Shown here one piece after another: positions 1 to 34,984 of a stretch of 34,984 nucleotides of DNA (positions are counted from its first letter, which is position 1; every line of letters starts with the position of its first letter). The notes below the pieces were generated by a model. That model made no database searches. It saw only the letters and a list, made by a program, of their open reading frames with translations, and was not told the DNA's origin. The position numbers were made by a program, and so were the translations under genes. The DNA comes from Patescibacteria group bacterium (GTDB taxonomy: Bacteria > Patescibacteriota > Microgenomatia > Levybacterales > UBA12049): assembly GCA_023473785.1 (NCBI GenBank), contig JAMCYD010000029.1:1-34984 (forward strand). The letters run 5' to 3'.

Positions 1-1180
1 AATCCTTAATATTCTTCAAGAAAAAAAGGATAGCTTTCTCATGTCTTTTGGGATAAAATTTAATCTTCTTTTTTAAAATTGCTTCAATTGCCGGTTTTGC
101 CAATTGCTCCATTTTTATAAACCACTGGGGCATAAGCATTGGTTCAATTGTGGTCCCGCATTTATAACAAACTTCAATTACATGAGTGTACTCGTGATCA
201 ATTTTCTCAATAAGACCCATTTCTTCCATATCCTCTGCTACGCGCTTACGTGCTTCTTTAACCCTAAGCCCTTGATATTTCCCTGCGTGCTTATTAAGCT
301 TGCCGTTAAAATCAATTACTTGAATTCTTTTTAAATTGTGCCGGAGTCCAATTTCGAAATCTTTAACATCGTGAGCCGGGGTTACCTTTGCAACACCGGT
401 TCCAAAATTTGGGTCAATCACTTCATCCGCTATGACTGTTACTTTGAATTTACCAATAACTCCCTTTACTTCTATCTTTTTCCCTACCCAGTCCTTATAT
501 CTTTTATCTTTAGGATTAACCGCAACCGCTGTATCTCCAAATTTTGTCTCAGGTCTAACAGTTGCCAAAATAAAAGGCCCGTACCTTAAGTAATAAAGAG
601 GATCTTTTTGTTCTTTGTGATTTACCTCAAGATCAGAAAACGATGTGCCGCACTTCGTGCAGTAATTGACAAGTCTTTCTCCCCGATAAATAAGCTTGTC
701 ATCGTACATTTTCTTAAATGTTTTATAAACTATGCTTATAATATCTTCATCGAGAGTAAATTTATTTCTATCCCAGTCAAGAGAGAAACCAAGACGTCTT
801 AGCTGATTCTGCATTCCTTTCTTGTTTTCTAAAACATAATTTAAAATCATTTCGTAAAGTGTTTCTCGGTCAAAATCAAATCGGGATTTGCCTTCTTTTT
901 CGAGTTTTTTTTCAAAAACAAATTGAGTTTCAAAACCTGCATGATCAGCACCGGGAAGCCAAAGAGTTGGATCTCCTTTCATTCTATGGTAACGAATAAG
1001 AATGTCCTCGACTACATACATCGCATGTCCGAAGTGCAAGGGAGCATTTGCGTTTGGAGGAGGAAGAATAATAGAGAAAGGTTTTTTGTCCTTGTTAATC
1101 TTTGGGGCAAAGAAACTTTCATCTTCCCACATTTTATAAATTTTTTCCTCCGCTGATTTATGATTGTAAATCTTATCCAT
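1..1180 (-). CDS. valS: valyl-tRNA synthetase, N-terminal ~393 codons; the 3' end runs off the window start
   Basis: Not in the supplied ORF track because it has no stop in the window. Manual reverse-complement translation from ATG (1180-1178) is open down to position 2. It reads MDKIYNHKSAEEKIYKMWEDESFFAPK...PPPNANAPLHFGHAMYV (class I HIGH-type motif)...TVRPETKFGDTAVAVNPKD...CYKCGTTIEPMLMPQWFIKM...FLKNIKD, all typical ValRS blocks. The four plus-strand track ORFs at 104-1156 are antisense to it. Confidence 0.85.
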   Translation of the reverse strand, partial: MDKIYNHKSAEEKIYKMWEDESFFAPKINKDKKPFSIILPPPNANAPLHFGHAMYVVEDILIRYHRMKGDPTLWLPGADHAGFETQFVFEKKLEKEGKSRFDFDRETLYEMILNYVLENKKGMQNQLRRLGFSLDWDRNKFTLDEDIISIVYKTFKKMYDDKLIYRGERLVNYCTKCGTSFSDLEVNHKEQKDPLYYLRYGPFILATVRPETKFGDTAVAVNPKDKRYKDWVGKKIEVKGVIGKFKVTVIADEVIDPNFGTGVAKVTPAHDVKDFEIGLRHNLKRIQVIDFNGKLNKHAGKYQGLRVKEARKRVAEDMEEMGLIEKIDHEYTHVIEVCYKCGTTIEPMLMPQWFIKMEQLAKPAIEAILKKKIKFYPKRHEKAILFFLKNIKD

Positions 1181-1333
1181 AAAATATTTTCTATTTACGA
1201 GTATTGTAGCATACCAGATACTAAACGAGTATATATCTAAATTAGATTGACATTTCAAGCTCATTTATACGAAATTTATCGGAAATGAATTCGGTGTTCG
1301 AAAATTCTCCTAAGAGGGGGATGTGAAAATAAA

Positions 1334-4048
1334 CTACTTCTTGGCAAGATTTACAAAGATATTCTGATCCGAAGATAAACTTTGAGAAAACGATGAAACG
1401 CCATTTAGATTCTTGATTTCCTTAGAAGAGGAAATCGTTCGATACGACGATGGGTAGGAAAAACTAAAATTGAATGGATAACTATCTGTACCCGGCTGTT
1501 TAAAAAACTTTAAATTATAAGAGATGAGTGGATTTTCCCGGAGGTCTTTTTTAGGTAGTTGGTATTCCGCTACTATTGTCTTGCTAGAACCAACAGGAAC
1601 AACGGTTAGAAACCCGTATATTGTTTTTCCCTGTTCCTCTGTTTTCTCAACCTCAAGAACTTGCGGTGGAATAAAATTTTTTTTCTCATAAACCAGTGGA
1701 TCCGTAACTGCCTCACCTATTTTCTGAAGAACACCATCTATTGATATTGTCGAAATTCGTACACCAGAAGGCAAGATCAACCGAAGATAATTTTTATAAT
1801 CCCCTCCTGGAAAGACTCCCGAAGTACTTGTATTTCTATAAGAAATTGTAAGCTTTGATAGAAGAGACCCATCGTCTCCGATCTTTAAATTATAAGATAA
1901 ACTTCTTCCAATAAAATAATTAACTTTATTAACACCAAGGTTTGCTTCGTTTATTCCAATAAAGTCATTTATTGAAGAAGATGTTATCTTTCTATCATCC
2001 CTTAAAGAAGATGACCATCCACTTACGGTTGAAATATTTTGCAAGGCTGGATTACTGAAAGCGAACACAATATGTTTTTCCGCCAAAGATTCACTGATAG
2101 ATTTTGCGATGGCAAGGTAAGGCAGATTTTTTTCAAGCGACAATTTCTCCTGGATAGCTTTGAATAGAAAGCTTAAAAAATCTTTCTTTTGTCTTGAGGA
2201 AGGGAAAAAATCTTTTTCTGCATGTGTTTCCGCAAGATTAAAAAGATTATCGGGGTTAACGGTTTCATTGTACTGCGAAATATATATAGGGCCGATTGCG
2301 GATAAAAGATTTTTAACGAAAGACACATCGACCCCAATAACTCCATCTACCATTTGTCCTGTCTCAGCATTTAGAAAAAAGGCAGAGGAGGAAGCAGAAC
2401 GAGTAAAGTCTACATCAAAATTGCTATCCCTTAGATACCAATGCTCCTTAGGAAGATAGCGTCTTATCGGATAGGGTGGCTCAACATGCCCTTTAAGCTG
2501 CCCATCAGCATCATAGACATCATGAATTGAAAAGTCTGTAATTTTTCCTTTATCCATACTCATCATTCCATACGAACCTATAAATCCTCCGCCGGGACGA
2601 AGCTCCATATTGTTTTGGAAAAGGATCATATAGGTCTTCTTATCCGCCATTCCAAGAATATCAGAGAATTTGTCTTGCATATTCATCACAAAACCTATAA
2701 GTATATTTTCTTTTTGTATTTTTTCCATTACTGAAGACGGAATGTTTTCGTTATTTTTTATTTCCTCAAGCAAAACCGCTGAATCTTTGATATTAGCTTG
2801 GAATTTTTCGAAATCTTTTTTAGAATCAACAGGATTTTCTGTTAAAATCTTTTTAAAGACTACGAATGCTTCAATTAAATCGCTCGCTGCAAAGGATATT
2901 TTTTTTCCTACCTCTATTTTTTCCAGAGATGGGCTTATCTGTCTATCCAGGCCAATAAACCTTGCTTGTTCGATAAGCACTTTTGATGTATCTGAGGCTC
3001 TTGAAAAAAATGTTTTTGATAGAACCGCTTCTTCTCTGGCTTTTTCAAGATTTCCTTTATCAAGGGCTGAATTTGCATCATTTAGCGTTTTTGCACCAAG
3101 AAGAGAAAGAGTCAGGGTTGAAAGAATCGGCAGGAGCAGGAAAAACATGAACAAAAACAAAAACAATAAAAGGTGTCTAGGCTGTTTTCTTTCTGGGAAG
3201 TCAAGAGAATCTTTTTCAATTTCTCTATTTTCCATAAACCCATTTTTTAAATTAAGATTTTTAATTTTCTCTTCAATAGAATAATTATCTTCCAAAAGAT
3301 ATTCCCCACCTTCTATCCAAAAAAAATGATCTTTTTTTTCTACTTTCTCTCTTAGGAAATCCATCTTTATTGACGGATCATTTTTTTTAAGAATGCTTGA
3401 AAGAGAAAGATAGGTTAACGGATGTTTTTGGAAAAGATAAAAAATCTGACTTTTTGAGTTTCCGCTAAAGGCTGCCTTAAGTATTCCCTCTATGAAGTCG
3501 TCAATAAAAACTGGATATAATTTTTCTGTTCCATCTCCCGGAATTTGGATTTTTCCCAATTTTTGAGCCTGATAAACAAAGCTATTGACAGGTAATTCTT
3601 CAAGAGTTGGTAGATTTTCGCCAAATATATCTCCGTAAAGAATAATTTTTGTTTTTTTATATTCTAAGGCCTGTATAACTTCTTCTTTTTTGCCTCGTAA
3701 ATAAGTTATAAGGATAAATGAAGACTTATCTCGCTCTGCCTTTTTAAGCAAGGTAGGAATCGATTCTCCCAAATATGTATAGTCATTGACGATAAACATA
3801 TAGGAATAAGTGTTATCCGGAACTGTAGGGAATTTTTTTGCATAAGGAATGTGAATTATATTCGAAGAACCCTGAGGAGAAGATAAATCTTGTGTAGGTT
3901 TTTTCTCGCTTACGAAAACTACCAGTGTGTCTTTACTAAACCGCAAGGCAAGCGGACCTCCCGTAATGCCTCTTTTGTCAATTATAAGTATAGGGGCATC
4001 AGGAAACGTACTTTTCTCTTCTGTTAAAAGTTGGGCAGGTTTTCTCAC
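1334..4048 (-). CDS. DUF4012-type large membrane-anchored protein with a degenerate Rossmann-like N-terminal region
   Basis: 904-aa ORF. It has one strong internal TM (LLLFLFLFMFFLLLPILSTLTLSLLGA) followed by the MELRPGGGFIGSYG block that I recognise as the DUF4012 signature. The N-terminal ~290 aa have an alternating beta-alpha pattern (ILIIDKRGITGGPLA...). Confidence 0.65.
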   Translation of the reverse strand: MRKPAQLLTEEKSTFPDAPILIIDKRGITGGPLALRFSKDTLVVFVSEKKPTQDLSSPQGSSNIIHIPYAKKFPTVPDNTYSYMFIVNDYTYLGESIPTLLKKAERDKSSFILITYLRGKKEEVIQALEYKKTKIILYGDIFGENLPTLEELPVNSFVYQAQKLGKIQIPGDGTEKLYPVFIDDFIEGILKAAFSGNSKSQIFYLFQKHPLTYLSLSSILKKNDPSIKMDFLREKVEKKDHFFWIEGGEYLLEDNYSIEEKIKNLNLKNGFMENREIEKDSLDFPERKQPRHLLLFLFLFMFFLLLPILSTLTLSLLGAKTLNDANSALDKGNLEKAREEAVLSKTFFSRASDTSKVLIEQARFIGLDRQISPSLEKIEVGKKISFAASDLIEAFVVFKKILTENPVDSKKDFEKFQANIKDSAVLLEEIKNNENIPSSVMEKIQKENILIGFVMNMQDKFSDILGMADKKTYMILFQNNMELRPGGGFIGSYGMMSMDKGKITDFSIHDVYDADGQLKGHVEPPYPIRRYLPKEHWYLRDSNFDVDFTRSASSSAFFLNAETGQMVDGVIGVDVSFVKNLLSAIGPIYISQYNETVNPDNLFNLAETHAEKDFFPSSRQKKDFLSFLFKAIQEKLSLEKNLPYLAIAKSISESLAEKHIVFAFSNPALQNISTVSGWSSSLRDDRKITSSSINDFIGINEANLGVNKVNYFIGRSLSYNLKIGDDGSLLSKLTISYRNTSTSGVFPGGDYKNYLRLILPSGVRISTISIDGVLQKIGEAVTDPLVYEKKNFIPPQVLEVEKTEEQGKTIYGFLTVVPVGSSKTIVAEYQLPKKDLRENPLISYNLKFFKQPGTDSYPFNFSFSYPSSYRTISSSKEIKNLNGVSSFSQSLSSDQNIFVNLAKK

Positions 4049-4058
4049 TATGCCTATT

Positions 4059-4493
4059 TTAGGCCAGTTTTATCACACTGTCTAGGGCCATGTTAACAAG
4101 CCTGTCTGCTTCTCTGTTTTGCTCTCTTGGAATATGTTTATAAAAAATTGGCGGTTTTATTTCTGCCTCCTTCTTCTTGATGGAAAAGAACAGCTCTCGG
4201 AGATTAGAATTTTTGATCTTAAAAAGCCCTACTACCTGAGAATAAACAAGATTTGAATCCAGGAAAAAATAAATCTTTGCATCCCTGGAAAGCCTATGCT
4301 GATTATCAATAATCCAATCTAGCGCTTCTACCACTGCCTTATATTCTGCGATATTGTTTGTTGATATCCCTATTTTTTTCCCAATTTCCGCAAGCGCTTT
4401 TCCGTCTCCATCTTTGATAAAGACCCCGATAGCAGAGGGGCCTGGATTGCCCCTTGCTCCTCCGTCCGTAAATATATTTAATATGTCTATCAT
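4059..4493 (-). CDS. rnhA: ribonuclease HI (type 1 RNase H)
   Basis: FTDGGARGNPGPSAIG...NNIAEYKAVVEALDW...FLDSNLV...NREADRLVN gives the D-E-D-D catalytic pattern of RNase HI. The track start at 4514 is a TTG that overlaps the upstream gene. The ATG at 4493 lies 2 nt after that gene's stop (4496-4498) and is preferred. Confidence 0.8.
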   Translation of the reverse strand: MIDILNIFTDGGARGNPGPSAIGVFIKDGDGKALAEIGKKIGISTNNIAEYKAVVEALDWIIDNQHRLSRDAKIYFFLDSNLVYSQVVGLFKIKNSNLRELFFSIKKKEAEIKPPIFYKHIPREQNREADRLVNMALDSVIKLA

Positions 4494-4495
4494 AT

Positions 4496-5860
4496 TTAGT
4501 TTTTCGCCCAACAAAGCCCGAACACAAAAGATAAAAGAAGCTGGCCTTGCTGAATTGTCAAGAAATAATGATCAAAAAAACCAAGGATTAAAATCACAGA
4601 CAGAATTATGGGCTTGAAGTTATAAACTTTAGAATTTCTATCTCTGCTTCTTAACTCTTCTCTTATTCGTTTGTAAGTCTTGCCTATAAACCATAGAAAA
4701 ACTCCTAATCCTACTATTCCTGTTTGAGAAGCAATAAGAAGGTAGATATTATGAACAGGCTGAAGATAAAAAAGATTATGATTGTTCTTCTCAATATATG
4801 ACAGCTCAACTAAGAAATTGTTTATTCCTGTTCCGAGAAGAGGTTGATTCTTTATCATAACCAAGGAGTCCTTAGCAAGCTCTACTCGAGAAAGAATAGT
4901 TTCATCCATGGGATTAAAATTTATAAATCTTAAGCGAAGGGGAGTAAGCAGTATGCCTAAGATCAAAAGTGCAGCAAGCAATAAATAAACTTCTTTTTTT
5001 TTATTTTTAAAAAACTGCTTGATTCCAAAAAAAACAACAACTGCAACCCATACAGCAATCGAGACTCTTCCCATGGTTAAGAAAATAGCTATGGTTGCAA
5101 AAAACAAAGATGTGATACGTATCGATTTCTCTAATTTTCCAGCTCCGTGATTTAAACTATAGAGAAGCATAATCATTCCTATCAAAAGATAGGAGGCCAG
5201 TACATTTGGATGGGAAAATGTTCCATAGGGACGTAAAATGAGCTCGCCGCTTAAAGATACATTGGCTATTGCCGGAGTTTGCCCATTAAAACTCCTCTCC
5301 CCAAGAAGATAAAATATTCCACCCAAAGAACTTTGGTTTAGGAATTGGGCAATAGATAAAAAAGATTCAAAAATGATGTCAATTAAAAATATAGTTAAGA
5401 TCGTGTTTTGCTTAAAGTTTTTTATATTAAAGGCTATATAGGCGCCAAAAAAAATAAACTCTAGAAGTTTCAAAAAACCATACCAGCCAGCCATAGGATT
5501 TTTGGACAAAAAAATCCCTATTATCAAAAATAAAACGAACATAGCTATTGTCATCACGAGTGTTTTTCTGGCCCTGATTTGATCTAGATAGTATTTATTT
5601 TTTTTAAATTTTAACCTAAAAACCCAAAAAACAAAAAGGCTTAATATTAAAATATCCGTAAGGTACAAAGTAGGGGATAGATAATCTACTCTAATTCCTA
5701 AAACGTATGAAAAGCCTGGCCAGAAATGACGTCCAAGTTGGGTTGGAAGAAAAAGAAGAATAAGGAGAAATAATGTTTTTTCAAGATTAATTTTTTGGCT
5801 TAACCACCAGAACCCTATCCTTTCCTTCTCCAATTGATTCGGTAATGACTTCTTCATCAT
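4496..5860 (-). CDS. O-antigen ligase/polymerase-like (Wzy_C-type) polytopic membrane protein
   Basis: 454 aa with about 10-12 hydrophobic helices and a large loop region (GTFSHPNVLASYL) typical of the O-antigen ligase family. The first 24 codons overlap the 3' end of jag (5787-5860), and no alternative canonical start is visible downstream. Confidence 0.55.
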   Translation of the reverse strand: MMKKSLPNQLEKERIGFWWLSQKINLEKTLFLLILLFLPTQLGRHFWPGFSYVLGIRVDYLSPTLYLTDILILSLFVFWVFRLKFKKNKYYLDQIRARKTLVMTIAMFVLFLIIGIFLSKNPMAGWYGFLKLLEFIFFGAYIAFNIKNFKQNTILTIFLIDIIFESFLSIAQFLNQSSLGGIFYLLGERSFNGQTPAIANVSLSGELILRPYGTFSHPNVLASYLLIGMIMLLYSLNHGAGKLEKSIRITSLFFATIAIFLTMGRVSIAVWVAVVVFFGIKQFFKNKKKEVYLLLAALLILGILLTPLRLRFINFNPMDETILSRVELAKDSLVMIKNQPLLGTGINNFLVELSYIEKNNHNLFYLQPVHNIYLLIASQTGIVGLGVFLWFIGKTYKRIREELRSRDRNSKVYNFKPIILSVILILGFFDHYFLTIQQGQLLLSFVFGLCWAKN

Positions 5861-6242
5861 TTTGAAACATAAGATGAATGACTCTTCTTTCCCATGCCTT
5901 AAGCTGGGGCAGAGGAATTTCTCTTTTTTGCTCTACTACCTTACCTCTTGTGTCAAGAGCAAGAAATTTCAACCAATCTTCCCGATTCTTCTTATACTCT
6001 CCCACCTCAAGAGAAATACGAAGGAATCTACCTATCTTTTTTGAGATACATAGTGAAAGTACCAGCTGCAATGACTCGAGAATATCTCCATGATAACCAA
6101 TAATAATACCGCGCTCTTCGGTTTCAAGAACTATATCTGCGCCATCTTCGTTTCTCGTTACCTTAATTGCCCCATCTATACCAAGAAGCTTAAGCAATTC
6201 TTTGGTTGTCTCTTCGATAATTTTTGTTTCTTTTTTTTCCAT
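5787..6242 (-). CDS. jag: Jag/KhpB-type RNA-binding protein (KH plus R3H domains)
   Basis: GIIIGYHGDILESLQ (KH GxxG-like loop) and a C-terminal ERRVIHLMF...ITESIGEG R3H-like block. The gene sits directly downstream of yidC, the conserved position. Confidence 0.75.
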   Translation of the reverse strand: MEKKETKIIEETTKELLKLLGIDGAIKVTRNEDGADIVLETEERGIIIGYHGDILESLQLVLSLCISKKIGRFLRISLEVGEYKKNREDWLKFLALDTRGKVVEQKREIPLPQLKAWERRVIHLMFQNDEEVITESIGEGKDRVLVVKPKN

Positions 6243-6244
6243 GT

Positions 6245-7063
6245 TTATTTCTTAAAATTAATCCTATTAACCCAATCCCTAAGTCCTCCAAGCCCTGTAA
6301 CCCGATACTGCTGTATAATACCAAAGATGGTAAATGTATTCCAGTACAAAGACAATCCAATCGGAAACCCATAAGAGAAAAAGCCAATCATGAGGGGAAA
6401 TATATAAAGTGACTGTGTTTGAAATGCGGTTGCAAAATCCTCCTTTTTTTCCTTATGGGCGAGCTTTGCTTTATTTCCCTGAGGCGCTGGGGCGATCATC
6501 ATTTTTGATTGAATTAACTGAAAAATTACTGTTAAGATTGGAATCATGAGAACAACCGGTCCTAAGGTTGACAAGAGATGAGAGGGGGTTTGTGCAAGAG
6601 GAAGTCCAAAAAAATAAGCATCCCATGGTTTTGTTAATCTTGGAACAAAAGAATAAAGAGTATTATTTACTTGCGAAATATCATATTTAACAATATCGTA
6701 TAAAACCTGATATAGAGCATAAATTAAGGGAAGCTGTATGATTACCGGAAGGCATCCTGCCGCTGGATTTACTCCGTGCTCTTTGTAAAGCTTCATCGTT
6801 TCCGCTTGAAGAGTCTTTGCATCGTTCTTATGTTTGTCTTTAAGTCTAGTTAAGTGAGGATTTAACTCTTGCATTTTTTTTGTGGCCTTTAATTGCGAGG
6901 CGGTAAAAGGATAAAGAACAAGCCGGATAATTATCGTTAAGACAATTATTGAAAATCCAAGAGCAAAAGGTATATGCAGGAAGCTTAAGGCCTGATAGGC
7001 CAGCACAAGAATATTTATCAACGGGTATGCGAGGTATATGAAATTTGGAATTGCCGAATGCAT
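6245..7063 (-). CDS. yidC: membrane protein insertase YidC (short, Gram-positive-like form)
   Basis: 272 aa with 5 TM helices. Conserved blocks are PFTASQLKATKKMQELNP...MKLYKEHGVNPAAGCLPVIIQLP and a C-terminal GLSLYW. The rnpA-yidD-yidC-jag synteny supports the call. Confidence 0.85.
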   Translation of the reverse strand: MHSAIPNFIYLAYPLINILVLAYQALSFLHIPFALGFSIIVLTIIIRLVLYPFTASQLKATKKMQELNPHLTRLKDKHKNDAKTLQAETMKLYKEHGVNPAAGCLPVIIQLPLIYALYQVLYDIVKYDISQVNNTLYSFVPRLTKPWDAYFFGLPLAQTPSHLLSTLGPVVLMIPILTVIFQLIQSKMMIAPAPQGNKAKLAHKEKKEDFATAFQTQSLYIFPLMIGFFSYGFPIGLSLYWNTFTIFGIIQQYRVTGLGGLRDWVNRINFKK

Positions 7064-7065
7064 AT

Positions 7066-7278
7066 TTAGATATTTCTATAAAAGGGCTGACAGCTTAAAA
7101 GTCTTATCATTGAATAATATCCTCCTTTGAAAATTCCCTTTTCTTGAATCGATATTCTTGCATACTCTGAACAGGTTGGGGTAAACCTGCAAAACTGCCC
7201 CTGACCAAAGATAATTTTTAGAAGAGGTGAAATAAGTTTTTGGTAAAAAACTATCAAAATTAAAAATATATATTTCAT
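7066..7278 (-). CDS. yidD: membrane protein insertion efficiency factor YidD
   Basis: 70 aa with the hallmark CRFTPTCSEYA motif. There is a 4-nt start/stop overlap with rnpA. Confidence 0.85.
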   Translation of the reverse strand: MKYIFLILIVFYQKLISPLLKIIFGQGQFCRFTPTCSEYARISIQEKGIFKGGYYSMIRLLSCQPFYRNI

Positions 7279-7604
7279 TTCAGAAATCTTCCTTTTTTGA
7301 GCGTATCTTCCAAGCAGTCATAAATTTCTTTCGTATTTGCTCCAGCTATTTCTTTTTTTGCTATAAAAAGCATATCAATTCCTTCTCTGATTTGATCTAG
7401 GTTTTTTTCTACGTAAAAGCGCAATTGTCTTTTTATTCTGTTCCTAAAACTTGCTCTCTTGTCAATTTTTTTAGAAACTACAAAACCAAACCTACTAAAG
7501 CCTTCCCTGTTTTTTATAGCTACTGTCAGAAAAAATTTAGAAGAAAACCTATTGCCATCTTTAATCTTTATTTCTTTTGGCAGCCGGTTCTTCTTTTTAA
7601 GCAT
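7275..7604 (-). CDS. rnpA: ribonuclease P protein component
   Basis: 109-aa basic protein (FGFVVSKKIDKRASFRNRIKRQLR, the RNR-type motif) immediately downstream of rpmH. Confidence 0.8.
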   Translation of the reverse strand: MLKKKNRLPKEIKIKDGNRFSSKFFLTVAIKNREGFSRFGFVVSKKIDKRASFRNRIKRQLRFYVEKNLDQIREGIDMLFIAKKEIAGANTKEIYDCLEDTLKKGRFLK

Positions 7605-7612
7605 TTCAAAAG

Positions 7613-7747
7613 CTATACCGCGATTCTTTTTCTTCCCTTTTGTTTTCTTCTTTTTATAACCTTCCTGCCAGAATGAGTTTCCAGCCTTTCTCTAAAGCCG
7701 TGTTTTCTTTTTCTTTTAATTTTTTTTGTTTTTGTCTGTCTTTCCAT
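7613..7747 (-). CDS. rpmH: 50S ribosomal protein L34
   Basis: Below the ORF-track size cutoff. Manual translation of the minus strand from ATG (7747-7745) gives MERQTKTKKIKRKRKHGFRERLETHSGRKVIKRRKQKGRKRIAV, then stop TAG (7615-7613). It carries the canonical L34 KRKRxHGFRxR...GRKV...R..KGRKR pattern. Confidence 0.85.
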   Translation of the reverse strand: MERQTKTKKIKRKRKHGFRERLETHSGRKVIKRRKQKGRKRIAV

Positions 7748-7823
7748 ACGTATCCTAAAACTTCTTTCCTAAGATTATAGCAAAAAATTCACAATTTTTA
7801 TAGTAGAGAAAAAGGACATAGTT

Positions 7824-7869
7824 TTATCCACTTTATTATCTTGACAAGAACTTATCCACATCGTTAAAC
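7824..7869 (+). promoter_or_regulatory. two DnaA boxes overlapping a putative dnaA promoter
   Basis: TTATCCACT lies at 7824-7832 and a perfect TTATCCACA at 7852-7860. TTGACA (7841-7846), a 17-nt spacer and TTAAAC (7864-7869) make a weak sigma70-like promoter. The perfect box falls inside the spacer, a geometry consistent with dnaA autoregulation. Confidence 0.5.
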
Positions 7870-7918
7870 TCATTTACACCCTATCCTATGCGCATATCGG
7901 TGCATTTAGGGACCGTCT

Positions 7919-9259
7919 ATGGTAAAAGACAATCAAGAATTATGGACTATAATCCTAGGAGAAATTGAAACAGAAGTTTCGAAAGCAATTTTTCTGACCC
8001 TATTTAAACAAACCTCGCTCTTATCTTTTGAAGAAGGAGTTGCTACGATTGCTGCTCCCTCGACTATGATAATTGACCTTCTTCAAAAAAGATTTTACCA
8101 AATTATCAAAAAAGCGGTTGACAAACATACGGAAATTGATGCAAAAATAATATTCGTTCCCAAAAACGTAATGCCCAATAATAATCCTGAGAAGAACGGG
8201 CCACTTTTCCAGGAAGCAGGAAAACCTACTGTTACAATCGGTCACCTTCCTCGAGTTAAAAAAGACTATACTTTCCAAACCCTTGCCGTCTCCTCCAGCA
8301 ATCAGCTGGCTTATGTAAGCGCTCAGACGGTCTCAAGGAAAATAGGCATCGCCTACAACCCTCTTTTTATATACGGCCCTGTTGGTGTTGGAAAAACCCA
8401 CCTAATGCAAGCGATTGCCAATGATGTGTATGAAAATGATGAAGGTAAAAAAATTGTCTATATAACCAGCGAGGAGTTCACCAATGAGGTGGTAGAGGCG
8501 ATACGAACAAACGACACAGCAAGAATGAAAAAAAAGTTTAGAAGCGTTGACGTTCTAATAATTGATGACATTCAGTTTGTCGCAGGAAAAGAAAGAGTAC
8601 AGGAAGAGCTTTTTCATACATTTAATATTCTCATTGACGGGGAGTCTCAAATCATACTTTCTTCGGATAGGCCCCCATCTGAAATAAAAAAACTGGAAAA
8701 GAGATTATCTTCGAGATTTGCCGGCGGACTTACCGTTGACATAGAGCCACCCGATTTTGAGCTAAGAACAGCAATCCTTCTTATTAAAGCAAAAAAATAC
8801 AACTTCAATCTCACGATTGAGGCCGCCAAGCAAATAGCAGAAAAGGAGCACGATACAAGGGGACTTGAAGGAGCGCTTCTTAGGATAATTACCCAGTCCC
8901 AGACCCTTGGAGTTGAAATCTCAAGCTCTCTCATAAAGAATGTTCTTAGTAATGGAGAGCACAGAGAGATAGGTAATTATCGCCCGGATGAACTTATTAA
9001 GAATATTTGCTCCTTTTATAAGATTAAACCCACCCAAATCAAGGGAGAAAAAAGAGATGCATTTTTGGTCAAGGCTAGACAGATTGCTATGTATTTACTT
9101 AAAAAGGAGCTCGATTTGTCCTATGTTGAAATAGGAAATATTCTAGGTGGACGGGATCACACCACCATCATGTATGGGGTCAATAAGATTGAGGGTCTTT
9201 TGTTGAAAAAGGGGTTTTCTGAGGAAATTCAAATGATAACAAGCCTTAATCAAGAATAA
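7919..9259 (+). CDS. dnaA: chromosomal replication initiator protein DnaA
   Basis: 446 aa. Motifs: Walker A GPVGVGKTHL, Walker B LIIDDIQF, sensor/box VII SDRPP, and the C-terminal DNA-binding helix-turn-helix ...GGRDHTTIMYG. Confidence 0.95.
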   Translation: MVKDNQELWTIILGEIETEVSKAIFLTLFKQTSLLSFEEGVATIAAPSTMIIDLLQKRFYQIIKKAVDKHTEIDAKIIFVPKNVMPNNNPEKNGPLFQEAGKPTVTIGHLPRVKKDYTFQTLAVSSSNQLAYVSAQTVSRKIGIAYNPLFIYGPVGVGKTHLMQAIANDVYENDEGKKIVYITSEEFTNEVVEAIRTNDTARMKKKFRSVDVLIIDDIQFVAGKERVQEELFHTFNILIDGESQIILSSDRPPSEIKKLEKRLSSRFAGGLTVDIEPPDFELRTAILLIKAKKYNFNLTIEAAKQIAEKEHDTRGLEGALLRIITQSQTLGVEISSSLIKNVLSNGEHREIGNYRPDELIKNICSFYKIKPTQIKGEKRDAFLVKARQIAMYLLKKELDLSYVEIGNILGGRDHTTIMYGVNKIEGLLLKKGFSEEIQMITSLNQE

Positions 9260-9411
9260 TCTGTGGATAAACCCCCACCCCGCTTCCTTAAATATTTTTC
9301 CACATTTCTTATAAACATCTTTTCCACATTTCCTTGCTTCTCTCCTCTTGCTTTTTTCCACTTTTCCCTATAGACTACTACAACTACAAATATTAATAAA
9401 TTAAAAACAAA
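9260..9411. promoter_or_regulatory. candidate oriC (dnaA-dnaN intergenic DnaA-box cluster plus AT-rich unwinding region)
   Basis: A perfect inverted box TGTGGATAA lies at 9262-9270. Three same-orientation TTTTCCAC(A/T) boxes follow at 9296-9304, 9320-9328 and 9354-9362. An AT-rich tract (tacaaatattaataaattaaaaacaaa, about 9384-9411) abuts the dnaN start. Confidence 0.55.
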
Positions 9412-10530
9412 ATGAAAACTTCCTTTCTGTCTGAAAACCTCGGAAAAAAAATTGCTTTGGTAAACCATGCTGTTTCAAGCAGATCCCAACTACCCGTTCT
9501 TCTTAACTTTCTTTTGGTTTCTAAGAAAGGAAAACTTTTTATAAGCGCAACAGATCTTGAAATAGGAATTGAAGTAAGTATTTCAGCAAATGTCGAAGAA
9601 GAGGGGGGAGTAACGGTTCCCGCCAAAACCTTTTTTGATTTATTAACAAACATACCAAAAGGAAAAATAACCCTGCATACAGAAGACCAAAAGCTAATTC
9701 TTAAAAGCGAAAAGATAAGAACGGTTTTTCAAACAATACCCCAAGAGGAATTCCCCAAGATATATGAAGAAAAAGGAGAAAAAAGGGCGGTCGTTGAACG
9801 AAAAACCATTGAAAAAGATTTTGCAAAAGTAGTTTTTGCCGCAAGTCAGGACAGCGGCAGGCCAGCCCTCTCTGGGGTTTTGATGAAAAAAGAAGAGGGT
9901 AGGGGGGGAGGATTTGTTTTGGTTGCAACCGATGGATACAGGTTGTCTTTGAAAAGAGGAGTAGGCGGTGGGGTTTCATCGGCATCAAAAGAAGATCAGC
10001 TTGTTATGCCTGCGAGGATCATAAGGGAGTTAGTCTCCGTAAGGGAAGGGGAGAGTGTTGAGATTTTTGTTTCTGATGAAAGCAACCAGATTTTGTTTTT
10101 TCAGGACGAAACAGTTTTAGCCGTAAGACTGATTGAAGCAGAGTTTCCAAGCTATGAGAAAATAATTCCAACAGATTTTTCTACAAGGGTTGTTGTTGGA
10201 AAAAATGAGATTCAAAGCGCGGTTAAGGCTTGTTCTGTTTTTGCCAGAGAAGCCGCAAGTATAATTAAATTCTCTGTTGGGAAAGACAAATTGGTGGTTT
10301 CTGCAAGCGCACCTTCTTTGGGAGAGAGCACCATAGATGTTGATGCTGTTGTTGAAGGAGAAGAGAATGAGATCGCATTCAACTCAAGGTATCTTCTGGA
10401 TTTTTTTTCAAACATAGAGGAAGAAGAAGTTATTTTTGAAATGACAGGACCGCTAAATCCCGGCGTTTTCAAGATAAAAGGAGACGATACCTTTCTTCAC
10501 ATCATCATGCCGATTAGAGTGCAGGAGTAA
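9412..10530 (+). CDS. dnaN: DNA polymerase III beta sliding clamp
   Basis: 372 aa in the conserved position after dnaA. Clamp blocks seen: LPVLLNFLL...ATDLEIGI, ATDGYRLS, AEFPSYEKIIP and a C-terminal MPIRV. Confidence 0.9.
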   Translation: MKTSFLSENLGKKIALVNHAVSSRSQLPVLLNFLLVSKKGKLFISATDLEIGIEVSISANVEEEGGVTVPAKTFFDLLTNIPKGKITLHTEDQKLILKSEKIRTVFQTIPQEEFPKIYEEKGEKRAVVERKTIEKDFAKVVFAASQDSGRPALSGVLMKKEEGRGGGFVLVATDGYRLSLKRGVGGGVSSASKEDQLVMPARIIRELVSVREGESVEIFVSDESNQILFFQDETVLAVRLIEAEFPSYEKIIPTDFSTRVVVGKNEIQSAVKACSVFAREAASIIKFSVGKDKLVVSASAPSLGESTIDVDAVVEGEENEIAFNSRYLLDFFSNIEEEEVIFEMTGPLNPGVFKIKGDDTFLHIIMPIRVQE

Positions 10531-10531
10531 T

Positions 10532-11587
10532 TTAGCGCATTGCAGGTAAGTATGTTGTGATTGGGACATTGGTAGTTGTTGTAGAATTTGAGGTTCCTGT
10601 AAAAACAAATATAGGCACAAGGAAACCGGTTGTTCTATCGTCTAAGTAGGCAATGCTTACAGAGTTTATGTTAGTTGACAGTAGGGGTGGGATATTTGCT
10701 CCTTGATTATCTCCATAGCTTACAATTATCCCTTCTCCGTTTTGGATTTTCCGTTCAGCCTCCTCAATGGATAAGAGTAGGCGTTTTTCGAGGCCTTGGT
10801 ATGAAATAAATACATATGAAAATCTCCTTACCATTCCAAGAGTATCCATGATAATACTGGCGCTACTAGAAGTTCCATATTGGTAGAAAAGGGGTACGTT
10901 ATTTAAAACCCTTTTTAGAGTAAGCTCAAAAGATGTTGCCGAAGATGGATCTCTGATTGTCGACGATTGCTCCTCTCCTCTATGATAAAGAATCTTATTT
11001 ATCACTAGGTTTTTTCCCAAATAGCGTTGCTTTTGCAGGAAATCATTAGTAACTTTTTTTATGTCATCATCAGATTTTATGCTTACTATAGAAGCATCTT
11101 CTTTTCCTCGGGCTTGGGCATTTGTGTAAATTAATAATCCTGAGTCAAGATATACTGTCAGAGACTTCATTCTGTCTTCGGAATTCCAAACATAGAGATT
11201 AGGATTAATAGTTTGGGGGGTGATGTTTATAGAGAATGAGTTGGCGATATTCTGAGCTTGTGTTTGGTCAATGCCGGACCCCTCAGTCTTGTATATGGTA
11301 AGGTCTGCGGGGAAAGAAACAGTTGGCAATGAAAAGATAACTGTCCCAAGTTTATTTGTTTGCAGGGACGGAGCCCTTTTTATTACAGGTGTTGGAATTT
11401 TTGATCCGGGAACAAAATTGCTGGGTAGAACTGGTGTTGGGGTAGCAAGTATGCCTTGGTTGTCTCTTTTATTCCTTACAGACATCCCAATTAGGGATGC
11501 TGTAATAACGAAAAGTATAAATATTAAAAACAAACTCGTTTTTTTATGAATGAGAAGAAAGTAAAATATTTTTGTCATGGGCTCCAC
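10532..11587 (-). CDS. N-terminally membrane-anchored extracytoplasmic protein of unknown function; positional candidate for a VirB8/TcpC-like T4SS component
   Basis: 351 aa with a single N-terminal TM (SLFLIFILFVITASLIGM), a Pro-rich spacer and about 280 aa of mixed alpha/beta sequence. Its start overlaps the stop of the upstream hydrolase gene (11575-11587). It is the last gene of the VirB4 operon. No motif was recognised. Confidence 0.4.
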   Translation of the reverse strand: MEPMTKIFYFLLIHKKTSLFLIFILFVITASLIGMSVRNKRDNQGILATPTPVLPSNFVPGSKIPTPVIKRAPSLQTNKLGTVIFSLPTVSFPADLTIYKTEGSGIDQTQAQNIANSFSINITPQTINPNLYVWNSEDRMKSLTVYLDSGLLIYTNAQARGKEDASIVSIKSDDDIKKVTNDFLQKQRYLGKNLVINKILYHRGEEQSSTIRDPSSATSFELTLKRVLNNVPLFYQYGTSSSASIIMDTLGMVRRFSYVFISYQGLEKRLLLSIEEAERKIQNGEGIIVSYGDNQGANIPPLLSTNINSVSIAYLDDRTTGFLVPIFVFTGTSNSTTTTNVPITTYLPAMR

Positions 11588-13395
11588 CCATCCTTAACAT
11601 AGTATCTCACGCTGTACTCTCTGCTGTTTACTATATTCTGGAGCAGGCTCCATAGATAGTCAATATCTTGGGAGTAGTGTCTGATGCACCCACTGCTTCC
11701 GGGTCCTACAACAGGATGAGTCATGTCGGAACTATGAAGACCAAAAGTTCCTGGAATCCACCTGCATTGTAATCCGCCGCATTCTGTGTAGGGAGTAGGT
11801 CCTCCATTGGGATTATCAAAGGGAATGTCAAGGTGCAGGAAATGGGGATCTGATGGGATGGGGGAATCTAAGGCTGCTGCGTTAATTATCCAATATTCTC
11901 GTGCGGGATAAACAAGATTTGACAATGGGGTTGGAGTGCTTCCGGAGGCCCCCGGGTTTACCATAAACGAACGTATAAGCGTACTCGCATCTTTATTTCC
12001 CGGCTGCCCTTTGTAGAGATATTCTTCTTTGCTTTGTCTGTCAAGAACAAGCCAGTATTGATCTTGCGGTGATGCGGGAGGTGACGGAGTTGTTGCGGAA
12101 ACGTAAACACTGTATGGAGAGCAGCGAATGCCTATGTCTGTTGCAGGATCCCAGTCGCAATCCGGCGGCGTTATCGCTTCTGGTATATTGGGAGGAGCAA
12201 GGGGAAGATTTCTGAATTCAAAATGAAGGTGAGGGCCCGTAGAGTGGCCCGTGCTCCCCATGTGTCCAAGGAGAGTTCCTGGTGCTACGATAGAATTATC
12301 AGAAACAACTATATCTGAGAAATGACCATAGATTACTGTAAATTTTCCTGTAGCATCGACAAGGTCTACCTCGTTGCCATACCCTGTATTGCATGCGCCA
12401 GAACAAGGTGTTACTTTCTGTACTTTCCCGTTAATCGTTGAATAAATGGGTGTTCCTGTGGTGTTGGCTATGTCAACAGCCTGATCTTTTCCAGAATTTA
12501 GATCATAAATATTGGTTTTATGATCAGTTCCTCCTTGCGGCCCTTGTGTTAATGTGCCCGATGTTGGCCAGCCAAATGCTGATGCCGATATTGACGTCTG
12601 GCAGTTTTGGTAATCTTGCCAGACCTCCCCGCAATAACTATAGCTGCCATAAGCACAGCTATTGTGATACCTTTCTATAGCAGTGTTAATTTGATCCTGA
12701 GTGGGTTGGGACGTTACCCCGCTATCCTTTAGTTTTTGAGCTGCGATAGAAAGACTTTCCGTAATGCTACATAAATTTCCTCCGGGATGATAAACGTCAA
12801 CTATTTGCATAAGTCCAACCGCGCGTGCATCTCGTGCTCCTCCTGCTAGCTCTGCGCCTGAGCAAGACCCTGAATGTAAGTTTTGTCCTACCCCCTCGCA
12901 AAAAACCGCACCCTCATTGCAAAAGTAGTTAGACGATATGCGAGAATCATTATTGTCAATGCTTGTCACAAAGCCTGCGTTTTCATGCATGGCAACGCTT
13001 GATAGAACCGCAGGGGGAATACTAGCTTTATTGGCAGCATCTGTTATCCAACCTGCCAAAATAGAGCTCTTAATTGGACTCTGTGTGCCTGATCGAGTAA
13101 ACTGACAGGAAGAAACATTTCCATTGCCCGATCCGCCTCCTGGCCCTCCTGGATTTGGTTGCTTGCCAAGCTCCAGTGCTGCGCCGGTGCCTCCTCCCAA
13201 GAGAATTATAAATACGATAATTAGAATAACAGCAATTACTATTGCGGCCGGTATCCATATCTGACTGGTTGATGCGATTTCTGCCGCACCCGTAACAGCT
13301 CGTCCTATTTTAGTCGCTCTCTGAATGTTTTGCGCGGTGTTTATGGCGGAATTTAAATTGTCAACGACCCCTTTTCTTCGTTGTCTTTGGTCCAT
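11575..13395 (-). CDS. membrane-anchored three-domain peptidoglycan enzyme: SLT-like lytic transglycosylase, M23 metallopeptidase and YkuD-like L,D-transpeptidase fold
   Basis: TM at aa 47-66 followed by a Gly-rich linker. SLT-like block: VAMHENAGF...AVGLMQIV (about nt 12661-13083). M23 block: GYGNEVDLV...YGHFSDI...GHMGSTGHSTGPHLHFEF (about nt 12208-12573). C-terminal YkuD-like block: YWLVLDRQSKEEYLYKG...TPTP...FGLHSSDM...GPGSSGCIRHYSQDIDYLW (about nt 11596-12060). Confidence 0.7.
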   Translation of the reverse strand: MDQRQRRKGVVDNLNSAINTAQNIQRATKIGRAVTGAAEIASTSQIWIPAAIVIAVILIIVFIILLGGGTGAALELGKQPNPGGPGGGSGNGNVSSCQFTRSGTQSPIKSSILAGWITDAANKASIPPAVLSSVAMHENAGFVTSIDNNDSRISSNYFCNEGAVFCEGVGQNLHSGSCSGAELAGGARDARAVGLMQIVDVYHPGGNLCSITESLSIAAQKLKDSGVTSQPTQDQINTAIERYHNSCAYGSYSYCGEVWQDYQNCQTSISASAFGWPTSGTLTQGPQGGTDHKTNIYDLNSGKDQAVDIANTTGTPIYSTINGKVQKVTPCSGACNTGYGNEVDLVDATGKFTVIYGHFSDIVVSDNSIVAPGTLLGHMGSTGHSTGPHLHFEFRNLPLAPPNIPEAITPPDCDWDPATDIGIRCSPYSVYVSATTPSPPASPQDQYWLVLDRQSKEEYLYKGQPGNKDASTLIRSFMVNPGASGSTPTPLSNLVYPAREYWIINAAALDSPIPSDPHFLHLDIPFDNPNGGPTPYTECGGLQCRWIPGTFGLHSSDMTHPVVGPGSSGCIRHYSQDIDYLWSLLQNIVNSREYSVRYYVKDGWSP

Positions 13396-13413
13396 AGTTT
13401 AATGATACCAGAA

Positions 13414-15345
13414 TTAGGGTTTATTAAAAACAGAAGAAGCATTCGCTGGCGGAGTGCTTTGAACAGGGGTAGGGGGTAAGGCCTGTTCAGCTTGTGAGGG
13501 TGTGGGTTGTGGGCTAGCCGGCTGGAGTATTGTCGGTTTGGGCGAAGAGGCAAGACTTGCTTCTTCTTTAAGCTTCATAACCTCACGAGGATTTGATGTG
13601 ATTATATTATGCTCAAAGGGAGCAGCAATAACCTTCATAACTACATGACTTTGCCCTGCAAAAAATAATCCCTCTCCAACGGCAGACGACAAAAGTAATT
13701 CTTTTTCCCCCTCGGATAAATAAAATAATTTGGAAACTTGATCAATCTCCGTCGGACTTTGCTTAAGAAGCATTTGAATTGAAGAATTAGATAAGACAGC
13801 TCTTCCGTAGTCAGTAGATAGGAAATCTTGAATATCTTGAGTGGCAGTAGTTAAGGCCAGATAATACTTGCGAGCTCTTTTGGCAATTCCATAGACAAAA
13901 GAAGCAGAGTCTTCGTACTTCATGATGTACCATGCCTCATCTAGGATTAGAAGTCTTTTTTTAAGATTTTTTCTTATTCTCGTCCAGACGAAATCTAGGA
14001 TAATGTGCATAGCAATGGGTCGAAGTTCTTCTTCAAGTGCTTTTATGGAGAAAACAGTAAATGGATTTTTAATATCGAAGTTTGACTGCTGATTAAATAT
14101 TCCACTGAGGCTCCCTTTTATAAATTTTTCAAGACGAAGAGCAAGATTCTTAGAGCTTGGGTCCTCCATCCCCAAAAGGGTCTTATAGAGATCTTCCATA
14201 AGAGGCGGTTGATTTTTCTGGGTTGTTGGATCAACCGTAATGCCTTTTTGTCTATAGACTTCAACCAGCGCTCTGTCAAGCATTGCATCCTCTGAGGAGT
14301 CAAGCTGTCCCAAGGCAATCTTTAAGAGCCCATGTAGAGATAAAATTTTAAGCCCGAGCTCGTTTTCTCCTTCTTCATAAAGTCCCGAAAGATCAAAAGG
14401 GTTTATTTTAATTGGGTCGGATGGGGCAAAAGAAACATACTCTCCTCCAAGAGTATGGGTTAAGGCTTCGTATTCTCCCTCAGGATCAAGAATTATAACC
14501 TCTGTTCCGAACATAAATTGCCTCATTGCCTCAAGTTTTATGAGGTAAGATTTTCCAGATCCTGATTTACCAAATACAACTTCATTTGCATTTTCAAGCG
14601 AATATCTGTCAAAGATGATAAGAGATCCATTTTGTTCATTCGTTCCATACATAATTCCTTTATCTTGTGTGAGCATGGCAGAGGTAAAGGGGAAAGTTGA
14701 CGCAAGAGAGGTAGTATCCATATTTCGTGTTATAAAAAGCCTATCGCTGCCAAGCGGAATAGTTGATTTAAATCCAGCTTCCATCTGGAGCGTTGTAGGC
14801 TTTGCGATAAGAAGAATCGATGAGAGAGTAGAGGTAAGTCTTTTTGCTGCATCTTCAAGATCTTGTATGCTTTCGGAAGAAAGAGTTATATAGAGACTAA
14901 ATTGAAAAAACCTTTCAACTCCCTTTGCAAGTTGTTCCTGCAAGGCAAGTGCGTCTTCAAGCGCTGCCTGTACTTTCGGGTCAATTACCTTTCCTTCCTC
15001 AATTTGAGATGAAATCGTCGCTTCCATCTCTGCAACCTTGCGTCTTAAATCAGACAATACATCATTTGAAGATGTTGGATAGCAAAACATCGATATATTC
15101 ATCGAGTGATCAAAGTCGATAAGAGGAGAAAGCCAGTTGGGAGATACAAATCGCGGATAACCGACCACAAAAAATGTTTTATAATATAAGTCGCCAACCC
15201 GTATGAAATTGAAATCTACTTCTACGGAGGATGGGGCGATGATATCAGTTAAAGATGCTGTCCCTTTCTCAAAGATAGAAAGCCCCGGTAAGTTTTTTTG
15301 CGGGGCAAGGCTTTCTTTTTGTTGTTTTTTTCCAAATAATTTCAT
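13414..15345 (-). CDS. virB4: VirB4/TrbE/PrgJ-family type IV secretion ATPase
   Basis: 643 aa. Motifs: Walker A VFGKSGSGKSY, Walker B RLLILDEAWY, and the downstream ATQDIQDF block. The N-terminal region is typical of VirB4 (IAPSSVEVDFNFIRVGDLYYKTFFVVGYP). The C-terminal tail is Pro/Gln-rich. Confidence 0.85.
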   Translation of the reverse strand: MKLFGKKQQKESLAPQKNLPGLSIFEKGTASLTDIIAPSSVEVDFNFIRVGDLYYKTFFVVGYPRFVSPNWLSPLIDFDHSMNISMFCYPTSSNDVLSDLRRKVAEMEATISSQIEEGKVIDPKVQAALEDALALQEQLAKGVERFFQFSLYITLSSESIQDLEDAAKRLTSTLSSILLIAKPTTLQMEAGFKSTIPLGSDRLFITRNMDTTSLASTFPFTSAMLTQDKGIMYGTNEQNGSLIIFDRYSLENANEVVFGKSGSGKSYLIKLEAMRQFMFGTEVIILDPEGEYEALTHTLGGEYVSFAPSDPIKINPFDLSGLYEEGENELGLKILSLHGLLKIALGQLDSSEDAMLDRALVEVYRQKGITVDPTTQKNQPPLMEDLYKTLLGMEDPSSKNLALRLEKFIKGSLSGIFNQQSNFDIKNPFTVFSIKALEEELRPIAMHIILDFVWTRIRKNLKKRLLILDEAWYIMKYEDSASFVYGIAKRARKYYLALTTATQDIQDFLSTDYGRAVLSNSSIQMLLKQSPTEIDQVSKLFYLSEGEKELLLSSAVGEGLFFAGQSHVVMKVIAAPFEHNIITSNPREVMKLKEEASLASSPKPTILQPASPQPTPSQAEQALPPTPVQSTPPANASSVFNKP

Positions 15346-16010
15346 AAAGAACCCTCCGCTCTTACAATAGGTGTTTTAATGTCATCTGTTATCTGAGTGG
15401 TTTCAACGGTCTCTCTGTTATAGATTTCATAATAAAGCTTTACTGATTCTTCTTTTTCTAAAGTCTTTGCCCTAAGATTTAGTCTAGCTAGCTGGGACAA
15501 TAGGGACTGTGCCTTTGAGCGAAGAATTGTCTTTGCTTCATTGATGAATTCATCTTTTGATGAGTAATCTCTCTTGACTTCTGTTTTTGCTGCGCTGAGT
15601 CCCTTCTCAAGATATGAGTAGGAAATAACTATATAAAATTTTTTATCCAAAACGGAATTAACCTTAACAAGTTCTTTTACGAAATCCCTATAAAGCTTAA
15701 TCTGAGAGGACAGCATTTGATTGGAATTCTGTTGCGCCTGTTGGTCCAAAAGCTTAAGGTACGATGATATATCAAGCTTCCTGCTTCTTATGTATATTTG
15801 GATAGGAAAAGAGAGAGAATTAAGAAGCGATGCGTATGAAAAAATCTTTGTATCTTGTTCCTCTTTTGACAGAAGAGAAAAATTTGTTGCTGTAACTTCG
15901 ATTACAAGACATGCATTTCCTCCAGAGGTTATTATTGTGTCATCCTCTATGGACTCTATTTCTATAAATTTTTGTGTTGTTGCGCGTTTTCTTTGGGCAG
16001 GTTTGGCCAT
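15342..16010 (-). CDS. soluble protein resembling a free-standing VirB4 N-terminal domain
   Basis: 222 aa with no TM and a 4-nt overlap with the virB4 start. The pattern FIEIESIEDDTIITSGGNACLVIEVTATNFSLLSKEEQDTKIFSYASLLNSLSFPIQIYIRSRKLD mirrors the N-terminal module of Gram-positive VirB4 proteins and of the neighbouring ATPase itself. There is no Walker motif. Confidence 0.4.
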   Translation of the reverse strand: MAKPAQRKRATTQKFIEIESIEDDTIITSGGNACLVIEVTATNFSLLSKEEQDTKIFSYASLLNSLSFPIQIYIRSRKLDISSYLKLLDQQAQQNSNQMLSSQIKLYRDFVKELVKVNSVLDKKFYIVISYSYLEKGLSAAKTEVKRDYSSKDEFINEAKTILRSKAQSLLSQLARLNLRAKTLEKEESVKLYYEIYNRETVETTQITDDIKTPIVRAEGSL

Positions 16011-16011
16011 A

Positions 16012-17223
16012 TTATTTAACCCCCATGTCGTTAAATAAGGATCTTCTTAGCTCTTCCCTCTTGTCAGAGGATATAATTTCTAAAGGTAAAATTATTTCAC
16101 CCGTTGCGTTTATCTCTATGTTGTCAAACTTATTTTGCTCTCTTGGATCTTCGAAAAGCAATGTGTAGACGCCACTTATAATGGGAGTGGCTGAAGCAAA
16201 TTGACCAAGAGCATTTGTTTTAAATGCCCTTACTGGGTTACCGCTATGATCTTTTATTTCAACTAAAATGTTTGCCAGAGGATTTCCCCTCGGATCCTTA
16301 ACCACTCCTGTAATTAGATTTGGAGTATCTGGAAAAATTGGCGTGCCTGTAGCCTTGCCCATTGTCCTTGGGATCATTCTTGTATTTTGTGTTTCTTCTT
16401 TTGGTTGAGCCGTACTTGGGGTATAAACATTTTGTTTTTGTATTCCTATTTCCTTCTGAAGCCCAAGCAGTCTTTCTTCAAGTGCTTGTTTTTGCGAAAG
16501 AACATCCTGTAAGAATTTTTCAAGCTCAAGAACTTTTTGATGGGTAGCTGCATAACTAGGAGTTCCGATCTCTGTTCTTTCCTTTATTTTCGTCTCTGAA
16601 AGTTTTTTCTTAAGAGCCAGAACTTCAGTATCTGTTTGCTTTTCCTCTTCATCTTGTTTCATTTCTTTTTCTTCCCTAGGTTTTTCTCCTGCAAGGCGAT
16701 CTCCACTTGGTCCTTGAGTTACAATTTGTGGAGCTTGCTGGATAGGAATACTTCCTAAGATAGGAGAGAGGGACTGAAAGAAAGCCGTTTCTTTTTGATC
16801 AAGTTGGTTTTTTGGTTGTTGAGGAAGAGACTTAAGAAAATTACGCAATTTATCATCGGCAGTTGATGCTTGTTGGATTGCTGTCTGGGCTGTTTCTTGA
16901 GGAAGATTTGATGCTTGCGGAAACCATATATGTCCTCCTGTTTTTTGATAAACGTATTGAGTAGGACTAAATAGATCTTTTAAAAAATTGGTAATTACTA
17001 CATCAAGCGATCTTCCGGAGACCGGAAAAAAAGCTGTTGCAATTCCAAGAAACATGAATAGCATTGCGATTGGAATTTTAATTAGAAAAAAAATCGGCAG
17101 CGCGAAAAAAATCCATCCTAGAATCATTCCGACTGCAAGATAAGCGAATTGTTTAATTGTCATGTCTCCAATAAGCTTGAATTGAAAGCCTGTTATGTCC
17201 TGCGGTATGGGATGATTCTCCAT
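16012..17223 (-). CDS. PrgI/VirB3-like membrane protein fused to a Q-rich/coiled-coil linker and a C-terminal carboxypeptidase-regulatory-like beta-sandwich
   Basis: N-terminus IPQDITGFQFKLIGDMTIKQFAYLAVGMILGWIFF plus a second TM matches the PrgI-family layout (about nt 16939-17223). Aa 170-265 are charged and heptad-like. Aa 302-385, ITGVVKDPRGNPLANILVEIKDHSGNPV...TNALGQF...GVYTLLFE, is CarboxypepD_reg-like (about nt 16069-16320). Confidence 0.5.
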   Translation of the reverse strand: MENHPIPQDITGFQFKLIGDMTIKQFAYLAVGMILGWIFFALPIFFLIKIPIAMLFMFLGIATAFFPVSGRSLDVVITNFLKDLFSPTQYVYQKTGGHIWFPQASNLPQETAQTAIQQASTADDKLRNFLKSLPQQPKNQLDQKETAFFQSLSPILGSIPIQQAPQIVTQGPSGDRLAGEKPREEKEMKQDEEEKQTDTEVLALKKKLSETKIKERTEIGTPSYAATHQKVLELEKFLQDVLSQKQALEERLLGLQKEIGIQKQNVYTPSTAQPKEETQNTRMIPRTMGKATGTPIFPDTPNLITGVVKDPRGNPLANILVEIKDHSGNPVRAFKTNALGQFASATPIISGVYTLLFEDPREQNKFDNIEINATGEIILPLEIISSDKREELRRSLFNDMGVK

Positions 17224-17417
17224 AATGCTTCAAATAGTGTATAACGTGAAAAATCCCATTTCAAGATTATCAAAGTAGGTCAAAAATTGAGAAAAATAAG
17301 GCTAGCGTGAAAACTAAGCAAAATCAGTTAAATAAAGTACATATTCAGTAGGATTTCCCATAGCCGCAGCGTCTCTCGTAATAAAAGAAGATGCCAAAAG
17401 TCAAGAAAAAGTAGATC

Positions 17418-17446
17418 TTGCAGTAATTTTTTCTTTTATATATACT
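17418..17446 (+). promoter_or_regulatory. sigma70-like promoter placed for a leaderless transcript
   Basis: TTGCAG (17418-17423), 17-nt spacer, TATACT (17441-17446), then 7 nt to the ATG at 17454. No Shine-Dalgarno sequence is possible. Confidence 0.35.
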
Positions 17447-17453
17447 CTTCTTG

Positions 17454-18080
17454 ATGAGTGAAATAGGTGAAGGTTCTTTACCCATTGCCTCAAGGCCCTC
17501 AAAAGTTTCGACAGCAGAAGCGATCAGAGATAAAGGCATTTTCTCTTGGGAAAGAGTAATGCCAAGACTTAAAGAGGATGTTAAAAAAGGAAAAACTCTT
17601 GTTATCACAAACGGTCATTTCGTTATGCTCCACCCTGGTCATTCATTTGGGTTTGAAGAGGCTAGGAGAGCAGGAGCAAAAAAAGCAGGAAGTGATTCAG
17701 CTGTAGATCTTTTGGTGATTGTAAATAATGACCGGCAGACAAAAGGGAAAGACCCTGTTAAGGGAACTCAAAACGCAAGCGAAAGGGCTTTGGGAGTTCT
17801 TGACAATAGACACACGGATTTTGTAGTGATTTCGATGGGAGAAGGAGACCAAAGCGTTTTGGGTGACATGCTTCTTTTGGAAAGAGAGGGTTTGCTTGGA
17901 GAGAACGTAATCTATGTCAAGGGAGGAGATTATGATAATGGAGAGAACAGACCCTCTGAGGCTGAAATTGTTGAAAAGAATGGCGGACAGTTTGTAATAA
18001 TTGATAGGGTACAAGGATATTCTACGACTAGTACTTTGAACAGGATGGTAGAGGCACTAAGGACAAAAGGAGGGATATGA
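17454..18080 (+). CDS. cytidylyltransferase-fold nucleotidyltransferase, most like HldE domain II / HldC (heptose-1-phosphate adenylyltransferase)
   Basis: Matches to the RfaE domain II pattern: LVITNGHFVMLHPGHSFGFEEAR (HxGH), LLVIVNNDRQTKGK, VIYVKGGDY, and GGQFVIIDRVQGYSTTSTL. The track start is TTG 17451; the ATG is at 17454. Confidence 0.6.
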   Translation: MSEIGEGSLPIASRPSKVSTAEAIRDKGIFSWERVMPRLKEDVKKGKTLVITNGHFVMLHPGHSFGFEEARRAGAKKAGSDSAVDLLVIVNNDRQTKGKDPVKGTQNASERALGVLDNRHTDFVVISMGEGDQSVLGDMLLLEREGLLGENVIYVKGGDYDNGENRPSEAEIVEKNGGQFVIIDRVQGYSTTSTLNRMVEALRTKGGI

Positions 18081-18343
18081 AAATAACAATTTTTACATCG
18101 ACTTTGTGTCCTTTCTCAGATCTTGTAATCAGTGATTTAAGAAAAGTGGGATTGGAGCCTGAGGTTAAAATCGCCGACGTAGACGTTGATGCTACAAAAG
18201 AGATGGCAGAGCTTACTAAAAGAGCTTTCACTCCGGTAACTAAAATAACCAAGGAAGACGGCTCGTTCATCGTAGTTGAGGGATACAACGGCAAGAAAAA
18301 GAAATTAATAGAAGACGCTTTAGGTGTTAAATTAAGCAGCTGA
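18077..18343 (+). CDS. glutaredoxin/NrdH-like small thioredoxin-fold protein (single-Cys CPFS site)
   Basis: 88 aa. MKITIFTSTLCPFSDLV...TPVTKITKEDGSFIVVEGYN fits the glutaredoxin-like beta-alpha-beta layout. There is a 4-nt overlap with the upstream gene. Confidence 0.55.
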   Translation: MKITIFTSTLCPFSDLVISDLRKVGLEPEVKIADVDVDATKEMAELTKRAFTPVTKITKEDGSFIVVEGYNGKKKKLIEDALGVKLSS

Positions 18344-20056
18344 GGTAACTTGCTGTTTTCTTTTAATTTCCAGATCTACTAATCCAGTAAGCAATTTAAT
18401 TAAATTGTCTCTTCTCTGGCAAAGTGTTCTAGCGATATAGCTTTTTATTCCCTCGTTGCGCATATGTTTAAGTGTTGTTTCTGCATCTTGAGTCCACCTT
18501 AGATCTCGAAAGAATCTTGCCGAAAGAACTCCATCCACGATATATCCTTTTTCAATATCACTCTGAGAGGGATCTCTATAAGAAAAGATGGTTTGAGAGA
18601 GTTTATCTTTCGAGGACTGTATTTTTCTTTCAAACCCTTCTAAGATTATTACTTCATCCTCTCTTTGGGGATATCCCGCTTCTTCTACTGCCGATCTGAT
18701 TTCCTGATCCTGAAGTGTTCCTAGTCTTGCAAGACTCTTTTTTAGAAGATCAGGGTCTGCGATTCTAATAAAACCGTTAGGTCCCCCTTCAATCGTTAAA
18801 ACATTTGCATAAGCTTCATTAACAGGGACATCTGCATTTGGATTATCATCAGGAACTGTTCTTAAAAGATCCCACATATTTTCAGGAGTAACTTCTCCAC
18901 TGAAACCTTTTAAACCACCGGTTGCACGCGAGAAAAGGGCTGCCCCGTGATCTATAAATGCTATTTTTCCATCCTTCATCATTACATTGTGAGGTCTACG
19001 ATTATACTGGCTTAGAAGAAGATCAATAATTAAACCTTCTTGAAGGTATTGGTTTATTAGGTACTTTTGACTGAGCTCAAAGGGATTAGCCTCCTCATAG
19101 TATCCTTCAAGAAATCCGACAACTAATACGCTTGAAGTTGTTGTTGTACCTTCTTTAGAAGTTTCCACTATATCTTGAAGATTAATGTCTGGAACTGGTA
19201 GTCCCATCAATTTCATGATTCTATTTTGAACAATTTCAGATTGAAGAGTGTGCTTTGCCTCGGGAGGCGACTTCTTAACTACAAACCTTCTTCCTTCCTC
19301 GTCTTGCCAAATCTCAATCATGTTAGATACTTGTTTTGCTCCTGTCAGCTTTTTAACAAGGAATTTTGTTCCTAAAGGAGTTTCCCATACATCTAACGTC
19401 TCGTCTTGATGATTTTCTTGTCCTACAAGTTTTGCTCCTGAGATATCAATTAAATCTGAAACAACTTGCTCTCTCGATTCCAATACGGCTCGAGATATGG
19501 CCTGTTCCTCAACCCACTTTTGAAGTTTGGGATTTCCAGACAGAACACCCAAGCTTTTAAGTTTCGAGGCAGAGTTTAAAAAATCTTCTAGTTTTTGTTT
19601 CGCCTGGGCAGTATCAAGTGAGGGATTTAGGGTTGTAATTCTTGTCTTTCCATTTTCATCAATTTCTATTTTGTTAAGAGGATTTTGGGGATCAGGTACA
19701 TAGGAAATATCCTCTATGCGAGGATAGTCAAATCGAGGTCTTTTTCCTAAAATGCCTGCTTTTACTCCATGAGCAAGAAGAGAAAATTCGGGAGTAAGAA
19801 GAAGGTCATTCTCGATCCCCAAGCGTCTCAATTCATTTATAGCCGCGACCGCTTTTGATCCGAGATCAGATTTTGCCTTATCGAAGAGATCTTTGGCTTG
19901 AGATTTGTCTTCAGATTTAAGACTTTCTTTTTCAGCCTTTCTTTCAAGGACTTCTTCAAAAGAAGGAAGTTTTCTCTCCCTTCTTAGTCTATTGTGTTTT
20001 ATCTGTTCGGTTGGAGGACTAGAAGAGATAGCTTCCTGTCCGTCTCTGATTTCCAT
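18332..20056 (-). CDS. hypothetical protein with a possible protein-kinase-like core lacking the catalytic Asp
   Basis: 574 aa. Candidate kinase landmarks: GRRFVVKK (beta3 Lys), QSEIVQNRI (alphaC Glu), VVGFLEG (hinge), QYNRRPHNVMM (aligns to HRDLKPEN with Asp replaced by Asn), and AFIDHG (DFG-like). This alignment was done by eye only. Confidence 0.3.
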   Translation of the reverse strand: MEIRDGQEAISSSPPTEQIKHNRLRRERKLPSFEEVLERKAEKESLKSEDKSQAKDLFDKAKSDLGSKAVAAINELRRLGIENDLLLTPEFSLLAHGVKAGILGKRPRFDYPRIEDISYVPDPQNPLNKIEIDENGKTRITTLNPSLDTAQAKQKLEDFLNSASKLKSLGVLSGNPKLQKWVEEQAISRAVLESREQVVSDLIDISGAKLVGQENHQDETLDVWETPLGTKFLVKKLTGAKQVSNMIEIWQDEEGRRFVVKKSPPEAKHTLQSEIVQNRIMKLMGLPVPDINLQDIVETSKEGTTTTSSVLVVGFLEGYYEEANPFELSQKYLINQYLQEGLIIDLLLSQYNRRPHNVMMKDGKIAFIDHGAALFSRATGGLKGFSGEVTPENMWDLLRTVPDDNPNADVPVNEAYANVLTIEGGPNGFIRIADPDLLKKSLARLGTLQDQEIRSAVEEAGYPQREDEVIILEGFERKIQSSKDKLSQTIFSYRDPSQSDIEKGYIVDGVLSARFFRDLRWTQDAETTLKHMRNEGIKSYIARTLCQRRDNLIKLLTGLVDLEIKRKQQVTSAA

Positions 20057-20118
20057 AATTTTTAATCTGCAAACTTCTTTGGAGTTCTTCTTCGCTAACC
20101 TCCTCCTTTGGCCAGGTC

Positions 20119-23100
20119 TTACGGGGAAGAAGCCAAAAGTTCAAAAGCCATTTCGGCTATACGTTCGGGAGCAATTCTATTAATTAATTTTTTACTTTCG
20201 TCTGTTTCCATGACATCTACCGTTGGTAATCTTTCTTCCTCCTCTTGAGTTAGGGTTATTTGTTTTTGCTTGGGACTTGAAGCCCACATGGAAGGAGGGA
20301 AATTTCTTGGCATATAGATGGTTGCAACATTGGGTCCACCTTCAATCGCTACAGCTACATGTGCAAGCCCCGTATCATTTGACAAAACTACGTTTTGGTG
20401 ACTCAAGAGAACAGCAGCTTCAACAAGGGTAGACGATATAATATTTACTCTATCAAGGACTCCAACCCCTCTTAAGGCATTTTCTATCTCCTCTTTTGTG
20501 TAGGAAGGATCTTGAGGACCACCATTATATAAAAGATTAAACTGGTAATTAGGGTCTCTAGTAGCCATTATTTTTATGGTCTCAGCCCAATTTGAGAGGC
20601 TATATCTTTTACCGGGTATTTTGGATTCGATTACAATGCCAATTTGAGGACTTGAGGGATTAATGCTGTATCTGCTCGTAAGAGACCCGTAGATGCTCGT
20701 TTCATTAGGAGGAAGAGCTATTGTGGTTTTTGCATCTTGAGGCATAATCGTTCCTTCAGATAACGAGAAGAGATCCTCGATAAAACGTGCATATTTCGCT
20801 TGGCCATCAGAGTTATTATTATAAAGCTCAATTGCTGGAGAAAATAGGTTTGAGATAAAAGTTATTCTTTTCTTTGTTCCGTCTTCCTGAGAAGTTACTA
20901 CTGGATTCTCAGCTCTATAATGTTCAAAGTCAATGATCAAGGGGTTACGGGCAGAAGATGTTAACGCTTGAGCAGATGCATTTTGAAAACCATAACCCCT
21001 TAAGGCTGGAATTAATTTTATTTTTTCAGTTTCAAAACCTTTAAAGAGTTCTTGATGGTCCTTGTTTATTATTACGTTAATCTTGATATTCCTGCCTTCA
21101 ATAGCTTTTTTAATTGCTTGGAGATAAGCGGTTGCAATTACCGCATCTCCAATTGCTCCTCCAAGGATGACATATATTTCATCGCATCTATCAAGGGCCT
21201 CTCGGATTTCCTTTAACGCTTTTTTTCCCTCTTGCTGATCAGTCAAAATTTCTCCCGAAGAAGAGGTTCTCAAAACATCCCTAATTCTTGATCCCTTTGG
21301 AAATATCCCTTCAGGATAATATGGATAAATTAATTCGGGAGGAATAAGTGCCTCGAGAGGATGTCTTGGGGCAAAGGGGATGGGGATAATAGGTGGTGCT
21401 TCAAATGTTTCATGAAGAGGAGGAATTATATCAATGGCGAAGTGGTGGGTAATCATAGATTCTGAAGGCGGAATTGCGTTAATGATTTCAGATGGGATTG
21501 GTTGAGGAGAGGAAGTTTCCAGAGCAACCGAGGCGAGAGAATGGACAGTAGTTCCGCCGGGGATTGTTCCTTCCTGCAGTACAGAGCCTGATCTAAGAAG
21601 ATTTCCATCTTTTTCCAAAATTGCAGATGCAATTGATCTTACTCCTTGAATCTCCCCGGTTTGAGGATTAAAAAGCTCTTGCGGTAATCGGGCGTTTCCC
21701 AAATTGTCTGCTCCCAGCATAATTTGTCTTCCGTCGTTTAAATCAACTACAAAAACCATGTCGTTATGATGAATAGGACCATTTGCTGTAATCAGCTGAT
21801 CCAGCACTTGATCGTGCATTGGGGCAACTCCGGGGAGATTGGAAGGGATAAGGTCACCCTTTATGTCTCCGCCAAAATTAAGTATTCCCTTTTGATCAGT
21901 TACCCATCTGCCATTTTCATCTAAATACTGACCAATATGAAGAGTGAGCTCGTTATGAGTATGCTCCCCAGTCTGCGCAACAATATCGGGACGAAGAACA
22001 TGAAAATTCCAGGATTTTCGTACCATGTCTGTTTCGATAATGCCTTGTTTTTGAAGCTCTGAAGGAGAGGAAGATAAAAGATGGTCAACTGCAGTAACAC
22101 TACCTGCCTGATGAGCTTCAGTGACATTAAATCCGGCAGCCGCTAAATCACGATGAAGTGCTGCGAAATCAACATTTGGATTACCTATTTGGTCAAAGGT
22201 TAATGTCCCGTCTGGCGACACATGTCCTTCTAGGGTTGCATTGGCTAAAGTATCATGAATTGTTACATGGTTTGTAACTCCATTAACTTCAATGTCCAGT
22301 CCCTTCTGGTGAAAAGATTTGGTAAGCTCATGTTTTGAGATAGTTTCTTGAACACTAGAGAGCATAGATGGTGATCTTGCGGTAGTTTCGTGGATGCTGG
22401 AGGCAAAGCCAGAAGCAGAAAATCCGTTTCTTAGTTGCTCGGCTGCATCACGGCTTAACCCATCTCCGGCAACAATATTATGAAGGACTCCATCGGGTCC
22501 AATACTTCCCGAAGCAATTGCCTGGTGAGTAGCTTCGTCAACAATGGATACGGAGTGATCGGCGGGATTTATTACAGCCTGCATGTGATTGCCAAGCTCA
22601 GCACTTCCTCCATGAGCATAGAGATCTTTAAAGTGATCGATATTTGGTGGTCCTCCCTGTTCATGTTGACCAAAAAGCCCGGTTACTTTATGAATGCCTT
22701 TTTCTATGACAGTTTGCCCCGCAGAAAGTCCTGCTGCTCGCTCGCCCAGCGCAATGCCCTCCTGAACAAGAAATCCAGCTCCAAGACCTACTGTTCCTCC
22801 AAAAACAGCAGCTCCTGCCGCCTGTCGCAATCTATAACGGGCAAAGGCTCTATCCTGCTGCTCTCTGTTTTGGGTAAAACGGCTATTCCACTGTCCTGTA
22901 AATCTTGTTTCAAGTTCTTGGATCTCTTCATTTGACATTCCTGAATTTCTTAATGCTTGAATTGACCTAGCGACTGAATTTATTAGCACTAGACGGCCTT
23001 GTTCTACCTGTTCGCGGGATTGATAAGTAACCAAATCAACTCTCTCTCGGGAGGAAAAATCAAGCCTTGATTGTATTTCTGTAATTCTTCGGGCAACAGC

Positions 23101-24957
23101 CTCTCTGTTGGATGTCTGTCCTTCGGATAAGTCTTGGGAGAGAAGCTCCTCAAGGCTTTGCCTATCTGTTCCGGTAAGAAGCTCCTGCCCTCCGCCATTT
23201 ATCATTTGATCAACAGAAGCAGTATTGTAGGAAAGCTGCTCAAGTGCCTCTCTTCGTCTTGCGCCCTGAGGAATTCGCATATTGTAAGCTCGTTCAACCT
23301 GATGCGAAGCTCTATCGATTTTAAGGTCGTAGTTTCTTCTTGCTGCTGCGAAAAGAGCACCAGGCAAAAGTCCTGCTCCCGGAACTATAAATTGACTTGC
23401 TCTTGCGCCAAAACCCAGTCCTCTCATAAGGCCAAAAGTTCCAATTGAAAACCCCGCACCTATTGTGGCTGGATTAATAAGGGTACCGGTTAATCTATGT
23501 CTCTCTGCCCAGGCAATAGCTCTATCTACAGCGTTGAGCCTTACTTGTGTTTCTGCTGCCCAACTGGTATTGGCAAGCCTGACTTGTATCAGACTATCAA
23601 GCTCATCAAGTGAATACCTATGTGCTTCCAGATCTCCTTTTATAGCTTCTCCTGTTTCCAAAAGATCCGTTGCGAAATATTCTGCCAGCCTACCGAATTG
23701 ATTTGCGTCTCTTCCGAATACTGCCTGTACTTGCGGATCGTCTTGATGATTTTCTACAAATTCTCGAAGACGTTGCTGAATTTGGGCTTGATCGGCTATT
23801 CCTCCTTCAACCACAGGTCTTATAATGTCATTGATAATTGTTGTTCGCAGTTCTCCTTGTGCTTCTACCGTCTGTTGACCTTCTATAAGCGTGCCAGTTC
23901 TCAGTTGTTCTATTTTTGCTTGTCCTGCTTGCCTTTCCTCTGAAAGCCTATGGGTTGCGTCAACTGCTGCGTTTCTTACAACATCCATAGAGAGATAGGA
24001 GTTGTTATTCGCAAGCATTTCCCGGCTTGCTCTCTCTATATATCTTTGCCTGTGAAACTCCTCCATTACGCGAAGTCCTATTTTCCTTGGCCAATTTAAG
24101 GGATTTAAAAAGCTTCCTCTTCTCATTTCATTTCTTAATTGCTCATCCGCAAGTTCCCTTGCTCTTTTTTGAACATCCAGAGTTCTATTGATAATCATAA
24201 CTTCTCTTCGGACTTGTTCAGGAGACTCGGGTTCTGGTTCGGCGACTTCTTCTGATTCAGGCTCTGGCGTCGTCTCAGAAGGAGCCGTAGAAGTTCCATC
24301 TGTTGGTGGTTGCGCTGGGGTAATTTCAGTAGCTTCAGATGTTGGCGCTGATTCAGGTTCTGGTGAGGGTGGTGAAGGCTGAGTAGATGAAGGAGGAGTA
24401 ATTAACTCCCGGCGTCCAAAAAGAATTCTGCCTGCTTCCAGAAAATCATCATGGGGATTTCCCTTTGTAAGTCTTGGGTCAGATGATATTCTCTGAGATT
24501 CCTGGTTTATTCTTGCTATCTTACGCGAGTAGTCTTTTTTTGCCGCCCCCCTATAATATTCCTGCGAATTTCTATGAAGAATTTTTTCCAGTTCCTTGTA
24601 TTCTGTTTCATCCTCAGCTGTTAACTCGCCGCTCTTGACTCTGTCTCTAAGGAATAGGATCAGCTCATCAACGGGCACATATTCTCTCTGAGAGAATTTT
24701 TCCCCATCTTCGCTTTCGAATCTATTTAGATAAGATGCTTTTCCTTTATCTAGAGTTTCCCCCCTGATGTGCTTAATTAATTCTCTTGTAGCCTGCTGTT
24801 GTGGGGTTAATTTGTCTTCTGGATAACTTTCAAATATTGAATAAGCGGAATTGAAGGCATTAATTACAGTTTCACGACTGTCTCGAATTTCAACTCTTCT
24901 TGTGGCATCATGAGTGATTGGTGCGCCAACACCTGCTTCTCCTTCTGCTTCTGGCAT
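20119..24957 (-). CDS. 1612-aa multidomain membrane protein with a C-terminal GT9 (heptosyltransferase-like, GT-B) domain
   Basis: - Aa 186-247: Pro/Glu/Ser/Thr-rich linker (nt 24217-24402).
- Two Gly-rich hydrophobic hairpins: aa 495-540 (nt 23338-23475) and aa 712-745 (nt 22723-22824).
- Internal ~50-aa repeat at aa 798-851 and 893-943.
- Pro-rich segment at aa 1150-1215.
- GT9 blocks IYVILGGAIGDAVIATAYLQAIKK and VVLSNDTGLAHVAVAI (aa ~1258-1612, nt 20122-21186). Confidence 0.6.
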   Translation of the reverse strand: MPEAEGEAGVGAPITHDATRRVEIRDSRETVINAFNSAYSIFESYPEDKLTPQQQATRELIKHIRGETLDKGKASYLNRFESEDGEKFSQREYVPVDELILFLRDRVKSGELTAEDETEYKELEKILHRNSQEYYRGAAKKDYSRKIARINQESQRISSDPRLTKGNPHDDFLEAGRILFGRRELITPPSSTQPSPPSPEPESAPTSEATEITPAQPPTDGTSTAPSETTPEPESEEVAEPEPESPEQVRREVMIINRTLDVQKRARELADEQLRNEMRRGSFLNPLNWPRKIGLRVMEEFHRQRYIERASREMLANNNSYLSMDVVRNAAVDATHRLSEERQAGQAKIEQLRTGTLIEGQQTVEAQGELRTTIINDIIRPVVEGGIADQAQIQQRLREFVENHQDDPQVQAVFGRDANQFGRLAEYFATDLLETGEAIKGDLEAHRYSLDELDSLIQVRLANTSWAAETQVRLNAVDRAIAWAERHRLTGTLINPATIGAGFSIGTFGLMRGLGFGARASQFIVPGAGLLPGALFAAARRNYDLKIDRASHQVERAYNMRIPQGARRREALEQLSYNTASVDQMINGGGQELLTGTDRQSLEELLSQDLSEGQTSNREAVARRITEIQSRLDFSSRERVDLVTYQSREQVEQGRLVLINSVARSIQALRNSGMSNEEIQELETRFTGQWNSRFTQNREQQDRAFARYRLRQAAGAAVFGGTVGLGAGFLVQEGIALGERAAGLSAGQTVIEKGIHKVTGLFGQHEQGGPPNIDHFKDLYAHGGSAELGNHMQAVINPADHSVSIVDEATHQAIASGSIGPDGVLHNIVAGDGLSRDAAEQLRNGFSASGFASSIHETTARSPSMLSSVQETISKHELTKSFHQKGLDIEVNGVTNHVTIHDTLANATLEGHVSPDGTLTFDQIGNPNVDFAALHRDLAAAGFNVTEAHQAGSVTAVDHLLSSSPSELQKQGIIETDMVRKSWNFHVLRPDIVAQTGEHTHNELTLHIGQYLDENGRWVTDQKGILNFGGDIKGDLIPSNLPGVAPMHDQVLDQLITANGPIHHNDMVFVVDLNDGRQIMLGADNLGNARLPQELFNPQTGEIQGVRSIASAILEKDGNLLRSGSVLQEGTIPGGTTVHSLASVALETSSPQPIPSEIINAIPPSESMITHHFAIDIIPPLHETFEAPPIIPIPFAPRHPLEALIPPELIYPYYPEGIFPKGSRIRDVLRTSSSGEILTDQQEGKKALKEIREALDRCDEIYVILGGAIGDAVIATAYLQAIKKAIEGRNIKINVIINKDHQELFKGFETEKIKLIPALRGYGFQNASAQALTSSARNPLIIDFEHYRAENPVVTSQEDGTKKRITFISNLFSPAIELYNNNSDGQAKYARFIEDLFSLSEGTIMPQDAKTTIALPPNETSIYGSLTSRYSINPSSPQIGIVIESKIPGKRYSLSNWAETIKIMATRDPNYQFNLLYNGGPQDPSYTKEEIENALRGVGVLDRVNIISSTLVEAAVLLSHQNVVLSNDTGLAHVAVAIEGGPNVATIYMPRNFPPSMWASSPKQKQITLTQEEEERLPTVDVMETDESKKLINRIAPERIAEMAFELLASSP

Positions 24958-24962
24958 AATAT

Positions 24963-25382
24963 TTAGTCTTTTGGCGCCACGTCCGGGGCAGCTTTATTCT
25001 CATCAGACGTGCCAGCTGCGTTTGGCGCTGGCGCATTTCTTGCTACGGATACATTACTTAAATATAGGTTTCGAAAATCAGAAAAAGCATTGGCGAAAAC
25101 TTCCTGAGCGTTTGGCATTTTGTCTTTTAAAAACTGTTCTATTTCCGCCTGCGATTTCTTTTCCTCGTTCATTTTGATAAATTCGTCAAGATTTTCAGAT
25201 GGAAGTTTTTCAATAATTGCTGAGGCAATAAAGTTATCCAAGCGTGCAAAGAGTTCTTTTATCATTTCCTCCCTCATTTGATCATCCAGCGTTGTCATGC
25301 CGGCATCTTTAAGAAGACCATCCAGGTAATTCCTTATTTCTTGCGGAATTTCAAGTTTTGGTGCTTGATTTTGCGTGTCCAT
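24963..25382 (-). CDS. small acidic, predicted all-helical protein of unknown function, first gene of the giant-protein operon
   Basis: 139 aa with no TM and an Ala/Pro-rich C-terminal tail. Its stop lies 5 nt before the start of the 1612-aa gene. Confidence 0.4.
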   Translation of the reverse strand: MDTQNQAPKLEIPQEIRNYLDGLLKDAGMTTLDDQMREEMIKELFARLDNFIASAIIEKLPSENLDEFIKMNEEKKSQAEIEQFLKDKMPNAQEVFANAFSDFRNLYLSNVSVARNAPAPNAAGTSDENKAAPDVAPKD

Positions 25383-25388
25383 AAAATT

Positions 25389-25418
25389 AGTATGAACTAG
25401 TTAATTTATATTTGTCAA
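25389..25418 (-). promoter_or_regulatory. sigma70-like promoter placed for a leaderless transcript of the 139-aa/giant-protein operon
   Basis: On the minus strand: TTGACA (25418-25413), 18-nt spacer, CATACT (25394-25389), then 6 nt to the ATG at 25382. Its -35 hexamer overlaps, on the opposite strand, the -35 of the divergent plus-strand promoter. Confidence 0.3.
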
Positions 25419-25440
25419 GCACTACCTCTTCTTATATACT
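25412..25440 (+). promoter_or_regulatory. sigma70-like promoter placed for a leaderless transcript of the HExxH membrane protein gene
   Basis: TTGTCA (25412-25417), 17-nt spacer, TATACT (25435-25440), then 7 nt to the ATG at 25448. Confidence 0.35.
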
Positions 25441-25447
25441 TAAACAA

Positions 25448-26143
25448 ATGGTTTTTCTTTTAATTTTCATTTTTGAACTTACTTTTCTATATTTCCTATC
25501 TAATCTTTTACAAAAATCCTTATCTAGGGCGATCTTTAGTATCGTTAAAAGCGCAACAGCCACCGTTAATGTTCTTTTGATCCTTTTTCTTCCAGGAGTT
25601 ATAATCCATGAGCTTTCTCATTTTCTGGTAGCAAGTCTGCTTTTTGTCAAGACAGGGGAAATTAAATTTTTGCCAGAGATAACAGAAGAGGGAACAAGAC
25701 TTGGAAGTGTCGGAATTGGGAAAACCGATCCAATAAGGCGGGCAATTATTGGTTTTGCCCCGGTTCTTTTGGGGCTGATAGTTCTCCTTGGACTAACCTA
25801 TTATTTAACGCAGGGGAGCGCGTCAATTTCCATCATCAAACTAAGCGGAGTATATGGAATATTTTTTTATCTAATTTTAATTTATCTGTTATTTGCTGTT
25901 GGCAACACCATGTTTTCAAGTAAAAAAGATCTAGAGGGTACGATTGAGCTTTTTATTGTTCTGGGGATAATTTTCTTTGCATCTTATGTGGCGGGAATAA
26001 GAATGCAAGCTACCTGGATACAGACTTTGTTAAGAAACGAGATAATAGATTTTATTAAAAGAGTAGATTTGTTCTTTATTATTCCTATCGGAATCGATAT
26101 TTTTATATATTTATTAGCCGTCGCGTTTATTAAAAGGAGATAA
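25448..26143 (+). CDS. polytopic membrane protein with an intramembrane HExxH motif (putative zinc metalloprotease, M50/DUF3267-like)
   Basis: LPGVIIHELSHFLVA lies at the edge of a TM helix, with at least 5 further TM helices. The track ORF begins at TTG 25412. The ATG at 25448 (MVFLLIFIF...) is preferred because a good promoter occupies 25412-25440. Confidence 0.45.
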   Translation: MVFLLIFIFELTFLYFLSNLLQKSLSRAIFSIVKSATATVNVLLILFLPGVIIHELSHFLVASLLFVKTGEIKFLPEITEEGTRLGSVGIGKTDPIRRAIIGFAPVLLGLIVLLGLTYYLTQGSASISIIKLSGVYGIFFYLILIYLLFAVGNTMFSSKKDLEGTIELFIVLGIIFFASYVAGIRMQATWIQTLLRNEIIDFIKRVDLFFIIPIGIDIFIYLLAVAFIKRR

Positions 26144-26151
26144 GAAGTGAA

Positions 26152-26463
26152 TTATTTACAATTGCCAAAGCCAAATTGCTTGATGCAGGGAACATTGGTG
26201 ATATCACTTATAACGTTGACGATGAAAAATGAAAGCAGAACAATAATCAGGCCAATGATTGCATAAGTTAGGGTATTTCTTGCATCCTCAACTAGTTTTG
26301 GCTGACCTCCCGATCTGATAAATTTCAGTCCTGCGAATATAATAAAAAATACAGCGGCAATCGCTGAAAAAATAAAAATCCATTTGACAACATTCTGAAA
26401 GACTATAGGAATACAGCTAAGCGTTGCTACTCCCTCGGGGCTTAAACAGCTCGTCCAGTCCAT
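26152..26463 (-). CDS. VirB2/TrbC-like T4SS pilin paralogue 1
   Basis: 103 aa with two TM helices around the shared core FAGLKFIRSGGQPKLVEDARNTLTYAIIGLIIV. An N-terminal Cys-x10-Cys loop is present and there is no signal peptide. Confidence 0.6.
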   Translation of the reverse strand: MDWTSCLSPEGVATLSCIPIVFQNVVKWIFIFSAIAAVFFIIFAGLKFIRSGGQPKLVEDARNTLTYAIIGLIIVLLSFFIVNVISDITNVPCIKQFGFGNCK

Positions 26464-26515
26464 ATAATAAGATTAGCAAGGAAAAAATAAAAAGGCAAGA
26501 TTAGAACAGAAGAAC

Positions 26516-26953
26516 TTATGGGCACTTTAATGGATTTCCTGCGAGATCATTGATTGTCAGATTGGTTACCGGATTAGGCTGGCCAAGCAGCTGGAAAATT
26601 AATCCAATGATGAAAAAGGCACCGACAACTATAACAAGACCTACTATTGCGGCAACAATGTGATTTCTTGCCGTTTCAACCGCACTTTTATCTCCGCCTG
26701 ATAATATCCACTTAACGCCACCAAAGATAAGAAATATCACCGCAATAACTATGCCGATTATAAAAACAAGCTGAATTAAGAATTGAGGAACTTTTGTCAG
26801 ACAGATATTACCAATTGATCCTGCCGGAGGAGCAATGGTTACGTTTTGTGCAAAAGCAGAAGCAGCAAGTAATAAATAAGATGAAGCCGTCGCGATAAAT
26901 CCTAATGATTTCCTCATTAATCTTATAATAGGGAGCTTTTTTGGGTTTGTCAA
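26516..26953 (-). CDS. VirB2/TrbC-like T4SS pilin paralogue 2
   Basis: 145 aa with a signal peptide ending AFAQ. Core: FGGVKWILSGGDKSAVETARNHIVAAIVGLVIV. Confidence 0.6.
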   Translation of the reverse strand: MTNPKKLPIIRLMRKSLGFIATASSYLLLAASAFAQNVTIAPPAGSIGNICLTKVPQFLIQLVFIIGIVIAVIFLIFGGVKWILSGGDKSAVETARNHIVAAIVGLVIVVGAFFIIGLIFQLLGQPNPVTNLTINDLAGNPLKCP

Positions 26954-26961
26954 GTCCCGAT

Positions 26962-27294
26962 TTAGCTGGGGCCAAGCGGGAAAAGACTAGGTTTACCGCC
27001 CAGAATTGTTATGATAAGTCTTACTATGGTAAAGGCGGCGGTAATAACTACAAGGCCAATGATTGAGTACGTAAGTCTTGCCCGCGCCTGCTGAATTTGC
27101 TCCTTCTCTCCGCCTGATAATATCCATTGAATGCCAGAGTAGATAACGATAATAACTGCAATTATAATGCCTCCGGCAAAGAGAAAATTAAGCCCCATCT
27201 GAATAATTTTTTGCCCTGTATCCATTCCGCCGGTTGGAACATCCCTAGGCGCTTCTATCGGGGTGCCGCTGATTGATAAAGATAAATACCTCAT
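26962..27294 (-). CDS. VirB2/TrbC-like T4SS pilin paralogue 3
   Basis: 110 aa. Core: YSGIQWILSGGEKEQIQQARARLTYSIIGLVVI. Confidence 0.6.
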   Translation of the reverse strand: MRYLSLSISGTPIEAPRDVPTGGMDTGQKIIQMGLNFLFAGGIIIAVIIVIYSGIQWILSGGEKEQIQQARARLTYSIIGLVVITAAFTIVRLIITILGGKPSLFPLGPS

Positions 27295-27303
27295 AATTAG
27301 TTG

Positions 27304-28476
27304 CTATTTGCCTAGTCCTGGAATTCGGAGTATATCAACGCCGATTATTTGAAGTATGACAAGTGAGAATATTATAAAAAGAAGGCCGATTATTGCAGAT
27401 GTAAGTTGGTCCTTTGCTCCCTCAAGTCTTTCGGGGTTTCCTCGTGATTCCATCAGTTTGTAGCCTGATAATATGATGAGAAGAAGAGCTATTCCGCCTG
27501 AGAAACCAAGAATGAGAGAAAAAATAGATTTTATAAAGCCTGTAGGATCCGTTCCGATCTGGCCTATTGCAGTATTTACACTCTTGCAGCTTCCATTTGG
27601 CCCAAGAGTAGCGCAGGGCGGTGGCGGAGGAGAAAGAGGAGTTTCATCGTTTGCAGCTTGTGTATCGGTAAGAAGCGGATCCTTGATAAGCTCTCCCACG
27701 GATCCGTTGGTTTGATCAACAATAACTTGGGCTTCGTAAAAATCAATATCGTCTACCTTGTCGCATCCCTTAATGCTCAATGTATATGAACCAGCGCTTA
27801 ATTCGTTAGGGTTCTTAGGTACGATTATAGATACTGGGGTATCCGTCTGGGTGATTTTAGTGCAATTGGAATCATAAGATTTATGTTTGCCTTCCGCATT
27901 ATTCTTGAGGGTTAACTTGTAGCTATTTCTATCATCTCCGCCTTGTCTTAATTTCTTCTGAGACATAGATACAGTGATTTGACTGCCGGGAGTCGGATTA
28001 TCAGGGCTTATTGAAATATTCTCATTCTCGAGTTCCGGAAAATAATAATGAACGTAGAATTGGGCAATTGCAGCTTGTTCTTTTGTTTTTGCGTTGAAAA
28101 GAGCGAGTCCATATGTATGTCCGCCATAAAACCAATCTCTGCCTGCTTTACAGTTTTCTTTCACGGTGTATTCTTCGCCTCCACAGATAGTAGTAAAAGA
28201 TAAAGTACCTTCCGAATTAGCATCAATTCTCGCCATTTTCACAAAAGGTGCGTGTACGCCAACAATACATTCATTGATTGTTTGGCGGTTGCACACAAAA
28301 TATGTTGCCCCTGGAATTAGGTTGTCAAACGTGACGGAAACCGTAAGAACAGTCTCATCTATAGAGTCTTTATCTGGGGTAATTGTAACATTGGCAAAAG
28401 CATTATCGGAGCGCAGGAAAAGAAATACTAGAATAAAGAAAAAGAATATTGCAAATTTGGAAAAAATTCTCTTCAC
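27304..28476 (-). CDS. fusion of a ~255-aa secreted Cys-containing beta-rich domain to a C-terminal VirB2/TrbC-like pilin module
   Basis: GTG start and a signal peptide ending AFANV. Aa 28-281 form the extracellular domain (nt 27634-28395). The linker is SPPPPPCATLGPNGSC. Aa 288-390 form the pilin core LSGYKLMESRGNPERLEGAKDQLTSAIIGLLFI, colinear with the three short paralogues. Confidence 0.55.
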   Translation of the reverse strand: MKRIFSKFAIFFFFILVFLFLRSDNAFANVTITPDKDSIDETVLTVSVTFDNLIPGATYFVCNRQTINECIVGVHAPFVKMARIDANSEGTLSFTTICGGEEYTVKENCKAGRDWFYGGHTYGLALFNAKTKEQAAIAQFYVHYYFPELENENISISPDNPTPGSQITVSMSQKKLRQGGDDRNSYKLTLKNNAEGKHKSYDSNCTKITQTDTPVSIIVPKNPNELSAGSYTLSIKGCDKVDDIDFYEAQVIVDQTNGSVGELIKDPLLTDTQAANDETPLSPPPPPCATLGPNGSCKSVNTAIGQIGTDPTGFIKSIFSLILGFSGGIALLLIILSGYKLMESRGNPERLEGAKDQLTSAIIGLLFIIFSLVILQIIGVDILRIPGLGK

Positions 28477-28482
28477 ACTTTT

Positions 28483-28511
28483 ATAGTAGACAAGTTTTAG
28501 GGAATTTGCAA
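28483..28511 (-). promoter_or_regulatory. sigma70-like promoter of the pilin operon, placed for a leaderless transcript
   Basis: On the minus strand: TTGCAA (28511-28506), 17-nt spacer, TACTAT (28488-28483), then 6 nt to the GTG at 28476. Confidence 0.3.
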
Positions 28512-28517
28512 TACCAA

Positions 28518-28547
28518 CCGTAAATAGGCAACGGCTATGAAGCTCGT
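28518..28547. repeat. left arm of a long imperfect inverted repeat bracketing the four-helix-bundle gene
   Basis: ccgtaaataggcaacggctatgaagctcgt pairs with 28991-29022. By hand count about 27 of 32 positions pair in the minus-strand transcript, counting two G-U pairs. Confidence 0.55.
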
Positions 28548-28559
28548 ATAGTTCTGCGG

Positions 28560-28982
28560 TTACGTCGGACGGTTTTTGAATTGAGACCAGGCTCTTGACA
28601 GTTTATATAATTGACGAGCGGATTTATCGTAGCCGTCAACAAGTTCCCCCACAAGTGTTTTGTTAATTTGGTAGATATCACGACACTGCTCAAGACTTAC
28701 GATTGTTTCGTTGCATTCTCCAAGTGCATCATCCAAATACTTTTGAAAACCTGCTTTTTGGTGTCTTTTTCCATATCCTTCGGCAATGAGTCTTGGTATT
28801 GCCTTACACGATCTATTTAACTGATCTTTTAAGTCATATCTTTCAGAATCAGGAAGTTTCGGAAGAATTTCTCTTATAACCTTAAGCATCAACTTATAAG
28901 TGTTTCGATAAACTTCTAAATCTCTAAAGCTTTTTATCGGTCGATAACTATTGTCTATCTTTTTGACGCTTAACGTATCCAT
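28560..28982 (-). CDS. four-helix-bundle protein (TIGR02436 / 23S rRNA intervening-sequence protein / Avd-like family)
   Basis: FRDLEVYRNTYKLMLKV...PDSERYDLKDQLNRSCKAIPRLIAEGYGKRHQK..F.KYLDDALGECNETIVSL matches the family consensus block for block. Confidence 0.85.
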   Translation of the reverse strand: MDTLSVKKIDNSYRPIKSFRDLEVYRNTYKLMLKVIREILPKLPDSERYDLKDQLNRSCKAIPRLIAEGYGKRHQKAGFQKYLDDALGECNETIVSLEQCRDIYQINKTLVGELVDGYDKSARQLYKLSRAWSQFKNRPT

Positions 28983-28990
28983 ACTTCGAA

Positions 28991-29022
28991 ACGAGCATCG
29001 TAACCGTTACCGTTTATTACGG
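28991..29022. repeat. right arm of the inverted repeat bracketing the four-helix-bundle gene; overlaps the stop codon of the upstream regulator gene
   Basis: acgagcatcgtaaccgttaccgtttattacgg. The stop codon of the 443-aa ORF (29017-29019) lies inside this arm. Confidence 0.55.
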
Positions 29023-30348
29023 AACAAATCTTATTCCTCTGCCTTTTATTGTTTGTAAATGTCCGGGATTATTAGGGTCTTCTTCGATTTTTTTACGCAG
29101 TCTAAAGATAAGCTGATCTAAGGCCTGATCTGTTACGCCTTCAACCGATTTTGTATCCTGCCAGACCGATTTTATAACCTCGTTTCTATCCAATATTTTA
29201 CCCTGATTTTCCAATAAATATTTTAATAATTTAAATTCAGATGATGTAAGGATTTCAGAGAGCGGAAGATCTCCCTTTTTTATCACATTGGTTTGAGAAT
29301 CAAATACTAATTGCTGTGCCCTTCCGTAGCCTTGGCGAAGGAGGGTTGGTATAAAATCCGCAAAAAGAGGAACGCTTATCTTTCCGTCTTTTACAAGACC
29401 AATGTTGGTAAGGTAATCACAGACAGTTAGCTGATTGGCAGATATCATTTTTTGTTCTTCTGGATTTAACGAAGACCAAATTTCAAATAAACTTCCCTGA
29501 ATGCCTTTTTGCTCAAGCAGAAATTCGCTTAGTCCTTCTCTAGTTGCTAGTTGCCAATTGCTAGTTGCTAATATTGCTTCAAGGCAGAGGCGGGTTAGCT
29601 TGCCGTGAGCTCCTGTTAATTCTATTATTGAATCAATATTTTTTTTATTAATCTTCTTACCTGAAACTTTTTCAAGATAGGAAATTCTAAAGTCAAGTCC
29701 TGGTTTATCAAATAACGGCAGATAAACAATATTCCCAGCCAAAAATTCATAAAAATCTGCAAAAAGCATTGGTTCAACCAAGTCATCCAAGGATCTGCTC
29801 AATGAAAAAACCACGGAAAATCGGTACTTGGCTCGATTTCGAATAACTCTTAGATTGGTAAAGAATTCAGATGAAAGCATTGGGATGTATTCTTCGAAGC
29901 GGTCAAAAAGAAAAACAACAGTCAGTTCTTTCTCTATGCATAAAAAATCGATTGCTCTTTTAAGTCCCTGAAATAAAACAAGCTCATCGTTTGCTTTTAA
30001 GCTTTCATTGAGAATTTCATTCACTTTTTTATAATCCTCATTCATTTTTCGCTCGCGCAGAGAATCCAAAAGGGACAGGAAAATAAATTTCATAACCCCA
30101 AGGAGAGGTTTTTTGCGAACTTCAGAGAAATTAAGAAGCACAAAATGAAACCATTTTTGATTTTCCCCTAAGTGATTTATGCGAATACCTGTGTTATAGG
30201 TCAGAAGTCCCAAGAGATTTGATCTTCCGATTCCGGGTAAACCAATCAGCTGGCAGGAATTTCCATTTCTAACAAACCCCAATATCTTCTCGATTTCCGA
30301 AAACCTGCTCGTGTCTGGGTAGAGCGACTCAAAGTGAGTAGATTCCAT
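29017..30348 (-). CDS. AAA/STAND-like ATPase fused to a C-terminal OmpR/PhoB-type winged-helix DNA-binding domain
   Basis: N-terminal P-loop GLPGIGRSNLLG and Walker-B-like VVFLFDRFEE. The C-terminus SEFKLLKYLLENQGKILDRNEVIKSVWQD...DQALDQLIFRLRKKIE...IKGRGIRF is the Trans_reg_C pattern. No receiver domain is present. Confidence 0.65.
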   Translation of the reverse strand: MESTHFESLYPDTSRFSEIEKILGFVRNGNSCQLIGLPGIGRSNLLGLLTYNTGIRINHLGENQKWFHFVLLNFSEVRKKPLLGVMKFIFLSLLDSLRERKMNEDYKKVNEILNESLKANDELVLFQGLKRAIDFLCIEKELTVVFLFDRFEEYIPMLSSEFFTNLRVIRNRAKYRFSVVFSLSRSLDDLVEPMLFADFYEFLAGNIVYLPLFDKPGLDFRISYLEKVSGKKINKKNIDSIIELTGAHGKLTRLCLEAILATSNWQLATREGLSEFLLEQKGIQGSLFEIWSSLNPEEQKMISANQLTVCDYLTNIGLVKDGKISVPLFADFIPTLLRQGYGRAQQLVFDSQTNVIKKGDLPLSEILTSSEFKLLKYLLENQGKILDRNEVIKSVWQDTKSVEGVTDQALDQLIFRLRKKIEEDPNNPGHLQTIKGRGIRFVP

Positions 30349-30394
30349 AATAGTTCAAAGATCAAATATTAAATATCAAAGACTATCTCATAAC

Positions 30395-30799
30395 TTAAAG
30401 ATTTTTCTTGCCTTTCATTGTCAATACGCTTGAGCCAATAATTTTACTAATTTCCTCAATTTCTTTGGTAAATTTTAAGATTTTCTCTGTCTCTTCTGGT
30501 AATAATTCTTTTAACATAGCCAGCCAGTATTTTGCTTCATTGGCAGACTTTAAAGATATTTGAAAGTAGTTTAAAAATTCTTTTTTAGAGGAGGATGCTT
30601 TTGCCTCTACGATATTTGCTCCGACTGAAGTAATAGATCTGATTAGCTGATCGGAAATTATTTTAGTGGACTGCTTATAGCTTAGGCTTTCAAGAAATCT
30701 AATGATATTTATGGATAAATAAAAAGCTCTATATTTTAATTCTGTCTTTGAATTTTTAACTTGGTTTTGATTTTTGATTTTTGGGATTTGATCTAACAT
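30395..30799 (-). CDS. four-helix-bundle protein (TIGR02436 / 23S rRNA intervening-sequence protein / Avd-like family), second copy
   Basis: YRAFYLSINIIRFLESL...SDQLIRSITSVGANIVEAKASSSKKEFLNYFQISLKSANEAKYWLAML matches the family consensus. The N-terminus is low-complexity K/N/Q-rich. Confidence 0.85.
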   Translation of the reverse strand: MLDQIPKIKNQNQVKNSKTELKYRAFYLSINIIRFLESLSYKQSTKIISDQLIRSITSVGANIVEAKASSSKKEFLNYFQISLKSANEAKYWLAMLKELLPEETEKILKFTKEIEEISKIIGSSVLTMKGKKNL

Positions 30800-31028
30800 A
30801 TTAATTTTGCATTTTGCCTTTTGACCTTTGCCTTTATTGTGTAAGTATATCGTTAGCTAATTGTAATGTAAATATCAAGCACTTCGACTCCGCTCAGCGT
30901 AAACTCGCCTCACTATGAAAAGTATTGAAACAAGAACACAATTTAACAGCGAGGGTTTGACTCCGATTAAATCGGAGTTGACACCGCAACCCAATCCTCC
31001 TACACTTGAGAAAAGAGGAGATATTTTT

Positions 31029-33926
31029 ATGCCAGAGCCCGGACAGACAGAGGCAGGAACTGGAAGAGCAGACGCTCGCAGTCGGACCCTTAAAAAACAT
31101 GCACCAGAAAATCCACTTACCAGACAAGTAGACCGGGTGCAAAATCAAGAATTGCGAGCTTTTGCAACTGATTTTCAAAGCAGAGTAGAAAAAGCCCCTC
31201 TTTCTGAATGGTCAACAGAAGATCTTAGTAGCGAATATTTACGTCTCCAAGCATTAACAGCAAGGCTCGCAAGTACAGGGGATTTTAGTCAAAGAGAAAG
31301 AGTTTCAGCTGACGCTGCTCCGCTTAGTAGAGCTATCATCGAGCAATTAGAGAAAAAGGGAGTTGATTTAAAAGAACTATTTCTTAAGTCAGCGGAGCAA
31401 GCAGGAAAAGCAGGAATCTCAATAAGAAGTATTGGAGCAGCCACATTAACTCCTGCAGATTTCCCAGACCCAATATTACAGCATATAGTATCAGAATTAA
31501 ATGCCGAAGTAGGCAGGGTGGGTATTGGAAGCTTGATTGATATAAGATATGCACATGAGCAACGCTTAAGGGTAAGAGATTTACTAGACCAGGGATTGGT
31601 AAATCCAGATCAGGCAAATAATTTAATAAACGAGTTGAATAAATGGATTGCAGAATCTGCTCGGGAACAGCACGGAGATACCCTAAGTACGCTGCTTGAG
31701 GACGTTAGAAATAGTCCTGAGGGAGATAGGGAAGAAAAAATGATGCAAATTCTTAGAGGAATCTCACCTCATACGAATGGATTACCACCAGAGCTAGTTA
31801 TTGAAGTCATAAAGCTTGATGGAGCACTTGACTATTTAGTTAATAGGATAATCGCACAGCCTTTGGATGCAGAGACAAGTGACTATAGGTTGAGTTTTTA
31901 TGGAGGAATAAATCTTGAGCAAATCAAAGATATTTTAAAGGCGGAAGGGCAAAAAGATTCTGCGATGCAAGAAAGATATCAGAAGGTGTTATTTGTATCT
32001 GAAGCAGTTAGCTTATTTCATAATATGAATCTTCTTATCGTTACGGGAAATTTGGAAGGTTTCGTAAATGGGTCAAGAGGAATTACTCCTCAACAGCTAC
32101 AAGCACTACAGAATGTAAGAGGTGTGTCCAGCGTTATGAGAATTTTTAATGAGGAATTTCAAAGAATTCTCTCAAGGGATAAGTATATAAATGATGCTAA
32201 TTATGATGAAATTATGGGAAGTAGAGGAGTCGCTACGGAAAGAAATCCAAGAAAGCCCGGAACAGTAGAGAAAAGATTTCAAGATCTTATAAACAATAAA
32301 GTTGAGGAGCCTATGGAGGAGTGGGAAGTTAAATGGGCAGTTAACTCAGGAAAACTTTTGTTTAATCTTACTCTAAGAGCCGCAGAGCAAATCTCACTTG
32401 GAGAAGTGCAAAAAGGGGATGAGCAATGGGGTTCTATTCCTCAGGAATCTGCTGCGAGACTTATGAACTGGATGGGCTGGACAGGGTTTAGGTTTATGAT
32501 ATCTGAAAGTCGGGGAGGAATGGTCCTAGCGAGAATGGCACAGGATAATTTCCAGAGAGAACGCGGGGAGTATGGATATAGTGATATTTCCATAGAAACA
32601 TTAGGTGGAAAGAAAATTGAAGACTTTGAATTATCCTCAATGTCTGGAGTAAGCGGTATTTGGAGCTCATGGAGACAGAATTTAATTATTCTTAAAAATC
32701 TTAAGGTTGAAATAGACAATTTTAGAGGAAGCACATTTAGTGGTAATCTTAGAGATTTTATAAAGCAAGCAGGTGAAAAAAATCCGGAAGGACTAAGGGA
32801 GGTTTACTTAGAGAAAGATTCTGCGGGAAATTACACACTTAGAAAAGAAATAAACACTGCTCTTGGAATATTATTGAAACATGGTTCAATTACACCCGTT
32901 GAAACAGACTCTGCGGAAATGAGAAAAGCAAAAGAAGATGTAAGAATTGCTATATGGAAAAGAGTTGCTGAAGATAATCCACTGGCAGTCGCACCGCTTT
33001 TACACAATACAAAGCTAAAAGGAAAAGAAGCATTATTTTTGTCAGATGACGGAACTAAAGATGGGGAAACCAAGGTTTGGGATTCATTAACTGAAAAATT
33101 AAGCACTCTTCACGAGATAAGAATGCAAAGGATAAAAAATGGACAGCCTATAAGTCTTAGCGATTTAATAACCGAGCAGGATGCTCAGGAGAGAGGAATA
33201 AAATTAGATACGAATGAGAAGAAATTACTAGAGCACATAAGAACAACCGGTCAAAACTTCGCTGGGGAATTTGCAAATGTTAGATTTGCGTTTAATCCAT
33301 TCATGAACGACGTATTATTTGAAAATATTAATTATGCAGAAGCAGGAGCACAATTCTATGGCAGAAGAGTGGGAAGCGATCTTCCCTCCCATAATAATAC
33401 GTATAATGAGTTTGTAAAGCTTATGGATAATCCAGGAGGCACATCTTTAGAAGACGCATTAAAAGTTCTTCATGGCATGGTTCAAGCAATGGGAACTCCT
33501 CAGGGGATAGAATTTGGACAAGACAGAATACTTCCATTCCTTGAAGCATATATAAGATTTACAGAAGAGGGTGGACAAAATACTGGAGTATTAAGATGGC
33601 TTGAGAAAGATGCAATATGGTCTGGTATTAGAAAATTAACCAGAGCTCCAAATTCTTTGGCTCAGCAGTTTAGTGGGCCTGAGGGACTTGGCTTAAACGA
33701 GTTGGACATGAGGAGAGCATTAGATACGGCTCATCATATGGGAATATTAAGAAGTGAAAGACACAAAGATGGTGAGTTATTATGGACTGATACTTATGAA
33801 AAGATGAGAAAGAAGTTTAGACTGCAATTAGGCTGGCTTTTGGCAGGACTTTTAAGAGACATCATACCATTATTTGCAGCTGGAGCACTATTTGAGTTTG
33901 GTCAGAAGGCAACAAAAGAAAAGTAG
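31029..33926 (+). CDS. large (~965-1003 aa) mostly helical protein of unknown function with one C-terminal hydrophobic helix
   Basis: The long ORF has a track start at ATG 30915. The ATG at 31029 is preceded by GGAG (31017-31020) at 8-nt spacing and is preferred. No Walker or other catalytic motif was recognised. C-terminus: LGWLLAGLLRDIIPLFAAGALFEF. Confidence 0.4.
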   Translation: MPEPGQTEAGTGRADARSRTLKKHAPENPLTRQVDRVQNQELRAFATDFQSRVEKAPLSEWSTEDLSSEYLRLQALTARLASTGDFSQRERVSADAAPLSRAIIEQLEKKGVDLKELFLKSAEQAGKAGISIRSIGAATLTPADFPDPILQHIVSELNAEVGRVGIGSLIDIRYAHEQRLRVRDLLDQGLVNPDQANNLINELNKWIAESAREQHGDTLSTLLEDVRNSPEGDREEKMMQILRGISPHTNGLPPELVIEVIKLDGALDYLVNRIIAQPLDAETSDYRLSFYGGINLEQIKDILKAEGQKDSAMQERYQKVLFVSEAVSLFHNMNLLIVTGNLEGFVNGSRGITPQQLQALQNVRGVSSVMRIFNEEFQRILSRDKYINDANYDEIMGSRGVATERNPRKPGTVEKRFQDLINNKVEEPMEEWEVKWAVNSGKLLFNLTLRAAEQISLGEVQKGDEQWGSIPQESAARLMNWMGWTGFRFMISESRGGMVLARMAQDNFQRERGEYGYSDISIETLGGKKIEDFELSSMSGVSGIWSSWRQNLIILKNLKVEIDNFRGSTFSGNLRDFIKQAGEKNPEGLREVYLEKDSAGNYTLRKEINTALGILLKHGSITPVETDSAEMRKAKEDVRIAIWKRVAEDNPLAVAPLLHNTKLKGKEALFLSDDGTKDGETKVWDSLTEKLSTLHEIRMQRIKNGQPISLSDLITEQDAQERGIKLDTNEKKLLEHIRTTGQNFAGEFANVRFAFNPFMNDVLFENINYAEAGAQFYGRRVGSDLPSHNNTYNEFVKLMDNPGGTSLEDALKVLHGMVQAMGTPQGIEFGQDRILPFLEAYIRFTEEGGQNTGVLRWLEKDAIWSGIRKLTRAPNSLAQQFSGPEGLGLNELDMRRALDTAHHMGILRSERHKDGELLWTDTYEKMRKKFRLQLGWLLAGLLRDIIPLFAAGALFEFGQKATKEK

Positions 33927-33935
33927 CCTATATTA

Positions 33936-34964
33936 TTAAAATCTAAAAGTGTTCCTGAGAAGCCCTGTCCATCCTCCTCTTTGTCCGGGAGTTTGTATCT
34001 TAGTAAAGTAGGCAGCTGTACTTCTTCCAGCACCCATTGGCACACTAGCTCCTACTCCAATTGCGGCACCGACTGTAGATAGATCAATCTTAGGAGCCTT
34101 AAGAGCTGCTTTCATCATGTTGACAATATTGGGAGTAGCGAGGATTATTCCAAGTCCAATAAGCGCGCCGATTGCCTTTGTGTCTGATGGGTTAGCAATA
34201 AGAGGAGGGACAAACTGTCCGGTTGTCTGCGTCGATCCAAAAGCATCAATAAAAACTCTTGCTATGAGAAACATTACAATTGTTGCAGGAAAAGCTGCGA
34301 GATTGGCTACGATATCCCTGATCCAGGTATTAAAGCTTAATTGGCTTCCCGGAAAAAGGCCTGCTACGACCCAAAAGGGCGCAAAAACCACATCTAAAAG
34401 AATCATAACGTATGCTGATATAAGTGCGAACCAGAGCCGAATCAGCGCCCAAAGAATAGCAATCGAGATAATCAGAAAAGCAATAGTTGAAGCAACAAAC
34501 CCTACAATTGTCTTTGCGAAAAGAAAGCCTGCAGCTCCTCCTACGAGACCGCCTACAACAGCACCTACAGTATTGCCAATAGTCCATCCCGCAGCAGTAC
34601 CTGTGCCTGGCGCTCCAAATATTGTTCCTAGGGCAGCCCCTCCGATCCCAAATACCGTCTTGAAGACGCCACCGGCTTTTTTCCCGATAGCTTGCCCGAC
34701 AAATCCACCGATTAATCCAACTATGACTTTCCCCGGCGGATTATCGGCAAGGGGAGCAATAAAATTTCCAACTGATTTTGCAGGTTTCCACGCAATATCA
34801 GCAAGTCCGAGCTGTAGTCCGAGCTTTTCTCCTCCCCCGCCCATATTGTTTGCAGCCTCAATAGGATTAGAGGATTGAGCTATCTTCATCACTGTATCTT
34901 CTTTCTGTAAATTTGGATCAGCAGACGTAATTACATTTCCTGTTAAGTAAATAGATGTATACAT
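33936..34964 (-). CDS. glycine-rich polytopic membrane protein, candidate VirB6/TrbL-like channel component
   Basis: 342 aa. Gly-zipper segments (GLIGGFVGQAIG, GIGGAALGTIFGAPGTGTAAG, GAVVGGLVGGAAG) are followed by TM helices. The pattern LISAYVMILLDVVFAPFWVVAGLFPGSQLSFNTWIRDIVANL resembles the TrbL/VirB6 core. An alternative start exists at Met26. Confidence 0.4.
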   Translation of the reverse strand: MYTSIYLTGNVITSADPNLQKEDTVMKIAQSSNPIEAANNMGGGGEKLGLQLGLADIAWKPAKSVGNFIAPLADNPPGKVIVGLIGGFVGQAIGKKAGGVFKTVFGIGGAALGTIFGAPGTGTAAGWTIGNTVGAVVGGLVGGAAGFLFAKTIVGFVASTIAFLIISIAILWALIRLWFALISAYVMILLDVVFAPFWVVAGLFPGSQLSFNTWIRDIVANLAAFPATIVMFLIARVFIDAFGSTQTTGQFVPPLIANPSDTKAIGALIGLGIILATPNIVNMMKAALKAPKIDLSTVGAAIGVGASVPMGAGRSTAAYFTKIQTPGQRGGWTGLLRNTFRF

Positions 34965-34984
34965 AATATCGATTAAAAAGCCTG

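Follow-up and report, generated by a model that had tools for sequence, protein, structure and literature searches.

A type IV secretion and pilin cluster beside the chromosomal origin in a Levybacteria genome

What is a type IV secretion system (T4SS) for when its cluster holds no genes for processing DNA? The question is raised by a cluster of type IV secretion and pilin genes that lies next to the chromosomal origin of a Levybacteria genome and is carried on one whole contig of 35 kb (the window). Such clusters are already known from ultrasmall Patescibacteria, with descriptions of the system dating from 2023 and 2025, and both the composition and the non-conjugative reading have been published before (Wang 2023; Quiñonero-Coronel 2025; 2025 FEMS review). 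A preliminary description of this DNA had implied novelty and had also cautioned that the composition might be on record; the caution was justified, most of the calls it made from the sequence stand, and what is new here are small additions, all Levybacteria-specific. From the comparative analysis we propose that the cluster encodes a conduit or pilus machine for contact with a host cell and not for conjugation, at a probability of roughly 0.8.

The secretion core beside the origin

The locus begins 1 bp past dnaN and adjoins oriC, as initially proposed. This placement is supported by dnaA (7919-9259, Pfam Bac_DnaA 2.3e-64) and dnaN (9412-10530, DNA_pol3_beta), by DnaA boxes at 7824, 7852, 9262, 9296 and 9320, of which those at 7852 and 9262 are the only two perfect ones in the window, and by a cumulative GC-skew minimum at 8-9 kb. 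The genes prgI, trsD and virB4, the hydrolase gene and the gene of a 351-aa protein are tightly coupled, with gaps of 1, -4, 18 and -13 nt. The whole cluster is oriented head-on to replication, which fits poorly with the proposal in the literature that genes are placed near the origin so as to be highly expressed.

Table 1. Features of the window, with coordinates, strand and basis of assignment.
Feature	Coordinates	Strand	Basis
Origin region: dnaA, dnaN, DnaA-box clusters in two flanking intergenic spaces	7605..10530	+	Pfam, DnaA boxes, GC skew
351-aa bitopic protein, one N-terminal TM, lineage-specific	10532..11587	-	no family match
VirB1/PrgK-like membrane-anchored peptidoglycan remodelling enzyme	11575..13395	-	M23, YkuD, motifs
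VirB4 ATPase, monoderm type (MPF_FATA-related, CD1110 family)	13414..15345	-	Pfam, NCBIfam, PDB
TrsD-like protein, 222 aa, relative of VirB4 N-terminal domain	15342..16010	-	NCBIfam
Extended PrgI-type VirB3	16012..17223	-	Pfam PrgI, CarboxypepD_reg, TM scan
8.9-kb lineage-specific insertion, prgI to pilin array	17224..26151		synteny
RfaE-domain-II-like adenylyltransferase	17451-18080	+	rfaE_dom_II 2.2e-15
Glutaredoxin-like protein	18077-18343	+	in insertion
Kinase-like protein, 574 aa	18332-20056	-	in insertion
1612-aa protein, C-terminal GT9 domain	20119-24957	-	GT9 3.8e-9
DUF5663	24963-25382	-	in insertion
S2P-like membrane metalloprotease	25412-26143	+	conserved motifs
Array of four VirB2-like pilins (103, 145, 110, 390 aa)	26152..28476	-	PF18895
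P-loop NTPase-like gene, flanked by two four-helix-bundle (23S_rRNA_IVP) genes	28560..30799	-	Pfam
~1000-aa orphan, C-terminal hydrophobic helix, divergently transcribed	30915..33926	+	synteny
3' fragment (348 codons to contig end) of ~590-aa polytopic VirB6-like candidate	33936..34984	-	open to contig end

The VirB4 recognised earlier matched Pfam P-loop_TraG (4.9e-31), passed the curated NCBIfam cut-off of the CD1110-family VirB4 (8.9e-115, 384.6 bits vs 325) and had 4AG5, a Thermoanaerobacter VirB4, as its top PDB match (3.9e-47). Relatives at E<=1e-10 numbered 7983 among the scored candidates, and the 120 matches listed were 72-85% identical, the named ones being CPR, Patescibacteria or Levybacteria; the nearest plasmid-borne VirB4s, from monoderms, reached only 28-36%. 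Synteny was surveyed in 80 related species, with a full upstream flank in 44 loci and enough downstream flank in 53. Median identity across related species was higher for VirB4 (74%) than for DnaA (66%) and DnaN (56%), and judged from these comparisons VirB4 is CPR-wide and highly conserved.

Translationally coupled to virB4, and immediately upstream of it in 76/80 loci, is the TrsD-like gene. Its product matched NCBIfam VirB4_plasma positions 98-253 (3.9e-11) and TrsD over the full length (8.9e-4), and carries a precomputed PF26593 TraC-like assignment; pairwise BLASTP against the window's own VirB4 gave no match. The preliminary description had named this 222-aa protein only for complex prediction and not among the parts. 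The PrgI-type VirB3 that it did list scored above the Pfam PrgI gathering score (1.9e-8, 35.1 bits vs 27), and PrgI was found in 72/80 loci. Two N-terminal TM helices are followed by a long linker and a C-terminal CarboxypepD_reg-like beta-sandwich (2.5e-7).

A VirB1/PrgK-like multi-hydrolase was likewise upheld, by Pfam M23 (2.4e-20) and PDB M23 matches and by an SLT-like E...GLMQ and a YkuD-like SxGCIR motif (Pfam YkuD 0.012). The enzyme, encoded after virB4, consists of an N-terminal anchor (aa 1-85) and SLT-like, M23 peptidase and YkuD-like domains. Pfam detects SLT, YkuD and CHAP in relatives at the orthologous position; in 23 loci the gene that follows virB4 keeps the anchor, and the modules (SLT, M23, YkuD, CHAP, NlpC/P60) are shuffled among relatives. 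The 351-aa protein, formerly a positional VirB8-like candidate, gave no Pfam or NCBIfam match. Since it has only 2 homologues in 5.8 billion (5.8e9) proteins, occurs in 2/80 related loci (solely alongside the M23+YkuD hydrolase variant) and yielded an unusable AF2 model (pLDDT 41.5), the VirB8 call is unsupported and the protein is a lineage-specific orphan. No VirB8-like component was identified in the locus.

Pilins, insertion and the far end of the cluster

All four proposed VirB2/TrbC-like pilins scored above the gathering score of Pfam T4SS_pilin PF18895 (32.9-38.4 bits vs 26.6). They have a common two-helix hairpin and align with 33-38% mutual identity; of the 44 loci whose upstream flank is complete, 38-41 have pilins, and their order is kept in relatives. 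The 390-aa pilin has a signal peptide followed by a variable ectodomain of ~300 aa and then the pilin domain, the only part conserved. The pilins also match a Mycoplasma ICE model (NF045849, the Mbov_0395 'pilin-like conjugal transfer protein', 6.3e-8 and 9.3e-6), and the N-terminal part of Mbov_0397 VirB4 is matched by the TrsD-like protein (3.9e-11), every score being below the curated cut-off. VirB2-like proteins thus also occur in wall-less monoderm elements, although the Mycoplasma ICEs are mobile and have DNA-processing functions.

Upstream of the pilins, 31/44 full-flank loci carry the gene of the P-loop NTPase-like protein (29017-30348; median identity 54%). Its C-terminal OmpR/PhoB-type winged helix (Trans_reg_C 2.2e-18) suggests that it is likely a regulator of the pilin operon. 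The two 23S_rRNA_IVP genes (1e-20 and 1e-18) vary in position among relatives.

The GT9 and kinase-like genes, previously described as interleaved with the T4SS genes, are real ORFs, but they are not parts of the apparatus. In L002 and L004 the pilins directly adjoin prgI, and the block is common to the close relative L006. No locus among the 80 species matched the kinase, CTP-transferase-like or Grx gene; GT9 was matched in 3 loci and the metalloprotease, whose family has invariant HExxH and N..DxEG motifs, in 13; GT9, kinase and adjoining genes are missing from 77–80/80. By this distribution the block of GT9, adenylyltransferase and kinase is a later lineage-specific insertion and not core.

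The ~1000-aa orphan, called non-canonical earlier, is encoded between the likely regulator and the VirB6-like protein. It gave no Pfam, NCBIfam or PDB match as single sequence or profile, and has 177 representative relatives in 1.84e9 proteins. It is syntenic in every relative with sufficient flank, with identical position and strand in L002, L004/L007, L006 and 21 survey loci, and evolves fast (median identity 26%). Fast evolution is frequent in host-interaction proteins, and its combination with synteny would suit an effector exporter or contact weapon that injects proteins into a host bacterium, with the orphan or variable proteins encoded beside virB4 as possible cargo. Protein export was suggested by Wang et al., and T4CP-less effector T4SSs are known (Ptl, Brucella VirB; PMC12857230). 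We consider this rather unlikely, as toxin, immunity or secretion-signal features were not recognisable, the orphan has a hydrophobic C-terminal helix and no homology to anything, and T4CP-independent export normally uses Sec and the periplasm, which monoderms do not have.

The 342-aa ORF once put forward as a VirB6-like candidate is cut by the contig end and represents the C-terminal ~60% of its protein, full-length relatives being 550-595 aa (P0122, 89% identical). The VirB6 assignment is weak: TrbL matched at 4e-4, under the gathering score (20.7 vs 25.9), and in 5/56 family members (best 1.3e-7); for the AF2 model (pLDDT 74.9), 4/6 best Foldseek matches were TrwI/VirB6 of R388, at E 0.2-0.7.

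Mobility genes and conservation of position

In agreement with the preliminary description, none of the 29 main ORFs of the window matched a relaxase, T4CP, VirB7/9/10 or integrase family, and the window contained neither a tRNA nor an att-like long repeat. Because the window is one entire 35-kb contig, absence of T4CP and relaxase cannot be claimed genome-wide, and the suggestion that the genome is VirD4-less is not supported; many Patescibacteria genomes have T4CP homologues, usually far from virB4 (2025 survey). A relaxase, VirD4 and integrase just outside would, as was pointed out earlier, indicate an ordinary integrative conjugative element. In two relatives, the 10 kb past the far end of the locus contained no relaxase, VirD4 or integrase and instead held housekeeping-type genes (NUDIX, SmpB, PRTase, P-type ATPase).

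One could also imagine an integrative conjugative element that has decayed or become domesticated and whose relaxase, T4CP and integrase genes lie outside the contig, as this VirB4 family is otherwise found on monoderm conjugative elements, the contig stops within the locus and 109 relaxases occur across Patescibacteria genomes. This is highly improbable and largely refuted by the dnaN/dnaA-adjacent position, fixed in 52/53 species with enough downstream flank, by VirB4 conservation above that of DnaA, by the clean flanks in two relatives and by the lack of tRNA and att repeats. Since neither the locus nor its surroundings contain a relaxase or coupling ATPase, the machine is not a self-transfer device. 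The same results fit the pilus, contact or transport machine proposed from the outset; PMC10633639 and PMC12102498 reached the same non-conjugative conclusion.

Proposed machine and its relatives

With MPF_FATA systems (pCF10 Prg/Pcf, pIP501 Tra, Clostridioides CTn CD1110 family) the locus shares the VirB4 family, PrgI, TrsD (pGO1 subclass) and a PrgK/TraG-like anchored multi-domain wall hydrolase, but VirB4 identity to the plasmid copies is only 28-36%. Relaxase, T4CP, PrgB-type adhesin and a recognisable VirB8-like protein are absent here, VirB2-like pilins are present, and the locus is fixed in the chromosome instead of mobile. The mix of monoderm PrgI/PrgK-like parts and pilins, noted earlier as unusual, was confirmed, PrgI and the pilins by Pfam cut-offs, but is already published for Patescibacteria. 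Diderm VirB/Trw (MPF_T) systems such as R388, which provide the model of how VirB4 drives pilus assembly, share the VirB2-type hairpin, VirB3-VirB4 docking and a VirB6-like polytopic protein; VirB5, VirB7, VirB9, VirB10, VirB11 and an outer membrane are lacking here, and VirB4 matches TrwK only at 1.6e-7.

By homology and by analogy with T4SSs that have been solved or studied, a hexameric VirB4 ATPase would be docked on the membrane by the PrgI-type VirB3, with the TrsD-like protein as partner, and would pull VirB2-like pilins from the membrane and polymerise them on a VirB6-like platform, while the membrane-anchored SLT-M23-YkuD enzyme would open the peptidoglycan locally. Possibly, the upstream P-loop/winged-helix protein controls pilin expression and the hypervariable ectodomain of the long pilin gives target specificity; both steps are more tentative. 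To our knowledge, no monoderm T4SS is documented biochemically to form a pilus. The most likely product here is a pilus or conduit used at host-cell contact. Southlakia epibionticum cannot grow as an epibiont without its T4SS genes and pilin array (PMC10633639; PMC12857230), and tubular structures, possibly T4SS pili, have been observed where a parasite meets its host (bioRxiv 10.64898/2026.06.21.733656).

Alternatively, the conduit may take up host DNA, RNA, nucleotides or other macromolecules, as put forward in PMC12102498 and PMC11665869, and would then make up for missing biosynthesis. Import would be in line with the lack of relaxase and T4CP nearby, with strong conservation of the kind expected for core physiology, and with a reported Patescibacterium that feeds on RNA and may bear T4SS pili where it touches its host. 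Helicobacter pylori ComB and archaeal Ced, T4SS-derived and working without relaxase, are literature precedents, but kinship is limited to the VirB4/HerA-type ATPase: the weak CedB match (1.1e-15) is explained by the shared ATPase fold and lies far below conjugative VirB4 families (8.9e-115). Nuclease, DNA-binding and ComEC-like genes or Ced partners are not in the locus, and no Patescibacteria T4SS is known to mediate uptake, so import is a possibility that we hold only tentatively.

Closest to the locus are the T4SS genes SEML1_0006-0019 of Candidatus Southlakia epibionticum ML1 and the VirB4 clade of Patescibacteria in the survey by Quiñonero-Coronel et al. (2025). Common to all are the monoderm-type VirB4, TrsD, PrgI/VirB3, a divergent VirB2-like pilin array, peptidase/lysozyme-type wall enzymes after virB4, a cluster without relaxase/T4CP and a position near dnaA; PMC12102498 reports the same composition, pilin arrays, dnaA proximity and no relaxase in Patescibacteria including Microgenomatia. 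VirB6 is 'scarce' in Microgenomatia (2025 survey), and the extended VirB6-like gene lies ~19 kb from virB4 here and ~10 kb in insertion-free relatives. Four pilins including the 390-aa fusion compare with six in Southlakia, and further differences are the syntenic orphan, the P-loop/wHTH regulator and, in this lineage, the glycosylation-type insertion.

Core components and class membership

Besides its Pfam match (see table), VirB4 passed the curated cut-off of the NCBIfam Clostridioides CD1110 family (8.9e-115, 384.6 bits; cut-off 325), which makes the earlier VirB4 call unambiguous. The closest solved structure among PDB sequences was 4AG5, the VirB4 of the Firmicute Thermoanaerobacter (3.9e-47), while TrwK of R388 was matched at 1.6e-7 only. 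The nearest plasmid-borne VirB4s were monoderm, at just 28-36% identity. Relatives with E<=1e-10 numbered 7983 among the scored candidates, and the 120 listed relatives were 72-85% identical, those with names being CPR, Patescibacteria or Levybacteria. By sequence comparison VirB4 appears to be MPF_FATA-related, within a CPR-wide conserved group. The gene overlapping virB4 by 4 nt encodes a 222-aa protein that matched the NCBIfam VirB4_plasma model (positions 98-253, 3.9e-11) and, over its full length, the NCBIfam TrsD model (8.9e-4), and that has a precomputed PF26593 assignment. As pairwise BLASTP found no similarity between this protein and the window's own VirB4, the kinship is visible only with profiles, which point to a TrsD-like protein remotely related to the VirB4 N-terminal domain. 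The PrgI-type VirB3 and the four VirB2-like pilins, both named initially from sequence features, scored above the gathering thresholds of their families: the 403-aa PrgI-type protein, which carries a CarboxypepD_reg-like domain at the C-terminus, reached 35.1 bits with PF12666 (gathering score 27), and all four pilins passed PF18895.

Profile searches (Pfam, NCBIfam) found no relaxase (MOB) family in any main ORF of the window, no VirD4/TcpA coupling ATPase among the window ORFs and no match to VirB5, VirB7, VirB9, VirB10 or VirB11; the window also held no integrase, tRNA or att-like repeat. The preliminary description, which had recognised no relaxase, VirD4, VirB7/9/10 or integrase, agrees with this for the window. 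Since the window is a whole contig, the absence of VirD4 and relaxase applies to these 35 kb and not to the genome. The sole trace of a coupling ATPase was the P-loop of VirB4 itself, matching CD1115 at 0.011, and a repeat search for att and template/variable repeats returned only a pilin-pilin paralogue repeat.

With a probability of about 0.9, we assign the locus to the Patescibacteria chromosomal T4SS, with which it shares the VirB4 type, TrsD, PrgI, a pilin array and the position at dnaA/dnaN, and likewise the lack of a relaxase or T4CP near virB4. It differs from diderm VirB/D4-type MPF_T systems by having no outer-membrane core (VirB7/9/10), VirB5 or VirB11. A domesticated or incomplete ICE would fit the MPF_FATA relationship of VirB4, but the window differs from monoderm MPF_FATA conjugative T4SSs and ICEs in being without relaxase, coupling ATPase, integrase and att repeats. 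The flanks on long contigs of relatives, including in two of them the region past the VirB6-like gene, contained no relaxase, VirD4 or integrase either, and the patchy distribution expected of an ICE was not seen, synteny being conserved across 80 species. The ICE alternative, which the preliminary description had listed as a refuting outcome, therefore lacks support, and we regard a domesticated or incomplete ICE as very improbable.

Membership of the Patescibacteria T4SS class agrees with published work. In Southlakia epibionticum, the nearest relatives of the cluster SEML1_0006-0019 are Gram-positive conjugative T4SSs, yet its pilin genes are essential and neither a coupling protein nor a relaxase was recognised in it; protein export or another role was suggested (Wang et al. 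2023, PMC10633639). A need of the T4SS for epibiotic growth has been shown solely in this species (PMC10633639). A survey of Patescibacteria described an MPF_FATA-related VirB4 clade, most often partnered by TrsD; just 103 genomes had relaxases, T4CP homologues were in most cases distant from virB4, and proximity to dnaA, dnaN and rnpA was seen in Paceibacteria and Microgenomatia (Quiñonero-Coronel et al. 2025, PMC12102498). The survey also found few VirB6 homologues in Microgenomatia and almost no VirB8. According to a 2025 nomenclature review (PMC12857230), essentiality and the potential to form conjugative pili set these systems apart from all others in monoderms, and a 2026 preprint reports tubular structures, possibly T4SS pili, at the parasite-host interface. 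The non-conjugative role proposed in the preliminary description is reasonable and agrees with this literature. The unusual composition that it emphasised is real, but not new, having been published in PMC10633639 and PMC12102498. The Patescibacteria T4SS combines a monoderm core with VirB2-like pilins and was the first for which a requirement in the growth of the carrying cell was reported; this significance was already set out in 2023 (Cell) and 2025 (Microbial Genomics; FEMS Microbiology Reviews). The initial observation is real and mostly accurate, and as a discovery it was already known.

Conserved neighbourhood and position at the origin

The window comprises the entire contig (34,984 bp, matching the longest contig in the VirB4 cluster record), with the T4SS locus extending to its right end, and the exact VirB4 was found elsewhere solely on a 3.4-kb Logan contig; flanks were hence taken from relatives. 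We compared all window proteins with virB4 neighbourhoods (±10 kb) from 80 GTDB species representatives, and this separated core from accessory neighbours of virB4. The survey records that carry taxon names were mostly labelled Levybacteria or Patescibacteria. Many of the related MAG contigs were deposited as 'uncultured Gammaproteobacteria bacterium' (TPA assemblies); these labels are evidently placeholders or errors, as the locus on these contigs is of the same Levybacteria type and VirB4 identity is 70-85%.

The TrsD-like gene adjoined virB4 in 76/80 relatives, and TrsD and PrgI were both present in all 44 loci with a full upstream flank. In 38-41 of these 44 the pilins lay directly upstream of prgI in unchanged order, and the P-loop/winged-helix regulator was found in 31. 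The ~1000-aa orphan (21 loci) and the VirB6-like gene (18 loci) were seen wherever the 10-kb flank reaches, with constant order and orientation. Downstream, dnaN and dnaA followed the virB4 region in 52 of the 53 loci with >=6 kb of sequence. On long contigs of relatives the gene order was VirB6-like, orphan (opposite strand), four-helix-bundle gene, regulator and four pilins, followed by PrgI, TrsD, VirB4, variable gene(s), dnaN and dnaA; past the VirB6-like gene came NUDIX, methyltransferase, P-type ATPase, PRTase and SmpB genes. No protein of the region was better conserved than VirB4 (median identity 74%; DnaA 66%, YidC 60%, DnaN 56%). The core neighbours are TrsD, PrgI, four ordered pilins, the regulator, the orphan, the VirB6-like gene and an anchored modular wall hydrolase, and the accessory neighbours are the GT9/kinase insertion and a 351-aa protein.

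Pilins, orphan and wall enzyme evolve fast across the 80 loci. The place and orientation of the orphan were constant in all relatives with sufficient flank, and its sequence is fast-evolving. It had 177 representatives among 1.84 billion proteins, and neither its profile against the PDB nor Pfam searches on single members gave anything credible.

Positions of features in the window
Feature	Position	Strand	Remarks
Putative valS fragment	2-1264	-	5' part of class I aminoacyl-tRNA synthetase gene, off left contig end; identity read by eye from HIGH-type motif
DUF4012, RNase H, Wzy-like ligase, jag/khpB, yidC, yidD, rnpA	left third of window	-	
Perfect DnaA box	7852		upstream of dnaA
dnaA	7919-9259	+	
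Perfect DnaA box	9262		dnaA-dnaN gap
dnaN	9412-10530	+	
Wall hydrolase, 606 aa	11575-13395	-	
VirB4	13414-15345	-	P-loop_TraG 4.9e-31 (Pfam)
Insertion	17224-26151		8.9 kb
RfaE-domain-II-like heptose-1-phosphate adenylyltransferase	insertion		TIGR02199 2.2e-15
Glutaredoxin-like protein	insertion		
Kinase-like protein, 574 aa	insertion		HipA_2, PI3_PI4 sub-threshold only
1612-aa protein	insertion		GT9 heptosyltransferase domain at C-terminus
DUF5663 protein	insertion		
Polytopic membrane protein, 243 aa	25412-26143	+	S2P-like motifs
Pilins, 103 and 145 aa	within 26152-26953	-	
Long pilin, 390 aa	27304-28476	-	
Four-helix-bundle protein	28560-28982	-	TIGR02436
Regulator	29017-30348		
Four-helix-bundle protein	30395-30799	-	TIGR02436
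Orphan, ~1000 aa	30915-33926	+	

The two perfect DnaA boxes are the only ones in the window, and near-perfect copies flank both. The minimum of the cumulative GC skew falls at 8-9 kb and the T4SS locus begins 1 nt past the dnaN stop, so its description as abutting the origin was correct. The T4SS cluster (10532-34984) occupies the minus strand except for four plus-strand genes, the orphan and three insertion genes. Lying on this strand just right of oriC (~7.6-9.4 kb), the cluster is head-on to replication. The orientation is kept in relatives, where virB4 is convergent with dnaN, and would not be expected of a cluster with strong conservation and supposedly high expression. No Rfam family reached its gathering threshold in the window. 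Between 15 and 35 kb, predicted promoters and terminators were no more numerous than in shuffled sequence, so that no operon map can be drawn from them.

VirB6-like protein, wall hydrolase and pilins

The ORF initially described as a 342-aa VirB6-like protein stays open up to the final base of the contig. It is a fragment and not a whole gene, and since the real gene runs off the contig an exact-protein look-up gave no match. Full-length relatives have 550-595 aa, with a signal peptide, a conserved two-Cys ectodomain and >=5 TM helices; one of these (P0122, 592 aa) is 89% identical. The window fragment matched TrbL/VirB6 below the gathering score (4e-4), and TrbL was matched by 5/56 family members (best 1.3e-7). 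An AF2 model of a full-length relative (pLDDT 74.9) was searched with Foldseek, where TrwI/VirB6 chains of R388 ranked first and made up 4/6 of the best hits, at non-significant E values of 0.2-0.7 and low TM-scores; the family profile had no match among PDB sequences. With TrbL below threshold, such Foldseek values and no PDB profile match, VirB6 kinship of the ~590-aa protein is plausible, short of established. This family may supply the VirB6 that was 'scarce' among Microgenomatia in the 2025 survey.

The initial description of a VirB1/PrgK-like multi-hydrolase was confirmed. In the 606-aa protein a basic N-terminus precedes one strong TM helix; an SLT-like segment (E...GLMQ) and an M23 domain (2.4e-20) come next, and the end is YkuD-like, bearing the SxGCIR motif. 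Among relatives the gap between virB4 and dnaN ranged from 27 bp to 5.9 kb, and hydrolase residues 1-85 (basic segment and TM) recurred at 23 loci in the gene immediately following virB4. The extracellular domains were shuffled among nine relatives (SLT 4/9, M23 2/9, YkuD 2/9, CHAP 1/9, NlpC/P60 1/9); SLT with CHAP is the arrangement in PrgK (pCF10) and TraG (pIP501). In the Levybacteria system, this variable position behind virB4 is the equivalent of VirB1.

A 351-aa protein, proposed from its position as VirB8, gained no support in this role. It matched no Pfam or NCBIfam family, had two relatives in 5.8 billion proteins and was matched in 2/80 related loci, both with the same M23+YkuD hydrolase variant. 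It has one TM helix followed by alpha+beta modules, and the AF2 model from a 3-sequence alignment was unusable (pLDDT 41.5). On these grounds and for its poor conservation, it is a doubtful candidate for an NTF2-fold VirB8 (PrgL, TraM, TcpC); its behaviour is that of an accessory to a single hydrolase variant, unlike a core T4SS subunit.

The four pilins were 33-38% identical among themselves and had the VirB2 hairpin signature of two hydrophobic helices with a short SGG-x-P/K...AR loop between. They also matched the NCBIfam model for the Mycoplasma-ICE 'pilin-like conjugal transfer protein' at 6.3e-8, below its cut-off, which softens the original premise that monoderm systems lack VirB2. In the 390-aa pilin, a signal peptide and an ectodomain of ~300 aa precede the pilin domain. 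A long pilin (385-423 aa) opens every pilin array in the window and in the long contigs L002, L004 and L006 of relatives, with an N-terminal ectodomain that is hypervariable across species and a conserved C-terminal pilin domain; this subunit may form the tip or serve as an adhesin. The 103-aa pilin has Cys pairs near both ends of the pilin domain (C6, C17; C93, C102) and the 145-aa pilin a single Cys near either end. Head-to-tail cyclisation is known for RP4 TrbC and Ti VirB2 pilins, and by analogy the Cys residues might link the termini by disulfide bonds. The four-helix-bundle '23S rRNA intervening sequence' proteins, also found in L004 (8909-9286), showed weak Avd/bAvd similarity, and their gene positions differ between species' loci, as if mobile; the window contained no reverse transcriptase and no template/variable repeat pair that would indicate a DGR.

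By homology to solved diderm and studied Gram-positive machines, a working model can be inferred in which VirB4, VirB3 and TrsD at the membrane would extract pilins, these would polymerise on the VirB6-like platform, the anchored hydrolase would open the wall locally and the adjacent P-loop/wHTH protein would control expression. Such a machine serving import is somewhat unlikely, and effector export, near to the protein export suggested for Southlakia, is unlikely; both are live, and neither precludes an adhesive role for the pilus.

The insertion between prgI and the pilins

The distance from the last pilin to prgI was ~180 bp in L002 and L004 and 8.9 kb in the window. The genes for kinase, adenylyltransferase and glutaredoxin occurred in 0/80 species, GT9 in 3/80 and the 243-aa membrane protein in 13/80, and the whole block is common to the close relative GCA_023379505.1. 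The block is an insertion specific to this lineage, at a site that is permissive, and lies outside the conserved apparatus. The interleaved non-canonical genes noted at first are real and the orphan is syntenic, but GT9 and kinase, present in 0-3/80 species, do not qualify as apparatus parts. The kinase-like protein had no match among PDB sequences. Together with the adenylyltransferase and GT9 proteins (17451-24957) it resembles a module for ADP-heptose-type glycosylation; the organism is a monoderm lacking LPS.

The pilus, or a different surface structure, is a possible glycosylation target of this module, which forms part of a joint reading that we consider a long shot, namely that the Levybacteria system may hold unrecognised T4SS parts together with a lineage ADP-heptose-type module between pilins and prgI. 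The parts may include the extended ~590-aa VirB6-like protein with its Cys ectodomain, the syntenic orphan, the P-loop/winged-helix regulator and, in some species, an S2P-like intramembrane protease adjoining the pilins; the module may consist of the RfaE-II-like adenylyltransferase, the giant GT9 protein and the kinase-like protein, in an organism without LPS. The additions to published work are modest: a clean Levybacteria example separating core from accessory neighbours, with smaller ones in the VirB6-like family, the syntenic orphan and regulator, the modular hydrolase slot, the S2P-like protease by the pilins (some species) and the heptose-type glycosylation insertion (this lineage).

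The 243-aa protein matched no Pfam or NCBIfam family and may process pilins. It has an invariant HExxH within a TM helix and an NTMFSSxxDxEG motif, resembling intramembrane metalloproteases of the site-2-protease type, and sits in the pilin-prgI gap of 14 relatives (13/80 survey species and L006).

Follow-up and report, generated by a model that had tools for sequence, protein, structure and literature searches.

Architecture of the giant protein

The window analysed here is a 34,984-nt stretch of DNA from a Patescibacteria group bacterium, a member of the ultra-small CPR bacteria. On its minus strand, at 20119..24957, lies an ORF of 1612 aa with an ATG start, which the ORF list and the translation confirm as a real gene, as first annotated. 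The product, hereafter the giant protein, consists of four parts: a base (aa 1-745), a stalk (aa 783-1180), a proline junction (aa 1189-1202) and an exchangeable enzymatic head; all features of these parts are given in minus-strand coordinates. AF2 models were made for the N-terminal part, for which structure prediction had been proposed initially, and no known family or fold was matched by the N-terminal 1200 aa in Pfam, NCBIfam, PHROG or Foldseek PDB. The N-terminus of the protein is not a signal peptide.

The base starts with an alpha/beta domain (aa 28-185; 24403..24876) that is modelled with a pLDDT of ~90 and has no match in Pfam, NCBIfam or PHROG and none better than E = 0.2 in Foldseek PDB. 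Next comes the acidic Pro-rich linker noted previously at aa ~190-250. It is evident from composition (13% P and 21% D+E in the block of aa 201-300), is disordered in the AF2 model over aa 192-247 (24217..24384; pLDDT <50) and is the least conserved portion of the base. The remainder is a conserved helical core (aa 250-745; 22723..24210) that defines the family in the representative search and is 92-98% identical to the relative P0003. Two Gly-rich hydrophobic hairpins had been described in the N-terminal ~1250 aa. Hydropathy and invariant columns reveal one of them, a Gly/Pro-rich hairpin made of helices H1 (aa 493-512) and H2 (aa 521-539) (23341..23481), in which N495-P496-A497 of H1 are invariant among homologues, but the other is a single Gly-rich, glycine-zipper-like helix (H3, aa 712-737; 22747..22824; Kyte-Doolittle peak 1.67). 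Hydrophobicity of the helices is marginal, with peaks of 1.2-1.7 in a 19-residue Kyte-Doolittle window and regional means of 0.9-1.5. Thus, the hydrophobic helices behind the label ‘membrane protein’ are present, but because of their marginal hydropathy the membrane status is a prediction, and H1-H3 may fail to span the membrane. Among 27 homologues, the mean number of K+R residues is 2.9 before H1, 0.7 in the loop and 4.0 after H2, and 4.1 before and 1.2 after H3; this pattern fits the positive-inside rule with a predicted N-in/C-out topology.

The stalk (21418..22611) is hypervariable and, judging by AF2 secondary structure (pLDDT ~70-85), beta-rich. The same beta5-alpha-beta pattern occurs in it twice, at aa 784-862 (22372..22608) and aa 880-955 (22093..22320), and these units contain the duplication of ~50 aa reported earlier, whose copies were located at aa 801-851 and 896-943 (nt 22129-22557). 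BLASTP of unit 1 against unit 2 gave no alignment at E ≤ 100, while hhalign aligned them in the originally proposed register over 57 columns with 28% identity (P = 2.9e-4). We conclude that the internal duplication in the stalk is real, ancient and weak. A long Pro-rich segment was correctly recognised further on (14% Pro in aa 1101-1200). It leads into the conserved proline junction PPIIPIPFAPRHPL (21352..21393), at which heads are swapped. Its P, I, F and R columns are nearly invariant, its motif is found in 50 of 166 family members at a median distance of 81 aa from the head start, and it is the sole part of the 3′ half of the gene with a DNA-level match to distant loci.

The last ~370 aa (aa ~1241-1612; 20122..21237) form a GT9 glycosyltransferase head with a GT-B fold, in line with the initial annotation; Pfam, profile-versus-PDB and fold evidence agree, together with invariant columns. 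The anticipated Glyco_transf_9 domain (PF01075) is detected at aa 1435-1569 above the curated cut-off (E = 3.8e-9; 36.7 bits versus a gathering score of 22), and the family profile aligns end to end with the GT9 structure 3TOV (E = 1.6e-6; profile positions 44-390, chain positions 10-345). An AF2 model of aa 1216-1612 (pLDDT 90.1, pTM 0.88) retrieves exclusively GT9 structures (3TOV, WaaC, WaaF) at Foldseek PDB ranks 1-9, with E-values from 6.5e-13 to 3e-10, probability 1.0 and TM-scores of 0.5-0.72. The two GT9 motifs quoted previously map to aa 1266-1278 and 1526-1538. The motif residues of the head are G1270-D1271, K1450 and N1527-D1528-x-G1530-x-x-H1533; in an alignment of 15 heads all of them are invariant except K1450, which is nearly so. 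The N-terminal GD, the KR(Y/W) lysine and the (N/V)D(T/S)GxxH motif align with 3TOV, WaaF and WaaC, and we assume that their catalytic roles are those of the corresponding WaaC residues. The intact motifs are compatible with activity, and ADP-heptose is predicted as the probable nucleotide-sugar donor. Identity with the LPS heptosyltransferase I/II (WaaC/WaaF) equivalogs was rejected, as scores fall far below the NCBIfam cut-offs (32.1 bits versus 134.6 for TIGR02195, 29.6 versus 185.3 for TIGR02193); PRK10916 gives 22.6 bits against a cut-off of 569. The single Cys of the whole giant protein is located in the head.

Exchange of heads on a conserved platform

A representative search with aa 240-800 retrieved 495 clusters at E ≤ 1e-3 and 136 at E ≤ 1e-30, family size being counted in clusters at 50% identity. 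Nearly all members sharing the base core are 1000-2900 aa long. What the 41 close and 495 representative homologues have in common is the N-terminal part alone. Among 127 long-tailed members, 61 carry GT2-like heads, 25 carry the same GT9 head, so that the fusion noticed initially is recurrent, and 41 carry others, including PP2C, DUF218, Metallophos and C39-like domains and, according to precomputed annotations, kinases and an FkbM methyltransferase. A glycosyltransferase of either fold is present in at least 68% of these members, and some relatives combine several enzymes (GT+kinase, GT+PP2C). GT9 is not a fixed feature of the protein but one swappable head on a conserved platform: in its closest relatives, at 68-88% identity, the head is GT2-like and unrelated. 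From these sequence comparisons, we consider the giant protein to be one allele of an undescribed, Patescibacteria-specific family of giant modular proteins.

Close relatives reveal where the exchange occurs. P0002 is 80-100% identical across aa 1-1200 and unrelated beyond, thus keeping the stalk of the window with another, GT2-like head; P0003 is 92-98% identical up to aa 700, 22-82% identical in the stalk and unrelated beyond. Homology to P0002, P0003 and P0004 stops at aa 1204-1240. The DNA mosaic obtained by blastn against the closest genome, L001, agrees with this protein mosaic: the flanks are 91-92% identical, identity falls from 92% at nt 22773, within H3, and the interval 17317-21351 is unmatched. 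Recombination breakpoints are thus located after helix 3 and at the proline junction.

Genes around the giant ORF

The interval that has no counterpart in L001 is a 4-kb cassette (17317..21351) that contains, besides the GT9 head, three accessory genes. The kinase-like gene downstream of the giant ORF (18332..20056, minus strand, 574 aa) had been recognised before; its motifs VVK, HNxM and D(H/Q)G are conserved, but its Pfam matches, HipA_2 (E = 0.0018) and PI3_PI4_kinase (E = 0.0022), are both sub-threshold. Its homologues are found only downstream of GT9-headed giants. Two plus-strand genes had been missed. One (17451..18080) encodes a 209-aa nucleotidyltransferase resembling HldC and RfaE domain II, which matches TIGR02199 over positions 7-142 of 144 (E = 2.2e-15; 56.7 bits, equivalog cut-off 181.5) and the HldE model (E = 6.9e-13) and whose HxGH motif aligns with that of HldC 5X9Q. 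The other (18077..18343), with a start that overlaps the HldC-like stop by 4 nt, encodes an 88-aa glutaredoxin-like protein that falls just under the PF00462 cut-off (E = 1.5e-4; 22.3 bits versus 22.9).

These accessory genes accompany GT9 heads in four of six loci and GT2-like heads in none of seven. Further GT9-headed loci that have them are L005, L016 and L017, the HldC-glutaredoxin pair being kept in the latter two, whereas the GT9-headed loci L006/L010 and L018 lack them within 10 kb. The HldC-like domain of L005 forms a fusion with an Inositol_P-family phosphatase, which fits a bisphosphate-to-1-phosphate step. The islands in L005, L016 and L017 additionally contain TPR-GT9 or GT9-DUF4214 genes and an FkbM methyltransferase, genes typical of protein or glycan decoration.

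On the other side of the giant ORF, at the 5-nt distance noted initially, lies a minus-strand gene for a small acidic protein (24963..25382; 139 aa, pI 4.5), which we identified as DUF5663 (PF18908). It directly precedes the giant gene in all 16 distinct loci and is an obligatory, strictly conserved partner of the giant proteins. Beside it lies a divergently transcribed gene, overlooked before, for a polytopic membrane protein (25412..26143, plus strand) with invariant HExxH and NxxF..D.EG motifs. This protein is weakly Peptidase_M50-like: PF02163 matches are sub-threshold in 7 of 12 aligned members (best E = 0.006). Its gene is present in 12 of the 14 loci that have upstream DNA and absent nearby in L014 and L017.

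Whether orthologues always neighbour VirB4 and pilin genes had been raised as a question. [quoted passage not shown] The giant gene lies between a pilin array and PrgI/TrsD/VirB4 genes in the window, L001, L015, L016 and L017; in L001 PrgI follows it directly, with no gene between. A separate TrbL/VirB6-like gene is located at 33936-34964 of the window. In those ORFs of the window that were scanned, no VirD4-like coupling protein turned up, the window has no recognisable secretion signal or immunity gene, and pilins and neighbour proteins have no Ser/Thr-rich acceptor tracts. LytR-CpsA-Psr genes adjoin the locus in L003 and L005. Genes neighbouring the giant ORF are of Patescibacteria type. 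The T4SS of Patescibacteria is essential for epibiotic growth in a Saccharibacteria model, has neither relaxase nor linked coupling protein and no known substrate (PMC10633639, PMC12102498); translocation signals for this type are not known (PMC12102498, PMC10633639). VirB6 homologues are reported to be scarce in Microgenomatia, and a PrgB-like adhesin was not found in Patescibacteria (PMC12102498).

Possible roles and comparison with known systems

Two roles had been offered for the protein, a tethered glycosylation machine and a translocated effector; both stay the leading explanations, and the evidence does not choose between them. By analogy with known systems, we tentatively place first, somewhat short of an even chance, an outward-presented or delivered effector-like payload, polymorphic and contact-dependent, in which the payload is a modifying enzyme, not a classical toxin. 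The DUF5663 protein would hold the hydrophobic base soluble or targetable in the manner of a secretion chaperone. The base would insert N-in/C-out, exposing stalk and head outward at the host-cell contact zone, where the stalk would give strain-specific recognition. The head would enter the partner cell through the neighbouring T4SS, following a cut by the M50-like protease, or both; once inside, it would glycosylate a target from a nucleotide-sugar donor, probably ADP-heptose. ATP or NDP-sugars, on which kinases and the two kinds of glycosyltransferase depend, are available only inside cells, and we count this in favour of delivery. The modular exchange of heads, the K+R pattern with its predicted N-in/C-out topology, the DUF5663 gene at 16/16 loci and the HExxH neighbour at 12/14, the frequent T4SS flanking, the literature on T4SS and epibiosis and the polymorphic-toxin template (PMC3482391) are likewise counted for the effector, as candidate evidence. 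The delivery role is proposed purely by analogy, the N-terminal 1200 aa having no homologue of known function. Several observations argue against it: the window lacks a coupling protein, secretion signal and immunity gene; in 7 of 16 loci the available flanks are free of T4SS genes; glycosyltransferase heads, at 68% or more, look like a conserved activity, not an arms-race repertoire; and the marginal hydrophobic helices might not span the membrane. A bolder version, which takes the giants for the so far missing substrates of the essential T4SS in Patescibacteria, strikes us as unlikely. Here a DUF5663-chaperoned, glycine-zipper-inserted and M50-like-released platform would carry exchangeable enzymes (GT9, GT2-like, kinase, PP2C) into a host bacterium or archaeon to reprogramme it, with the GT9 allele serving as an effector by which one prokaryote would heptosylate targets in another.

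The accessory genes that track GT9 heads point to action in the producer's own cytoplasm instead, since a donor pathway encoded by the producer would be needless if the head worked in the host. The whole protein would then stay on the cytoplasmic face of its own membrane, with the helices as re-entrant or peripheral anchors, and the GT9 head would heptosylate an acceptor on its way to the surface, the ADP-heptose-type donor coming from the kinase-like and HldC-like enzymes inherited with it. The acceptor would be a protein or lipid-linked; candidates are proteins of the pilus or T4SS, a wall glycopolymer and the giant itself. A head swap would change the surface glycan type between strains, as flagellin and pilin glycosylation islands do. 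We regard such producer-side glycosylation as slightly less likely than the effector reading. It agrees with the presence of the HldC-like (TIGR02199, E = 2e-15), kinase-like and glutaredoxin-like genes within the swapped cassette, with their recurrence beside GT9 heads (L005, L016, L017) and at none of the seven GT2-like loci, and with the phosphatase fusion of L005. The TPR-GT9 or GT9-DUF4214 and FkbM genes of the three islands, the LytR-CpsA-Psr neighbours in L003 and L005, the majority of glycosyltransferases among heads and the marginal helix hydrophobicity also speak for it. The positive-inside pattern, however, puts the C-terminal part outside (predicted), and two features are left unexplained: heads that are solely PP2C, kinase, Metallophos or C39-like, and a hypervariable stalk that recombines independently of the head (P0002). 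Acceptor tracts rich in Ser/Thr are absent from pilins and neighbours, and two GT9-headed loci (L006/L010, L018) have no accessory genes within 10 kb.

Regulated intramembrane proteolysis, in which the HExxH M50-like protease would cut the Asn-Pro-containing helix 1, so that ~490 N-terminal residues enter the cytoplasm while the variable C-terminal region serves as sensor or output, appears improbable. Helix-destabilising Asn-Pro residues are determinants of site-2-protease substrates in the SREBP/S2P system; N495-P496 of helix 1 are invariant, conservation extends to the M50-like neighbour and to the N-terminal alpha/beta domain, which AF2 models as well folded, and kinase and PP2C heads are signalling enzymes. 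Against this, the M50 assignment is sub-threshold (best E = 0.006), Pfam and NCBIfam reveal no DNA-binding or sigma/anti-sigma domain in the giant protein, glycosyltransferase heads would be atypical sensors, and the protease gene is not nearby in two assessable loci (L014, L017).

Slightly less credible still is that the protein builds part of the T4SS itself, as a divergent, extended mating component of VirB6/TraG-like or adhesin type with incidental C-terminal enzymes. The position of the gene between the pilin array and PrgI/TrsD/VirB4 (window, L001, L015, L016, L017) would suit this view, as would the reported scarcity of VirB6 in Microgenomatia and the lack of a PrgB-like adhesin in Patescibacteria (PMC12102498), but three weakly hydrophobic helices make no polytopic VirB6 core, a TrbL/VirB6-like gene exists separately at 33936-34964, 7 of 16 loci adjoin no T4SS gene, and Pfam, NCBIfam and Foldseek detect no sequence or fold similarity to any T4SS protein.

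An assembly chimera, a concern raised initially, or a sequencing-error fusion, either of which would have brought together a platform gene and an unrelated, free-standing GT9 gene, is very improbable: the head swap relative to near-identical relatives does fall exactly at the conserved junction, a possible assembler mis-join site, and one relative has the architecture in two ORFs of the same contig (P0019 plus P0042), but an independently assembled contig (L019, run SRR10252151) is 100% identical to window positions 17134-22903, that is, the C-terminal half and flanks, and spans every mosaic breakpoint. A second contig (L020, run SRR10267473) is 100% identical to 17731-20260, and L019 and L020 jointly span all three breakpoints (nt ~21350, ~17317 and ~22770). 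Furthermore, the base-to-GT9 fusion occurs in 24 other clusters, some aligned near full length (P0005, P0007, P0012), and the conserved stretch of junction DNA spans just ~40-50 nt, with ~90% identity to distant loci.

A large fraction of all uncultured bacteria belongs to the Patescibacteria, whose way of life is attachment to other microbes. The giant family is a concrete candidate for the cargo, or a partner, of their T4SS, which is essential to this lifestyle (PMC10633639, PMC12102498): its platform lies inside the T4SS/pilin cluster in many Microgenomatia, has an obligatory small partner and bears enzyme tips exchanged by recombination among near-identical strains. Should the heads work in the host, the family would constitute the group's first effector repertoire and a case of heptose-type glycosylation used by one prokaryote on another; should they work in the producer, strain-variable surface glycans would be built in a new way, through a self-contained and probably non-canonical route to an ADP-heptose-type donor (kinase-like plus HldC-like). 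In both cases, ~1200 residues of no known fold are given a genomic context and hypotheses, as are DUF5663 and a small M50-like protease.

Among known systems, polymorphic toxins provide a template in which an N-terminal trafficking domain, a central presentation region, a pre-toxin junction and a C-terminal variable enzyme are followed by release by a peptidase, possibly membrane-embedded (PMC3482391). Like those toxins (CdiA, PrsW-dependent; PMC3482391), the giants have a conserved N-terminal part, a variable middle, a junction at which homology ends, a C-terminal enzyme cassette recombined between close strains and an associated gene for a membrane-embedded peptidase. Polymorphic toxins have a downstream immunity gene, whereas there is none before PrgI in L001 and the window has the 574-aa kinase-like gene there; they are nucleases, deaminases and pore-formers, whereas heads of the giant family are modifying enzymes (glycosyltransferase, kinase, PP2C). 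None of the trafficking domains TPS, PAAR/VgrG, LXG/WXG, RHS, MuF and PrsW was found in the giant protein with Pfam and NCBIfam, and the peptidase is a separate, weakly M50-like gene, unlike PrsW.

Legionella Lgt1-3 and SetA are glycosyltransferase effectors delivered by a T4SS, and conjugative elements encode polyvalent proteins. With these the giant protein shares large size, enzymatic domains of cytoplasmic type and a gene associated with a T4SS. Lgt1-3 and SetA depend on a coupling protein and on signals at the C-terminus or inside the protein; neither is detectable here, delivery of the giants being a proposal, and the Legionella enzymes are GT-A whereas the head is GT-B. TcdA and TcdB have an N-terminal glycosyltransferase of GT-A fold, an in-built cysteine protease and CROP repeats. 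They likewise combine a glycosyltransferase payload with a hydrophobic helical region, thought to insert into membranes, in one giant polypeptide, but in the opposite domain order and with no sequence or fold similarity to the giant protein.

TibC and AAH, which act on the adhesins TibA and AIDA-I, resemble the present case as GT9-related, ADP-heptose-dependent enzymes coupled to a large surface protein. The fold match of the head to TibC is significant (4RAP/4RB4, E ~1e-6) but weaker than to WaaC/WaaF, and TibC is a separate soluble iron-containing dodecamer (according to PDB titles) whereas the head is covalently fused. The iron site of TibC uses cysteines. Identity as an autotransporter heptosyltransferase (TibC/AAH) was thus rejected, WaaC/WaaF being closer in structure and the whole protein having one Cys. 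WaaC/WaaF and other CAZy GT9 enzymes (2GT1/2H1H, 1PSW, 3TOV) are the best structural matches, with the GT-B two-Rossmann fold in common, and an HldC-like gene, putatively for an ADP-heptose-type donor, lies near the giant gene. To our knowledge, the Patescibacteria lineage is generally regarded as devoid of LPS, and a Kdo2-lipid A acceptor therefore seems unlikely. WaaC and WaaF are stand-alone enzymes of 320-350 aa, whereas here GT9 is the exchangeable tip of a 1612-aa protein.

GT9 head and modular architecture of the giant protein

The giant ORF (window 20119-24957, minus strand, ATG start) encodes 1612 aa. The initial annotation had placed a GT9 glycosyltransferase domain at its C terminus, and the motifs quoted there correspond to aa 1266-1278 and 1526-1538. 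The Pfam Glyco_transf_9 model matches aa 1435-1569 (E=3.8e-9, 36.7 bits against a gathering score of 22), and a profile built from 15 GT9 heads gives an end-to-end alignment to 3TOV, a GT9 structure (E=1.6e-6), and can be aligned to WaaF and WaaC as well. The conserved motifs are intact: G1270-D1271, K1450 and N1527-D1528-x-G1530-x-x-H1533 show no or almost no variation among the heads in this profile and line up with equivalent motifs in solved GT9 enzymes, a conservation compatible with an active enzyme. When the AlphaFold model of aa 1216-1612 (pLDDT 90.1) was compared with the PDB, the best nine matches were GT9 chains without exception (E 6.5e-13 to 3e-10), with TibC ranking after them (E about 1e-6). 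Since Pfam, profile, motif and fold evidence agree, the GT9 assignment is confirmed. The WaaC and WaaF equivalog models are matched weakly (29.6 and 32.1 bits versus cut-offs of 185 and 135); the head belongs to GT9 but is neither a WaaC/WaaF equivalog nor a TibC-type enzyme. The whole protein gave just a marginal WaaF match among PDB sequences (E=0.04). A weak Thioredoxin_9 match (aa 1259-1319) was rejected because it falls within the first Rossmann half of the GT-B fold.

A whole-protein search retrieved 41 relatives of 990-2370 aa, all from Patescibacteria metagenomes, and a search with the core (aa 240-800) gave 495 representative clusters, with 136 reaching E≤1e-30. Named genomes carrying the family are Daviesbacteria, Levybacteria and 'Patescibacteria group'; several other family loci bear automatically assigned 'uncultured Gammaproteobacteria' titles. 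Relatives share only the N-terminal part with the giant protein, and homology to the three closest (88, 79 and 68% identity) ends at aa 1204-1240. Sliding-window identity revealed two breakpoints, independent of each other. One homologue, P0002, keeps 80-100% identity throughout aa 1-1200 and is unrelated beyond; another, P0003, has 92-98% identity up to aa ~700 and 22-82% in the stalk, and is unrelated afterwards. The second breakpoint is the site of a nearly invariant motif, PxIPxPFxPRxP (aa 1189-1200). The architecture is modular, with recombination at defined points.

The alternative head of the closest relatives is a domain of ~400 aa with a DxD-like motif, assigned to GT2 because individual members match Pfam GT2 families (E down to 6e-9); the best PDB match of the GT2-like head profile was one GT2 at E=0.26. 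A census by phmmer on the collected family set (a word-indexed search with the head alone gave two proteins only) covered 127 members that extend for 700 aa or more beyond the core. GT2-like heads were present in 61, GT9 heads in 25 and neither in 41; a sample of 25 of these last heads included PP2C, DUF218, Metallophos and C39-like peptidase domains. Kinases, PP2C domains and an FkbM methyltransferase were also found behind glycosyltransferase heads. On one 11.6-kb contig, a 1235-aa platform ending just past the junction (P0019) and a 480-aa GT9 head (P0042) are separate ORFs; the two are either naturally divided at the junction or separated by a frameshift.

The initial annotation had allowed for an assembly chimera within the giant ORF, which was not borne out. 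Two contigs, L019 (run SRR10252151) and L020 (run SRR10267473), are 100% identical to window 17134-22903 and 17731-20260, respectively, and jointly span all three mosaic breakpoints; the base-to-GT9 fusion recurs in 24 further clusters. Judged from these sequences, a chimera is unlikely, and an artefactual origin of the ORF is extremely improbable.

The N-terminal 1200 residues

In an AlphaFold model of this part, built from 27 sequences (pLDDT 71, pTM 0.43), aa 28-185 are confidently modelled as an alpha/beta domain, aa 192-247 form an acidic, Pro-rich linker that is disordered, and aa 250-745 make up a helical core. After a short disordered stretch comes a beta-rich region with a terminal Pro-rich segment (aa 783-1180). 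Searches by sequence and fold revealed no resemblance to Pfam, NCBIfam, PHROGs or PDB entries; PHROGs likewise gave no match for the giant protein or five neighbours. Foldseek against the PDB found nothing below E=0.2, its sensitivity being limited by the multi-domain model and its pTM of 0.43, and the top match, a cyanophage pre-ejectosome, was rejected (probability 0.09). The ~50-aa internal repeat noticed earlier is recovered in the same register by profile-profile alignment (P=2.9e-4) and appears as a duplicated beta5-alpha-beta unit in the model; BLASTP between both units gave no alignment, and profile comparison is needed to detect it.

Hydropathy indicates a Gly/Pro-rich hairpin (aa 493-539, helices H1 and H2) and a single Gly-rich helix (H3, aa 712-737), all of marginal hydrophobicity. 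Across 27 homologues, the mean number of basic residues is 2.9 ahead of H1, 0.7 in the loop and 4.0 past H2, and it falls from 4.1 to 1.2 across H3, as expected for an N-in/C-out topology.

T4SS locus and swapped cassette

The window lies next to the replication origin, and its gene content is typical of Patescibacteria. The minus-strand order is a TrbL/VirB6-like gene, a Trans_reg_C regulator between two 23S-IVP genes, four T4SS_pilin genes, an HExxH membrane protein encoded on the plus strand, DUF5663 (24963-25382, 139 aa), the giant gene, a kinase-like gene, PrgI, a TrsD-like gene, VirB4 and an M23 peptidase; past the latter lie rnpA, yidC, dnaA and dnaN. This layout agrees with published work, in which Patescibacteria T4SS lie close to dnaA and have pilin arrays (PMC12102498).

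Neighbour frequencies were counted over 16 distinct loci. DUF5663, of which no mention was found in searchable literature, lies immediately upstream of the giant gene in 16 of 16 and is its obligatory partner. The weakly M50-like HExxH protein (12 of the 14 loci for which upstream DNA exists) and T4SS genes are frequent neighbours; the proposed link to T4SS genes held in the available flanks of 9 of the 16 loci, not all. The HExxH protein (25412-26143, plus strand) is small and polytopic, with invariant H66, E67, H70 and D106 and an invariant NxxF..D.EG motif, and 7 of its 12 members gave sub-threshold Peptidase_M50 matches. In the giant protein, H1 (aa 493-512) contains an invariant Asn-Pro-Ala (aa 495-497, nt 23467-23475), reminiscent of the residues that break the helix in site-2-protease substrates, which makes H1 a possible intramembrane cleavage site.

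Several other genes of the window deserve mention. The four divergent T4SS_pilin (PF18895) genes form an array (26152-28476, minus strand), the first encoding 390 aa with a Cys-containing N-terminal extension of ~300 aa ahead of the pilin domain. Pilins and PrgI were rejected as obvious Ser/Thr-rich acceptors, their composition being unremarkable and no pilin Ser/Thr-rich. Between the PrgI and VirB4 genes, a 222-aa ORF (15342-16010, minus strand) is similar to VirB4-like ATPases and TrsD in their N-terminal part (NF045975, E=4e-11; NF041427, E=9e-4); it is the TrsD-type component, reported to be the commonest T4SS partner in Patescibacteria (PMC12102498). Adjoining the TrbL/VirB6-like gene is a 1003-aa ORF without family match (30915-33926, plus strand), a second large, fast-evolving protein of the T4SS cluster: its 942-aa positional counterpart in the closest genome, L001, is distant (E=3.7e-21) despite ~90% identical flanks, and a closer homologue is found at locus L008 (E=2e-156). 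The two 23S_rRNA_IVP (four-helix-bundle) genes (28560-28982 and 30395-30799, minus strand) flank the regulator; segment 28494-29032 is unmatched in L001, and such genes also stand at island borders in loci L016 and L017, directly ahead of the PrgI gene. Finally, 1334-5860 (minus strand) includes genes for a 904-aa DUF4012 protein, a 151-aa RNase H-like product and a 454-aa Wzy_C/PglL_A membrane protein, O-antigen-ligase/O-oligosaccharyltransferase-like, which could move glycans onto surface proteins and may bear on a cis-glycosylation reading.

Comparison of the window with L001 by blastn showed flanks of 91-94% identity, no match for 17317-21351, 73% identity for 21479-22269 and 92% for 22773-28493; in L001 the PrgI gene directly follows the giant gene. 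The 4-kb interval contains the GT9 head, the kinase-like gene (18332-20056, minus strand, 574 aa) and two plus-strand genes missed by the initial annotation. The first (17451-18080, 209 aa) encodes an HldC/RfaE-domain-II-like nucleotidyltransferase with an HxGH motif, matching TIGR02199 across nearly the full model at E=2.2e-15, under the equivalog cut-off. The second (18077-18343, 88 aa) is glutaredoxin-like, and its first 4 nt overlap the stop of the HldC-like gene; the pair recurs in L016 and L017. Minus-strand ORFs 17345-17608, 17697-18014 and 18028-18294 were rejected because they overlap these plus-strand genes, which have homologues.

Homologues of the kinase-like and HldC-like genes lie downstream of GT9-headed giants at loci L005, L016 and L017. 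Accessory genes accompany GT9 heads at 4 of 6 loci versus GT2-like heads at 0 of 7 (Fisher exact p ~0.02, hand-calculated); the donor-pathway-like cassette is linked to GT9 heads. In L005 (11305-12807, minus strand) and L016 (12039-13550, minus strand) the HldC-like domain forms the C-terminal part of a ~500-aa protein. The N-terminal half of the L005 fusion is an inositol-monophosphatase-family (Inositol_P) domain (E=2e-43), and this domain pairing suggests a phosphatase-adenylyltransferase providing a non-canonical route to ADP-sugar. Further genes in the islands of these three loci are of TPR-GT9 or GT9-DUF4214 type or encode an FkbM methyltransferase. Sequence and profile searches with the kinase-like gene yielded no NCBIfam match and nothing meaningful in the PDB, and its eight homologues are all unnamed; for these reasons, its identity as a heptose anomeric kinase stays a guess. 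Compared with L001, a second segment, 10530-12591, is also replaced: it comprises a 351-aa ORF (N-terminal hydrophobic segment, no family match) and the 5' part of the M23-peptidase gene, where L001 has 157-aa and 462-aa ORFs instead.

Site of action and likeness to known systems

Two readings compete for the site of the head's action, which we infer. That the head is presented outwards or delivered, in the manner of a polymorphic effector, is plausible if tentative. The allelic architecture fits the polymorphic-toxin template (PMC3482391), the predicted topology is C-out, the stalk is hypervariable, the partner chaperone-like, and the heads include ATP- or NDP-sugar-dependent enzymes, for which there would be no use outside cells. 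The adjoining T4SS is also without known substrate, as are Patescibacteria T4SS (PMC10633639). What outward delivery leaves unexplained is the donor genes. These genes, HldC-like, kinase-like and glutaredoxin-like, are linked to the head as expected if heptosylation occurs on the producer side, on an acceptor destined for the surface. Producer-side heptosylation is also consistent with the glycosylation-island content of related loci, the prevalence of glycosyltransferases among heads and the weakly hydrophobic helices, but it does not account for PP2C-only or kinase heads or for the independent shuffling of stalk and head; we consider it possible but doubtful. A RIP-controlled signalling protein and a structural T4SS subunit are both very improbable.

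No description of the family, DUF5663 or the locus type was found in searchable literature. That the family is the first effector system of Patescibacteria T4SS appears rather unlikely. As a whole, the giant protein works most like polymorphic toxins and effectors, but the defining immunity gene and a known trafficking domain of such systems are both absent from protein and locus, and it should therefore not be classed as a polymorphic toxin. We rate it instead as a new platform for exchangeable C-terminal enzymes.

Follow-up and report, generated by a model that had tools for sequence, protein, structure and literature searches.

A hypervariable N-terminal head on the first of four tandem VirB2-like pilins in a Patescibacteria genome

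Patescibacteria account for a large share of uncultivated bacterial diversity and depend on host cells. In a Levybacteria-like genome of this phylum, four pilin genes lie in a row on the minus strand (28476 to 26152 in the open reading frame list) of the 34,984-nucleotide stretch of DNA analyzed here, hereafter called the window. The array adjoins type IV secretion system (T4SS) genes near dnaA, and its first gene encodes a pilin preceded by a large additional region, or head. Why would one pilin of four carry such a load, and what might the four proteins build together? The array itself is not new, because tandem VirB2-like arrays have already been published for this phylum. In the available portions of the two reports (PMC12102498, PMC10633639), such arrays comprise 2-11 pilins of about 25% identity, are abundant in Microgenomatia, and are suggested to provide host-range versatility; the T4SS, including its pilin array (SEML1_0006-0019), is described as essential in Southlakia epibionticum, the sole genetically tractable species (Wang et al., 2023; PMC10633639). 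Those portions contain no report of a fixed four-gene order, a headed first pilin, head hypervariability, or an internal promoter. Position-specific orthology, head structure, the cysteine pattern, and the gene 3 promoter were likewise not found in the literature searched, nor was the headed pilin, which thus appears to be undescribed.

Profile searches place all four proteins, encoded on the minus strand where the original prediction put them, in a T4SS pilin family. Specifically, gene 1 (27304..28476; 390 aa with a GTG start) scores 36.7 bits against PF18895 (T4SS_pilin) at residues 312-378, gene 2 (26962..27294; 110 aa) scores 35.6 bits, gene 3 (26516..26917; 133 aa from the ATG at 26917) scores 32.9 bits, and gene 4 (26152..26463; 103 aa) scores 38.4 bits, each exceeding the Pfam gathering cut-off of 26.6 bits. 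Matches to PF04956 (TrbC/VirB2) are weaker. Three proteins, led by gene 2, reach 21.2, 19.0, and 16.3 bits (E 3e-4 to 0.011) against a cut-off of 27.9, and the 103-aa protein has no PF04956 match in the Pfam search. These sub-threshold scores point to distant homology rather than membership. No unrelated two-TM family is assigned to any of the four, and the pilin identity originally predicted for them stands. Pairwise identity among the four is 31-35%, and the shared motifs listed in that prediction, G-x-(K/Q)-(W/F/L)-(I/M)-x-S-(G/R)-G, A(R/K), and (A/S)-I-(I/V)-G-L, are present in every one.

The pilin core of gene 1 (27331..27546, minus strand) consists of a helix at residues 311-343, a charged loop (SRGNPE), and a second helix at residues 348-382. 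The VirB2-type arrangement of two long hydrophobic helices joined by a short charged loop is seen both in hydropathy and in AlphaFold (AF2) models, and in the model of the pilin module the helices span positions 41-73 and 78-113. When this module is compared with the PDB by Foldseek, the top matches are the T-pilus VirB2 structures 8exh and 8cue (27-29% identity), although with E values of 1-4 they are not significant; the A. pernix conjugative pilus is also among the top PDB matches, and 8dfu reaches a TM-score of 0.61 on the target, again at E 1-4. A profile built from the four paralogues matches no PDB sequence, even at E ≤ 10. By gene content, four adjacent PF18895 genes together with the VirB4 gene at 13414-15345 constitute a Patescibacteria VirB2 array as published, which calls for at least two PF18895/PF04956 genes, in tandem or one gene apart, in an assembly with VirB4 (PMC12102498).

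The T4SS setting claimed for the pilins is also present in the window, where all of the following genes lie on the minus strand. The VirB4-like ATPase (13414..15345) matches P-loop_TraG at 108 bits, AAA_10, and DUF87. Next to it are a 222-aa TrsD/TraC-like protein (15342..16010; NCBIfam TrsD), whose counterpart in the sister locus matches PF26593, and a PrgI/VirB3-like protein with a CarboxypepD_reg-like domain (16012..17223), a homologue of which lies downstream of the array at 35 of 54 loci. A VirB6/TrbL-like polytopic membrane protein (33936..34984; TrbL 20.7 bits, below cut-off) is encoded by a reading frame open to the end of the window, and 25 of 54 arrays have a homologue about 4.6 kb upstream. 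A 443-aa candidate regulator (29017..30348) combines a P-loop-like N-terminal part with an OmpR/PhoB-type winged helix (Trans_reg_C 66.5 bits). Its homologues are present at 41 of 54 loci, mostly directly upstream of the array (median offset -44 bp), and 39 of the 41 are on the array's strand; it may control the array, which in relatives sits directly between the regulator and PrgI-TrsD-VirB4. Pfam scans of the window ORFs reveal no VirB5 match, and to our knowledge VirB5 has not been reported for monoderm systems.

What does gene 1 add to the pilin core? On the minus strand, its first 28 residues (28393..28476) form a signal peptide (MKRIFSKF...SDNAFA|N, hydrophobic at residues 3-21), and an alignment of the family shows at least 90% conservation of A28, with cleavage probably occurring after AFA28. 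There follow head domain 1 (28048..28392; residues 29-143), a β-sandwich with C62/C70 and the invariant C98/C109 (kept in 66 and 76 of 76 family members, respectively), and head domain 2 (27718..28014; residues 155-253), a β-sandwich with C205/C238. A flexible linker (27616..27717; residues 254-287; pLDDT 58-73, no secondary structure) ends in SPPPPP, and most aligned orthologues have such a poly-proline run before a cysteine. The linker leads into a Cys-bridged β-hairpin "neck" (27553..27615; residues 288-308) with the pattern C-x8-C-x-V-x-T-A-I-G and strands at 288-291, 297-302, and 305-308, in which C288, C297, T302, and G305 do not vary across 15 orthologues. All elements named in the original prediction are thus found, namely a signal peptide, a β-rich Cys-containing region, SPPPPPC, and two hydrophobic helices. 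However, its secreted domain of ~255 aa resolves into a folded head of about 225 aa (residues 29-253) and then a linker of about 35 aa. Similarly, its short Cys-x(9-10)-Cys loop holds for the 103-aa protein (C6-x10-C17), whereas the fusion has C288-x8-C297, and a conserved C93/C102 pair after TM2 of the 103-aa protein was overlooked.

The AF2 model of the gene 1 product (pLDDT 89, pTM 0.70) contains two Ig/FN3-like β-sandwiches, connected by the Pro-rich linker and the Cys-bridged hairpin to the VirB2-like helical hairpin. Structure prediction and Foldseek, as originally suggested for the head, yield an Ig/FN3-like fold, with tandem FN3/Ig-like matches to the whole model in the PDB and a viral library (E about 1e-5, TM 0.2-0.4). 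These matches are generic; no specific adhesin or lectin family can be named from either library, and no binding site is recognisable in the head. The resemblance is at the fold level only, since no Pfam or NCBIfam family, including Ig, FN3, and Big families, matches within the head. When ten unrelated heads from other species are examined with Pfam, the pilin core is all that is detected. An N-terminal load of about 280 residues has no known precedent in the VirB2 family and might not be compatible with the packing of a filament.

Cysteines indicate where these regions reside. They are paired and lie almost solely outside TM1-loop-TM2, with exceptions in nine of 220 proteins from 55 arrays, and the combination of signal peptide and cysteine pattern is specific to each array position. 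Four pairs are kept across the 76 headed-family members. Gene 2 has neither a signal peptide nor a cysteine, and 43 of 52 orthologues also lack cysteine. Gene 3 has a signal peptide (MRKSLGF...SAFA|Q), one cysteine before TM1, and one at its C-terminus. Gene 4 has no signal peptide and carries C6/C17 before TM1 and C93/C102 after TM2, in columns that are 98%, 98%, 83%, and 83% conserved. The signal peptides of genes 1 and 3, together with cysteines flanking the TM segments across 55 arrays, give strong indirect support to an N-out/C-out topology before assembly. The head is probably displayed outside the cell, because its signal peptide, the conserved pairing of its cysteines, and its Ig/FN3-like fold agree on the extracytoplasmic location that had been proposed for it.

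Is the headed pilin a peculiarity of one genome? Arrays from related species, 55 in all, repeat the gene order long/~110/~135/~105 aa, and the proteins at positions 1, 3, and 4 are matched to the window paralogue of the same position in 53/54, 53/54, and 52/54 arrays, respectively. No recent duplication is visible among the four genes, which, as judged from these comparisons, are ancient position-specific orthologues. The first gene has at least 100 residues before the core in 51 of the 55 arrays, such that the headed fusion is a lineage-wide rule rather than a one-off by the same sequence comparisons. PF18895 is found at the C-terminal end (E ≤ 0.001) in 69 of 76 headed homologues. Treatment of the head as an orphan domain had been considered when a word-indexed search with the head alone gave one homologue (a sister strain, 83% identical), and was dropped because an exhaustive HMMER search found 75 cluster representatives.

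The survey of related genomes originally called for shows that the N-terminal domain varies on a conserved pilin core. The heads, about 110 to over 560 residues long, fall into at least 19 unrelated sequence clusters, on a gene 1 core that is 64% identical on average. In reading these comparisons, it should be considered that the genome scan was queried with a whole-protein alignment of the fusion family and that related loci were ranked by likeness to the fusion, a procedure that favors similar heads within roughly the top 25. Comparison with the sister strain gives a dN/dS of 0.36 in the head, as opposed to 0.07 in the core. Loci L013 and L035 have cores that are 98% identical and heads that are 49% identical, whereas L013 and L029 have cores that are 84% identical and heads without detectable similarity. 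Among co-occurring strains, the fusion gene has diverged about twice as much as its flank. Alignments thus show the head to be hypervariable. A diversity-generating retroelement is an unlikely source of this variation, as heads differ by whole-domain replacement and not by targeted substitutions. Pfam scans of the larger window ORFs contain no reverse transcriptase of that type, the sole RVT-type match (RVT_3/RNase H) belonging to an RNase H-type gene at 4059-4514.

Two promoter-like elements on the minus strand may separate gene 1 from genes 3 and 4 in expression. A sigma-70-type promoter before gene 3 (26925..26953; TTGACA-N17-TATTAT, 11/12 match) lies 7 nt before the ATG. Promoters with at least a 10/12 match occur at this site in 48 of 54 arrays vs 3 of 54 shuffles, with the consensus TTGACA-N17-TAnnAT and a distance from the -10 element to the start of mostly 4-14 nt, suggesting a leaderless or near-leaderless mRNA. 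This element also bears on the length of gene 3. The original prediction had three minimal pilins of 103-145 aa, of which the 103- and 110-aa proteins stand, but gene 3 is most likely 133 aa, as annotated in the sister genome. The alternative start for 145 aa, TTG at 26953, was rejected because it is the first codon of the conserved TTGACA -35 box, and orthologues also favor the ATG. The element before gene 1 (28483..28511; TTGCAA-N17-TACTAT), located 6 nt before the GTG, is weaker and non-consensus by comparison. At least 39 of 55 arrays have a sequence of the form TTGCA(A/T)...TAC(G/T)AT 6 nt before the gene 1 start, a count from which rows with a failed start call were removed by hand. A minor role for gene 1 and a bulk role for genes 3 and 4 may follow from this difference in promoter consensus strength, the sole basis for such a stoichiometry; a search for RNA sequencing runs gave no entries. 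Read-through from gene 1 may blur the difference in expression relative to genes 3-4.

We hypothesize that the locus is the pilin module of a chromosomal monoderm-type T4SS, with four non-redundant VirB2-like subunits in fixed order, and that the headed pilin, as a minor or tip subunit, displays a variable adhesin, a reading to which we give about an even chance. Within this reading, we infer that a pilus forms, in what proportions its subunits occur, that the head lies at the tip, and that it acts as an adhesin. Following export by Sec and cleavage after AFA28, the gene 1 product would insert its helical hairpin into the membrane in the manner of VirB2/TrbC, with the charged loop on the inner side and the two ends facing outward. 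Its N-terminus would carry two disulfide-stabilised Ig/FN3-like domains on a Pro-rich tether of about 35 residues. The VirB4 machine would then draw pilins out of the membrane for polymerisation into a filament or stalk. Bulk subunits would come from genes 3 and 4, which have their own strong conserved promoter, and the headed pilin would be built in first or sparsely, leaving its head exposed at the tip or on the surface. In that position the head would touch the host cell, the role of VirB5-type tip adhesins in diderm systems, and its rapid divergence and replacement would fit the tracking of different or changing host surfaces. No pilus assembled by a Patescibacteria T4SS has yet been observed; published work credits the system only with a "potential" to form one (PMC12857230). 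More tentatively, the filament could be heteromeric with four subunits, and the pilin-adhesin chimera could be a swappable host-specificity determinant and covalent VirB5 substitute in obligate epibionts.

The headed protein might instead be a membrane-anchored surface protein or a fixed T4SS channel component rather than a pilus subunit. The hairpin would then be an anchor only, the Pro-rich segment would span the wall or S-layer as in Gram-positive surface proteins, and the head would stand at the cell surface beside the channel, with the short paralogues belonging to the translocon or building a short stalk within the wall. The long, flexible linker suits this arrangement, the mycoplasma-ICE family is named only "pilin-like", and MPF-FATA monoderm systems, the closest to the Patescibacteria T4SS, make no pilus (PMC12102498). 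Moreover, VirB6-like proteins upstream of arrays also match the pilin-core HMM, and the hairpin may thus be a general T4SS membrane module. However, the gene 1 core retains all motifs and is conserved as well as or better than the short paralogues, which exceeds the need of a plain anchor, and four conserved paralogues with extracellular Cys-bridged tails resemble polymer subunits. The essential Southlakia array is also separate from VirB6 (PMC10633639). On balance, we regard a mere anchor or channel part as rather unlikely.

Other alternatives keep the protein in a filament. Pilin termini face outward in solved conjugative pili, making a tethered head sterically conceivable, and gene 1 is promoter-proximal, has its own conserved promoter, and has the best conserved core of the four (mean 64%). 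It could therefore be the major subunit of a "bottle-brush" filament with a head on every or n-th subunit and the short paralogues as initiators, terminators, or spacers. We consider this improbable, as tandem Ig domains on each subunit would leave very little room around a five-start helix (a geometric estimate rather than a computation), the consensus promoter precedes genes 3-4 and not gene 1, and heads of about 110 to more than 560 residues are hard to square with a fixed lattice. Finally, the tandem layout and 31-35% identity could reflect interchangeable variant pilins subject to antigenic or phase variation, as proposed for Bartonella/Anaplasma, an analogy suggested in the published survey (PMC12102498). 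Strict positional orthology and length classes over 55 arrays, a separate signal-peptide and cysteine pattern at each position, the lack of visible recent duplication, and the concentration of variation in one region of one gene make this very improbable. The minor or tip subunit remains our preferred reading.

How does this module compare with known systems? The window array resembles those of Southlakia and of other surveyed genomes (Quinonero-Coronel et al., 2025) in its divergent tandem PF18895 pilins beside VirB4, PrgI, and VirB6, in its chromosomal location near dnaA, and in that no relaxase or coupling protein is seen nearby. With diderm VirB2/TrbC/TraA (PF04956; 8EXH, 8CUE), the window pilins share a two-helix hairpin, a short charged loop, and a predicted N-out/C-out topology, but the host is monoderm, a leader peptide is missing from two of the four, and scores are below the PF04956 cut-off. 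Furthermore, VirB2/TrbC is cyclised head-to-tail, whereas the extracellular tails of the window pilins are Cys-bridged. The tandem VirB2 paralogues of Bartonella/Anaplasma (cited in PMC12102498) share the row of genes and the hypothesis of host-surface adaptation; the window paralogues, unlike these, are ancient and position-specific, with variability in a fused head rather than across interchangeable copies.

For the head itself, only functional analogies can be proposed. VirB5-type proteins are minor filament-tip components that start assembly and contact the target cell (PMC12857230). The headed pilin may be likened to VirB5, TraC of pKM101, and CagL in this regard, although sequence and fold are unrelated and VirB5 is a separate soluble helical protein, whereas the putative contact domain in the window is covalently part of the pilin. 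Initiator minor pilins of the TcpB/CofB type in type IV pili likewise combine a shared pilin stalk with a bulky variable tip domain. They belong to an unrelated family and machine, and their large extra domain, which ends up at the pilus tip, is C-terminal, in contrast to the N-terminal head described here. We know of no VirB2-family member with a folded ectodomain, and the headed pilin would be the first; the operon, with its fixed set of four subunits, would likewise hint for the first time that a T4SS filament can be heteromeric. The hypervariable exported head is a concrete candidate for an element of host contact or specificity that can be expressed as a soluble protein for binding tests and tracked in metagenomes against candidate hosts. 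If the host-specificity reading is true, head type in metagenomes would predict who parasitises whom.

The relationship with Mycoplasma integrative and conjugative elements (ICEs) extends the comparison to other monoderm systems. All four window pilins match NCBIfam NF045849 (mycoplasma-ICE pilin-like; Mbov_0395, MMCAP2_0565) over nearly its full length at 21.8-32.2 bits (E 6e-8 to 1e-4), without reaching the equivalog cut-off of 40; by profile score they are related to this family and are not members of it. The NF045849 model is 80 positions long, from which the mycoplasma family appears to be headless, and its genes belong to a mobile element, whereas the window genes are chromosomal and housekeeping-like. 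The TrsD-like neighbor matches the N-terminal part of the mycoplasma-ICE VirB4, and both systems are wall-less or monoderm and of MPF-FATA type. This relation suggests that monoderm T4SSs may have pilin-like subunits of their own, which need not be loans from diderms.

The window is a low-GC (~0.32-0.46) segment of bacterial chromosome around the replication origin, with rnpA, yidC, a Jag-like KH/R3H gene, dnaA and dnaN. Four consecutive minus-strand ORFs (28476-26152; 390, 110, 145 (133) and 103 aa) had been read as VirB2/TrbC-like pilin paralogues, the first fused to a secreted domain. Apart from small corrections, this array is confirmed because genes 1 to 4 score 36.7, 35.6, 32.9 and 38.4 bits against Pfam PF18895 (T4SS_pilin), above its curated cut-off of 26.6 bits, and are colinear over TM1, G-x-K/Q-W/F/L-I/M-x-S-G/R-G, a charged loop, A-R/K, A/S-I-I/V-G-L and TM2, with 31-35% pairwise identity. 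Three of the four ORFs give sub-threshold matches to Pfam PF04956 (TrbC/VirB2), and the four proteins fall below the curated threshold of the mycoplasma-ICE family NF045849, with E-values down to 6e-8. By curated thresholds, then, they are members of PF18895 and not of PF04956 or NF045849. Judged from their sequences, they are clearly related to NF045849, and pilin-like subunits may therefore be native to monoderm MPF-FATA-type systems.

The tandem pilin array itself is of a known kind. Published work describes VirB2-like arrays near dnaA in Patescibacteria (PMC10633639, PMC12102498; reviewed in PMC12857230), including an essential array in Southlakia (PMC10633639); a survey counted 441 of them, with 2-11 genes each, and noted their abundance in Microgenomatia (PMC12102498). 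The searched passages of these three papers make no mention of a head-bearing pilin, a fixed four-gene order or an internal promoter. The new elements are a first pilin with a hypervariable head and a four-subunit operon that is conserved; both merit experimental follow-up.

Scanning one genome for each GTDB species gave 80 loci, largely labelled Levybacteria, Levyibacteriota, Microgenomates or unclassified Patescibacteria MAGs, with one Saccharimonadales; many TPA bins labelled otherwise (mostly 'uncultured Gammaproteobacteria') were taken as mislabels. When ORFs called in these loci were searched with a pilin-core HMM, 55 arrays, including the window, had precisely four pilin genes whose lengths follow a fixed order: a long gene (median 395 aa), then ~110, ~139 and ~105 aa. 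The best match was the corresponding window paralogue at position 1 in 53/54 arrays, position 3 in 53/54, position 4 in 52/54 and position 2 in 33/54. By these matches and this pattern, the four pilins are old, position-specific orthologous groups rather than recent duplicates. Position 1 has a signal peptide, a head (the N-terminal ectodomain) and then C-x8-30-C-x-V-x-T-A-I-G, with poly-Pro between head and Cys motif in most aligned orthologues. Position 2 has neither signal peptide nor Cys; position 3 combines a signal peptide with, usually, two Cys; position 4 lacks a signal peptide, and its four conserved Cys, in two pairs, occur in 98%, 98%, 83% and 83% of sequences. Some relatives (loci L049, L079, L028, L067 and L077) break the four-gene rule, with arrays of 6-7 pilins or two consecutive headed pilins; the first pilin of L049 (595 aa) has an extra ~170-aa domain C-terminal to TM2.

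Gene 1 begins with a signal peptide (aa 1-28, ending AFA) and ends in two hydrophobic helices, as judged by hydropathy. When only the head was used as query, an exhaustive HMMER search matched 75 cluster representatives. They are 340-640 aa long, apart from two short fragments and a repeat protein of 1138 aa, the last being left out of the 76-sequence family alignment. Since 69/76 aligned sequences end in PF18895, 'head + T4SS pilin' is a recurrent architecture, not a one-off. AlphaFold2, run with this alignment, produced a confident model (mean pLDDT 89, pTM 0.70) that places two beta-sandwiches at aa 29-143 and 155-253, a low-confidence linker ending SPPPPP at aa 254-287, a three-stranded hairpin bracketed by C288 and C297 at aa 288-308, and a helical hairpin at aa 311-343 and 348-382. 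By Foldseek, the head resembles tandem FN3/Ig-like pairs (E ~1e-5, low TM-scores) in NCAM, fibronectin, RbmA, transglutaminase barrels and phage Big/FN3 decorations; as modelled, the head fold is generic. Pfam and NCBIfam scans found no family covering it. Its gene's eight cysteines form four column pairs conserved across the family: C62/C70 (66/76), C98/C109 (76/76), C205/C238 (62/76 and 60/76) and C288/C297 (70/76 and 55/76).

A survey of how variable the N-terminal domain is relative to the conserved core had been proposed, and in the relatives this domain is indeed the variable part. At least 100 residues precede the core in 51/55 first genes, and these heads fall into at least 19 clusters mutually unrelated by BLASTP. 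The window's is the largest (24 members); others contain Cys-rich repeats, Pro-rich stretches or other beta-rich domains, for which Pfam gave no match. The gene 1 core averages 64% identity to that of the window. Loci L013 and L035 are 98% identical in the core and 49% in the head; L013 and L029 are 84% identical in the gene 1 core and 90% in the gene 3 and 4 cores, and their heads show no detectable similarity. Comparison with the sister strain gives a dN/dS of 0.36 for the head, 0.07 for linker plus core and 0.01-0.11 for genes 2-4. A more abundant co-occurring strain, seen in mine-tailings metagenome contigs, differs by 5.4% over the flanking 1.9 kb and by 9.2% plus indels in the fusion gene.

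Three independent lines argue that neither the head nor either pilin terminus lies in the cytoplasm, as in the topology of VirB2/TrbC pilins: the predicted cleavable signal peptides of genes 1 and 3, the disulfide-containing Ig-like head fold, and the placement of Cys, which across the 55 arrays are paired and lie almost solely before TM1 or after TM2 (only 9/220 proteins have Cys inside TM1-loop-TM2). They speak against a cytoplasmic head, the outcome that would have counted against the original reading.

Just past the gene 2 stop codon lies a near-consensus, sigma-70-like minus-strand promoter, TTGACA-N17-TATTAT (26925-26953), ending 7 nt before ATG 26917. The element, at a match of at least 10/12, occurs in 48/54 arrays versus 3/54 shuffles, mostly ending 4-14 nt before an M-K/R-K signal-peptide start. 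The element therefore sets the gene 3 start at ATG 26917, so that gene 3 encodes 133 rather than 145 aa. Gene 1 is preceded by a conserved sigma-70-like element unlike that of gene 3 (28483-28511, minus), TTGCA(A/T)-N17-TAC(G/T)AT, 6 nt before the GTG/ATG start in at least 39/55 arrays (rows with failed start calls were dropped by hand). Promoters ending 6-7 nt from the gene 3 ATG and gene 1 GTG imply leaderless or near-leaderless mRNAs; none of the four genes has a visible Shine-Dalgarno motif in front of it. Of the two promoters, the one preceding genes 3-4 comes nearer to consensus, the sole and indirect hint that these genes may encode the bulk subunits.

The window's T4SS-related genes encode an M23 peptidase (11575-13395), a VirB4-like ATPase (13414-15345), a 222-aa TrsD/TraC-like protein (15342-16010, minus), a 403-aa PrgI/VirB3-like protein (16012-17223, minus) and a VirB6/TrbL-like protein (33936-34984, minus) that runs off the window end; gene order is the same in the sister genome GCA_023379505.1 (L001). 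In related four-gene arrays, a homologue of the candidate OmpR-type regulator (29017-30348) lies directly upstream in 41/54, and PrgI (35/54), the TrsD-like gene (35/54) and VirB4 (24/54) directly downstream, so the pilins are physically within the T4SS operon in most relatives. The window strain differs: here a 1612-aa protein and a few further genes have been inserted between the pilins and PrgI.

The identity and architecture of the pilins are all but certain; the formation of a pilus, its stoichiometry and the binding are inferred. We give roughly even odds to the full chain in which four non-redundant VirB2-like subunits would belong to the Patescibacteria T4SS and the first would be a pilin-adhesin chimera that displays its head at the tip or on the surface of a T4SS filament or stalk, where the head contacts the host; head diversification would fit differing host surfaces. 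As far as testable, the originally proposed interpretation holds. Its main rival, that the headed protein stays membrane-anchored with its proline-rich segment spanning the wall and no pilus made, seems to us unlikely. That the headed protein is a bottle-brush major pilin is improbable, and that the four are Bartonella-style interchangeable variants is very improbable; both fit the data more poorly.

Several neighbouring genes deserve mention. The 1612-aa protein (20119-24957, minus), placed between array and PrgI in only 3/54 related loci, combines a low-complexity stretch rich in Pro, Ser and Glu with hydrophobic segments in its centre and a GT9 heptosyltransferase-like domain at its C-terminus. 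The TrsD/TraC-like ORF aligns to positions 98-253 of NF045975, the VirB4 model for mycoplasma ICEs, so that one Mollicutes protein appears split into two genes here (TrsD-like and VirB4). The PrgI/VirB3-like protein has a CarboxypepD_reg-like beta-sandwich at aa 304-360, so that a second membrane component of the T4SS carries an added Ig-like domain, which we presume to be extracellular. In relatives, an ORF of 350-590 aa ~4.6 kb upstream of the array has a match to the pilin-core HMM close to its N-terminus; its position leads us to take it as the full-length homologue of the VirB6/TrbL-like gene (window 33936-34984; L001 3902-5680). If so, the VirB6-like protein would start with a pilin-like helical hairpin. 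VirB6 was 'scarce' in Microgenomatia in the published survey (PMC12102498), so the protein missing there may be this divergent form.

Two '23S rRNA-intervening sequence protein' genes (PF05635; 28560-28982 and 30395-30799, both minus) flank the regulator, and related copies lie near arrays in 13-16/54 loci. The former is lacking in L001 and in the co-occurring strain of higher abundance (contig joint 28493->29033) and is therefore a strain-level insertion between regulator and pilin operon. The 9-nt spacer between genes 1 and 2 (27295-27303) carries a 36-nt insertion in the sister strain, which marks this junction as indel-prone. Converging on the array end, 25412-26143 (plus) encodes a 243-aa polytopic membrane protein that has no Pfam or NCBIfam match but carries an HELSH (HExxH) metalloprotease-like motif; homologues directly follow the array in 16/54 loci, and we speculate that it is a candidate pilin-processing enzyme.
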